Positions 1 to 64,000 of a stretch of DNA of 64,000 nucleotides are shown here, piece by piece. The notes beneath the pieces are model-generated. The model worked only from the letters and a program-made list of their open reading frames with translations. It was not told the origin of the DNA and made no database searches. The translations under genes were made by a program, and so were the position numbers. This DNA is from Moniliella sp. 'wahieum' (lineage: Eukaryota), in contig RSEE01000045.1 of assembly GCA_003971905.1 (NCBI GenBank), forward strand, positions 62,001-126,000, written 5' to 3'. Each line of letters starts with the position of its first letter. The stretch's first letter is position 1.

Positions 1-261
1 CGAGGAGTAGGCTTCCGCCCGGTTGATACAGGACCAAAATCAAAATCGCTCGCATGGCTCGTCGTGTGCCCGTAAGATACGTAGGCATACTCGATCCTTG
101 TCCGCGCTAAGACTTAGAGTGCTTCCGCAAAGAACGGTTACAGGCACCGATTTACTTGTCACATGACACTGAGCATGATAATAAGACCCCTTCACTCTGT
201 ATTGCGGCTACGCGATGGCACAATAGGTTGGCAGTGGGCATTGCAATAGGATGCTTAGCGC

Positions 262-3200
262 TTATGAGGGCGGAGGGGATATATTGTCGAACCAGCGAAG
301 TACATATGTAGCCGAAGAATGGAACGGATATAGGGTGTCACAGGCGTCAGGTGACAAGCAGAAGGATCGTAAGCCATGGCCATGGCAGGCAACGGGGTGG
401 GGTCGTAAGTTAAGCAATGACGGGAATGAAGAATGAGAGTATGAGGCGTAGCTGGGAAAGGTCGAGAGGGGATGAAGGGATGTAGAGGAAGACAAAGACA
501 AGGAGAGGTGCTTGACCGATGATCCAGAGCCTTGTAGAGGCAATAAGAAAACTCGGTCAGTGCAAAGGCACCGAAACGAATGCACATGCTGATCGAAGGT
601 AGTGAAGGGGGGCTCGGTCCCGCCACTGGAATCATCCAATGTGAGGGGGCTGGACACATTGACAGTAGTAGGTACCGTGGAACAGGGCGACAGGGGCGCA
701 AAGGGCGGGGGCGCGGTCCGTCGTGGTTCCAACTTTTGCGAGCGCTGATACAGTAGGTCGCCAGCTTCTTGGCTTTCCTCAAGGTATGTTACGAGCCAGG
801 ATTGAATCTCGGGCACGGCCTGGAGCGCATACAGCTGACCTTGGACCGTCACCAAGTCGTCCACGAGGCGGGCTAGACGATCGTAGCGAACCCAATTGAT
901 CATATCTGAGTTGTTAGCACCATCTTTGACGCCTGACAACCTGGACGGCCGCCGGCTCGGGCCATTGCCCTGCAACGTAAATACAATGTCCCCTGCCGCA
1001 ATGCCGACAAAGGGCAGAAACGGCGAGCGGGTTCGTAAGGCATCTTGGAATCGTTGCCGGTACTCGGTAAAGTTGTGGCCAGGGAGCGTCATGGCCTCGT
1101 ACGCCTTGGCCCAGTCCCTGTATTGGCAGGCAATGCTTGCCAAGTGTTGTGCAGCCGACGTACTGCCACTGCCCCGATCCCGCTCTGAAGCGAGAAGAAG
1201 GCATGCAGGTTTTGAAGCAGCAGACATTTCTGTAGCGGGGCAAGGTCAATATCTTCCGCCGTCTCGCCGAGTATGGGGAGTAGTAGGGACTAGAAAATGC
1301 CAACAGGCGAGTGGAGTACATACGCGAGAGAGTTTGAGAAAATAGATCAGGGCATCTTTACGCTCCTTGACCGTATCGAGGGCCAAGATGGTGGTCTGAA
1401 CCCAACTAGCAAGCTGGTTGCTCAGGTCCGAGAGCACCTTGATGGGCGCGGGCGTGCCTTCGTCCCCCACATCCAGTCCCACCGTGTCCGACGAAGGGGT
1501 CTTCTTGGGGGCAACATATTTGCCCCAAAATTGCTCGGGTGTGATGGAGGCATACACACGACTCACCAACACGGTCAACTGACGTGCCATCTCGCCCGTA
1601 CTAACCTCTGTCACACCTGCTGTGCCCTCACGCAACCGAGCCAGGAGCGAGCGGCTTATATTTGGGGTGGGGGCCCCCGAAGTGGACCAGCCGGGGGTAT
1701 AGAGCGCGTCGGTGGATTGGCTCTGGTCAGGTGGCTCAATGGTTCGGACCAAGTCGGTTTGGATGCCATCACCCACAAGCCGCATTTGCACTGTTCCCCC
1801 TGCCGTTGTTCTGCGGGTGACAAGGGCCAGCACATCGGCTGCTCCTGCCATCGTAGCGAGCTTGTCAGAGTGGGCAACAACAAGGCATCGTCCAAGTCTG
1901 GGCGCCAGTACGCGTCCGACATCCACAACCGAACAAAGCTGAGGATGTTGGTTCGTTGTTGCTCGCCGGCCTGGGTCCAGAGGTCGACAAGCAGTTCAGC
2001 CAACTGGCTTGCACGACAAAACAGCGGCAGCGTCAAACAAAACCGTTGGGCCAACTTGGTCTTCATCGGTCCGCGAACCGGAAGCAGCGTGCGCACCAAC
2101 CCTTGCAAACTGCCGCCCAGTAGAACACCTTCGGGGTTGTACGTGACGCCTTCCTCAGACGGAGGCACTTCCGCTCATTCTGAGTTGCCTCTGGCTCGTT
2201 TGACGCTTTCAGTTCGCGTGAGGAAGGCTTGGGCATCTCAGAGGGAAAGCCGGAACGTCGTCTCATCCGGTTTAACAGATTTTCTACACTGGGCCCCCGA
2301 GACACAAGGGAAGAGGTGGTGGAGCTGGGCCGGGCATGGCGAATAGAGAGTTTGTGGCGGAGCGAGTTGATCGGGTCAAGGACAGTGGTGGAAGCCGTTC
2401 CGCCTCCACTGACACTGAGAGAGGCGCTGGTACCAGAGGGCGAGGCGAGAGGGCTGGAGCTCTGCGCCCGGGCAGAAAGGCGGTGCCGCAGCGGTGGCAT
2501 GGTAAAACTTTTTGACCGTGGGCTAGAGATCAACGACAGGCGCGACAGGCCACGGTCCCTTTTCATTCGATGATGCAGCCCGCTATCGTCCGACAGGGAA
2601 CTGGCCTCCCCGTCCCCTTGGGCGGTCGACGACGGACAGGTGACGAAACCGAACGGAGAGACGAAGGAGTATGACACTTTTCCATCAAAGTCGACACTTG
2701 TATCACCACATCTTCCCCGAGACGAAATATCGGATGCTGCCGAGATAGCAGGTGCGGCCATGAGGGCGACACTGGGCGCTTTCACGTCGGAATCTTCAGA
2801 ATCAGCCAAGGTCAGCTGGCGTACTGCGCTCAATAGCTTGGAGGAGGCTTGTAGAAAATCGGACCGAGTCAACGGAGTGTGGTGAGTGCGCGGCTGTTGG
2901 CACGGCCAAGATAAGGATCGACACAGAGCTGGTCCAAGTCACGAATGATCACGTTGATCGCATCGTACACGGCCAAGGTGGCCTCGACCACCGATTCGGA
3001 CGAAGGGAGGAAACTTGTTCTGAGAGAGGTAGCTCGGACGAATCCGAACGGGAGAGCATAAGGGTCTGGACATGGGCGTGGATGGCACGATGAAAGTTGG
3101 GACAGGCAACCAGCAAATTCGTCTGTGCCTCCTTGATCCCTGCACTCGTATACTTGCTTCCTCCAGCCCAAGTGTACGCGATGTTTCGTCAAACGCAAAG

Positions 3201-3927
3201 GAAACGGTTATTAGCGCTTCTGGATCCATTGGAGGCAGGGGGATTCCACGTCAGAAGGGGAGGAAAGCATTGGCTTGTCTCCCTCAACAGGCGTCACGTC
3301 CAGCATGTCTCCGATGGCAGAGATGATGTGGTAGGCACAGCTGATCAACTTGTCTCCGATTCGGCAGAGGAGCAAGTGGGGCGGTGTCTCACCCAAGTCG
3401 GTAGCGAGGTCGAGCAGGCACTGGACGAAGGAAAGGAGCGTTTTGCGTCGGGCGGCGACGGTGGGGTTCACTACACCATGTCGTCGGCATGGAGGCAGGT
3501 TGATGGAGGTGAGGGTGGCACGTACACCGGCACGGAGTAGGCGAGCATCGGCAAGGTAGAGGGAACGTTGCTGCGCACGGACGTGGAGATGAGAAGGGTG
3601 GCGGCGTTGTGATGTAGCTTGGAATGCGATGTGGGCAGGCCGGGGATGAGGGGAAGGACGAAGGGCCAGGGGGAGAGCATCTGGTCAAAAGAGGCTACGT
3701 GGTTGCTGGGAAACCACCCGCGCTGGCCGTCCATCTCGCCGTCCCACCAGCCGCTGGGGTGGCGGTTGTACACGAGGACCTGGGCGCCCAGCGACGATGG
3801 GCAGACAGTTGGCCTGCGTCGAGGAGGGGTGGTAGTCGTACAAGGCATAGACGAGGTCGGGTGCGCCGTCGCCAGGGCCGGGGCCGGGGGCTGGCCCAGG
3901 GTCAGGGGGGTCAGGGGGGCTGGACAT
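262..3927 (-). CDS. Cdc25-like Ras guanine nucleotide exchange factor (N-terminal SH3, C-terminal RasGEF domain); frameshifted, with intron(s)
   Basis: SH3 motifs VYALYDY and PSGWWDGEMDGQRGWFPSNHV (3700-3860). RasGEF motifs EMARQLTVL, SNQLASWVQTTIL, HNFTEYR, PFLPFVGI, INWVRY and LLYQRSQKLEPR are spread over ORFs 262-1227 and 1246-1926. Start taken at ATG 3927 (MSSPPDPP). Confidence 0.85.
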
Positions 3928-5072
3928 GATGGCGGGGAAGAGGAGGGCGAGCGGCTGGGGCGATGGGGGCGAGCGGGAGGACACGGCAGGTAGGGGCCAG
4001 ACGGGAAGAGGAGCGGGTATGAAGACGCCGGGGCGGGACCCGGTGGGACCCGGTTGGGCACAGGGCAGGCGAAGGCAGGCGAAGTGTCAGTAGGGTGCGT
4101 GCATTATGCATCAAATTGCAGCGGCCCACCGTGACAGATGCAACCCCCGCCGTCCGTGGCGAAGGGCAAGACAGATGCGAAGACGGGGCAATATGCTTTG
4201 TGCTGTTCTAGGGGCGATCGCAGAGGGGGCTGGTGCCCCGACGGCAACAATGCACATCTCAGCCCGATGATCGATGATTAATGACTGATCGATCAGGTCG
4301 TCAGAATCGATCAGGCCCAGGGCCGAAGCGTGCCGCCCCTCGCCGTGATGCGCTCAGTACACTCAGTACTCAGTCTGAGCGCTGCTCAGTCATTCGGTCT
4401 AGGAAAGCTAGTAACTAGTAACTCAGTAGGCAGTCGGAGTACTGCTTCGTATCGCCAGTGCCCAGCGCCCAGGACGCAGTCTCTCAGTACTGAGACACCG
4501 TCCCAGCGGAGTGTGGATTCGATCAATATGAATACGAAATTTGAAGACGCGTTGCGGCTGCGACACGGCACAGCGCCTCCGTGCCGCATGGTTCCCCCCA
4601 GGCACCCAAGACCCCAGCCAGGTCTGCTGCGGTGGGCGACGTGCGGGCCATGGCGCATTGCTTTTGATGACTTGTCGATGGTCGCTGTCGGTGACTGTCC
4701 CGGCCTCTTTGGTCGCCTGCTTTGGAGCATGGGTCCTGATCTTGGCCGGTGCCGAGGACTGGTCATGGGATGGGCCAGACGGCAGGCTTGCCTCGTAGCT
4801 ACTAGCTCCGACTGGTTCCGCAGGAAAGCTACTGCCTGCTACTGCACGTCACAAGTCACATGCACAGCGGAGCGCGAGCCAGGAGTGGGCAGCAGCTAAA
4901 AATGCGCTCACACCACCCACCCAAGACGCACAAAGCTTGCCGCCATTGGTGTATGGCAGGCCTGCGTTAGGAAGCAGATGTCTGATGTCTGATGCATGAC
5001 ATGAAGCAAGAGTGCGTGCTCAGTTCTTGCTTACTAGGTACAGGGTACGTACACTGAGCGCGAGCCGAGCAT

Positions 5073-5101
5073 TGAATATTGACATGTGACATGTCAGTAC
5101 T
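5073..5101. promoter_or_regulatory. Representative heptad palindrome array TGA-ATAT-TGA-CATG-TGA-CATG-TCA-GTAC (putative regulatory element)
   Basis: The pattern is read directly. The regulatory role is inferred from the positions of related arrays upstream of genes. Confidence 0.5.
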
Positions 5102-8100
5102 GCGTTGCGGCCTGTTGCGGCCCGTTGTGCGTGTTGCGGCAGACTGGGGGCTGCTGTGGCAGCCTGTGGCAGCCTGTGACAGTCCTGCTGCCCAGCCACA
5201 GCGGGGCAATCCACCAGCTGCTTTCAGATCCCAGGATCTCACATGTCACATGTCACACCTCTAAGCTTTGCAACTGCACCCCCGCCTTCCCCCTCTGCGT
5301 GGCTGGGGTGGAGCCAGTTGGACGTGCTGGGCGTGCTGTGGCGTGCCTTGCGCTGGGCCAGTCGGGCCCCTTGTTCTGTGGCTCCATGTCCCAGACGGCT
5401 TCCTTCAAGCTTCACGCAATGCAGCACATGCGTCGCACGCCAACGACGTTGCCCGTCCAAAAGCCAAATTGGGTTCATTACAACGCCGAAGCGCAGCCAG
5501 GGCTCTCCCCATTTCAATTGAAACCTTCGGAGCTTCGGCGTTCTTTAGAGTACGTTCTCTACTGAGTCTACTGAGTACTAGCCTGTTGGGGTGTACACCG
5601 GTTCTTAGGCCTTGGGCTTGGGGCGTAATGCGTACGCGTTATGCGCTTCGCCTTACGCCCGTACAAACCTTAAATGCAGCGGCTTGCCACACCAAGTGAT
5701 AATAGCCCTCTGCCGCCAGCGGGAGGAATGGGCCCACCCGCGACAGCCTTCGGGGTGGGTGGCGCCGGCTGGGGTTGGCGTGGGAACGTAGAGCTTGAAA
5801 GTTGCGGTGTCTGTTCCAGATTTTATGTTGCCTCCGTCAGCGAGTGCAACAACGCAGCCCGTTGTGGTGGGTGTGTACATTTTAACACTGGTACATTTTA
5901 ACACTGGAATTCGAGCAGGGCCCATGCGGGGGAGAGGGTGCGTGGCCAGAGGCAGAGAATCGTAGTATGCAATGGCGGCCAATCACGCGTTGGCATAGTC
6001 GGCCACAGACGGCGATTATCCAGCCGCGCCTCCACATTCTCCGTCAAATACACACACCGCCACCACCCCCTGCCCTCTCGCCCACGTTCTCATCCAAGCA
6101 GTGCTTAATATTACATGGAACCACGTGCCGGTCTCCCAAGCATAACACCGACATCCAATTGGACGGCAACAGGGAGTGCCTCATGTCAAATTACATCTCT
6201 TCTTTTGCGTACTTCGACTAGGTCGGGGAATCCAGACAGCTTGATCTCCCCGTCATGCATCCCTCCGGCTCAGGCGCGAAGATTGCGACACGTTTTTAGC
6301 GATCTGTCCGCTCATTCCCACTGTCACATGTCACATGTCACATGTCATCGCACATAAGTATGCGTCCCACAAACAAACTCTCTCCGTGTAGGTACACGAC
6401 CGGCGGAAGCCGTAGTGCCCTGGCTCACACTCAGACCATCACGGAATATTGATTGACTGCTCCACCAGCTCCACCTGTTTGCCTATAACCCCCCCCCGCG
6501 CGCGGCACACCCACACCATATATGCAGGTATTAACGCCCAGGAAGAGCTCAAAGAGCAGCAAATGGGAATGGTGGTCGATGGAGATCAAATTGCTAAGGC
6601 GGTGGCGAATCCAAGTCATCATGGAGTCGGAAACGCCACGTCAGAAAACATCACACGCGCATCACACATGATGTCACTCGGAAGTGACCTTGGCCATAAA
6701 TGACCAGAGGTCAACAGCAGGACATGCACAGTGGTCTGTGCGCTGTAGTCGGTATTCAATAGCTCCCACCGCTCTCGCACGGGGCACAGCTCACACAGTA
6801 TATTGTACCATTTCACCTTGTTCGGTACCGCCAGTCAGTCGGAATGCTTTTGCGTCTGACGGATCCGACATCCATGTCACATGTCATGGGTCGATCACAC
6901 ACTGCGCAGTTGTCGCCTCTTTTTGCGTCGTTACTTTGGGTATTTTGCCCTCATCGCCCTCATCCCCAGGGGCCTGTGAGCACCCTGAGAACCCTGACGG
7001 CCTGAGCCTCACGCCTCAGGGAAAAATCGCAGACCATCGAGGTCCTCGTTCAGCGGACCATCAGCGTTCAAGCTGTGCATCACTCCCCAGCGCCCCTGGT
7101 ACCATTTCCAAGGAGATGCGAGAACATCTCCGAGTATTCCTATAGTGTTCCTTCGAAGGATCTGAAGAGAGTTACCGATTACTGGATACCATCGTCACCG
7201 TCAACGGCCTCTCGGCTCGACATACATATTGGCAGCATATATCTCCCCACTCAGCTCAGCTGAGCGATCAGGTTCCGCGCTCTGGATGTCTTTCCCTCGC
7301 TCGGCACCAAAATGCACATGTCTCCCTCATCTTATTTCGACATACGAAAAGTACCATGAACATGTTGGGTGAAACCCTTTTACAACGTGAGTGTGGAGCA
7401 TGTGGATCCTGGGAAACAAGTCCCTATATAACCTTACTAATGTATTGGCACTATGAGCATCTGTGTCAGAGTTCTCAATACTAACTTGCTACTAATACTA
7501 GGCCGAAAGGGCAAATGGTTGCGCCTCTGCTCTTCGGCTTTCCTTTGTCCATAATAGTCTGGCCGATATTGTCTGACTCACCTTTTTTTCCCCACCCCCG
7601 TCGCTTCTTTTCTTGTCTCATGCATTATGTCTTTTGCTCTCAACTAATATAAAAGTACGCGACATGTATCTCGCTCCCTCACGAAGACCTTACAAAATCA
7701 GCTCGCCTCATATAGCATAGAGGCATCTGTTCTTTCTCACACCTTATCTTGGCTTTTTGGACAATGTTATACAACTTCCTTTTAGCAACAGGCTCCATGA
7801 CGATCAATGATCTCGATCATCATCTGACCCATTATGCATTATCTGGTATCTCCTGTGGGGACCGACGCTTTTCCTTATGTGGCCCTACAGTAATTGAACG
7901 AGGGCTCTCTGTCCCTCTCGTGTGCCGAGCCCAGGACAAACTCACCTAAGAGTACACACAGATTACAGAGGATTACCATAAACGAGGAGACCACCGGGCT
8001 TACATCTGCGGGTCTGCTGGGGCTTCGTCCCAGTCTCTGTCCTCGTGCTGACGGCGACGGCCGGCGGCCATTTTTACCTCCTTCGTCCACCGTTGCATCG

Positions 8101-8705
8101 TCTACCGTTCCATCGCCCACGCTGTCCACCGTTCCAGCATGCAATGACATAGGTTATAAGATTACATCCTATTCGCGGCTGTGGCGTAGCGCGCTCATGG
8201 CTAATCGAAATTTCTGGTGCACAATCTTGTGGGCCTTGCCCACCTTGAATTTCGTACGTAGTCCTCACCACATATCTATCCGGAACCTTGTTACCGGCAT
8301 TTTCGATTAGCTATGCTGTTGCGGTGTCAGTATTAGGAGCAAAGAATGGCAATCAGTAGCAGGAATGCGTGCCTAGAGTGACACTCAGAGGTTCAGGTGG
8401 CCGAAAAGCTGTACAGCCTCAGAGCGCATTTCGTGCTTGAAGCTTAACGTGTGTCATGACATGGAGAGGAAGGCCTGTGTTGTCGATGGATGGCAACCGC
8501 CTAACCCTTTTGGTTGCTTCTTTGTCCGGGAGCCCGTCTGGTGCTGCTCTTGGCTAGGATAGGCCGCCGTACTTAGTTACCTTTTCATCGTTGATCTGTC
8601 CTCTCGTTGAGATCTTCGTTAATCGTAGCCACCGAAAGCAGATATGTGCAGCTGCCGCACACCGCCTTCCATGATACAAGAACGTACATGAACAGGCGCG
8701 GCAAC

Positions 8706-9310
8706 TGTTACGGGGCGCATCGGTTATCTCCGGACGCTGAGCCCCGCATGTCGTAGACATCACCGCCCAACCCACGTCATCCCCCGTCTACCCCCGTCTA
8801 CCCCCGTATACCCCCGTATACCCACGTCTACCCACGTCTACCCCCGTCTAGGCACGTCTACCCTCGTCTAGGCACAACGTCTATACTCCCGACTTCCATT
8901 CACTCTTCACCCTCATACGCTTACGAATTTACGACTTACGTCGAGCACTCAGCAAGCCGCGGTACTCTCATCAGTAGCGCTTGCTCTTCTTTAGGACTCT
9001 GTGTTCCCGCCAACTACAGCGTACCGAGTGTGGTAACGCCGGGAGGAACAGAGTAACTTGGGAAATCCTGAATCCCTTCAATTGGTCTTACGACTTACGA
9101 ACACGGCTCCTACCTCGGAGGGTCTGAGCTGTGGCCTTTGCACGCAGGCAGCCACCCAAACTAGAGGGTCTCTCCCTCGCGTCTACCTCCGCTCGGTTCA
9201 ACCAAGATATGGAGCAGGACCTAACGTACGAGCCACCGATTGATCTGTCCAAGGGTTTATACCCCTAAACTACAGAGGGGCTCCCACCTCGGGACCCCCC
9301 CCCCATGACA
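8706..9310 (+). mobile_element. Solo LTR (605 bp) with perfect 5-bp target-site duplication GCAAC
   Basis: Begins TGTTACGGGG (8706) and ends CCCCATGACA (9310), giving TG..CA ends with an imperfect terminal inverted repeat. GCAAC at 8701-8705 and 9311-9315. Homologous to 29170-30033. Orientation inferred from the TATA in the second copy. Confidence 0.9.
8781..8882 (+). repeat. 10-bp minisatellite (CCCCCGTCTA)n, about 10 degenerate units, inside the solo LTR
   Basis: Direct reading: cccccgtcta cccccgtcta cccccgtata cccccgtata cccacgtcta cccacgtcta ... Confidence 0.95.
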
Positions 9311-11322
9311 GCAACACACCCTGTCCACACTTTTGACCATCATATATTATAGTATCTGTGAAAGGTGTGCGATGTTTGGGCAACGCTCACGCGCCCACGC
9401 AGCGAGATCGCCCATAGATTTACGGAATACTACTCTGCAAGCCCATCCAAAGAGACCTCTCCACCTCTCAAATGTCACTTTTGTCTCGGGGAACAAGGAA
9501 GTGACCCCCCCCCCCCCGCGGCACAAGAAAAAGGTGCTTCATGATCACAACACCATCGACCACACAAACCCTAGTTTCTGCACTGCTTCTGCTCTACTAG
9601 TCAGCACTCTTTCACACAGCTGGTATATTATGTGTTTGCGAAAGGATAACGACAGAGCGAGGATAGACGCTAGGCCATGGAGATACATGTTGGTGAAACC
9701 TGCCCTACTTTGTGATCCATGCTATCCGTCGTATTGATCATTGGTCACGACGGCGAGATCTTTTTCGCTGGCACAACTGTGTGCATATCTACCACCCACT
9801 CGCGTATACCTCAGCGATTTCGCAATTCAATCTTTGCCTAGTCGTCCATCTCTGAGGCCCTGAGGGCTTTTGGTCCTCATCCACATCAGCGCTCAGCATA
9901 CCCACTGCATACTCCGCAAGCGTGTTGTGGCCAGGACGAGGGGGTGACTAAAGGGCATGGTCTACTTGACGTACGATCCGCTCAACATTCTGTATTCACT
10001 CGAAAAGTAGACGGCCGGCGTTTGGACGGTTGTGTGGGGTGCCCCGGTTCCCACATTTGAGCCACACTCGACCACAAGGGGGTACGGTGTAGCCTGGTGT
10101 AACTGCTGGGTAGAAGCCATCCGAATGTCGACTCGGAAACCTTGCCCTTTTGTTCCCGCCTGCATCGGCACTGCTCACACTTTTGGTTTTTGATTGTGCA
10201 TATGCTGCATGATATACCTGCCCCTTCGCTCCCTTCTTACAACGACCCTCGTGCTTCTCGTCGGACCGGACACTGCTGGGCCCAAATAAGCCGCCAATTG
10301 AGCAGCGTGCATGCGTGGTGGGCGTAAAGATTGCTTTTGCCTCCTCTGCCAACAGCCGTCTCTCCCATCAGGCTGGACTCAAGAGTAGGATGGAAAGCAG
10401 GTAGAATAATTAACCGGTTCGCTGCATAGTTGCATCTGCATCAGCCTCGACGCCAATCTCGGTCTCGTGGCCACTGAGATCAGAGATACTGTTGACAATA
10501 GCTCACCGACCGCACAAACAACGCTAAGCCGGCATAGTACATTATAGTAGTCCCCTTGTCCACCTAGCGCCCAACTACATTTGCGATGGGCACACCAAGG
10601 CAAGCCGGGATGTGGATTCCCTTTCGTTAGCGGGTCCTACTTAGTACTGGGCTGGAGTGAGGATGGAACTATGGCTGCTCGGCTCGGTTCTGCGATTCAC
10701 AACGGTTGCTGCACACTCAATCTGCTTCCAGCATCGACACCATTGCGCCTGCTATTAATCTCGGACCATGATCAATGCGTATGCATGCAAGAAAATCCCA
10801 GGGGTGCTAAGTAGCTTGGGTGTCTCTCCCCCTCCCCTGCTCTCCCTGCATCATCTGAGATCAGCAGGATGCATCAGGGGGGGAGGGGAGGGGAAGGGAG
10901 GGGCAAGGGAGTTTGGGCCATACGAGCGGGGGGGGGGGGGGGGGGGCATGGGGTACAGAACAACAAAGTGACGGCGGGCATGGCTTCGGGGGGGGGGGGG
11001 GAAACCATATCGCCGCGGGGGCAAAGAGGGTAAGGTACGGGTGCAGAGGGCCGGGAAGAGGAGGACGGGTTGGATTGGACCGAGTCCCCTGGAGTTAGAA
11101 ACGGGACAGGGGCCGGGGGGGGACGGAAGCAAAACCCCGACAGCCAAAGCGAAAGCAAAAGCGAAAGCGAAAACGAAAACGAAAGCAAAGGGGAATACAA
11201 AAATGGTTCAGTTCAATGACAAGGTCAGCCACACGTGAAGCGTGGGGTTTTGGTACAGAAACCGTCCCCCCCCCCCGCTCACAAACAAAGGTGGTCGACG
11301 GAAGGAGATAGACAGAGCAGTC

Positions 11323-13721
11323 TTAGAGGGCGATAATGACAGGGCCATGGGCGGCCGAAACGATGCTCTCGCCCCAGCCGGGTTCATCCAGGCCATAGGG
11401 CGAACGTCCAGAGAGCCAAGCGCGACCAAGCACAGGTTTGGCCCGCCGCTTGGACTTGAGCAGAGATACAGTCTGCCCATCTCCACGGCCGGGTGGTGGC
11501 AGCTCGCCAGGCGTCGGCAAAACCCCCGCTGCCAGCGTAGGAAGCGTGGGCGAATCTACTCGCCACTGCTTGGAACGCGGCGCGGAAATGCTCACGGCCT
11601 GGGTGGCGGTGAGGTTAAAGTGCCCTTGGAACAGAGCGGGATGGGCAAGACTGACGGCCCCGCCTGTTGCCACGTACGAGCGCAGCGGGACATCCGGTTT
11701 TTGGCCACGGTACCGCGCTGTGATGCGGCCAGTGTGGCTTGTGATGTGCACTTGGGCCGCGACAGGGGCGGGCGGCTCACCCGACTCCTCCTGACCTCCC
11801 TGCAAGAGGTCGAGATCAATGTCGGCGTCCAAGTCGCCTTGAAGGGTTTGAAGATACACTGGCCCGGTTGGTTTGAGCGCTACTTGGATGCGGCCTGAAG
11901 TGGCCGAGATGTCCGTCCTGTCCGCTTGCAGACGAGCAATGTGCAAGTCGGCCTCGCCACTCGTCACTGTGGCCGAGGCAGCGACGACATGGCCCAACGA
12001 CATCAGCCCATACGGCGCATGGAGCAGCATCTCTGCCTCGGGAGCAAACAGGGCGCCCGTCGAGGTTAAGGTGCCAAACCACGTTTGCGCCCAGACCTGC
12101 TCCTGCACTTGGATCGAGTCGAGCAGGCTGATTGCTCCGTAGTACGAGGAGAGTCGAAGCGTACGCAGCAGCATCGCCTCAGGCAATGGTGGCGCTGGAT
12201 CCTGATCATCGGAACCTTGCACGTCACCCTGAGGTGTCCCATGAAACGTCACACCCAACCGGGAGGACGCCACATCAATGGCCATCATGGCATGGGATGC
12301 GGGTGATATTGAAGATTCTTCTCGGCTACCGTCACCTCCTCCCTCGGGCGGGGAAGGGGCCCCACACTGTCGGCCTGGGTGGAGGGTAAGTTCTACATGG
12401 ACCGTAATCGCGTTCCGCACGTCGAACCATGGCGTCACATCCGACGCCAGTGTCAAACCCAGGCGCCCATCCGAGGTGCGAACCTCGCGAGAGAGAGCGA
12501 GGAGGAGGCGAGCTGGCTTCGATGCGGCCCGTAGGCATACAGTTGGGCCGTAGCACGAGGTCTGGTGTCGCACACAGCCCATCCTTCATGCTTGTCCTGC
12601 GTAGCTTTGGGGAGCACCATTCTTCCTCGTCCGCGTTGCCTGCGTCACTTCCGTCATGCGGACCTACCGGTTCGGAAGACGTGTGAACATGTACGTGTCC
12701 CCGGTGCCGGACTCCCATGAATGGAAAAGGAGAAGCGTGTCGGCCTGGAAGTCCATCGCCAACGGTCCGGCAGGGGGTTCGAACTCGTATCGCGCTTCGA
12801 TCCACCAGTCGTTCTTGGGAATGCGCCGAGACGGGTCTTCCGGGCCAGATAAGCTTCCCATTCCTGTGGCCGAGAGGGGGGCGGAAAAGGGCAGGGTGCG
12901 GAGGACAGTAGCATTGTACGATGGCGGGCAGCGCATACGGCTTGGGAACCACAATCTTTTCTACTGGCGGCGTTTCGAGCCAAAAGAGTTCACGCAGAAG
13001 AAATATGGTGAGCAGAACAAATAGTGTCCCCGTTCCCAGAACCGAGAGCGCACGGCGACGCAGGTACTTGTCCTCTTGCATCTGCCATCTGGGATCCATC
13101 CGCCCGCCTGTGCTAACCCCCGAATCCATTTCGAGTAACAGCGTGCCGTAGCCACGCCAGCGCGCCTTGGACATGGGGAGCAAGTGTGAGCGGTGGTTGG
13201 GAGCACGGGCATGGCCGCTGCCCCCTTCTGTCTGCGGCTCAAAGGCAGGAGCAATGACACGGACCCGGCGGCCGACGCTGACGCGGTTGGTGCGCCGGCG
13301 CTCATCGGACAACCAAGCAGGACGGAGACGGGGAGGAGACGGCGGGGGCGCAGCATCAGCCTTGAGCGTCTCCTGGGAGGGCGAATCGGGGAGCGTGAAG
13401 GAGGAAGGGACGGAGGTGTCGAAGGTTGAGTCGGATGCGGTGGCAAACAGAGACGAGCGTGCGGAAGTGTGCAGGTCGGGGTGGCAGGCGCATGGTGGGA
13501 GGCGTGGGGGGGTGGGGAGTGGCATGGAAGGCGGGGGACTGGTCGGGGGATGGCGCGAGAGACGAGGGGGACGGGGACAGGGACGGGGAGGGAGATAAGG
13601 AGGGGGACGGGGACGGAGACGGGGACGGGGAGATGGAGGGTGGTGGGGAGAGCGGGGCGGGAGGCAGCAGGGTGGAGAGCGGGGGCAGGGCAGCCGCACT
13701 AGCACCAATGGGCGGGTGCAT
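11323..13721 (-). CDS. Putative type II membrane protein of unknown function (Pro/Ser-rich N-terminus, one TM helix, beta-rich adhesin-like C-terminal region); frameshifted
   Basis: Long ORFs 12332-13708 and 11323-12582. TM-like segment ALSVLGTGTLFVLLTIFLL after RRR. Repeated beta motifs (LSSYYGAI, ISATSGRI, LQTLQGDL, ITSHTGRI, VATGGAV). The family assignment is inference. Confidence 0.55.
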
Positions 13722-15784
13722 GCAGTGGGGATTGCGCGGGCGATGGCGCTGGGGAGGCGGATGCAGGCGGAGGCGGAGGCGGAGGCGAGCGAGGGAAGGC
13801 GGGGCTGGGCAGCCTCAGAGTGCCGAGGACGGATGCACGGGTGGGTGGTTGAGTTGAACGTTTGTTTATCAGACTCCGACTCATTTGCGCTTTTCCAGCC
13901 ACAGTCGCTAGCTTTCGCAGCGAGTGACTAGTGCCTGGAACACGGGCAACCCTACTGTGCAACCCTAGCGCGCATCGGTGGCCCCACTTGAAACGTACAT
14001 CCAGCAGGTTGGCAGTGTGCTGGGCATGTCATGTGCATGTCATGCATGCAGTCTGTGCCTGGTGCACTGCCACTCCCACTTGGCCTGGCATAGGCTCGGG
14101 GCCGCAGCAGGTGCGATTTCACATTGGAATGGCTGGTACCGACAGGCCTGACATGTGACACGTGACAGATAGCATGCGGCCGCTCGCCAGGCCCCAGCAC
14201 GCACCAGCACGCACCCGTCTGCACCAGTCCAGTCTGTCTTCGCCGGTACTCCGTTGGACGCTGCATCAATCATTCATCATCCCATGCAGGGCAGGGCACC
14301 TGGCCGGTGTCCGGGCTGCGCTTGCATGCGCGTATGCACCGTGCAGAAATGCGCCTAATGCTGCCCAGCCGGCCCAAAAAGGCCAGCCCGGCCCGGGGGT
14401 ACTGTGCCTTGTCTTGGCACCGGCATCAGTCATTTAATCAAGCATCGTGCATCTTATCCGGCGCAACACTTATCGTCAGGGCGAGGGACTACAGATCTCA
14501 CACCATGCATCATGCATCACGTAATCGATATACTCCGGCTCAGCGCGAAGGCGCGCAACCGCGTGATCGCACCCGGATCTGGCTCGAAGTGTTCGACGGG
14601 GGCCAGCAGGGGCCAGCAGGATTGGTTAACAGCAAGGCAGGGCACAGCAGAGAGCAGGTGGGGTAGGGTCTGGTGGGCTGGTGGAGCTCGTATGTTCACA
14701 CGCTTACATGTCACACGAACGCTGGAAGAGGCAAGGCAAGGCCTGGCAAGGCAAGGCAAGTGAGTGTGGCAAGGCTCCCGCGATCGGCTCAACAACGAAC
14801 GCACAAGTTGAGCGCTCGTTGAGCACTCAAGTTGAGTTCAACGTTCAAACTTCAAGCTTCAAGAGATCAGAATTTGGGCCGTGGCGCGTGGCAGCGTTTG
14901 CGCTGCCACAGGCTGAGGCTCAGCCACTCAGCCTCGCCTCAGCGCCAAGCATGAATCAACCCCATTGATCCTCAAGTCGAGGTAGGCCAATGCGCTGATG
15001 TGGTGTCGCCTGATATAGATATCGCCTAGCATCGCCTAGCCTACACGCATATGGGAAGCACGGCGCCAACCCACCCGTGGCGGGGCCATAGGCGGTCACA
15101 TGTCGCAGCGCGGCCGGTGCGAATGGGGCGGCATTCGTCAAGTGCGGATGGCACTTCGGCTGAGCGCAGCAACGAGAGAAATTGAAATTGAATTGAACGT
15201 TGAATGTTCAGTGTTCAATGTCCAGCTGGCTATGTTGAAATTCAAAAATGAAATCAGTGAAATACAACTCCGTGTAGGCGATAGCTCGAACTCCCCTGTT
15301 GGGAATTTTGCGGACATAAATATCACAGTCGCTCCCACGCTCGGAGCGACGCGAATCCAAAGGGAGACCAAGTGGCCGAACCCCCGCGGCAATCTTCTAG
15401 GTCGTAGCGGTCGTAACCGCGTAACCGGTAACCGGTAACCCTTCGTGACCGCGTGACCCAGTAACCGGCGTAACCGCGTAACCAGCAACCCTGTACCTGC
15501 CCGTAACGCGTAACGCGTAACCCAGCCTATAGCCCGAACCTTTTTGTACCCCAGGATTATACTGAGAACATGCCCAGGATTTGAAAGGTTGAACGCCCAG
15601 CTGGAGTGTTGCTGTCATGTACGTACGCGGACCAACAAGTCAATTGCTCATCAGAACCTGCTGAACCCCAGACGCTCGCGGCGCCACAGCGGGGTTTCCA
15701 GCACAGAAAACTTCCCATTGGCACCCAAGTGCTGGCCGCCGCTTTCTATCCCCGCTCCTTCTACTCGACTGCCACCAGCACCTG

Positions 15785-16798
15785 ATGACCTCGACCTCGA
15801 CCTCGACCTCAACCTCAACCTCGACCTCGACAGACAACAGGACACTGCTGGACATTGTGCGCGAGATTTACCCAGCGGTACAACCCTGTCTGCCGCTTGC
15901 CCCGGGCGCACCCCCTGTCTGGGACCCCGACGCGTCGCCTGTTGACGAGACGAGTGCCAGAGCCACCGCGCTGGATTCGTTGGTCGTCATCATACTTCCC
16001 ATGGCCGGCTACACGCTCACGTCGAACCGGGCAAGTGCAGAGGAATACGAGAAGATTGCAGAGATGATGAGTCACCCGATGGTTTATCCCACCCTGCGCG
16101 ACCCGCCCGTACCTTACCTCACTGATCATGCCATGGTCTGGTCCACTCTCGAACGCCGAAAGCAGCTCGCTGCCCTGCGTGCGCTCTCGTCCCGCGCAGA
16201 CTCGGTTGATCCGCACCAGTTCCGGGCTACAGCCCGGTCGGCTCAGTTCGGTACAACGACCAGGTGGTAGGTACGGTGACTCTGAGTGGGAGTACCAAAG
16301 GCGCACCCTTTGTCGAACAAACATGGCACATCGGTACGTTTCTCACCTCATTCTTCTCGTTTTTCTTTTTCTGGCTGGGGGGTGGTATTGGTGGGCATTG
16401 CTAACGGTGTCGTGGCTCTCCTTGGACATGTGTATAGGCTACTCGATCCACCCAGATCACGGAGAAAGGGAGTAATGCAAGCGGCGCTCCGGGCACAAAT
16501 GGACCTCATTCGCGCGATACGTCAAGCATTAGGTCTTCCGCCTCAGCTCCCAGATTCCCCCCCGCATCCTCGCCCGCTGTTTTTCGGAGCAACAATGGAG
16601 CATAACCAAGCCAGTCGACGGGTCATGCTTCTTGCCGGTCTCACCCCCATGCGTACGACAAGAGATCCTGATGGCCGGACGTATGGAGCACGCGCAACTG
16701 ACCTCCCAAGCGGAGAGAATAAGGTGGCAATGGGTCTTCTGCCCCCCGAGGTTGTCGGTCAGCATATACGGGATGTGGAGTTCGAATCGCTCACCTAG
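15785..16798 (+). CDS. GNAT acetyltransferase (RimJ/RimL-like); intron and frameshifts; N-terminal (TS)n tract
   Basis: IGYSIHPDH..RKGVMQAAL (acetyl-CoA motif A, split by a frameshift) and HNQASRRVMLLAG (motif B). Intron-like gtacgt..gctaac segment near 16333-16430. Confidence 0.7.
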
Positions 16799-17262
16799 GC
16801 ATCGATGGGACCTTGTAGTCTCCATCGATCTTGCTCCTGTGATCTGGGACTATCTATTTCGACATGATGCGGGTGCATGGTGCATGGTGCATGGCGCTTG
16901 CTTTGAAGGGAACATCATGAGCGATAAGCAATGGCTGTAAAACGAAGAAAAAATGTGCACAAAATCGACCGAGACAAGATGATACAGGTTATGCACCGAG
17001 GGACGGCTCTTCAAAGGCAAACAAAACGTGCAAAGCAAGGCACCAACAGGGACGGCACAAAAGAGATGCGAAAAAGAGGGATAGCGAAAGGGATTAAGTG
17101 GGTTTCCAAAAGGGGCAAGCCGAAGAAAGGAAGCCGAAGAGGGCAAGTCGAATCAAGGAAGTCGAATAAAGTTGGACAAAGGAAGTCGAAAAAAAAAGGC
17201 GAGGAGAGGATAGTACTGAGATGGGGCGAGAAAATAGGTGGCTTTGCATAGAAGTTTCCGAC

Positions 17263-20180
17263 TTAACTGGACCCGCTCCCGGAAGACGACGAAGAGTCGG
17301 TGGAGGAAGAGGAGGAGCAACCGGTCAATTTGTTGCGAGGCCAAGGTTTGTTGAATGCTATGGGACCACAACAGCGAGGTTAGTAGCGCAGGGGCGGGGC
17401 GAATGAAGGCAATCGAAGGGTAACGCACTAGTAATGTTGGGATTGTTGTACAGGTCGGCGTGGCGCTCAATGTAAGCCGCGGTCGGATGGTCTGGCGGAT
17501 CGCAGGAAACGCGGTTCGGTTGCCCATGGGGTTGGTACACACGCACGTAGTCAAAACGCATCTGAGCGGGGAAGACAACCTTGTCCTGGGAGGTCCAGTC
17601 GATCCATTGGAATCCAGAGGAGATGCTACACAATCGGGTACCCAATCAGTCAGTCAATCAGAATAAAAAATGGATGGACAAGATACGCACCCCAAGTTAA
17701 GTACGATCGACATGGGCTCGGTAGGAATTAAGCGTTGGGCAATGTCCATGGCTCCCTGGGGCCCGAGGGCGTCGCCATTGAGGCGCCAAGAAGGCTGACC
17801 GTCGTTCCACCATTGAATGTACCCATTGCCATTGCCGTCCCAATCGGGCGAGTACTCCAACCCATACCGGACATATTGGCCGGCCGTCTCTTCAAAGTTA
17901 TCATCCGACACCCGAGTCACAACCGACGCCGACATTTGCAGTGGACCCCCGTGGTAGCTGTTGATCTCACTGGCGGTGCTGTGTAGATCACGGTTTGTTG
18001 CGACGTATTTCCAGCATAGTAGTTCTCTGAAAAGGGGGCCACCTGGAGCGATTGAGACGCATAGGTGTGCTGTTCTGCACTTGCACCTCAAAGACATCAA
18101 TCTCACTGGCGCCTCTGCCGACATTGTTGGAGGGCCCAGGGTGGTCTTCGCCATCGCAGGTGCAAGCGGGGCTGCGCATACCAGGCAGTTTGCTGATCTT
18201 GCCCTTGGCTGCATACGGAGCCGTCGAGTGGAGCGCGCCATGGGGGCCAGTGCCATTGACAAAGTGTTGACCTTTCAGAATGCCCGTGTCACACTGGTTG
18301 TAATTGTATGGCCACAATCCCTCGGTGGTACCCCGGTAGCCTGGGCGGCCCAGATTGCCCATCAGCCAGGCCGCGGGCCAGTAGCCCTTGCGAGCCGGCC
18401 CACCAGGAAGGAGCGTGCTAAACTCAATGTACCCGCCTTGAAAGCAAAACTTGTTCCAGCTCTGAAGCATACCCGATTGGAAGTTGAGGTCGTGTGTTGC
18501 TTTTTGGGTCAGGATAGAACCAAAGAACCTCCCGTCGTGTTAACTGCCTCGGGCGAGTACCACTCATAGTCGCCCGTCGCGCCGTACCAAATGTTGGCTG
18601 CCTCCCAAAAAGGCTATACCCCGGCAGAGTCAGTGGAGTTCAGAAGACAAAAAAAGTAGGAAGCAGGACTCACGTCATCGCCAGGGTAGAAGGTGCGACC
18701 TTCGACGTTAAACTCGTCGCTGAATACAAGATCGAACCGATCTCCCGCATCGTTCTTCCATTGCATAGCACTCTGCGGAGTATCCGAGTCGACCAATGCG
18801 CGCAAGGTACCAAGGAGGGGAACCTGTCCCGTCGCGTTCGTTCCCCCACCCCGAGACCATACTTGCCCCAATCCTTGTGTTTGGACAAGACCTGGTCAAT
18901 GATGGGATAACCTGCAAACAGCAAGCACAGTGCAACAACAATAAAAACCATTGTCCCAACGTTGAGCAACCCCTCCATTGAGATGCCGTGGTTCCGGTCC
19001 GTCTTCTTTTCCACTGTGTGTAAGTAATCGTCCGGATCGGTATCAATGTCTCTCGGTACGAGGCTGGAGTGGACAGTTGCCTTGGCAGCCGCCGATTTCT
19101 CCGTCATGGGTTGTGTCGTGTTGCTGTACCAATCGTTCTGGTTGGGGTGCTTACGCGCCTCCACCAACGTGGTCTGGGACACTTGCGGCTCCATCGGTGT
19201 CGGGCCAGCCTGCCCGGAACTTGCCAGAGGCTGTGCACCTGTTCTGACTCCGGCCCTTCCGCCTGCGCCAATCAAGGGTGCCCCAGATGCCGCTTGCAGA
19301 CGCCGCTCCATCGCTTGGGGGTCGTCTGAGCCCACCACGTCGGGGATGCTGACATTGGAACCATAGGCTTTGTGGCTCGGGCGCCATTGAGCCCCGGTAG
19401 GGAGAATGGGGCAGCAGACCCACTGAAGCGGGTGGGAGGTGGTTTACGCTGCACGGCTTTCTTGGGGCTTGGCGAGCGATTGGCAGCGGACATGGGAATG
19501 TCGCTGTAGTGCTGCGAGGCAGGGGGGCAGACATGTCGACCGAGCTAAAGCCCGGGTGTGACCTTTCCTCTCGGGAGAAGGAAGAAGTGGGCGCTCGGAC
19601 GAATCGCGCTCACTGCGCTCGGGGGAAGAAAGCAGAGGACGCTCCGGGGATGAAAGCAAAGGGCGATCGGGCGAGTAGCCCTGGTTTCGCACAGGCGAAT
19701 AGTGGCGAGGCGGAGTACGAGGTGCCTGATAGGGATTTGAACTGGTCGCCCCGGGTAGTGAAGCCACAGGACCGAACGGATTGGCAGTTCCAGGGGGGGC
19801 TGGCTTGGGTGCTTGCACTGTTTCTTGAGCCACGCCCACATATCCCCGGTTGGAGTTAGGATCGCTGCGCGTGGGCGAGGAAGGGGTGGGGCGGATCGGT
19901 ATTGGACGGCGCACGGGAGAAGAGGGCGGGGAAGCAGAGCATAGGTGCGAGAAGATGTGGCAACGGGAGGTGCAATGCGGGCAGAAGACCGGCTGGTAGC
20001 CGAGACGGGTGCCGGAGGCGGAGCAATGCGTGCGCCCGGCACCGCACCCGAACGCTTCCGGTCGGGGGAATGGGAAGAGCGCGACGAGGCTGGATTGAGG
20101 TGTGGGCGGGGCGTGGACAAGACGCGGACAGGTTCAGGCGGGGGTTGGCGGCCACGAGGACGGGGAGGTGAATATTCCAT
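17263..20180 (-). CDS. KRE6: KRE6/SKN1 beta-1,6-glucan synthesis-associated protein (GH16-like)
   Basis: DPDDYLH, TM segment LCLLFAGYPII, NATGQVP, LVFSDEFNVEGRTFYPGDD, MLQSWNKFCFQGGYIE, GNLGRPGY, GRGASEIDVFE, IPTEPMSIVLNLG, DYVRVYQ, CDPPDHPT. Start codon uncertain. Confidence 0.93.
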
Positions 20181-20543
20181 GGGTGGAGCCACCGACGACA
20201 CATCGCTCCTGGTGGGTGTGGTAGGACGGTGGATGGGCGGCTCGAGGGGGCGGGCGAGGGTGGGCGCATGGCCGGTGGGGCCTGTGTGTGTTGCTCGGCA
20301 TGACGATGGCGGCGACCAAGAGCGTGAACAGGAGGTGGTGGTGGCGGGAGGGCACGGGGCCTGGAGCTTCATTCAGCCTGGAGCCTGAAGCCGGAAGCCG
20401 ATCCTTACGTGCGGAGCGCACGACCCGAGCGAGCTGGCGAGCACCGATGGGCTGCGCCTCGTAGAAAATACACGAGCACCCCTCGCACTGGAGCAGCGTC
20501 CGCTCCGCCACCCTCGTGCTGCAAGAGGAACTAGCTCGCAGCA

Positions 20544-20571
20544 TGCATCATGCATCACGCGTCACGCGTCA
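20544..20571. promoter_or_regulatory. Heptad palindrome array upstream of KRE6, including two MCB-like ACGCGT
   Basis: TGCA-TCA-TGCA-TCA-CGCG-TCA-CGCG-TCA. Confidence 0.5.
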
Positions 20572-20983
20572 CGCTTCTTGCCGCCAGCCGCAAGCAAGGC
20601 TCGGGGGCTGTATCTCGCCGAGTCGGATCGCCTCGCTGCCTTTTTCGACCTCTCGGAGTTACAGGTTGCCATCCCACGCGTTGGACTTGGACAGCGTTGC
20701 AACCTCTGTGACCCATGTGACCCTGCTTGCTGGTCGATGATCTGCATATCAATCTACACCCACCAACCACCGCCACCACTGTCACATGTCAGGCTTGCCA
20801 CGGCACATGCGCGCCAATCGGGCAATACCGCACTTCTATCTATTGTACTGAGTCCCGAGGCAGACAGCTTCCTCCGCACCTAACCAGCAGCGGAGTGATC
20901 TCTCGCGCGTTCTAAAAGAAGAGCCGGCCAGGACGCTCCTACTATACAGACCAAAACTCATTGATGCGCATGGCATGGCGTTC

Positions 20984-22693
20984 TCAGCGACTCCACTGGC
21001 CCTTGCGCCGGAAGCCGGCTTGGGCTTGTAGTGTCCCGCCTTCTTGTCCTGCTCCTTGTAATCCCTGCGCCGAGCCACCCTAGCCCGTTTGGCCTCTTGC
21101 GCCTCCTCTTCTTCCTCGGCGTCAGCATCAGCATTGCCCTCGCTCTTGCGCTTGGGGGGACCCTTGAGCGCCGCACCAACAGAAATGTTGACTTTGGGTG
21201 GCACCTTGAACCCAAATGCCCGCCCTACCTTGGCAAGGTCGAGCTGGTGCACGTCAAAGATGCGCTTGAGCGAGTAGGAGGCATACGCGGACAGGTAGGC
21301 TCGGTAGCCCTCCTTGGCGCTCTCGTGCAAAAAGTAGTTCTTGGAAATAAGTTTCTCCAGTTGGCCTTGGACGTTCGCAATCTTGTTGGGTGGGAAGGTG
21401 TACTCGTTGAGCGGCACCTTCGCCAGCTTGAGGAAACGGAGGAAGCCCAGCTCCGATGGAAGAAGAAACAAGACGATTTGCCGGCCTTACCCGCACGTGC
21501 CGTACGTCCGACGCGATGAATGTAGTCGCGCGGATCGTCAGGAGGATCGAACTGAATGATCCAATCGACCTTGGGGATATCGAGCCCCCGCGCTGCTACG
21601 TCTGTACACAGCAAAATGCCTTCGGGAGCATTGCAAAACTCGAAAAAGGTGTTGGTCCGCTTCTGCTGTTTCTGCTTGCCGTGCAGATCAAGCACAGGCA
21701 CGTCAATGTAATTGAGCAGCTCGGCGTGGTACTTGACGCTGTTGCAAGACGACATGAAGAAACTAGCCTTCTTTCCCTTGTTCTTTTTCAAAAACGTAAA
21801 GAGCAGCAGGAAACGCTTGTCGCTATCGCATACCACGTAACCCTGCTCCAGGCCCGTCACGGTTGAAGCCAGCTTGTCGGCGTGGACATTGATGTACAGC
21901 GGGCCAGGACGCAGCGAAATGCGGGCCAAGTCCTGCACTTTGGTGGTCTGGGTCGCCGAAAAGAGCATCGTCTGCCGGTTTCTGAGGCAAGACCGAGAAG
22001 GGCGTCAGTTTCAAGTGGGGATTGAACTTGTAAGGAGAGAGGAACGTACCACTGGGAAGCAGACTGATAATCTGACGCATTTCGTCCTCAAACCCAATCT
22101 CGAGAATGCGGTCGGCCTCGTCAATGACAAGTGCCTTAGGTTGGACACGACAAAGCCCTTGGTATTCCTCAAATGATCCAGCAACCGACCGGGGGTTGCA
22201 ATGATCAGGTTGAGACCCTTTTGCAACTTATCGGCCTCCTGTTTTCGGTTCGCACCGCCCATGATGATCCCAAACGTTTGGCTTAGACCACCGCGGCCCA
22301 TAATCTCTTTGGCCACACCAAAAATTTGCAGCCAGCTCACGGGTTGGCGAGAGGATGATGGCGCCCGTCCCATTACGGGCTTGAACTTGAGCCGGTGCAA
22401 CAGCTCAATGGCGGGAACAAGAAAGGCAAGTGTCTTCCCACTTCCAGTCTGCGCTGCTCCCAATACGTCCCGCCCGGCCAGAAGCGGAGGGATGCAGCGC
22501 GATTGCACTTCCGTCATGGTCTTGAAACCCATCGCGTCCAACCCTTGGCCGTGGCAGGCGTCAAATCGAGCGTGGAAAATGGAGGTCGCTCCTCGGAGGA
22601 CTTTTCCCCCGTACTAGAGCTGCCCTGTTGACGCTCGTCCTCGGCAACATCGGCGGCCAGCTGGGCGGCCAATTGCTTCTCAGCGCTGTCCAT
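20984..22693 (-). CDS. HAS1: ATP-dependent DEAD-box RNA helicase Has1/DDX18
   Basis: [108 protein letters not shown]. Probable end GQWSR-stop at 20984. Confidence 0.97.
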
Positions 22694-25600
22694 CTTGTTG
22701 CTGGTGGTGGGTGCAACGTCACGCTGGAGACTTGGTCCAGCTAAAGAAAATTAAAAGGGCTGGTCTCAGGTGCATTTTTTTGCACCGATGCGCCACGAGA
22801 AAGGCTGAGCGCTGCTGAGCGCTGGCACATGACGGATCACGTGCCACATATGTCTTGTCACATGTCACGTGTCACGACGTGCAGCCAGCCGAACTTGAAG
22901 TTTCAAATATCTCATCGCTATCGGCGCCATCGGCTGGCGCTGGTCTTCACTATCTTCGCTACTGCACTTTTTGCGGCTATATAAATACACCTGTTTCTAT
23001 AGCTAGTTTGGTCCCCCGCACGAGTACTTGTACGGTGTCCACTAGCCACTAGTGTTGGAGTGTGGTGGGATGTAGCACTTGATCAGCCATGTCTCTGTTG
23101 GTAAGCGGAACTGTCTACAGAGTTCCACGACTCGCCCGCTAGGTCGGACTAGCGTGATTAGCTTACGAGAAACAGTGCAATCGTCTTTAGCTTGGTAACG
23201 TAGCTACTTCTCAGTTGACGGACAACCGCGGTTCTGGGCTCTCTTCATTGGTGTGACCGATTTATCGCGCTCACCCATTGATCTCTCCCAGTCTAGAGCT
23301 TCCCCCTAGCCCTCATTCTTTCAACTAGTATCTGGTTCAGCTTCTGCTTTTGGCCTCGGAAACACATCCAAACGGACTCTGCAGCGGTGGTGGTGTGTAT
23401 ACTATAGCGTTTGACATATATATATATATGGCGTCTCTCTTCTCGGAGACAAAGGGCACGCCAGGGAAAACACCCTATAGGCGAAAATGAAGAATCCATC
23501 AGTAGCATGATGTGACGCTGTTTCACGGGCGACTCCGGAAACTTGCTTCGCATAGGAAGAAGGGGTAAGTCCGTGGGACTCCTTGCTGAAAGACAGAGTG
23601 GCATCCACTTTGAAGCATGTGTGGGCGTATATAGCTGTGGGAGTAGTGTTCCATTGCACAATATAGTATGTGGCACCAAACGGAAGACGGATCGCCGGAG
23701 AAACGAGACAGAGAATACGTGTGGTGTAGTAGGTAGGGTCCATGCGGGAGATACTTGACGGCCACACTGGAGACTACAGGGACTGTCGGCGTCGCGAAGA
23801 TGTTGCATTATGAGGGGGTAGCGCGGGACACTTCTCTCATGGCTCTCGGCGGGCGAGGTTGAGGTGAATGTCACTGGGAAATGCCACGTATTTCCCAAAT
23901 GTATCCTGATTCATGAGCATGAGCAGCGTGTGCCTTCAAGTTGGGGGCCTTGCTAGGTGCACTCCGGTGAACCGTTAAACGAGAGGGACTGGAAGAATTG
24001 AAGGATGGGTGATGGGCTTGCTCCACTTCGGTCTGGCAAATCACAGCCATCACGGGTTTTTCACATGCCCACAGAGCGCGTCCACACAAAGATGGCGTGC
24101 GTGACAGAGCACACAGTGTAGTGTTCGCGAGTAAGTACTAAGTCAACATAGGAAGGATACTAGGAAGATCAGGCCGGTCAGATGCCGCGGTCAGGCAAGA
24201 TTGATCCAGACCGTAGAGTAACTGCGTCCCTTCCCCGATTTAGTGGCGAACACAAGTAGAGATCTCCTGGTCCAGAGGGGTAAGCCGCAGGCTCTGATCT
24301 TTTAGTCTGTCTAAGATCTAATGAGAGCACGTCAATGCAGCCACTTTTCGCCACCACATCAGTCATTCCCAAAGAACATCACAATGTGGGGGAGATGCAG
24401 CTATAACGTCAGATTTTGCAGATTTGGCTTTTCGAGCAAGCGCCGATTACATGTTACAAGAGGATGATCATCTCGATCATCAATCAATCGATCATCCCCA
24501 CACAGTATCACAGGGGCACACCAAAGTCCGTTCTTTTCGCCTCCGTCATACGAAGACTAGTAATGTAAGCAAGCTGCAGACACCACACACCACCAACAAC
24601 ACTGTTAGGAATATATCGATGCCAAGGCCGGACCGTAGCCTGATGGTGGTCTGCCCGCGGGGTTTATAGGAGGAGTATCTCACTGAAGGTCCGACTGGCG
24701 ACAGTTAAGTATACTTTAACTGGACTGGTGGTGAGTCCAAGCGGGAATACGAAAAGAGGTCAAAAAAGAGACGTAATATGGACTCCGCCAGGGGCTCGTG
24801 CGCTCATCATCACCTCCCGATCCGTCTTGGGGAAGAGTTTGTATAGTGTGGCGGAAAAGACCTTGTTGCGGAGATGCTCTCATCGTCATTCACATGCCCA
24901 CTTTTTCACACGACCTTTTGTTTGGAAATGAGAGAATGGCGTGAGCCAAGAGAGAGGGTGTTGATATCTGTGTGTGCTGTTGGCGACGGAACGTCATTAA
25001 GATAATTGGCATCCTGATCAGTGGGGGGGCGAAAGCTGACAGCAAACGCCGGATGAGCGACCCTAGTTTAGCAGAGGGAGCGACGGGCATCTTCGTCCCG
25101 GCGCTGGAGTTTTTGCAGTAGGTATAGTGCAGCTCTACTCATTTCGATCTTCTCACAGACCTCATTCATTGCCCGTATAGTCGACGATAGAGAGGTCGGT
25201 GTTGTACCTTCGCGGGGTAGTAACCACGCACAATGTATCATCAGGCCTCAGATTTCAGAGCCTCACTTCCATGTTTTGTTCTCCCCAAGAGGCTGTTTGT
25301 CAACGCTGGCAGAGCACATGTCAGCCGCTCAACAGCCACCAAGTTCATATACCAACTGCGTTGATGGCATGTGCCATGTGCATGAACGTTGAACGTTCAA
25401 GTTGAACATCGACCGCATGCAGAAACGCCCAAAACGGGGGGGGGTGCCGAGGTGTGATTGGATTCTAGGGGTGGGTGGGGGTAGGGAAGTCGGAGGGTCA
25501 AATCTGAAAGCACGAACGTACAGCCGCGCCCCTCTCCACAGCCTTCCCCAGCTCGAAGGCTCAAACGTTCAAAAACGTCAAGCATCAAGTGCGTGGCCTA

Positions 25601-27419
25601 TTTCATGATGCATGATGCATGATGCATGATGCATGATGCGATGAAGCTTGCAGCTAGCTTGCAGGCTGGCGCCATCGATCAGATCATGCATCATGCATTA
25701 TGATCGACATGATGGTGTGCGTTCCAGTGCGATGTTGATCGATGATCGATGATAGGTTGGCGGTACGCGGCACAATCGACCACTATACACTATTGCAAGT
25801 TGCCGTGTTTGCCTCCCCTTCGTCTTGTGTCAGTATGTCAGACAGGCACGCAAGCTTGAAGCTTGAGGCTTGACTCCCTAGTGCTGGACGTCGGTTTGCC
25901 AAGAAATGCGTGTACACTACTCAGATGCCAGCGTAGCCATGTGACCTGTAACCTGGGTGCACGTGACCAGCACCTCCAAGTACCTGCCCCCCCCCTTTGA
26001 CATTGTGCAAATACGCTGCTGGCTCCTGTGCGGGTGGGGCTGCGGGATGTGGGCGCTCAGAATGTGAGGTCATTGACATTGACATGTTGGCATCCGACCT
26101 TCCGCCATCTACCGGCCCTACTCCCTTCCTGTGATTGTCATGCCATCTAGTGAGTCAACAGCCTCTAATGCAGCATTTTCACAATATTCCGCTCTGGCGC
26201 AAATCATGCGTTTTTCCATTGGTGACTAGGGTGTTACAGTCTTGGCAAACGACGAGCTTACAGGTGGCATCTTGGCGCAAGGCATCTCGGCAAAGTGTTT
26301 GTGTGCGTCTGAAAAAGTCGTTGGGCCGCGCTCTGCGGCAGTCTTCCTCTTCTCTCCTTCCTACCCCACATGCTCCTCTCGGTATCGATGTGCGATAGAG
26401 GGCGTTCGCCCCGTAGCTGTTGTGATCGATGATCGGAACGATGATCGATGCGACGATCTTTTCAGCTCCGAACGGGGGGGGGCAATTTGGGCGGGCACGC
26501 GGGCAGGATGTATAGCTGCGAGATGCCCTGGGATGCGCCCCACTGGGATGTCTGCCAACACATTTTTGTCGAAGAAGGTGACGGTAGTCACCTAGTCACC
26601 ACAGGCAGTTGCTAGTCAGAATCCCAGCTCCATTAATTGCCGTATATGGCCAGAGGGTAACCAGGGTACTAAGTACTAACCGGACTATAACTGCGGGAAG
26701 TAGAAGGTCGGTAACCACGAGATCCGCTTGTGCCGATGAGGTCGATGATCGATGTCGATGAGGTCTTAAGCAGGTCGAACGAGGGTGAGTGCAGATCCTT
26801 AATGATTAATGACAGGTGACCTATGCGACAATCCAGACCGTTTGGGGGGGCTGGGGTGGCACTCTCAATGGTAATCGATAAATGATCAACGTGATCAAAG
26901 AGTGACTAGTGACTGAACTTCAGGCCTGAGCGCCTGAGCCTCAGGCCTCAGGCTTCAGGCTGAACGTACTGAGTAAAAGAGAATTCGGGTGTGCTTTTGC
27001 ATGCTGTGTGCACATGGGATGGGTCGTTCAAAATGGGGAAGGTGATCCGGTGATCGTCACTACGTCACCTTCTTTGAAACGGGGTTGAAAGCCAAGAAAG
27101 GGCTGAAATGTTTGCTGTTGGTTCTACCTGCGGCCATATGCATCCCCCTCGAAAATTTTGGATGTGATGATGATCGTGTGACCATACGCAGCACATCATC
27201 AAATGATAGTACATTGGCCAACCCCCCTCTTTTTTCTTCCGAAGGTAGCATGTCGAAGTTAGTACACAGCAACATCCCTTTCAGGAAGGACATTGCCCTG
27301 TCCAAACGTGTATATATAGTCTACAGGGCTCCACCCACATGCCATTCTCCTCATCCCCACCTGCACACTTGGCCTCTTCCCTCCTTTGCCTTTGTCGCCT
27401 CTCTTTCCTCTCGTTCACC

Positions 27420-27901
27420 ATGCAGTTCTCTACCGCTTTCGTTACTGTGGCCGCCGCTGCCGCCTTCGTTTCCGCTGCTGTTATCCCTAAGGTTGACAAC
27501 CGTGACGTTGAGGTGTTCGTCGTGACTGGGGAATCAAGAACATCTTCACTCAGGGCTCCCTCACCTGGTACGCTGGCGAGTCCCTTGCCGCCCCTTCTTG
27601 CGGTGGCCCTGCCCCCAACGACTCGGACCTGGTTGTCGCTGTCGCGTCCGACTCTCCTTCTCGTGCAACGAGTGGGTCCATCTGTATGTTTCCCCCTTCT
27701 TGTTCCCCGCCAAACGTTTCCGTACTGACACACTGTCCGCTTGTTAGCCACTACAACGGCAAGATGATCCCTGCGCAAGTGCGGGACACTTGCGAGGGCT
27801 GCGGCCCGCTCCACTTGGACGCCACCAAGGGCGTTTTCCAGGCTCTCGACCTGCTTGACGTCGGTGTCCTGAGCGACGTGCACGTTGTCTCTTTCTTCTA
27901 A
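27420..27901 (+). CDS. Small secreted expansin-like / RlpA double-psi beta-barrel protein
   Basis: Signal peptide MQFSTAFVTVAAAAAFVSA, then SCGGPAPNDSDLVVAV and VRDTCEGCGPLHLDATKGVFQAL..LDVGVL. One intron at about 27686-27747 (gtatgt..actgac..tag). Confidence 0.85.
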
Positions 27902-28839
27902 GCTGAGACTTTTTCGTTTACATACCGCGTCCGGGTTCCTTTTCGGTTCTTCCTTGAGCTGAAGCATAACTGCTGGCTTTTTCTTTTGCGTCTGTCCCCC
28001 TTCCCCTCTCTGGCCATTTCCACCGAGAGGCAACAAAAGGGCTTTTTGGGCATTGCTTCGCGCTGCCCTTGAACCCCCCTACCTTTGTATACTATGATTC
28101 GGTCTGGTGTTGACCGTATTGGTTTAACAGCCCATTGTGCACATGCCTTCTTTTCTGTGCCGATTGAATGGGTATTCTTCTCTTACGACATGTATACTTT
28201 CTTTATAGTCCCCTTTTATCGCCCACACTCCTGTTTGAGTAAAGGAGTGGGCATCGCTCTGGCTTTTCTCCATCTCTTCTGTGTGGTATAATATCCTCTG
28301 CTGTGATACGTGAAGTCTACATTCTATCCAACATTCCCCTAGGGCTGCACGCGCCAAACTGAACAACAACGCATGCTAAATTCAGCGTCGAAAGCCCAAG
28401 GCAAACAGCACAATAAGGAACGGGATACTTCTGATCTTTGTATATTCTCTCTTCGTGGGTTACTCACCATCCGTTCTCTTCACAGCCAGAGTAATACCTG
28501 ACTGACACAACAATTCTATATGCTTCTTCGTTAGGGGAACAGGCCTGCGACAGCTATCCATCAGCAGAAAATGGGATCCGAGTATCCGCCTTGCCTTTGT
28601 ACTGTCGGCCATGGCTCGATGTACCTTGCATACTTGGCTTGCTATACTATGGGTCCTATGACAGAGAAGGTCAAAGGTAGAAACCAAGATCAATTCATCG
28701 AGACAGACCAAACAAGTATACGAAACAAACACAACAGACACTGTGCAACAACGAGATCTCAAGCAAAAGGAACATTACTATGAACGTTGATCTTACCTGT
28801 TTAAAGTCATCCGTGGTCCAAGCTATTTCAGCCGCTTCT

Positions 28840-28945
28840 CCGACGGATACTCATATTGCCCGACGGATACTCATTCCCGACGGATACTCATTCCCCGACG
28901 GATACTCATTCCCCGACGGATACTCATTCCCCGACGGATACTCAT
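28840..28945 (+). repeat. About 18-bp tandem minisatellite, 6 copies of core CCGACGGATACTCAT
   Basis: CGACGG unit starts at 28841, 28861, 28878, 28896, 28914 and 28932. Confidence 0.95.
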
Positions 28946-29169
28946 CACGTCTTTTTCTTATCCCGATCACTTCACTCGTTCAGTTGCTTCCCATTCGAGT
29001 TGGCTTGATGCAATAATATGCGGGTACCAAATGGCACATGGGGTAGCACTACCGCCGTCAGTGCAGGAGCGGGGACAGATTGCACATGGAAAATCACTGA
29101 GATGGATGGCTCAGCACCCATGCTGTTGGAGACGGGGCATCATCATGCATCACAACCCACCAAAGACAA

Positions 29170-30033
29170 CGTTACGGGGCGCTCCGGTTATCTCCGGACG
29201 CTGAGCCGCGCATGTCGTAGACATCTCATCCAAACACGCGTCTCAGTCATGTTAGACTAGCGAGTGAGAGCCATCCGACATCTTGTCCATGCTGCGGATA
29301 TCACCCGCCGCCCGCCATGGTCGCATGGGGTTATCGGTACGATGCTTTCTGCCCGTTGCATCCAGTCTTCGCAGAACCCTTTTCCTGCTGCGCCCGACTA
29401 CGCAGCGTCAGTGCGTTTGAGAGCATGGGATGTGCATTATAGTCTTTGCCTCTCTGGAAAGTGCCCCGCATTCTGTCTATACCTGTCATGAGGCACTTGA
29501 GGCCTCGTTCCTTCTGTTATATATAAGTAGCCATGTCTAAGGCTTGCTAGCTGTGGTCCTGGTCGACCATCCTGTCTTTGGTCTCCCCGACTCCCCGTTC
29601 CTCTCTCGCCCTCCCACCTTCTACCGCCCTTACGCTTATGAATTTACGACTTACGTTGAGTACGCTACAAGCCGCGGTTACTTTCATCAGTAGCGCTTGC
29701 TCTCTTTAGGACTCTGTCGGTTCCTGCCTACTAACTACAGCGTACCGAGTGTGGTACCGCTGCGAGGAACAGAGTAACTTCGGAGCTCCTAGACCCCTTC
29801 AACTGGGCTGACGACTTACGTACGCGGCTCCAACCTCGGAGGGTCTGAGCTGCATCTGGGCCTTTGCACAGGCAGCCGCCCAAAGTAAAGGGTTCCTCCC
29901 TCGCCTCTACACCCGCTCAGTTCAACCAGCATCTGAAGCAGGACCTAACGTACGAGATACCGATTGGCCTGTCCAAGGGTTTATACCCCCTTAAACTACG
30001 GGAGGGTCCCACCTCGGAACTCCCCCCATGACA
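29170..30033 (+). mobile_element. Solo LTR (864 bp), same family as 8706-9310, degenerate TSD GACAA/GACGA
   Basis: Starts CGTTACGGGG (TG mutated to CG) and ends CCCCATGACA. First ~55 bp and last ~430 bp align with the other copy. Flanks GACAA (29165-29169) and GACGA (30034-30038). TATATAA near 29518-29526. Confidence 0.85.
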
Positions 30034-32011
30034 GACGAGAGGCACCTCGCCCTCTGCTCGACCGGCACACTGCGACGGGGTATTGGAGCGACAGAGATGC
30101 ATCGAGGAAACCGCATCAGCACCACACACATCGTCGTCGTACGATACACTGGAACGTTCATCGTGCTACCTGATGAGACCTGGAGTCCTGATGGTTCTCG
30201 AGGGTGATGCAATCGCACTGGTGGTGGTGGTGTGGCAACCAGCAATGCCCACAGAGGAACATCAAGCAGCGAGTCGCCATCAGGGGCTAAGCGGGACAAG
30301 GGGGAAAACAGGAGAGGGGAAACAGCGGAACTCCTATTAGGCCTGAGTAACCCAACCCTAGCTCAACACTACCATGCTAAGCGCTAACCCTCCCCCCCAT
30401 CCGCTGAGCGTGAAGACGTGGCTTGACTATAATGTGTTGGGCATACCGCAAAGTCCCTTCCGACTGTGTTCTTCACCGCTCCACCGTCGCAACCCCCCCC
30501 CTTGTCGCTGGGGATGTGACGATGACCATCCCGACTGCCGCATTCGCTTTCAACAGCCACACAGGAGCGCTGAAGCGCATGTGCGTTTATACTCCTCTGA
30601 CTGCCAAAAGCCTCTTTTTCAGTTTATTGACGATGCATGGAGAACAGTAACTAGTAATACCCGCGCTACTATCCGTTATCAACCACCGCTTATTTGCCAC
30701 CACAAAACGTGGCATATATGACGTTGACCACATCAGGGTTCGTTCAGGTCGCAGGACTCACCGTCCGTGCGGTTGTGCCCCTTCAAGCTTCACCCCTTGC
30801 TCGTTGCGGTGTAGAAAAATAGGTAAAAGCAAAAATTATAGACGTTTCAGTACTATATATATAGGCTCTGCGCCTCTCGACTAATATTCTCGCTGCCTTC
30901 AATCGGCTGCTGCTCACATGTCACACCGTTTGCTGCAGTATAGAAGTTTTGTGCTTCTCCACAGGCGAGCGAAGCAAAGCCCGTTGATAGAGGTGATGAA
31001 TCTATATATATAGATCCTATAATACATACACCTAGGACGACTCCTTGGGGCTTGACCCCTTCACCAGCAAAAGATCATCGAGATTGACGCAGCCGTGAGC
31101 TTCTGCGTCTATAGAATGAGGTTAATGAGGGAGGCGCATAGGTAAAGCTTATACTACTACTATAGAACGGCAAAATGACATATAGGAAAACGCTTTATCG
31201 CCCACACTATATATTGGTCTCGCTCGTCCGGAATTTTGTTGCGACGAGGACAAATGAGTTGCCTATCGTGTGGTGCACCTCTGCCTGCAGTGAGGCGCGC
31301 GTGGCCATATATACGTCCCCTGCAGCTGCTCTCCCCCGCAATCGATCGTTTGATATGCGTTTCGCTCCTCTGTTGTGTCTCTATATACGCTTTTTCCAGA
31401 GTGTACACAATCCATTACTTTATTCGTGGCTACGCTAAAGGCATGGCCAGCATAGGTGAACGTGTGGACGCGGTAGTCCAACACGGACAATCTCAGGCAT
31501 GCATCTTTTGACACGGGGGGGTGTCGACAGAGTTTGTTGCGCTTGGCCAGGGAGCGCTGACTTGGCCTTATCAATTATCGATCATCCACCGCCGTTTGAA
31601 CGAACGGCATTAGGAGGTGACATTGACACCCGCTCACGTGCTGTATAGTCACTGGGTACGCTACCCATCATCCTTCCTCTTGCGGCGTGGAGAAGCACTG
31701 TTCCCGAGGGCGTCCTGCTACCCTTATGATATGCAGCGTGTCCGGCGGCCTTCGCGGGGGCTAGTTTGACGTTGATGACGACGACGGGGCCGTGCCCAAC
31801 ACGCTTGCACATCTGCTGCATGTATGTAAGTGTGGCGTACGGTGGAGGATGGGAGGATTGGATGGATGGGGTGCGCAAGGGATGAGAGAGCCGTCTGCCT
31901 GTCTGCGATGGGGTGTGATTGCGGGGACGGCGGGGGGCAGAGGGGCATGCTGCGCCGGGCGTCTGCGGTGTCCCGCCATGCGTGCGGCGCTAAGCAGGCA
32001 GCGGTGAGGGC

Positions 32012-35000
32012 GATGGGTGATGGGATACTGCGCTGGCTCTCTTCGCGCTGCGACGCATCCAAGACATACATGCTCAGGAGGTCCGGCGACGCAGCCGAGC
32101 GCCCAGCTGGGAGGCCAGCAGCCCCAGACGCAGGCGCTCGTCAGGGGGCATCCGGAGCACAACATCCCTCCTCCCTCGTCCATCCGCACCATCATCGCCA
32201 TCGCCACTGCTCCCCCCGCCCCCACCCTCACCCTCACCACCACCACGCCCCCCTCGCCCGCACACCAGTTCGCTCTGCTGCACTGCTCCTGCGTGCTGCC
32301 TCTGCATCTGAGCTCTGAGCCGCCGCCACCGCCGCCGCCATGGGCTCCCGCTCGCACCAGCATCGGTCCCACCCCGCCGCGGCCTCTGACCCTTCCTCAG
32401 CTCCTGCCCCTGCCTCCACTTCGGCTACCCCCGCTCTCGCCCCCGCCGCTCCTCCAGCCTCCACGGCCGTGGCCCACAAGCACAGTGACCCCACTCTCGC
32501 CCCTCCGCGCCGCCGACATGCCAAGGACCCGCCCCCTGACGCCCCAACGTCCTCTGGCAGTAAGCTCAAAAACCGCATCATGGCCCTTTTGAAGCTACCC
32601 GCACCGAGGCCAACACGTACAGCCAGTACTTTAAGGCCCGCGCTCGCATTGACCGTTCCTACGCCGACCAGTTGTGCGAGCTCAATCGCTGTACGTTTGA
32701 GCGACCCTCGTCCGACACTAATCCCAAGCGCCACCTAAATCAGCTTGTTCTGGGTTTCCCGACCGGCCCATCAGCGATTCGTCATTTGCGTCCATCTGGA
32801 CGCCGCTGCGCCAGCTTGATCTGACCGAGGCCAAACAGCACCGGGAGCGTGCCACACAACTGGAAGGGGAACTGAAAAAATTCGACGAATGGATTCGCGT
32901 CCAAGACAAGCGCCATGGTGACACTGGTACCCGCATCGAGGACTCCATACTCAAGTACGCTGAGCACCTCGACCATGTTAAACAAGTGCGCCAACGGTAC
33001 CTAGAGATCTGTCAAGTGTATGACTATCGCCAGGAAGAGAGCCCCAACCCCCCACACATGACTCTGCAGCCGCTCGACCCTTGTCCTCCTCCCCTCGCCG
33101 ATCCCCTCCTGCATCCGAAGCTCGTCCGACAGGAGTTATGCCCGATGCCGAAACTTTGGTCGACGAGGGAGACCCGCGCTCTCGTAACATTTTGGATACC
33201 CTCCTCACCAAGGAGGGCCGTGACTCGGCCCGTCGCGAAGCGGCCAAGAAGACCAATCCGTTCTCTTGGGTAAGGCCAAGCCGTCCGATTCTGGCATGGG
33301 AGCCACTTCGACTTCGTCTGCCATCGCTCCCACGGCGTTCGGCCTCAATTCCGACGCCGCTAGTCTCTCCAATTCGGTCACTTCCCACGCGGCAGGAGAG
33401 CGGGGAGGATTGCCCCCACGGGGCGGCGGGACTGGGGTGGAATTGCTAGACACCGCTCATGAGGCAGGCCAGGAAACGGCCCGACAAGGACCGTATCGAT
33501 GCGCTCTACCGCCGGGAGGTTTCGGAACTGGAGCTCTTTCGTCGGCAGCGGCAAAACGAGCTGATAACAGCCCGCGAGAAGTGCATTCTTTTCCACATTG
33601 AACTGGGCAATTTCGTCGCCGCCTTGTGTCGCAGTACCGAAAAGACTTCGCTTGACATGCTCTGCTTTCTATACAAGTGAGGCAGACGGGGCTTGAAAAC
33701 GCCCAGAAGGCATGGATCGACTTGGTGGGCAGCCAACGTGCCAACCGCAAAGAACCCACATACCCTGTCGATGGTCGCACTCCATGGACGGATGATGACA
33801 CGGATGCCGCTACGTTCCAAAGTAAGTTCCCTCAAGATTTGGACGTACCTCCTGTATACTACTCCAATTAGTACGTTTCCTCTTTCTGCTTTGCTCAAGT
33901 CCAAAGTACTTACATTACCCTAGCTGGCACGGCGAGTATCGTGATTTGCAGTTTGGTGTGCCACTTGCCGACTACGCGTACAACCACAATGCGTTTGATC
34001 GACCGCCCGTGATGGTACGCAAGTGCCTTGCCTTTCTCAACGAGCACGCGCTTGACACGTCCGGCCTCTACCGCACGGTGGGCAACCGCAAGTCGGTTGA
34101 AGCCATGGCTAGCGCAGTGGAACGAGATGAGCAGGCGTTCCAGTTTTACCCTTCTTCAGACAGTATGGTCGTGGCGAGTTTGCTCAAGCTCTACCTACGG
34201 CAACTGCCCATTCCACTCGTTAGTTTGACGGCCAAGACAATCAAAGAGTACAAGGAATACCGCTCAGCATCCAATGCTGAGAAGGTGGTTGCCGATTCTC
34301 ACAAAGAATCGCGCGATTTGTATCCTCACCTTACGCTTCTCAAGAAGAAGATTGACGACCTTTTGACTGTGCACAAAGTCACACTCCGCGCCGTCCTGGA
34401 GCATCTTGGCCTTGTCGCGGCCAATGCCGCCAAGAACAAAATGGATGCTCACAATCTCGCTCGGATCTTTGGGCCCGTGATTATTGGGATCAAGCCTGAA
34501 GCCACCAATAAACAGTCTGAACGTTCGGATAACGGGTCTTCATATCAATTGCCAATAAACGAGCCGCCCACGGAAGTGGCTTCGAAACACGAGATGGTCA
34601 ACCTTGATACGGCCAACAACATCATGGAAGACATGATCTGCCACACCGAGTTTCTCTTTCCGGCTCTTCCACAATCCCTTGCAACAGCGCTACCGGCCCC
34701 TTCTCAGCCCAATGCCCCCTTGAGTGCCCAAGCACATATTTCCCACAACCAAGCCGAATCAAAGCCAAACCTCAGCCTGCCCCGTCTGGTTTACCGTCAT
34801 ATGAAGCTCCCACGGGAGGAGCTGCTACCCCACCCACGGCTGGAGGAGCCGTTGCCGTGACGCAAGGACCGCCGAATTATTACGCTCCTTCCGTCCCCGC
34901 CAATCGAGGGGGACCTTTGGTGGCCTCGGCCACCGTCGGCCCCGAGTCAAAGCTATCCGCTATGTCTGTGCCGTTCCAATCGCCGCGCACGGGAGGACCC

Positions 35001-35942
35001 GAAACACTCATTCGCACGGGGCATGTCAAGACGCAATCATTGCATGAAACTCCAGCCCGCATGATGGCAACCCGGGCGGCGGTCCCTCCGGTGGGAGGAG
35101 AAACCCGTCGATCCTCGGTGGATATGATTGGAGAGGCAACGGTTCGGCCTGCGCATCCCAAGGTCGCTGACGCCCCGCGTCCTCTTAGTGCAGCGGCAAG
35201 CTACCATAACCGATCTATTCACCCATCCAACAGCGCACCGACACCACCTTTACTTGAAGGCACCCCGCCTGCCCCGATCCCGGCACCTAGGGTCAGCTCG
35301 ACGACCCATTTAGTACACGGCGATCCCTGCGTTCCTCCCCCTCCTGTGCCTAAGGATGACATTCTGATGACCGTTCCTGAAACGTTTATCCCCCTCAGCC
35401 GGGACAAGGGACCTCGTCCATGCAACAGTCACCCATCAGGGAAAGCCCCATCTCCCCTTCAAGCCCGCCCCGTACGGGGCCTTCATCCGGCGGGTGCTCC
35501 GGTTCGTCGGGACACGATGCTTGGTCCATGCGGGGTCAAGCCGGGGTCGGGGGTGTCGGGTGGGTCGGGCGGTTCTGCGGCTGCAGAAGTGGGGACGGGT
35601 ACGGGTACGCGGACGACGGCTTCACCACGCAACTCGATGCTGCCTCCCTCAACGTTACCACCCTTGTCATCTCAGCCTCCCCCGCTGCCACCTTCGTTCC
35701 CGATGCCGGCTCCCCCTTCGGGCCCACCTTATCGCCGTCAAAATGTGGCCGATTGGCCGGGCGGCCCTGTGGTGGAGCTGCACCCGCCTCGTGTGGCCGC
35801 CGAGCCTTCGTTGGTCGAAGACACGTGGGTCACAGGCAGCACCGAAGGACACCACCCTCCTTCGTTGTGTCCTGGGTCGAACGACCATGGAATGTGGACC
35901 ATGTCTCGGACGTCGAGCACGACCCATTCGATTGGCCACTGA
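32012..35942 (+). CDS. Rho GTPase-activating protein; helical (possibly F-BAR, Rgd1-like) N-terminal region and long Pro-rich tail
   Basis: RhoGAP motifs FGVPL, PVMVRKCL, GLYRTVGN, VASLLKLYLRQLPIPL and NKMDAHNLARIFGPVI in ORF 33946-34860. Charged helical segments at 32800-33700. Start uncertain. Confidence 0.85.
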
Positions 35943-36520
35943 GTTTGGTGTGGGGCCCGCGGCGGGGCGGGTGAGCGCGGGCTGGGTTCCTTTCTTCTTT
36001 TTCTCTGTTCTGCGTCCTTGGGGTTGGTTGGTGGTGGGGGGGTGTTGACCTCTGTTTGGATCGCTCCATCTTGGTGGGGGAAGGAGCCATTACCCTGTTC
36101 TTTCTTTCCTTCCCCCCTTTTTAACAGCCACGATTTCGAACAATGGCTTCATCACGGGAGGGTTGGCTGCGCTGCCTGGTCCATAGCCCCAGAGCAGGCG
36201 GGGGGCGAGCGGGGGAGGTAGATCGATGGGCAGCGCGACAGACAGACCAGCGAGAGCCAGCGTGGTCTGCCGAAGGAAGACAGGCCCGTGCGGCTGCTGG
36301 GAGCAGCCGGATGGACTGACTACACCTGCACGTGACCCACTGGACGGCCTGCTGCGGGCCGAAGCAGGGCGAAACAGGCCCACACTCGCCCGTGCGGGGT
36401 GGGGCAGCAACCCTACCCGCCAGGCCGCTCGCCTAGCGTGGCCCCTCAGCGATCGATGAGCTACAACAACCAGCCGGCTCGGCGCCGCCTTCCCCTCCCC
36501 CACCTCTGCCCCGCCCCGCC

Positions 36521-37145
36521 ATGGCTACCATCGACAACGTTACCGCAGCGCTCCACGACGTGCACGTGTCGGAGGAGGTGGCCAACCGCGCCGAGCGCAA
36601 GAGCCGCAAAGCGCTCCAGGGCCTGGGCCTGGTGCGCGTGCCCGGCATTGCGCGCATTGCCATGCGGCGCAACCGCGGCCACCTGTACGTGATCAGCAAC
36701 CCAGAGGTGTACAAGTCGCCCATTACCGACTCGTATGTCATCTTTGGTGAGGGCAAGGTCGAGGACCCGAACCAGCAGCAGCTTGCGCTCCAGGCTGCCC
36801 AGCAGCAACAGCAGCAGCTCATGCAGATGCAGCAGGCCGCCGCTGCCGAGGGGGCTGGCGGTGACTTCTCGGCCCAAGCCGAGGCGCTGCTCCCCGATTC
36901 CAAGAAACCCGAGGCACCCGAGGATGATGAGGAGCCCATCGAGACCGGGGATGTGAACGAGACCGACATTGAGCTGGTCATGAATCAGGCCCACACGACG
37001 CGCAACCGTGCAATCAAGGCGTTGCAAGAGGCAGATGGTGACCTGGTATGTTTTCCGTGCGCCCTCCCCCCCTCTCCACCTTGGTTTGCTAACGAAGCTT
37101 GCTTGTATATGCCAGATCAATGCCATCATGAATGCCACCGCATAA
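36521..37145 (+). CDS. EGD2: Nascent polypeptide-associated complex alpha subunit
   Basis: NRAERKSRKAL, ISNPEVYKSP..DSYVIFGEGKVED, UBA-like DIELVMNQA..AIKALQEADGDL. Intron 37046-37115 (gtatgt..gctaac..cag), then INAIMNATA-stop. Confidence 0.97.
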
Positions 37146-38246
37146 AGTGTCTCTCTGGAGAGCACCTTACTTCCCTGGCCCTGTCCCACTGGGTGGCGCC
37201 CCTGGCGTGCCCGGCTAGGACCTGTGGCCGTCCATGTTCTATGCCACGCAACCCCTTTCATGTCGGTCTGTCGAGCTGAACGTTCATTCTGTTACCGTTG
37301 TGCTCGTAGTCCGCCCGGCATTTACCCTGACATACTTGCATAGTACCGCTCTACTCTCCATCGGCTGGGACTTCCCCCACAGGATATGACGTCTCCCTCC
37401 CCACCCCCCTCCCAAGCCGCACAGGCCTTTTAGTGGAAAATGGGGGAAAAGAGGGCGGGTTGTTCGGTGGAAGTTCCCCACGTCCGTGAATCAGGACCGA
37501 GTGGTCACCGCGGTTGTGGAGAGGCTACAGCAAAGAGGGGCAGCGGGAGACAAGTATGGAGAGCCTGAGACGATAGCCCAGGAGTGGCGACCCGATCACG
37601 GAGGTGCGGGGCATAGAAGCTGCCTGGCGATCATTGTTTCTATCCCTTTGCGATTCCCCGCATCCCACCCGACTAGTTAGGACCAGCCTGCCCATCCACA
37701 TGCATCTGGCCAACTTGTCTTGATTGAGAACCTGAGCTGCGGATATACTCAGGCCCAATCCCGCTGTGGTTATATTGATTGCAGCCGAAGCTGAGCCAGA
37801 ACGTGCTGAGTGGCGCAATGCGGAGAGAGCAGGCGAGTTACAAAGCTGGGAGCCCGCGTCGTCGACAATGAGCGACAGAACCCAACGGGGTGGGGGGGGG
37901 AGGGATACGGGCGCAGCCATGCTGCTCGTGTTGAGGATGTCTGCCCAGTCTGCGGCGTATCCCCTGGTACAAGGCAAGTGCGAGCGCAGGTACAGGGGGT
38001 TGAACGGTGTTGGACGGGAATGGACACAGGAATTATACAGGTACCCGTGGGGTGGAGTGCAGCCTGGTGCCGCGCTGGGGTTGGCGGTTAGCGCGTGACG
38101 CGTGAGGCGCGAGTGCTTATATTATAGCAGCAGCCATGGCTGCAAGTTTAAATCGAGTTGGTTCGACGTGTTCAACGTTCAACGTTCAACCTCCTGGCCG
38201 CCACCACCTCGCCCCAGCCCCTGGAGCGCCTCCACTTGTGCTGGGC

Positions 38247-39730
38247 ATGCCGCATGCCGTGGACGACGCGGAGCCTGGCTCTGCTCGCTCGACCACATCG
38301 TCTCAGTCCACCGTCACACTCCTCTCCCCGCCACAGCGCATCCTTTCCCCCTCCACCTCGCGCGCCGTTGCCAGCCGCACTGCCCCGGTCCCCCTCAGCC
38401 TCGATGTGGACCTGCCACCGGTTGAAGAGCCTCGGCTGCCTCCTCCGCCCCCCCGTCCCCGCCCACAGGAAGGCCGTTCGCACCTCCCCGACCCGGTTAG
38501 TTACGGATCCAGTCTTCCGGCTCGAGCATCTCCAGTTCGCTCCTCGAAACCGATACAGAAGCCGGGGAGAGCGGACTGACGCTCACGGGCTATTCCACCT
38601 TCTCCAGTGTCGACGCCGAGTCGTCTGTCATGGGAGGCGCGCGGGCCGAGGGACGGAGAAAGAAGAGGCGGAGAAGAAAACGCCCCCCGGAACCTGGAGT
38701 GCCATTTCCGAGCCAACCCGACCCTTCCAAGCCGTTGCGGCCAAGACACTACCGCAAACGCAAGGCCCAGCGCGGCGTTGTTCGCTGGTTCCACCGCTCT
38801 GAAGGCATGTTTCTCTTTGCGCTGGCTCAAGTCTTTGTCGCAGCGTGCGTGCCGCTCCTCGATCTGGTGCAACTTAGTTTTCCCGAGATTGTTCTAGGAG
38901 AGATGATGTCGCCTCCTTTGGAGCCTTGCTGTTTCTTTGTCAGCCGGACTCCTGACCCGGTCTTGGGCCCTCCGGGGGTCCGTCTACTTCTCTTGCTTCG
39001 TGGGCGCTGGGCGTAGTCACGCTCTTTGGTCTGTCTCTCTCGCTCTCCTCGCTTCATACCAGCGACACGGTAGCCCTTCTTTTTCTCGCCCCGGCCTTCA
39101 CCTACTTTCTCGGTGCCGCCCTGCTTGGCGAGCCCCTGTTTTTGCGCGAAGTACTGGGGATAAGTACGACGTTGGCCGGGGTGGTCTTGGTTACCCATCC
39201 TTGGTCTTTATTCCATGAAGAGCCCGACCGGATTCCTGGGCTTCCTTGCCCTTGGTCCCTGGGGCCGTGGACGACGCCTTCAGGTCCCTGGGCCTCGCCT
39301 GAGGCGGGGATCGGTCTGGTTCTGCTTAGTACGCTCGGTTTGGCAGGAAGTTACATTACGGTACGCAGGATTGGTACGCGTGCTTCAGCGGTTCAGAGCG
39401 TACGGTCCTACACCCTTCTAGCCACGGTTGTTTCTGCTTCCATCCTTGGTACTGGAATGCACCTGCCCAGCGAAAAGGAGGCTGTCGTCTCCTCCTCCTG
39501 GCATCTTGACCTTGTCGTCAGAAACACTTATGGCGCTCGCGCTACAGCGCTCCAAGGCGGGTCGAGCCACCTGTTTTGCCCTTCCAATTGCTTTTTGTTC
39601 TTCTCATTCAGGCTGTACGCCTGCACCACTTCCCTCCCTCGGTCTGCTAGGGGGGGCGCTGATCGTGCTTGGGGCCGGGTTGGTTTTCCTTGGTGAAACA
39701 GTAAAACCTGGCCCGTGGATCGAATCGTAA
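38247..39730 (+). CDS. EamA/DMT-family multi-pass membrane transporter; frameshifted
   Basis: PVLGPPGVRLLLLLRG, FLAPAFTYFLGAALLGE, LAGVVLVTHP, YITVRRIGTRASA, LALQRSKAGRAT, SLGLLGGALIV. Confidence 0.8.
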
Positions 39731-40458
39731 CCATCAAATTTTCCATGTGATCGCATGCACCTGGCCATCCACTGCATCATTTCTCATCATTTTCAACTTT
39801 GTTTTTGCTTCAAGCTTCAAGCTTCCAACGCTTCATCCGCATTCCATTTGCCTGATCGGTCTGGTCTCTCTGCCCACTGTTACTTTTATCTCCTCCATCC
39901 AACGGTTCTCCCCCCTGCCCCTGCCTCCCCTCGGCTCAGCTCTGCCGCAGGACACAATTTGGCCGTCTGATTCTTTGGCGTTTTCCGGCTCTCTCTTTGC
40001 GTCCCCTCTTGGACTGCTTCATCCCACCCCACCCGCCCCTTGGCCACAATTTCGAATTGTAGGATTCAACAAGTGATGCATACGCGTGGGACATTCCTCC
40101 TTCTATAATGTCAATCCATGACTTATGACCGCCATCAACCGTTTGACGATGAGACATCAACCGATTCCCTTTTGGGTGATCTACCCAGCCCACAGCCAGA
40201 TAGGGGTAGCTGCCCCCCGGCTCTGAGGGCTACCGCGAGAAACATACGGGATGCATATGAAGGCGTATCTTCTGTATACACTCTGTATTCAGTGTGAGCT
40301 CCCATGCACCGGCTCGCTGCTAACTACGCATGGCTAGGGACTTGATATTTGACGCGAGCTGGGCGGACGTAGGATCGCAGCCCGCGCCAAGTAGATTAAT
40401 TTGCCCCGGGTAAAAGTATTGCTGGGATCGGCGGAAACACCAGCATCAAAAAAAAAAA

Positions 40459-40530
40459 TGCCTCCTAGCCGAATCGAACGACTAATCTTCGCATTACGAG
40501 TGCGACGCCTTACCATTGAGCCAAAGAGGC
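40459..40530 (-). tRNA. tRNA-Thr(CGT), intronless
   Basis: Reverse complement GCCTCTTTGGCTCAATGGTAAGGCGTCGCACT-CGT-AATGCGAAGATTAGTCGTTCGATTCGGCTAGGAGGCA folds as a cloverleaf. An oligo-T Pol III terminator follows (A-run 40448-40458 on +). Confidence 0.95.
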
Positions 40531-41315
40531 GCGGATGCTGCATTAGTTCAGCAAAGGTCAGTTATACACAGCTCAGCCCGCCCTCCCCAACTTAATGCCG
40601 AAACGAAGGTCGACGGCCTCATGTCAGTTGCTCCATGCACCGTCTGCCCGTCTCTTTGCAATCTGACAACCTTTCCTCCGTTTCCTTTCTAGCCATGTAT
40701 CCTCCCCTGTGCCAAGGAATCCTGTGCCTCCTCTTAGTACTTTTGGTTCTCAGTTGCCTTGCACAACTTGCACATATATGTACCTCTCTCATATATATGA
40801 AGCAACCGCGCCTCCTCCTTGTCTGTTGTGGTTGTCCAAAGCCCATATCGGTCTTCAGTGACTCAAAGTGACACATGGCCACACACACGAAGTGGGGGCC
40901 GGTGCGTTCCCGACCTTCCACGGGCTTCCTGCTTCCGGCCAGCCTCTCCCACCACTGCCAGGCAACAGCCCTCGCAAATCTGACTTCCCTTGGCTCATCC
41001 GGAACATCACGTCTATGGCCTATCGCCAAGACCGCTAGTTAACCCCGTGACGGGTGGCAACGCGAGATAGGTTGCAGTCCATCATGCACAACCAACAGCG
41101 CCTGGCTCGCACTTGGGGACAAAAATGAAGCCCGCTGGAATAGGCTGTTCTCTCCTGTGCTTCTCATGGCCCGGGCATCCCAGCTCACTCCTCCGATCGA
41201 TCTGAGGCATCTTTCGAACACCAGCCTTACTGAGAGCTTGGCCAGCTTGACGACCCTTCTCTTGCTGCTCACATACAAATGAGTAAGGCAAGGCTCATTT
41301 GCCGAGGCAAAAAAT

Positions 41316-41415
41316 TGTCGTGTCCCGGGATCGAACCGGGGACCTTGAGGAATCCTGAGGATTTGTAATTGAAGCACACTTCAATCTCACGCTCTCCCAT
41401 CTGAGCTAACCCGAC
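41316..41415 (-). tRNA. tRNA-Phe(GAA) with ~27-nt intron after position 37
   Basis: Reverse complement GTCGGGTTAGCTCAGATGGGAGAGCGTGAGATT-GAA-G[intron]..CCTCAAGGTCCCCGGTTCGATCCCGGGACACGACA. The intron contains TTCAAT, complementary to the anticodon loop. T-run downstream. Confidence 0.88.
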
Positions 41416-41578
41416 ATGATTCCAGTTGGTATCACTACAGCTCACCCAGCTACCGAAGGGACACGCTCCGTTACTTCGTTACTTATGCTCCACGTCCTCC
41501 GTTTGTCCAGTTGATAATCTGTTCGGTAGAGTTGGCTTTCCCGAGTGCGTTTCTACCAGCCTGTCCTCCTTGCCACTC

Positions 41579-42505
41579 ATGGGCGGCTACCTTTCCACAC
41601 CGTCTCCCCAAGAGCAGGTCGAGGCGCAAGTGCGCAAGTCGACCACAGCGAAATGGGCTGAGATTGATGCACGCTACACGCCCGAGCAGGTGCGGGAGAT
41701 GAGCCAGCTGGAACGCGTACGTGCCCCCTCATCGATCGTCCTTCTTTCTACTCCCGCCCTCCGGCCCCCACTGCTTACTCCCCGTATGGAATATCGGCGG
41801 TGATGTGACTTTGCTCACTGCCTCATGGGACGCAGTGCACGCCGGCCTACCCTATTTGGCCAATGAGCCAGCCTTGGTGCGGGGCCGCCTGCGCGCCCGG
41901 AGGATCTACCACCGCTTCAACCATTCCCTCCCCAATCCTACGGATCCACCTGACCTCCCTCCCGGGGTGGAGCCGTCCGGAATTGGAGGCAGCCAGGGCG
42001 GTGCGGCAGCCGAGGCGGGTTTGGACGTGATTGGGGCGGAACGACGGGGGATGCTGGCTGAGCTGTTCGACGTGGCGCCGGAAAAGATGCAAGCGGTGGA
42101 GATAGAGCCCCCGCTGTTGGTGACTTTGGGACGAACATCAAGCTGGAGGGTGCGTTTTATGCCAATTGGAACACCACCTTTGTCGATTCGGCCGAGATCC
42201 GGATCGGGAGTGGGACGCTGTTTGGGCCAAGTGTGCATGTCTATTCGGGTACCCACTCTATCAGTGCGGCGGAGCGGGCCAAGGGATGGGAACGCGCGGC
42301 ACCTGTCAGCATTGGTCGCGATTGTTGGTTGGGCGGCAACACGACGGTCATGCCAGGCGTGACGATTGGGGACAATGTCACGATTGGCGCAGGGAGCGTG
42401 GTGACGACCGACATTCCTTCCTTTTCCGTCGCGGTTGGTGTGCCGGCCAAGGTGATCAAAACATTGGCGCCGCATGAGCGCTCCGTCCCGTCGCCTCCCG
42501 CTTAG
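41579..42505 (+). CDS. Maltose/galactoside O-acetyltransferase (Mac domain + hexapeptide LbH repeats)
   Basis: AGLPYLANEPALVRGRLRARR, VEIEPP, FGPSVHVYSGTH, PVSIGRDCWLGGNTTVMPGVTIGDNVTIGAGSVVTTDIP, VGVPAKVIK. Intron at about 41717-41835. Confidence 0.92.
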
Positions 42506-43057
42506 GACAAAAGCAGGCGTGGCGCATCCTCGTCCTTTTCTGGCCTGGGGCTTCTCCACCCTTGGGTCACTGATCATCTCCTTCTAGATTGTCGAGACGC
42601 CCCCAGGGGGGATTAATTGTAGGCGGACTCAACCAACTTGTGCTCATTTTTGCTTCATCCACCGCCCCGGGGGGCTCGCGCCTGGTAAGCAGCGTCTACG
42701 CATAAGAGGCCATGTTGGGTTGTGTTGGATTGCGGCGCAGATGGCCACCATGTGCGCGTGGGTTGGCGTTGCCAGCATGCCGTATCCTCACCTACGTCGA
42801 CGGTCAGCCCCGCCGTGCTGGTTGGCCGGGGCGGTGGCAGGCATGGCTCCTACTCATAGAGGGCTCGTAACGCGACACGTGTCGCTTACTGGGCTTAGCG
42901 CTTACCGCGGAGGCCATCCGATTTCAAATTGCAACGCTGAACGTTGAATGTTGAAAGTTGAAAGTTGAAAACGCGAATGCGAAACGTTCAACTGCGCAGC
43001 CCTTGTATACTGGTCCTGGCGAACCCATGGGATGTCTGCTACCATCATACCAGGGCC

Positions 43058-45016
43058 ATGGCAAGCACGCCAGACACGCCCGACACGCCCAGCACGCCAG
43101 CCCCGCCGCCGCTGGCACCGGCTGTGCTGCCCCAGCGGGCCAAGCGGAGGCGCCAGCGTGCACAACTCTCTGCGACCTGTGCCGCATCGGCAAGCTCAAG
43201 TGCGACCGCACGGCACCCCTCTGCTCCTCCTGCCGCGCCCATGGCCGCCCCGAGCACGAGTGCACCCGCCATGGCGTGCCTGTCGCCGTAGCCCCCCCGC
43301 CACGGCCCCCGGGAAGGAGGAGGCATCGCGCTCGGACTTCCACCCATCGCCGCCCCGCCGCCGTCATCCCCCCCCCGCCACCGCCGCCCACCACGCCGTC
43401 ATCCCCCCCGCCACCACCACGCCGCTTCCACTGCCTCCACTCCCATTGTTCCCACCCCTACCCCCCCCACCGCCCTCGCCTCCACTCCCAGTGCCCCCAC
43501 CCCCTTCGCGCCCACTATCCCTGCCTTGTCCCCGCCTCCAATCTGCCCATCGTTCTCCTCTCCTCCTCCTCCAGTTCTTTGGCGCTGCATCCACTTGAAT
43601 CCGTAGTGGCAGGAACATGTGCTGTCCGTCTGCGCCGCTTTGGCCCGCTTGCACTACCTCCACCCCCAGACCCGTGCACCGAGCTGGCTGGCCAGGCGAG
43701 GGCCGCCCTTCCCAAGTGGGAGCAGATGGACCAGCTGCTTCAGATCTACTGGGACCAAGTGGCCATCTGTTTCCCATGGTACGACGCGGCACAGGTACGG
43801 GGCAAGGCAGAAGCACTGTACGTGTTGCCCGACAAGCCACTCAACAGCCAGCAGGGGGGGATGCTGCCTTTGCTCGCCTTCCTCTGTGCCGTGGCAGCCA
43901 AAGTGTACAATCTGTCTCTCTCCTCGCGCCTGCTTGAGTGGGGGGTAGACACGGACGCGCCGGCCCGCCTCTCGGGGCTGGGAAGGCAGTGTTTCCACCA
44001 AGGCTTTCTCCAGGTAGAACAGAACGCGTGTCCATGCGCGGCTGTCCCATCGTCCAGCTTCTCATCACGGCCGGGATTGGGCTCAGCCTCGTGGCTGAGG
44101 TTGGCGTACTAGACACGTGTTTACGCGCTGCACGGCAGTCGCACATGGACCGGTTGGGCCCGGTGCAGAGGATGAGCGAGGAGGACATTGTCCAGGCTGC
44201 TTGCTTTTCCATGCTGGTCTACCTAGACTGGTGGGCGTCGCTGTCACAGGGATGCCATATGGTCTATGAAAACACCTTCACCACGTCGTGGGAGAACGCG
44301 CGTGTGCCAGAGCATATGGAGGCATTTGCAGTGTGGGAGACCAACCTGCGCATTGCCCGTCTCGCCCTTTGGCTCGAGGACGGGGCAGCGACGGGGCAGC
44401 CGTGGCCAAGGAGGCGAGGGCGGTGCTGGACGGGCTGCCAGTCGGGTTGAGAGGGACAAGTGTGCAAGCTGTGCATGTGAAGAGCACACTCCACTTTCTG
44501 CTGTTGGGGATGCACATGCCCTTGTTTCCGGCTGGTCGGGACCAAGCACGGGAGCATGCGCTGGCACTGGTCGACTTGGCGCAGGAAGCACGGCAGGGGA
44601 GGTACCTGCTGCTGCGTAGCAAGCGTGCGCGTCACGCACTGGTCAACGCGGGGCTGGTCCTGCTTGCGGATGCTGTGCTTGGCGAGGGCGAAAGCACGCG
44701 CGAGAGAGGAGGCAAGGCGATGCTGGAGGCGGCGGAGAGCCTGGCGGAGGCGACGCTGGAGCGCGAGCCGGCGACGCGGGCTCCTCCTGGCGGCTGGAGG
44801 GGCTGCTGCGGGCTGGGCTGCTGCAGCTGGCCAGCGAGGGCGATGATGCGGCGGTGGCGGCGATGCAGGCGGTGGCGGACGAGATGGGGGGGGCGTGGGC
44901 GCCGTTCTGTCCGACCCGTTCCTGCAGCGGGGGGGGTGCAGGCATGGGCCGTCGTAGCCCCGAAGGATGGGCTTGTACATTTTACTCGAGGCGCACGAGA
45001 TAGGGTTACTCTATAG
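43058..45016 (+). CDS. Zn(II)2Cys6 fungal transcription factor; frameshifted
   Basis: RAKRRRQRAQLS joins (one-base slip) CDLCRIGKLKCDRTAPLCSSCRAHGRPEHEC. Middle-region-like LPKWEQMDQLLQIYWDQV and LVYLDWWASL. End approximate. Confidence 0.85.
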
Positions 45017-45251
45017 CACCGGCAGGTGTGGGTGTGTTGCGGGACAGCCGGCGGAACGCGGCGCGGCCCCAAATGCAGAACCCCGCGCCGCATTCCGCCC
45101 CGGTGGGGCAGGCGGGGCATCCAAGCGCATCCAGCCTCCAGCGGGGCACAGCAGCGCACAGCAGCCGCCACCGCAGCCGACCAGCCCCACGTGGAGGCTG
45201 CGCCCCCACCCCACCCTCCCGCCCGCGCCCCACCGTCGCTGCGTCGCCGCC

Positions 45252-48200
45252 ATGTCCATGCGCGAGCGCCACAGCCGCCGCCCCAGCAAGGCCTCCCGCC
45301 CCCCGCCGAGCACCCCCCCCCACCGGCGCCGCCGCCCCCGTCCCCCCCGCTCTCATCACCTACGCCGGCAGCGAGCCCCTGCTCGCCAGCCCTTCTGCGC
45401 CCATGTCCTCTCCAGCATCTCCACCCAGCTGCCCATCACCGGCATCGCCCCGCCCGCCGTCGCCCGCACCGCGCCACCGCCCCCTGCCGCCGGCGTCTGG
45501 AGCCCCGCCCCCGCGGCCAGCGAGCTCCCCCTCTCCACACCGAGCTCGTCGAGCTCGGCACCCACCTTACCCGGGTCCAAGCCGAGCAGGATGCCTTCAT
45601 CTCTCCTTCCCACGCCCTCTCCTTCCCGCTCGCCCACCTCTACCTGCTGGTCTGTGACGATGCCGAGCACTACCGCACCTCGGTCCGCGACGATATCAAC
45701 CGCTGGCACAACGTCCTCCGCCACACCCATGGCCTCCGCCTCCAGCCCGCCGAGATCCCGCACAACGGACTCCGGCCTGCGCCTCCGGCCAACGCCACCT
45801 CGGCTGCTGCTGCTGCCGCGGCCACCGCCGCCGCTGCGGAGGTCGATGCCTCCAGCCCATCCTGGATGGACAGGAGGAGCCCGAGTGGCTCATTGTGCTC
45901 ATCGCTCCGGCTGACAGCGGCACGGCCGATGCCACCTCCTCTGGCGCCAAGCGTCTCTACACCTCCTTCCAAAAGGGCTCGGTCGCTGACAAACTCAAGT
46001 CGGATTTTGGCGCGGGCCATATCGTGCAGCTGACGCGCCTTCCACCCTTGTTCCCGCCTGCGGCCATGGGGCGCTCGGGCGCTGCGCCTGGCGTTGACCC
46101 GGCATGTTTGCCGATCTCATGGCAGCACTGCGACGATCGTGTGCTGTTTCTCTGCAAACGATGGTGCGCGCGCAGGAAAGCATCCTTGCGCGCGCCGAGG
46201 CGGTGCACAATACGCTGTTGCTGCATGCCACCGGCGACGGGCTGGACCGGTTCGGTGCACGCAAGATGTGGGACTTTAGTTCGTGGATGTTGGCCAAGAC
46301 TACCTTGCCCGCACGCTGGAGGCTTTGGGCATGTTGGACGATGCATACGTTGCCTACGATGATATCGACACGACCATCCTCGCTGGCTCGCATGACCGCC
46401 TCGGGCGGAGTTGGGGGCCATCCCTACTTTTTTGCCTTGGGCGGCCTGAAGCAGGGAAACGACACGGAACCCATCATTGACCCTCGCAGGAAACCGTACC
46501 GAGAGATGCTGCAGCGGGAACGAATGACTCTCTTTGATGCACGCGTGTTTGTGTTTGCGGCGCGCACGCGCCTGTTGGCCCAACTGGGTGGCGCCGCACT
46601 CGTTCGTCTCCTCCGCGACGCAGACACGTTCCTTCCCGGCCTCGTGCGCAGCCTGACGCACGCCAGGTACGTTGCTACCTTCCTCCGGCCTATTGTGCTC
46701 TCCCCTAACCTCTCCTCTAATCCCCTCTCCAGACTATGCCCCGCCTACCTGGCTTCATGGCAGTACACCAACAGCCTTGACATTGCTCAGCATGCGTCCG
46801 AATGGTGGGGTGAACACGAAGCGAAGAAGATGGAAAAGCCACCTCCGCCTCCTTCTGTCTCAGCCGACCTCGACCGCGCCCTGGACGGGTCAGCGTTCCT
46901 GCAACACCAAAGGTGGAGGACAGCTATACGGCGTCAGCGTTCCATGCGGCCAAGGCCATTCTGCTCGGTCGGGCGCGGGCGCAGCTGGAAGTGCTCGGGG
47001 TGGAGCACAAGTTCTTGCCTGCCCTGGCCCCGTTTGCACCGGTAGGGGTCTATGCCTTCCCCAATTCGAATGGGGAGGAGCAAGCGGTATACGACGAGCA
47101 AGACCAAAAGGTCGAAGTGACCAATGAGGATCTCCTTGCCGCTTGGTAGGAGAAAATGCGTTTGACCTCCGCTACGGCGCAGCGGTAGAGACGGAGATGG
47201 CGGCGTGGATGCAAGCTCGCAAGACCGCCGGTCTGATGGGGTTACGCTACCGCGTAGGATGCCTCGCATTTTTGCGCGGGCGATACCAGGAATCGCTGGA
47301 GACGTTCGCTGCCCTCGCCGATTCGTATGCGAAGAAGGCATGAACGCGCTGGTAGAGGAACAGCTAGTCTGTGGTTGACCGCATTTGATCGTCTGGAAAA
47401 AGAGGGGGACAGCTCAGGGGATTGGATTCCGATGGCGGTACGGCTGTTGAATGCACGCTCGCTCTGAAGGAGCGGGTGCGGATGTTGCCCGTTCCCAAGA
47501 CGGGTATCAGCTCTGCCAGCCCGTGGCGTACGGACGAGTACGTGTGGGAGCGGCTACGCTCCGTCGAGCCCCCTGAGGAGGAAGGAGAGCACCATGTGAT
47601 CAATGGGTTTGTCGCGTTTTCGCTACGGGCTGCGACCAATGCGCGACGACATGCAAAGAAGAAGACGGGCTGTGCTCCGTGTAGAACTGCTTGCGCGTCT
47701 CGCGGCAGAGCTCAAGGTGGACGGGATTCGACTGAGGGTGCGCAACTCGCATCGTCCCGCCGTCTGGTTCGGATCGGACGCGCCATCGCGCGACGGTGCT
47801 CAAGTGCTTCTCCGTCCCGGCGTGAACCAACTGGACCTCTTTGCCCCGGCGCCGCCCACGGGCCGCTATGTGGTGGACCGGGCCCAAGTCCTGGTAGGGC
47901 CCTTTGCCTTTGAGTACAGTTTGCCTGTGGGGCCCTTGGACCCCGTGGCGGGACCCACCCTCTCCCCGGGCCAGGGTACGGGTGCGAAACGGCGCAGCTG
48001 ATCAACATTCCTGAAGATGGTGATGCGTGTATGCAACGCTGTCTCTTCCTGAGGACATTGTGCTGGATGCGGAGCGGATGGTAGAGATCACGCTCCATGC
48101 CGGGCGGAACCATGTCAGACCGCTGAGCTCGCCCTTTGACTCTGGCGGGAGACAGCGTGCCCCCGGACGCCCGTCTGGCCGGGGAGAAGGCGACATTGGA

Positions 48201-49903
48201 TGAAGATGCGCCGTCGGCGGGCGTCAGCGAGGTTGGCGCTACCCGTTTGACCGCGGTGGAGAATGCACCCCGGGTACAAGTGCACGACCTGGCTCCGCGC
48301 ACCGTCGCACGCGTCCTGGTCCCGCTCGATCCCATCTTGGATGCCTCGCCGGCCCAGGGCGGAGGTGGCATGGTGCACCTGCACTTGCAAGTGGACTATG
48401 TGACTAAGGTGGCCCGAGGTGGCACGCGTGCTACGCCGCAGGGGGATCTCAGGACGGCTCTGCCCATCGGAGTAGTGTCCAGGACTTTTTCCTGCTCACC
48501 CACTTGTTCTCCAAGTTTGCCGTTCTAGCCGGCGGCAACGACGCGCTACGGGCGCTCGGCCCAACTCGAGTCGCCCAACGGCCAGTTGACGGTGCATGCA
48601 CCCCCAGCGGATCAACCAACGGTCGTGACCCCCACCCAACCTGCCTCTTTTGTCTTCCGCTTGGACCCGGCCGGGAAGCCTGGGCCCGATTCGGATACCA
48701 GTGCCAATACCGATGCCAATACTCTTGCCAATACCGATTCGAATACTGATGCCAATGCCGATGCCGGTGCCGATGCTGATGCTGATGCTGGTGCCGATGC
48801 TGGTGCCAATGCTGGTACCGATGCCGACGCCAATGGCGACGCCGACGCCGAGCCGAAAGCAGCCGAGACGGATGCGAATCAAACGGGACGCGCACTCCAG
48901 TTGACCCTCTTCTTCCGCTCTCGCTCGCCGAGGAAGCTCGCCTGACCACCCTAGCCCATCTAGAGCAGCGCATTGACGAGGCCGACCCGACGGGCAAGCT
49001 GCTCTCCCCTGCCCGACGAACGTGTCTCCGCCGCGCGCTGGGGCGGCTCGTGGAGGACCGATTGGACTCGTCCCGCTACGCCTTGACGGCGAGATTCTGC
49101 TTGGCCAGTTCTCCCTGCGGGCATGGGAGGTAACGTGTGATCGCTGGGGCGTGGCCGCCGCCACGGGAGGCGAGGAGGAGACGGAACGAGATGCGATCTT
49201 GTCGGTGGTGCAGCGGGCGTTGGAAGCTGCGTCAGGCTCGTCGGCGAGAAAAGGGGACGTGGCACCGTCTGATCTTGTCTGTCGATCCACCTCGTACCTC
49301 GGTGGTGGCCGCCGTGGAGATCAAGTTGGGTCCTGGGCCCGTTCCGCTGTTGGTGGGCCAGCCACGGAAGGCCGAGGTGACGATCCGCACCTGGACCGGC
49401 TGGAAGGGCAATGCGTTGCTCCCTCCCAAAGGCGAGGAAGTGGCGGCACTGCCGGCGACAGTGGGCGAGGAAGACCCGCATTGGGAATTGACGTACGAAG
49501 TGTTGGGCGGGTACGATACCTGGCTTATGGCCGGCAAGGCGAGGGGCACCTTGCCGCTCCCGCACCTCGGCCACCTGCATGGAGGCAACCAAGTCCTGGT
49601 TCATACCATCCCCTTGACCTTGGTCCCTGTCAAGCACGGTGCGCTCCTCTTCCCTGGCGTGAGCGTGAGCGTGACGCCGAAACCGATGGGGGGCGACGTG
49701 GAGCATGCGGAACAGGCGGCGCTCGCCTCGGCCTCGGCGCCTTGGGCGCACGCTCCGACGTGCCCACGTGCGAGACGTGGCAGTCCAACGGCGCTGAACG
49801 CGCCGAGGTCGTGCCCCGCAGGTCCCGAGCCACCTTTTGGGTCGACCTGCCCAACGGCTCCCACTGGTCGTCCCAGCCTGGCACGCGCTTCGTGCCTACC
49901 TGA
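45252..49903 (+). CDS. TRS130: TRAPP II complex subunit Trs130/TRAPPC10; frameshifted
   Basis: FPLAHLYLLVCDDAEHYRTSVR, SVADKLKSDF, LEALGMLDDAYVAYD, KPYREMLQRERMTLFDARVFVFAAR, LRPGVNQLDL, WLMAGKARG and LTLVPVKHGALLFPGVSV match recalled Trs130 motifs in order. Confidence 0.8.
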
Positions 49904-50090
49904 TCGCAGTGCTCCCCAACAAACCCCAACGCTAACGCCCACTCTGGATTCTGCTCCAGCGCACAGCGCACAGCTCACAGCGCACACCAATCCAATGCCA
50001 TTTCTATGCTTTTGCGGGACGAAAGGTGGGCTACATATGGATAGAGATGCATACATACAGCCGGGCACATTGCTCTGTGGCACCCATCGC

Positions 50091-52943
50091 TCAGTTGCGC
50101 GTCGACGGCGGCGGCGGCGGTCGTCGCCGTGGGGCGAGGAGGGACGTGTCGGATCCGACGCGGTACACCATGGGTTCCAAGCCAGGCGAGGTGCCAGCAG
50201 ATACGGGGGGGGACGGTGCCGGGCGTCGGGCGGGGGGCAGGGGGGAGCTCCTGCGTGGTGGCGTAGGCGACGGCGGACGGACGGGGCGGTGGTAAAGGAG
50301 CCTGAGGTAACGAGCCATTCGAAGTTACCGACGCCACCGAGGCGGCCGAGAGAGAGTTGCGTGTACCTGTGCCCCCGCCAAGCCCACGGCGTCCTGGCCA
50401 GCAGACAGTGGTTCCTCCTCCTCGGGGTTGAACAAGGCGACGGTAGGAGGTGCAGGAGGCGGGCGGTGCGGCTTGTGTTTCGCAGGTTTGGGAGGGCGAG
50501 GCGGAGGAGAAGTGGGCCGGGGGCAGGACGGAGGGATGCACCCGCCCGAAGGGAGCGGGACGGTTTGTTGCTCCGATTGATGGGGGGAGGGAAGGCTTTA
50601 GCGAGATTGACTGGCCGCTGGTCCGCCGGTCGCTGGGTGGAGGCGGCGGTCCCCGGCGCCGCGCACCGCTCGCGCGTCCATAGGTGGTGTGGGGGGGAAG
50701 AAGACAGAGGGGGGAAAGGGAGAGGCGGTGCGATCGACACTCTGCTCTGCAAGCAGGAACGCAGCAGCCGAACGAGGAGCGTCGGTCGCGTCCTTTCTGT
50801 TTTTCCTCCTCGGGATCCAGAGGCGTAGCAGGCCGTGGTGGCTTGTCTCCGCTCCTTCCCGTCCTTTACTATGGGCGGAGAGCAGAACGGGAAGAACGGC
50901 GCACCACCCCCCGGGTCGGTCTTCCGCGACCGAAGAAACAGAGGCCCGACGACGCCGGGTCGATGCCTGTCGCGCCAGTACGCTCGCCCGCCGTCCCAAG
51001 TTGGCAGGGCCGGGGCCACTTGGCTCATCAGATCTTCCATTGGGAGCAAGGGCCGTGGTATCATCAGCATCGCTAGGCCGCAGGCCCGAAGTCGACACAG
51101 CACGTGGCCGACCCTCAGTCGCCGCCTCTTGTTGGTCCTCCGTTGCTTGCAAGTTGGCATTGGCGATCTTTTGTGTCGCTGCATCGGCCTGGGCATGCGC
51201 CTGGGCCAGCGGATCGTCATCGCGTAGCTCGCCCTTGGAATCAGCCCGTTCGCGAACCACCTGAACCAGTTCCTGCACCCGGTGCATCGCTGGTCTAGCG
51301 ACACCTCTTCTGGCAGCGGAGCGCAGAAAGAAGGGTTAGGCGTTGATCCAGTACGGGTGGCTTGGCTTAGGGGACAGAGAGCCGGAAGGGGCGTGTTGCT
51401 TCGGGCATTGACCTTTTCGGGTGTGGGGACACTCTGTGCCAGGAGGAGACACCACTCGGACGAAAGACAACGGTTGCACAGCCTGATCGTGGCCGGGTCC
51501 ATCTCGCGAAACTGCTGTTGGGCCAGAATGCGGAGAAGCAGAGCACGGATTTCGGGCTGTTTTATGAGTTGGCTCGGAGCTGAGTGTTGAGCATGAGCGG
51601 GTGGAGGACGCGAAGATAAGTGTGGCGTAGGGTATCCCGTTCGTCCGGCAAGTCCTGGATTTCGCGAATGAAAATGTCAAGCAGGACCTTGAGGTCGTTG
51701 GTGTAAAAAGAGAGCAAGATCGGGGGTGGTAAAGAGGACATAGAGAAGCTTGAGAATCAAAAGCTGGATGCACATGTCCTCCTCCACGTCGTGGGAGGTG
51801 CGGTTGAGCATAAAGATAATGTTCTCGCTAAATGTTTTGCTGGCGTGCAGGCGTAGGCGAAGCACATTCACCACCAGGTTGGCCTTGGGACGGTGCTGAT
51901 CCGACTTGGTGCGCTTCTGTTGCGACACGCCACTGAGGCCACTGGCGATGGACCCGTTCGACTTGGTAGGGGGGTCAGCCAAAGAGGCAACCATGAATTG
52001 CTCGTTCAGCGCAAGCTGTGATACAGAAGGGTCAGAAGGTGCCGCCGACACTGAAAGTAAGGAGAGACGCACAATGAGAAGAATGACATGGTAGTTGAAG
52101 AACTCGTCTTGCTGGTCCCGGGTTCCTCGACCAGGTCAAACAAATGGTTGATGAACGAGGCCGAGATGCATGCCAGCTGGGACGGGTGCAGAAGTTGAAC
52201 CTTGCAAAGAAGATAAAACAGCTGGACTGCCTTGACGCGCAAGTCAGCCTGAAGTGTTGCAACGTGTGCAGGGAGCACTTCCGATGTGGGTCAGAACCGG
52301 CTGGGTCCTCGCTGTTTTGCGATGGTAGTGAGGCGTGTGGCCAAGCAGGGAGAGTGTCAGAGGTTGCTCTGAGGGGGCTGTTGAGGAGAGCGAGTCAGGT
52401 CCCCGAGTCCCTGGTCACACGGATTGGGGCATGCGCAAGATGGGCTGAGATGGGCCAGATGGAAGCGCCCAAGGAGCGAATAAGTTGAGGATCGGGGCAT
52501 TTGCTTATCCTTCGGTACACGCTGTGGTCCATAGCAGCGAGATGAAGGATGGAGGTGACGGCCATTAGCAACAAGGGCCCGGAGTTCCCTCTTTACGCAG
52601 AAGATCGACAAGCACATCGGCAACGCGGTGCCAGCGCAACTGGCAATAATACGAGCTGCCGATCCGCTCAGCTAGCAGGTCGGCCGCAGCTGGTGTGGGC
52701 AGTATCCTCGATCCTTTGGTCGAGCAACTCATACAGCACGTCAAAGGTGGCGGCAATATTGCGACGCGAAACTGGATCACGGTCGTCCTCGTCGTCAGGA
52801 TCCGGCATGGGCGGGGAGAGGGGGAAAAGGTCGTCCACTTGGGCCCAAAAGAGCGGCTGGTCGAAAGGGGCAACGGGGACGCTGGTATCATCGAGAGCGC
52901 TCACGCGGACAGGGGGAGGAGGGTCGTTGTGTGCCGTGTGCAT
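50091..52943 (-). CDS. LDB17: Ldb17/SPIN90-like endocytic protein with Pro-rich tail; frameshifted
   Basis: [90 protein letters not shown] tail. Confidence 0.85.
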
Positions 52944-53522
52944 GGCGAGCGCGGGGGGAGGGAGGAGGAGGGGGCGCAGGCGGACGGAGCAAGGGGTATG
53001 CGATGGCGATGGCGATGGAGATGGCGATGGCGATGGCGATGGAGACGGAGATGGAGGTGAGATGGCGACGCAGAGCGATCGCCGCCCGCCCCCCCGTTGT
53101 GAACGTCTACGCCGATGCCGCCGCCAACGCCGCATCCACGCGGTGAGTGAGCTGATGGCCGCTGATTGATGGCTGATTGCGCTGATTGAATACTGAGGAG
53201 GCCATCGATCAGCGGCTGTCTGACCGCTGATCATCCACCCACTCCGCCGCCGTCGCTCTCTCTCCGCGCCGGCCAGGGCGAAAGTTGAAATGTGACACGC
53301 AGGGTGGGCTTATCTAATCGCATGCACAGCCCAGGCTGAGTCTCAGCGCGCTGAGCTGATCGCTGATCATCGATCACCCCACTTCACGCGAATACTCAGC
53401 CCCAGGCATGGCACATGCATGCCGCCCCTCCTTGCACCGATGTTCCCCGCACGAGTGTATGCGGGGGGGGGCGGTGACTCTGAAGCGCTCGTCCAGGTCA
53501 CCTGCGCTGCCCTCACAGCCCT

Positions 53523-53553
<31 letters not shown>

Positions 53554-56500
53554 ATGCCCCTCCTCCAGCACATCGAGCGGCAGCAGACGACGCGTGGGTG
53601 GGATCTGCTCAAGTTCTGCGCCGCCACCGACGTGTGTGCTGGCCAGCGCGGTGAGATGGCCGTCTACCGCCGGCCACGGCTGGTGGTGCGCGTCCGCACC
53701 GGCACCTGCACCCAACCGTCAGCGTCGTTGGCGTCGTCGGCGGCCGCGCCTGCGGTGGGAACCGGCCTGGGAGCTGGCTGGACCGAGTGCGAATCGCTGG
53801 TGGTGGATGTGCACTGGATTGTGGATGAGTCTCGGGTGGACGCTGTGCCTGCGCAGCTTGTGCGTCCCCCCCCCCCCCCGTTTACCAGACGCGGCCCCGC
53901 CTGCCCAGGCTGATGGCTGACCCTCCAGAGCCACAGGAGCACGTAGACCTCCAGCTGCTCTTGCGCGAATCGCAGCACGGCTATCGGTCGAGATGTCTGC
54001 CTCACAACCAACCACGTCTCTTGCGCGCCGCGCATCACCGGCTGTGGTCAAGATCTGTGCGCATGTCGTCTCCCTCCGCTACAACCAGCGCGACGGCCAG
54101 CAGCGCCGGACCGAGTTGCACTTTGGCAGTCCCCAGGACGCAGATCAGTTTCTGGCCAGCATCCAGGTAGGTCCTGTTTCCAATGCGCTGTCACGGCGCT
54201 GCAGATGCAAGCCGGCCATGCGACAGGAGGCCTGGTCGCAGTGGCGGATGCGGTTGCGGCCGCTGGACGGTGAGAGCCGGGCACTGACGGATTGGCTTGC
54301 ACTTGCTCTGCATGACACCAGGACGCATGTGCGGTGACGCGGGTGCCGTCGTGGCGGTACGATCAGCTGAGGGCACAGCAGGCCCGCCGTGTCCGCTCCC
54401 GTACCGCCGCCCCGGTGCGTCCGCAGTCGGCATTCACCCGCGCCCGCACCGCCCACCCCGACCGCCACTCTGGGCCAGCGCCAGCAGCCTCGGCCTCTCT
54501 TCTTCGCAGCCGGCGGCCTGCCATACCCCGAGCTACGCAGAGCGCCCATGTCCCCCGCTCGGCCGCCTGGGGAAGCCAGGAGCCCTGGGCGCAGGCGACC
54601 TCTTTACCCAGTCGCCGCCAGCCCGCCAGTACCGCCGCCCAGCCGGTCCCGTCGCATGGAACGGTCCCCCCGACCGCCGAACGCCCCGCTGTTGATGCTG
54701 GACGTGGAAATCTGCCCTCTCATGCCCCATCCCTCCTCCAGCAACCGCAGGCCGGCATCCGCCCCCTCTTGCCCGCCGCGCGAAGCGCGCAACAACGCAA
54801 GTCCCCCCTCGCCCGCCCTCTCTCGCCACCGTCCTCAGCAGCGTTCATCTCGCATCATGCTGCGCCCCCCGCGCCCCCCGCCCCCGCGCCTTCCCCCCAG
54901 ACCAAACACAACTCGTCAGCGCTATGGGCCGTAGCCCTGGATCTGCACCGCGCCGGACCCAAAGCAGAACCCAGCGGCTCACAACTTGGTCACCTTCCCA
55001 CCCCGACCAGGCCCCAGTAGACGCACCTCAGCATGCCAAACCTTGTCACTTGGCTTCACCGAATGCATCAGACTCTCAACCTCCGCCCCAACCCAACCGC
55101 GTTTCCCTCAAACACGGGACAAGATTACGCCAGCCATTGCGAGACCTGTGCCTCCCTTCCGCGGGTTTCTGCCACGACGAATGTAAAGACCCTTGAACAG
55201 AGACAAGAGACACGACCGAAGGTTGAGATCGTCCCTAAAGTGTCTGCGCCAGTGTCTTCTGCGCTTCCTCTGCCTCCTGCTTCCCAGTCCACGAAACAGA
55301 CCGCAAAACAGGTGGGAAACAAACCGTGGAAACAGACCATTCCAAAGTCTCCGACACATCATAAGCCTTCCACATTTCGACCTCCTGTTTCGTGACGGAT
55401 CGGGGCTCTTCAGAGACCCCTATGCCAGAACGGCGCGGAGGTTGTGCTCCCCATGCGTTACCGGCACAATCCGGGTTTCCACAGCCTGCCTCCGTGAAGA
55501 ACGTCCATTAAACCCAGAACCCAGCACCTATTGGGCACGGATGCGAACCCTCCCCACAAGCAGTAGTCTGTGGGCATCATAGAGCCTGTGCCCGCACACG
55601 ACGATCCTCCAGCGACCCCCATGGCGTGCAAAGCAGTGACCAACTCCTCTGGTCCAACCGCGGCCTGCTCGTCCGGGTCAGAGCCTCTTGCCCCACCCCG
55701 CGCACCAGTTGCAACTCCCGTTCGTGCACCAAGCACTCTGGAGTCTCCGGCTCTGCCTCTCAATACGGGCATGACACATCTCCCTGCTCACCGGCCTCGT
55801 CCACCTTCGGCGGAAAGAACAGGGATCCTGTAGTGCATGATGATTCCCCAACACAGTGGGAGAAGCCATCGTCCCGTCGTCATCCCAACAAGAGGCCCCT
55901 TGCGGCCCACCTAACGCACTGCGGCCCTCATCTCTTGGAGACACCGGGACAGACCTGCGCGATTCGCGTCCGACGAGCTCCCCCCTTCCCACCCTCCCCT
56001 CGCACCCACGTCTCCAACCGTTCCACCGCCCCCACCGCTATTACTGCTTCCACCGCTCTTACCGCCCCCACCCTTCCCACCGTACCTAGCCTTCCCACCG
56101 CTCCCACTGCTCCCACCGCTCCGATCGTTCCCATCGCACCGATCGTTGCTCCCTGCGCTCCCTGCGCTCCCTCCTCTCCCATCGCTCCCACCGTTCCCCC
56201 CACGCTCCCATCGCTCCCACCGATTCGACCGCTCCGACCGCTCCGACCGCTCCGACCGCTCCCACCTCTGCCGCTCCCACTCTGCTGCTCCGTGTCTAGC
56301 ACCCGCTGCCCGTGGGCACATCGTCCCAAACACCAGGCACCTCTCAACGAAGCGCTGATCCAGTCCCGGCAACCAACGGGAGCCAGAAGCGCACATCGCC
56401 CGTACCGGACACTATTGCGTCCGGACAAAGCAACAAGCGAGCGTGTCCTTCCTCTTCCCCTTCTTTGACTGTACCAACCAGTGCCCCCCCTCTGCCCCTA

Positions 56501-57346
56501 GCGGGCCAGAGGCAAGGGATGAACGCCCAGCAACCTCGCCGCCTCCCCCCTCAGCGGACCTACCCCACGTGCGTGGCCACCATTCCCACTCTTCCCGCCG
56601 CTCCCGCCGCTCCATTCATCCCCCACGCTCCGATCGTTCCCACTGCTCCCATCGCTCCCATCGCTCCCACGGCTCCCACGGCTCCCACTGCTCTCACCGC
56701 TCCCACGGCTCCCACCTCTGCTGCTCCATGTCTAGCACCGTTGCCCGTGGGCACATCGTCCCAACACTGGACACCTCTCTACGGAGCGCTGATCCAGTCC
56801 CAGCGACCAACGGGAGCCAGAAGCGCCGTCGCCCGTACCGGACAACACTACTGCGTCGGGGAAGAAAGCAACAAGCGCGCGTGTCCTTCCTCTTCCCGTT
56901 CTTTGACTGTACCAGCCAGTGCGCGCCCCCTCTGCCTCTGGCGGGCCGTTGTGGTAAGAGACGAACGCCCGGCAACCTCGCCGCCTGCCCCCTCAGTGGG
57001 GCCTACGCCCACGTGTGTGCCTCCTCTGCCGACATCCTCAGTCCAACCCGTGTCGCACAGCGTACCGCAGCACGAGGCACACTGCGAGCCGAGCTGGACG
57101 ATGCAACGGTGCTGCGGCGCTGTGCTAGCGTTGGGGCTGGGACCGAGCATGGACCCGTGGCCGTATGTGCCCGAGTTATGTGCGCTGGCCGGGGTGGAGG
57201 AAAGAGAGGAGCGAGCTAGTTCCACCAGCTGTGTTAACAGCCCAGCGTCACCAAGGCCATCAAGCCAACCTTCGCCTGTGCCGTCCGTGGTGGCCGTAGT
57301 GCCTACGGGGGTTACTGGGACTACCGAGGAGACTGCGCGGCGGTAG
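53554..57346 (+). CDS. Probable Rec114-like meiotic DSB protein (N-terminal PH-like domain, very long low-complexity region)
   Basis: WDLLKFC, RPRLVVRV, LVVDVHW, EHVDLQLL, VVSLRY..RRTELHFGSPQDADQFLASI and CRCK resemble recalled fungal Rec114 signature motifs. C-terminal boundary uncertain. Confidence 0.5.
56030..57021 (+). repeat. Internal ~440-bp tandem duplication containing a 9-bp (CCCACCGCT-like) minisatellite
   Basis: 56273-56578 aligns with about 56710-57021 (e.g. GTGGGCACATCGTCCCAA and CCAACGGGAGCCAGAAGCGC each occur twice). TAP-type repeats precede each copy. Confidence 0.9.
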
Positions 57347-58620
57347 CGAGCCCCGGGGCAACCGGACGACACCCCGCGCCACTGAGCAAGGCCAGATGAC
57401 GGTTGACCAGGCGCGCAGCACACTTTGGGTATGCTACTTTGTGTTTGCTGCGCTCAGCGATCGAGGGGGACTGGCGGCCGTTGGTAGGTATGGGGTGGGG
57501 GTACCGGGAACAGGTGCCGTGGATCTTATTTGGACGTGTTGGGAGCCGAGTTTGATACTGGTATGTTGGGTCCCTTGCGCCCCGATTGGTTCCCAAGCGC
57601 ATGTGGAGGGGAAGATGAGTGGGGTGTGTGCGTGTGGGTAACGCGCTAACAAGGCATGTTTGAATGCTGTGCTTCTTGTGGCGATGTAGGTCGAACGGTT
57701 TGCGGTCAGGTTGGCGCAGGCCATCGCCGAGGCTCACACCTAACGCGGAACCCCCCCCCCCCGCCCTTTTCTCTCGCCTTCCCGACCGCTGCCGACGTAC
57801 TAGGGCTGCAGGTGAAGAAGGGAGAGGGCGCCGCGGCCCATCGCCAAGCTGCTTTCCTATAGCACCCTTCCGCTTTGGAGGGCCGAGGCAGGCGGTAGGA
57901 TGCGGATTGGATCGACTCCCTACTGTGTTGTACAAGGATTGGACTCTGTACTATTGTCCTTCGAATGTTGAACAGGTTGAGAAAGCGTGAATGAGCCGTT
58001 TGCCGTGGGTGCCTGTGCCGGGTCGGAGCAGCGACGTGGACGAACGGAGTGAGAGCATGTGGGAGAACCCCGATGATCGGTGGCATGATGACACCTCGAA
58101 ACAAAAGCAAGCAACGCCCAACAACCCACCTACCCTCTCTACGTTCTGGCCAATCCAAATTCTACCGCAGTTACTATACAGATATAAAAAAGAGCTACTA
58201 CAAATGCGACACGAAAGCTAGGATGATTAATACAGCTCACCTCGCGGACCCCACGCCGCTACAACTACCCACCCAAGCGCTAAGGTACAGGCCCATACGA
58301 TGTGTCCATAGTGCAGAGAGCAGAAACCCATCCGGGAACAGAATGGACAGAGGCACAAAGAATGGGCGGGAGACAAGGGTGGGTAGCGAGAAGCATGGGG
58401 GGGCGAAGTGGGTGAGCGGCGAAGAGGCGAAGGAAGCGAAGAAGCGAGGAGGCGAAGTGGCGAAAGTGGAGTTATAACCAAGTGAGGCAACGATTTGCGA
58501 TGCATAGGCAGGAGGAGAGTAAAGGAGGGTGTGAAGGGAGAAAAGAGTGAGAGTAAGCGAAAGTGCATGGAGGGGGATTAGGCCTTAGGAAGGGAAGGCA
58601 ACAATGGTGGTTGCTTCCCT

Positions 58621-61600
58621 TTAGCGGTTGGAGAAGCGGAGGTACTTGGTGCACAACATGCAGACCGCAATGTTGAACAGGATGAAGGCCGACTCGTCTA
58701 AAGGGGGAGGCACAAGTCAGTGGCTCGGTAGGTGGAGACAAAGAGACAAAAAAGAGGTAAAGGGGATAAGAGAAACGAAACGTACAGCCAAAGTATGCGG
58801 CACGGTTGCCGGCCGAGATGGTAAGGGGAATAAAGAACTCGTCGCCCACCTTGAGAGAGCAGTAGTGGCAGTCCGAGGTGGCCGATGGGTTTTCCAGGTA
58901 CCCGCCAACTTCTTTGATGTAGTTGCCCATCCACATGTCGCATGTCTGGTTTGCTGGCGGGCTGACAACGGCAAATTCGCTCGCGCTGCAGTGGACAGGT
59001 TGTTTGTGGAACTGGTTCGAGATAAGCGAAGCAATAGGAAGCTGTACAAACACGAAAAAGGTCAGTTCCCAGCTCAATCCAAACCCCCACAAGAGCGCCA
59101 CAAAAAACACGTACCGAATGGGATTAACATTGTAGAGGAACTGGAAAAGATGCGGTTGTCATCTGGGGCGGAGGCACCATGACAACCGCAAGTGAGCGAG
59201 AGAATTAGAGTGAGGAAAGGCACAAAGAGCTGGGCAATGTACACCGAAGGGCAGAAGGGGCAATCATGGCGCCCACAGTGACCGAGAAGGCTTCCGTCAT
59301 GAGCGACATGACAAAGAAGAAGCCGGCACGGTTGCTGTTGGGGTCAAAGCCCACCATGTAGTAGAGAAGCAGGAAGAAGACCAGAGCGCAGGCAATTCCG
59401 TAGGGAATCTCCGAAATGAGTTGCGTGAGCGCAAACACGTCCCGCCTGAACTCTTACTCGTCTCCTCGCGAATCCAGACGGAACGGTTGGTGATCCAGAA
59501 GGGCATGATTTGCGCAATGATAATGGCCGGAATGACAGCAAGCATGAACAGCGCGAACACCATGTACTGCACCGCTTCGACCGTGTGCTTGAGGCGAAGC
59601 ATAAGCGACCAGTCAACAACGCAAACGCCATGTGCTGGATGATACGCGTGTACTGGTAACTGGGCTGGCGCCACGTCGAGCGCATGGTGCGCTGCAGAAC
59701 AACCAGGAATTGGGTCTTGAACGAAGCCGCGTATTCACGCGTCGCAACCGTCGGGGCAGGCTTGGCAGCGCCCTCGGCGTTGATCTCAGCAATCTGCCGC
59801 AAGTTGTCCTGGTACAGATCTGACTCCTTGTACCACTCTGCCCAGTCCTTGGGACCCATGCGGGGCTGCGAACCGGCACCAATCGCGTCCAGCATAAACT
59901 CGGCCGGGTTGGCGTCATGCGGGGGGAGCGCCACGCTGAGCAAAGTAATCCAAATGTCCTGGGCATCGTGACCAATGGGGCCAAAGTAAACCACCTGGCC
60001 ACCGCGTTGCAACAGCAAAAGACGGTCAAACTGCTCAAACAGCAGAGCCGAAGGTTGGTGGATCGTGCGAGAATCGTCATACCATTGTCGGCCCAGCTTG
60101 CGCAGAGACGGCAAATCGTGTAGGCCGACTGACCATCCAGACCCGAAGTAGGCTCATCCAAGAAGCACAGCATCGATGGCTTGGCGCGCCAACTCAACGC
60201 CAATTGTCACGCGCTTGCGGTCACCAACACCAAGACCAAAGCCGGGGAAACACAATGATGGCATCGGCCAAGTCGTTGAGCTCAAGCATCTCGATAATGT
60301 CCTCGACGTATGGTCCTTGGCTTCCTTGCGACATCCGCCGGTTGACGCAGGTACGCCGAAAACCGGAACGCCTCCCGAACACTGCACATGGGCTCGTGAA
60401 TGTCTTGCTGCTCGGCGTACCCACACTGGCGCTGGAACGAAAGATCAATGGGCTTGCCCTCGATCAACCGGTCGCCCTCAATCACACCAATAGTCTTCCG
60501 GTCGGCCAAAACATCCAGCAAAGTCGTCTTACCCGCACCCGAAGAACCCATCAGGGCCGTCATGGTACCGGGCTTGACAAATCCATCGACCGAATCCAGC
60601 AAAAGCCGGTGGCCACCCTTGACAGGCACCGTGTACTTGAGGTTGGACCAGGTAAAGGCTTGACCCTCCACATCCAGAACCAAGTCGTCCTGTTCCTCCT
60701 TGCTCTCCATACGGGCTTCCTTACGCGTCTTCAAGCGCTCGTCACGGGCCTTCTCATCCTTCGAAGGGGGCTTGGTAACGGTCAACGCAGCCGCAAACGA
60801 ACCTTGAGTTTGCACCTCCACGGCCAAACATCCCATTCCGACGAACCCAGCCAAAAAGGCAAAAAGGATACCAATGTTGCGCCACATCTGCCCCTCCTTG
60901 TACTGGAACTGGGCAGTGAGGTAGGTCATGCCGTCCACGATCGGGTTGCCAGGAACAGCACCCGCCACATTGCAGATTTGGTTGGGCGTGAGATGGGTGG
61001 GGTAACCAGGGCCACTAGGGACCAAGGACGAACCAGCGCAAGTGAATTTCTGGTGCCGGAACTCATTGATCATAAGAGCGCTGAAGGCGTAGTAGACGGC
61101 TGAGAGAAAGAAAAAAAAATGAAGGTTAGTAGGCGAAGGCAAGACAAAGACGAGATGAAGTGAACGTACGGTTCAAGTAACTGATCCAGTAATTCCACCG
61201 CGGCATCTTGTTCTGCGGCATCACATATCCAGCCCAAAGGACGAGCATGGAGATGATAACAGCTGCAAGACGCGCGGCACCGAAGAAGTTGCGGCTCACA
61301 ACCCCAAAGAAGGAGAAGAGAGCACGGAATGCGTAGTAACTGACAATAACTGCCAACCACGCCGTCCAGAAAGCCGCAGCATTCAAACCTAGAATCAGAA
61401 CAAAAATATCAGTAGATGGTCCACACAAAAAAGAAGAAGAAACGGAAAAAAAACGTACGAAGACCAGCCATGAAGTAGATGATGATGACGAAGAGCGTCA
61501 CACGCGGGATACCAAAGGGCATGTCGGCACACAGACCCGCCACGAACGAAGCCGACGGACGGTAAAACGCAAAGGAAGTTTGACGAGCCAGGATTGGGGA

Positions 61601-63341
61601 CCGAGCATTTGCACCGGAAGTTCCGAAAACGAAGTGAGGGAGTTGAACAGAAGCATCATGAACAGCGCACCGCCACGGGTGAAGATGCCCGAAGTGAGTT
61701 CCGGTTGCTTGAAGAACATACCACCAGCAATGAGGGCAATGATGGTCGAGGTAACGTACGACATGAAGATATCAAACGGATCACCGAGCTGCATCTGCAT
61801 TTGGCGAATAAAGATGGCATGCACCTGCAGCGGGTAAGAGACGACATACTTAGACCTGGACGAAACACCGGCGTGCTTCTGATCCTTGACAGCAGCACGG
61901 AACTCGTCCTGGTTGACCTTGAGCTCAGCCTGAACCTGAGCATCGTAGTCGTCCCGGTCAGACAGGGTACGCTTGTAAATGTCGCTAGCTTCGAAAGCAG
62001 CCTCCATCGCCTCGGGCGTAGTGGGCACAGTGGCCGGGTCGACGCCCTTAGCAAAGGCGCGGGTCTGGGGGTCCGTGCAGGAGGTGATCCAGTCGGCCGA
62101 AGTGGACCGCGGGCGGTCGAGGAAGCCCATGTTGATAAAGTACTGCCGGGCCTCGTCCCGCGGGCCATAGTACATGCAACGGCCCTCGTCAATGACAAGC
62201 ACCTTGTCACACTGGTTGAAGATGCCCTCGGAAGCCTGGTACACCGTCACAAACGACGTGGTTTGAGTCATGTCGGTCAAGATACGAATCGACTTGGCAT
62301 AGTCCAACGCCGTCGAAGCGTCCAGACCACGGGTGGAGTTGTCCCAAGCCATGACAGAGGCGCCGGCCGTCAACACCTCCAGAATCGACACACGCTTCCG
62401 CTCACCCCGACACACCGCGGACGGTGGCCGAACCGACAAGGGTATCCTTGGTGTGCGAAATGTTGACCATCTTGAGAAGTGTGTCGCGCATCATGGCGCG
62501 GAACTCGGCCCTGGTGTACCCAGGCAGGGGGGTGCGGTGGCTCTTAAGGCGCAGCGCAAAGTCAAGCGTGCGGCCGACAGTAAGGGTGGCAAGATGGTTG
62601 TCATCCTCCTCCGAATACAGGACTTCACCTTGGTAGCGCTTGCCCATTTCCTTGGCGGGAATGCCACCATAGGAAACCTCACCGTCCACGGCAATAAAGC
62701 CTTCCCGACGGTTGGCAATCGACTGAAGGAATGGGAGCAGCCAGCACCGGGGCGACCAATGACCAGCACCATCTCACCAGGCCGAGCACAGCCTTGGAAG
62801 TTCTGGAGAATGAAACGCTCCTTGGGAGCAAAAGGGTCGTAGCCAAACAGCTTGCACAGGTCGACAAGGGGGCCAATAACCTCAAACAGAGCCATCGAAG
62901 GGATGGTGGGCACGTTCATGTCGGTACTGCTCGGAGCGGGACGGCAAGATCATGCCAACTGACACCAAGCGCCTTGCGCTTCCACCCGACCGACTCGGCT
63001 TCGGGCTGGATCGTGCCGATAAACTCGCGGAGGTCGAAGGGGACATACTCGTCCGCATCGGCAGTGCCCCCCGCCGCCTTCTCCACATCGGTCGCCTTGA
63101 CATTTTTCGCTCTCCTCGAGGGCAGTGGCATTACTGGAACGACGAGTGTGGGTGGTGCGGCCGCCGGCCGAGGTGACGCGGGTAAGCTCGGCCTTGGCAG
63201 CGTCAACGTCCACGTGGTGTTCGTCGGCGGGGGGCTGTGGTCAACGTAGGGGTGGGTGTGGCCATAGTCGCGGTCGCGGGCGGCCACGTTGGCCGACTCG
63301 GCGTGGATGCGCGACGAGACGGGCGCGAGATCGACACCCAT
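58621..63341 (-). CDS. Full-size PDR-family (ABCG) multidrug transporter, Snq2/Afr1-like; introns and frameshifts
   Basis: NBD1: [43 protein letters not shown]2: [43 protein letters not shown] loop motifs ALMINEF and WRNIGI. Ends [13 protein letters not shown]. Confidence 0.96.
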
Positions 63342-64000
63342 CGTGGCGGGATGGGCGGGGAGGGGCAAGTGAGGCGGGGGTGGGGCGACGGGGAGGGAAT
63401 GGGATCGGCGAGGGCCGGAGTGCGGGCGAGGGCGTGGGATATATACGGGAGCGGGCGCGGGCAGAATGCACATTCGGCAGCCAAAGCACCGCCGGGGCGT
63501 CGTGCTGCGGGCTGCGCTGTGCTGCCTGCCGTGCCCTGCGTCGCCGCGGCCGCGCCATGGACCGCCCGGGGCGACCTGCGCGCGTCGGCGGCACAACACC
63601 TGCCCCCGTGCGGGCCCCGGCCAGGTCACGCGTCACGCGTCATGCAGGTGTGCCTCTGCGCTGCCACACCGCCGCCACAGCGCCCCGCCGCCGCCCCCCG
63701 CGCAGCCGCCGATTCGGTTGGGCAGCGGGCTGCCTCTATGCCGCCCGCCGACACCTGCCCGTGGCATGAAACCAACACGCAGCAGCTTCTACGTTCCATG
63801 CCTCTCACGCGTCACTTGCACGTCACACGCTGCTCTGCAACGCTGCCTCTGCGCTGCGCCTCCCCCGCCCGCGGGCATCCGCGGCCCGCCAATCCCGCGG
63901 CGCTGCGGATGCTTTGCTTGGCACTGCCCCACTGCCCCGCAGGTTTTTCTCGCTGGCTCACGCTCTCCCGCTGAGCAGCACCCATTCAGTTCATGCCTTC

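Follow-up and report, generated by a model that had tools for sequence, protein, structure and literature searches.

Footprints of Tc1/mariner transposons canonically consist of TA, bases from the element ends, and TA; the inserted bases are constant within a family. PIF/Harbinger and IS1031-type elements duplicate TNA within a longer palindromic target that has specific arms, which gives a 3-bp duplication. Staggered-break chemistry proceeding through hairpins is known for hAT, Transib and Mutator-like elements and for V(D)J-type reactions; Transib/RAG transposition generates 5-bp duplications, and hairpin-forming DNA transposons prefer the 5′ regions of genes. In the passages cited, hairpin intermediates and end-joining footprints are described for hAT, Transib, RAG and a Mutator-like element (PMC5499845). 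Short-range template switching, which accounts for quasi-palindrome-associated mutations, has been treated by Loytynoja and co-workers (PMC8794818; PMC7954356; PMC3820800), and in the part of that work drawn on here (PMC8794818) perfect stems are reported to arise through it in one event, and multi-base compensatory changes to result from it. Finally, heptameric simple sequence repeats (SSRs) are described in bacteria, namely GGGAATC in Xanthomonas and GGGGA(C/T)T in Nostoc, in the cited section of PMC4692102.

The window, meaning the whole stretch of DNA analysed, comprises 64,000 nt of Moniliella sp. 'wahieum' (GCA_003971905.1, contig RSEE01000045.1, positions 62,001-126,000, forward strand), a smut-related fungus whose nearest named relatives are Exobasidiomycetes. 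An earlier note on this DNA had described 7-bp-period arrays of TGA/TCA units separated by variable 4-bp palindromes, and all 22 coordinates that it named carry the pattern, one of them only partially (22806, TGA-GCGC-TGC in a 10-bp repeat). Site counts were compared with 200 dinucleotide shuffles, 12-mers with Markov-3 simulations, and single heptamers with a Markov-2 model. Coding-like DNA was delimited by our own self-trained codon model and covers 42% of the window. The control set consisted of 80 fungal and other eukaryotic loci sharing the HAS1 gene (549,814 bp). As a baseline, 5.96% of the 4-mers in the window are palindromic.

The excess of palindromic spacers over dinucleotide-shuffled DNA is clear: N4 is palindromic in 57 of 121 T[GC]A-N4-T[GC]A sites (shuffle mean 3.41, maximum 11) and, when any middle base is allowed, in 82 of 177 TNA-N4-TNA sites (mean 6.76, maximum 14), 67 of these 82 being direct, 8 mixed and 7 inverted. 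When X-N4-X was screened over 32 strand-merged triplet classes in the window, TAA/TTA (16/23) and TCA/TGA (51/96) stood above background, CCA/TGG (12/63) did so weakly, and the other classes had no palindromic excess. The enrichment of TGA/TCA units thus stands, but the class had been drawn too narrowly, as TAA/TTA units belong to it as well. The effect is limited to spacers of four bases (14/46 for a spacer of 2, 2/76 for 6 and 0/60 for 8). With T[GC]A exactly 12 of the 16 palindromic tetramers are used, in agreement with the earlier count of at least 12, and with TNA 15 are used, AATT alone being absent. The spacer varies across sites. Adjacent units seldom carry different palindromes (5 cases), 19 having the same one.

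Exact tandem arrays of at least two copies number 43 at period 7, against 3.2 in shuffles, and 9 at period 8. The period-7 unit is a 6-bp palindrome plus one base in 29 of the 43 arrays (4.7 expected), with the form A-N4-T in 26 of these 29. No excess of palindromic units occurs in the window arrays of periods 4, 5, 6, 8, 9 and 10; the counts of 20/86 at period 5, 2/60 at period 6, 0/9 at period 8 and 0/11 at period 9 are all at or below expectation. Short tandem repeats are generally abundant in the window: there are 11 arrays at period 9 and 11 at period 10, where shuffles give about 0.1. Single quasi-palindromic heptamers, the seeds of such arrays, exceed the Markov-2 model by 12-24%.

Period 7 is thus enriched as the earlier note had it, but the minimal element is a 12-mer and not a heptamer array. 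This element, x y T N A y′ x′ x y T N A, can be written R-d-R: a 5-mer R, the reverse complement d of the first two bases of R, and R again. Its nine constraints are satisfied at 77 positions, which fall into 44 loci; Markov-3 simulations give 0.2 positions. Arrays have the structure R(dR)^n and a length of 7n+5, and they are therefore not plain heptamer tandem duplications. In about one third of the loci there is some departure from 7n+5. Plain duplication would require at least 7 matches at lag 7 and expects no register of the array ends. Among 55 distinct direct sites the mode of the lag-7 match length is 5 (18/55), runs are shorter than 7 in 29, and runs of 7, 8, 9 and 11 occur in 8, 3, 5 and 2 loci, respectively; 76 of 110 array ends lie 0 or 2 bases past a TNA. 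The two ends differ, in that one stops at TNA and the other runs two bases further: the pair (0,2) is found in 19 of 55 sites, (2,2) in 4 and (0,0) in 3, and the left extension ends at two bases in most loci. A single added unit is present at 52 of 62 oriented array starts.

The pattern also depends on T-n-A. Direct repeats of R = nnTNA occur 106 times at a gap of 2, with the exact reverse complement of xy in 77, and 9, 22, 21, 34 and 13 times at gaps of 0, 1, 3, 4 and 5. The R-d-R form is enriched solely for R ending in T-n-A (44/65) and its mirror form solely for R starting with T-n-A (33/55); with any other R both match the 1-in-16 expectation, and junctions of the types A-n-T, C-n-G and G-n-C lack enrichment in the window. 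Fourteen different xy dinucleotides and 15 different spacers are used, and T-n-A alone is common to the sites; the conserved recognition sequence expected of an array of transcription factor (TF) sites is not seen. Some identical cores do recur at different loci (of nine cores, eight stand at 2-11 positions each and one is found once), and the TCACATGTCA core is found at 11 positions; this recurrence could reflect selection or the mere abundance of CA/TG dinucleotides. The flanks of these nine cores are unrelated, whereas copies of a dispersed repeat or MITE should share sequence past the core.

In addition to the 44 perfect loci, there are 28 separate loci with one violation (59 one-violation positions, against 7 in simulation); the five cases of mismatched middle bases are all transitions. 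Predicted folds of the arrays have 5-bp stems and TNA triloops. Compared with shuffles, the single-strand fold stability of five short arrays is ordinary (z from +0.26 to -1.45), and that of a 115-nt inverted array pair at 25596-25710 reaches z = -2.62. The individual features are collected in Table 1.

Table 1. Elements and arrays in the window (positions are those of the window).
Positions	Strand	Feature	Relation to genes
4265..4296		Composite TGA-TCGA-TGA-TTAA-TGA, then TGA-TCGA-TCA; 12-mer GATGATCGATGA at 4266	
4361..4374		ACTCAGT x2, 14-mer; pattern present in both orientations	
4408..4423		CTAGTAA x2.3; TAA unit with CTAG	
5071..5100		Composite: 12-mer ATTGAATATTGA, last TGA shared with TGACATG array, then into TCA-GTAC	
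5239..5257		TCACATG x2.7; 19 nt = 7x2+5	
5403..5414	+	Isolated 12-mer CTTCAAGCTTCA	
6322..6347		TGTCACA x3.7; 26 nt = 7x3+5	
6873..6886		CATGTCA x2	
14149..14160	-	12-mer, minus-strand reading TGTCACATGTCA	
14504..14519		CATGCATCATGCATCA; identical 16-mer at 20542	
14836..14863		GTTCAACGTTCA then CTTCAAGCTTCAAG	
15421..15440		GTAACCG x2.9 (TAA + CCGG), within GTAACC-rich tract 15412-15521	
15502..15521		CGTAACG x2.9 (TAA + CGCG)	
20542..20574		TCA-TGCA array abutting TCA-CGCG array, one TCA common to both	About 170-200 bp upstream of candidate KRE6 ATG 20372 (minus strand)
20780..20791	+	Isolated 12-mer TGTCACATGTCA	Just past final exon of HAS1 (minus-strand open frame 20839-21486; extent by open frame, stop codon unmapped)
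22856..22876		TGTCACATGTCA then decayed unit (CGTG)	163-183 bp upstream of HAS1 ATG 22693 (minus strand)
25383..25397		TGAACGT x2.1, into TCA	
25604..25639		CATGATG x5.1, longest array; faces inverted TCA-TGCA array 25683-25698	
25683..25698		ATCATGC x2.3, inverted partner of 25604 array	
25736..25753		TGATCGA x2.6	
25852..25866		AAGCTTG x2.1	
26423..26435		TGATCGATGATCG, within looser TGATCGA tract	
26666..26679		GTACTAA x2	
26799..26812		TTAATGA x2	
26901..26953		AGTGACT x2, then TCA/TGA-GGCC units (GCCTCAG x2.3)	
29141..29152	+	Isolated 12-mer CATCATGCATCA	
30376..30387	+	Isolated 12-mer GCTAAGCGCTAA	
30646..30657	+	Isolated 12-mer AGTAACTAGTAA	
30781..30792	+	Isolated 12-mer CTTCAAGCTTCA	
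30914..30925	-	Isolated 12-mer, minus-strand reading TGTGACATGTGA	
38092..38105		CGCGTGA x2	
38170..38190		GTTCAAC x3.0	
39807..39825		GCTTCAA x2.7; 19 nt	
42893..42970		12-mer GCTTAGCGCTTA, then TGA-ACGT-TGA decaying to TGAAAGT repeats	57-134 bp upstream of Zn2Cys6 ATG 43027 (plus strand)
53365..53376	+	Isolated 12-mer GATCATCGATCA	Between opposite-strand coding-like segments
58578..58589	-	Isolated 12-mer, minus-strand reading CCTAAGGCCTAA	
63625..63642		GTCACGC x2.6	About 150-170 bp upstream of candidate ABC-transporter ATG 63473 (minus strand)
63805..63814		TCA-CGCG-TCA 10-mer	

The suggestion that the arrays avoid coding sequences is supported by the position of 76 of the 82 TNA sites outside coding-like DNA, with 6 inside coding-like segments; the shuffle comparison run within coding-like DNA gave 5 sites, where shuffles have a mean of 2.2 and a maximum of 7. 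The earlier placement of the arrays 60-600 bp upstream of gene starts was checked for four genes (HAS1, KRE6, Zn2Cys6 and ABC), where sites lie 57-200 bp upstream of the start codon. Sites are lacking from many well-defined upstream regions, such as that of NAC, and the half of the window at 43-64 kb contains five sites in all. A scan of 176 open reading frames of the window (62 + 114) gave no transposase domain and no domain of any other mobile element, and no pair of terminal inverted repeats bounds an element within it.

In the control set only chance levels are reached. There are 6 perfect 12-mers against 4.2 by chance; a quasi-palindromic unit is present in 8 of 71 period-7 arrays, which is the chance level, with the A..T form in one of the 8; and 145 of 1594 TNA-N4-TNA sites have a palindromic spacer against 89 expected, 35 of them direct. 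The pattern is therefore lineage-specific.

Among the systems introduced above, short-range template switching, as the cited passages describe it, would give similar products: one event copies a few bases of the opposite strand, by which local sequence is turned into a short, perfect inverted repeat, paired 'compensatory' changes are possible, and no dedicated element is needed. In contrast to those switches, which vary in length and position and have no tie to a trinucleotide, a fixed 2-nt inverse tract lies here beside T-[G/C]-A and is followed by a 5-nt re-copy, in a fixed increment of 7 nt, at more than 100 times the chance density and in one lineage only. With the footprints of hairpin-forming transposons and V(D)J P nucleotides, as far as the cited source describes them (PMC5499845), the elements share a direct repeat of the target that flanks a short flank-templated palindromic addition; at 77 positions a 5-nt direct repeat flanks such an addition of 2 nt. 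Those footprints are heterogeneous, whereas a single form is enriched here, the window contains no element, and the implied target nnTSA is asymmetric. Tc1/mariner footprints likewise have a short stereotyped palindrome (about 7-8 bp, odd- or even-centred) between duplicated target bases, but their inserted bases come from the transposon ends, whereas in the present elements the flank dictates these bases and they change from one site to the next. TNA also stands at the centre of a short quasi-palindrome in PIF/Harbinger and IS1031-type targets; unlike those, the present elements have free arms and a repeat of 5 + 2 bp. Bacterial heptameric SSRs, in the portion of the source cited, are similar in that period-7 arrays of variable copy number are over-represented in non-coding DNA near gene ends. 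They differ in comprising one or two fixed G-rich units per genome, for which a G-quadruplex is proposed, whereas in this eukaryote many units occur that share T-n-A and internal symmetry alone, mostly in 1.7-3 copies; few fixed units in long arrays are not what is found.

The reading that best accommodates this anatomy, to which a probability of about 0.45 may be assigned from present-day sequence, is that a lineage-specific mutational process, a templated 7-nt insertion at xyT[G/C]A, left the elements behind as scars and that they are not binding sites. Because of the R-d-R anatomy, each element consists of an ordinary 5-mer and seven added bases predictable from it, two as an opposite-strand copy and then five as a direct copy. 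Each element would arise in one step: during replication or the filling of a staggered break, synthesis would reach the quasi-self-complementary T-S-A, copy two bases of the opposite strand and restart at x. In template-switch terms, this would be an exit after A, an inverse copy of y and then x, and a return to x. Arrays may later gain or lose units in steps of 7, so that their length would stay 7n+5, the middle base may drift by transitions to give TAA/TTA, and CpG-containing spacers may turn into other palindromes by paired transitions, such as TCGA into TTAA. The process would act, or be tolerated, chiefly where non-coding DNA is open and close to gene starts, with a steady supply of new 6-bp A-N4-T palindromes in promoters as a by-product. 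The ratio of 44 perfect to 28 one-violation loci suggests a recent or continuing origin. Of the two alternatives offered in the earlier note, the hairpin or template-switch process fits better because the variable part is fully set by the two bases before the first TNA; this dependence on the flank is a sign of templated synthesis and not of protein recognition, and a factor reading half-sites and spacer symmetry is not favoured.

Several observations weigh against a templated insertion. In this one sequence, no site was seen in an ancestral, empty state. More perfect than decayed copies would also be expected under purifying selection, and closeness to start codons is also compatible with function. 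The rigidity is unusual: known template-switch and end-joining events are of variable length, whereas the inverted tract here has 2 nt and stands at T-S-A without exception. The switch would be supported by a T-S-A pairing of just 2 bp that encloses a mismatch, the window elements show no microhomology that could guide the return jump, and loci that depart from 7n+5 need chance extension or slippage in another register.

That the elements are instead excision scars of a DNA transposon or another staggered-break enzyme is improbable. A 5-bp target duplication (xyTSA) would then be kept on both sides, with two P nucleotides from hairpin opening on the xy flank, and promoters would be hit because their chromatin is open. 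Formally, R-d-R is indeed a 5-bp direct repeat with a 2-nt inverted copy of the adjacent flank, and its occurrences are non-coding and close to gene starts; the known hairpin chemistry, the 5-bp duplications of Transib/RAG and the TNA duplications of PIF/Harbinger and IS1031-type elements count in favour, as do the palindromic target preferences of DNA transposons, which are reportedly the subject of one published study (PMC2577343). However, hairpin opening leaves footprints of differing length on one side or the other, with 0-4 P nucleotides at either flank and some nibbling expected, whereas the enrichment here is confined to a 2-nt addition on the xy side. For R = nnTNA, the other forms range from 0 to 11: 9 at gap 0, 7 with 1-nt P on the right, 11 with 2-nt P on the left (7 ambiguous), and 0 with P of 3-4 nt. 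The asymmetric consensus nnTSA contrasts with the two-fold symmetric targets of transposase dimers, the window lacks the transposase domains and bounded elements looked for, and remnants of element ends would need about 15 families with different terminal dinucleotides.

Selection for cis-elements, read by a general factor or chromatin organiser through TGA/TCA at 7-bp spacing and spacer symmetry or shape, or acting through DNA or RNA structure, is likewise unlikely. The proximity to four start codons, the predominance of perfect over decayed copies and the recurrence of some cores at many promoters speak for it, as do units holding the known motifs ACGCGT (MCB) and CACGTG/CACATG (E-box-like). 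Against it stand the use of 15 of 16 palindromic spacers, the many site-free upstream regions, the absence of the pattern from the 80 other HAS1-sharing loci, and short-array folds no more stable than shuffles, the pair at 25596-25710 being the sole exception. The asymmetric 7n+5 structure and the flank-determined dinucleotide lack obvious binding sense, and we know of no DNA-binding domain that reads symmetry without reading sequence.

Ordinary microsatellite behaviour, in which near-self-complementary heptamers slip with no special enzyme or event, is decidedly unlikely. Slippage would be easier because slipped strands form hairpins, and chance seeds would therefore expand; the wealth of short tandem repeats, arrays of up to 5.1 copies and the predicted stems with TNA triloops agree with this. 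Hairpin-aided slippage nevertheless predicts an excess at several periods and stable folds, whereas self-complementary units are in excess at period 7 alone, T-n-A is the only enriched junction, and short-array fold energies are ordinary. The commonest form, the 12-mer with five lag-7 matches, cannot be produced by heptamer duplication. A mixture of unrelated known TF sites (MCB, bZIP/CRE, E-box, HSE) duplicated by chance is hardly credible: some units do hold ACGCGT, ACGT cores or CACGTG, and HAS1 and other growth genes lie nearby, but independent motifs would share neither the T-n-A junction nor the flank-set dinucleotide rule, and the shared triplet and junction specificity together with the 12-mer counts largely refutes it. 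The earlier expectation that a few known motifs and ordinary slippage would not suffice is thus upheld, as a single frame of TNA, 4-base palindrome, period 7 and R-d-R spans 15 spacers.

Taken as a templated insertion, the one rigid 12-base pattern with its 7-base extensions looks like the scar of an undescribed error of DNA copying or repair and not like protein-binding sites. More tentatively, and on balance doubtfully, an Exobasidiomycetes-like fungus may possess an undescribed sequence-specific DNA activity that writes a stereotyped 7-nt insertion at xyT[G/C]A in open promoter DNA; a polymerase or repair quirk, a nuclease or a cryptic mobile-element enzyme could be responsible. Its insertion, an inverted dinucleotide plus a 5-nt re-copy, would place new 6-bp palindromes, potential sites for dimeric factors, before genes, and the activity would be a built-in source of novel promoter sequence whose signature can be read. 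Were the elements instead selected, they would be a kind of cis-element recognised by symmetry and not by sequence, which would be more surprising still. If the insertion reading is true, one fungal lineage carries a clean, countable mutational signature, concentrated near gene starts, with one rigid 12-base architecture at more than 100 times the chance density; such a signature would point to a specific enzyme or replication peculiarity, findable by comparing genomes with and without the pattern. It would also explain why motif finders would split such promoters into many unrelated 'motifs'. Furthermore, it would be a natural case of palindromic promoter sequence made in single steps and not by point mutation, with the palindromes serving as raw material for dimeric-regulator sites.

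In the window, the form T[G/C]A-N4-T[G/C]A occurs 121 times, and the spacer is palindromic in 57 of these cases; palindromic tetramers account for 5.96% of all tetramers. The earlier note had described T[G/C]A triplets separated by a four-base palindrome and had proposed a comparison with shuffled sequence. The expected excess is borne out within these 64 kb, as 200 dinucleotide shuffles gave a mean of 3.41 palindromic spacers (maximum 11) against the 57 observed. The pattern is present at all 22 positions that were listed, although at one of them, the GCGC site at 22806, only in part. When any middle base is allowed, 82 of 177 TNA-N4-TNA occurrences carry a palindromic spacer, compared with 6.76 on average and at most 14 in the shuffles; these 82 are referred to here as sites. 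A test of X-N4-X over all triplets rose above background only for TAA/TTA (16/23), TCA/TGA (51/96) and, weakly, CCA/TGG (12/63), and only a spacer of four bases is enriched. Among exact tandem arrays, self-complementary units make up 29 of 43 at period 7 (4.7 expected), with no excess at periods 4, 5, 6, 8, 9 and 10 in the window. The description of the units as ANNNNT palindromes spaced by one base holds for 26 of the 29. As many as 15 of the 16 palindromic tetramers are in use as spacers, and the sites are oriented directly in 67 cases, mixed in 8 and inverted in 7. The spacer had also been thought to vary freely inside one array; this is a minor feature, because adjacent A-N4-T hexamers at lag 7 agree in 19 cases and differ in 5, and the variety is found between loci instead. 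Different hexamer pairs number 0-3 at other lags and 5 at lag 14.

The self-match at lag 7 was measured for 55 distinct direct sites, where a tandem duplication requires at least seven matched positions. The match length has a sharp peak at 5 (18/55 loci), and in 17 of these 18 loci the two extra matching bases are both on the same side. The array ends are asymmetric, one being flush with the TNA and the other extending two bases past it; the end pairs among the 55 loci are (0,2) in 19, (2,2) in 4 and (0,0) in 3. For direct sites whose spacers are non-palindromic, the decay is smooth instead. The elements are more than simple heptamer repeats. Because of the match-length peak at 5 and the asymmetric ends, the minimal element is a 12-mer, R-d-R, in which R is xyTNA and d is the reverse complement of xy; arrays have the form R(dR)^n and a length of 7n+5. 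This 12-mer, with its nine constraints, occupies 77 positions, spread over 44 loci of the window, compared with 0.2 positions in Markov-3 simulations. Direct repeats of nnTNA number 106 at a gap of two bases, 77 of them with the exact reverse complement of xy, and 9, 22, 21, 34 and 13 at gaps of 0, 1, 3, 4 and 5. The reverse-complement rule is limited to R ending in T-n-A (44/65), and the remaining classes, when pooled, lie at the 1-in-16 expectation. Adjoining arrays with different spacers (5071-5100 and 20542-20574) have one TNA in common, at the flush end of each, as if a single trinucleotide had seeded one event per strand. The same core at separate loci sits in unrelated flanks, so the elements do not represent a dispersed element in multiple copies. 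One possible exception involves 14497-14521 and 20535-20559, with 25 nt at 92% identity around one 16-mer (CATGCATCATGCATCA followed by CG), the sole case where the likeness may reach a few bases beyond the element.

Beside the perfect loci, 28 separate loci violate the 12-mer rule once, and one-violation positions number 59, compared with 7 in simulation. Middle bases differ within an element in five cases, all five of them transitions. At 62 oriented array starts the middle base is C in 26, G in 20, A in 9 and T in 7, from which we infer T[G/C]A to be primary and TAA/TTA mostly derived. Paired CpG transitions relate some spacers, such as TCGA beside TTAA at 4268-4284. Strong CpG decay was rejected, CpG depletion being mild, with an observed/expected ratio of 0.87 in non-coding-like DNA; paired transitions are not a dominant force.

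The window contains intron-split fungal genes, recognized by Pfam matches on long open frames: KRE6/SKN1, a HAS1-type DEAD-box helicase, RhoGAP, NAC, a Zn2Cys6 factor, TRAPPC10, Ldb17 and a PDR-type ABC transporter. The closest named relatives of one ABC-transporter exon belong to Ustilaginomycotina, chiefly Exobasidiomycetes; the best match has 75% identity and, among named organisms, Sympodiomycopsis (66%) and Parajaminaea (64%) are followed by Exobasidium, Tilletiaria, Meira and Tilletia. The G+C content is ~59% overall, and the lower-GC stretches carry little coding potential; an ORF-wise scan found no Pfam domain among the 114 ORFs (≥70 aa) of the large non-coding-like regions. Coding-like DNA was delimited approximately, using a codon model trained on Pfam-supported exons and iterated, and comprises 42% of the window. 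Only 6 of the 82 sites fall in it, and three of these are probably misassigned to coding DNA, as the candidate ABC start codon lies downstream of them. With each partition shuffled separately, non-coding-like DNA holds 75 sites compared with 5.2 in shuffles, and coding-like DNA 5 compared with 2.2 (maximum 7). By coordinates, the Pfam-supported exons of the window contain no site. The site at 37277 begins immediately past the NAC open frame, and its first TGA is therefore the codon that closes this frame. Wherever a start codon can be placed, arrays lie close upstream. The sites are concentrated in a few extended non-coding-like stretches (4.1-6.9, 14.1-15.5, 24.1-27.0 and 28.8-31.6 kb), and the right half of the window, which is gene-dense and GC-rich, has few of them.

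Elements near genes, other repeats and the tRNA gene of the window
Feature	Position	Strand	Detail
Array upstream of HAS1	163-183 bp from ATG at 22693	minus	
Array upstream of Zn2Cys6 gene	57-134 bp from ATG at 43027		
Array upstream of KRE6	~170-200 bp from candidate ATG		
Arrays upstream of ABC gene	~150-330 bp from candidate ATG		
12-mer	20780-20791		just past last HAS1 exon (open frame 20839-21486, minus strand)
Non-palindromic 9-10 bp tandem repeats	5104-5187, 14194-14229, 14599-14620, others		2-4 copies
Two-copy sequence, first part	8702-8761 / 29167-29225		93% identity
Two-copy sequence, second part	8901-9311 / 29615-30034		84% identity
Tandem duplication, ~430 bp	56150-56575 / 56593-57019		83% identity; holds long 9-bp repeats TCCCACCGC, ~31 and 14 copies
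18-bp unit TTCCCCGACGGATACTCA	28836-28945		x6.1, 93% identity, non-coding-like stretch
10-bp unit ACCCCCGTCT	8770-8870		x~10, super-period 30 bp
GTAACC/GTGACC words	15412-15521		spacings mixed, 7-9 bp; 12-mer rule obeyed in parts only
tRNA-Thr gene (anticodon CGT)	40459-40530	minus	sole Rfam match at gathering threshold in window

The intergenic stretches that carry elements are also rich in non-palindromic tandem repeats, and exact arrays at periods 9 and 10 number 11 each, compared with ~0.1 in shuffles; short duplications in tandem are generally common across the non-coding DNA of this genome. The GTAACC/GTGACC tract may be either a composite array that has decayed or another kind of repeat, and the ~430-bp duplication probably represents repetitive coding sequence or a low-complexity region. 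A non-coding-looking sequence present in two copies ~20.7 kb apart could be dispersed or segmentally duplicated; a 10-bp tandem repeat parts it in one copy, and neither terminal repeats nor a target duplication is obvious at its ends. The two paralogous segments (8702-9311 and 29167-30034) were also aligned in search of a site filled in one copy (xyT[G/C]A carrying the added 7 nt) and empty in the other (xyT[G/C]A alone), and no element lies within the alignable part.

All in-window counts refer to 64 kb of one genome and were compared with 550 kb of unrelated control loci, namely 80 metagenome loci (549,814 bp) matched by a HAS1 exon, mostly fungal-looking and of 55-85% identity. In these loci, the spacer is palindromic at 145 of 1594 TNA-N4-TNA sites compared with 89 expected, and only 35 are direct. 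A quasi-palindromic unit is found in 8 of 71 period-7 arrays, which is the chance rate, with A..T in one of the eight, and the 12-mer occurs 6 times against 4.2 by chance. The pattern is absent even from the closest control loci (83-85% identity, measured in HAS1 only). Because the 80 control loci are near chance level, fungal intergenic DNA does not in general carry the pattern. No description of it was found in a search of open-access full texts and bioRxiv.

Every element consists of an ordinary 5-mer and seven bases dictated by it, two as an inverse copy and five as a direct copy. For this reason, the simplest reading of the sequence is that the elements would be products of templated DNA synthesis gone astray, rather than of protein recognition; for a lineage-specific scar of templated 7-nt insertion, the probability is estimated at roughly 0.45. 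A hairpin-type transposon footprint, formed by a 5-bp target duplication and two P nucleotides, has a formal shape that fits R-d-R (footprint chemistry as given in PMC5499845). It is nevertheless an unlikely origin, as the spectrum of variants that it predicts is absent in the window, an asymmetric target would be required, and no element was found within the 64 kb. A putative selected cis-element would fit the nearness to start codons and the predominance of perfect over decayed copies, but 15 interchangeable spacers with a flank-set dinucleotide match no known kind of recognition, and this possibility is likewise considered improbable. To our knowledge, no DNA recognition reads symmetry in this manner. 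Ordinary slippage of hairpin-prone repeats is very doubtful, as it accounts for neither the period specificity nor the junction specificity nor the 12-mer class, and short arrays fold no better than shuffles.

Several further ideas were rejected. Three-frame stop arrays are at odds with the presence of only two TNA in most elements and with their mixed orientation to neighbouring genes. The 8-bp target of hAT-type elements is nTnnnnAn, and its T/A positions misfit. A 7-bp target duplication of a quasi-palindromic heptamer requires (2,2) ends, found in just 4 of 55 loci; transposon-end remnants would need ~15 families; P nucleotides of variable length should leave a variant spectrum, which is absent. 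Separately enriched precursor heptamers were dismissed as well, lone quasi-palindromic heptamers outside elements being merely 12-24% above a Markov-2 model.

If templated synthesis is the origin, it would quit the template after the A of T[G/C]A, y and then x would be copied off the other strand, and synthesis would restart at x. According to PMC8794818, short-range template-switch mutations can make a perfect stem in one event, and multi-base compensatory changes too. Unlike a routine template switch, the pattern is rigid: always 2 nt, always T[G/C]A, always a net gain of 7. Because this rigidity and the restriction to a single lineage both lack explanation there, the elements would be more than a routine case of template switching. 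Together, the rigidity and the confinement to one lineage suggest a particular enzyme or break geometry.
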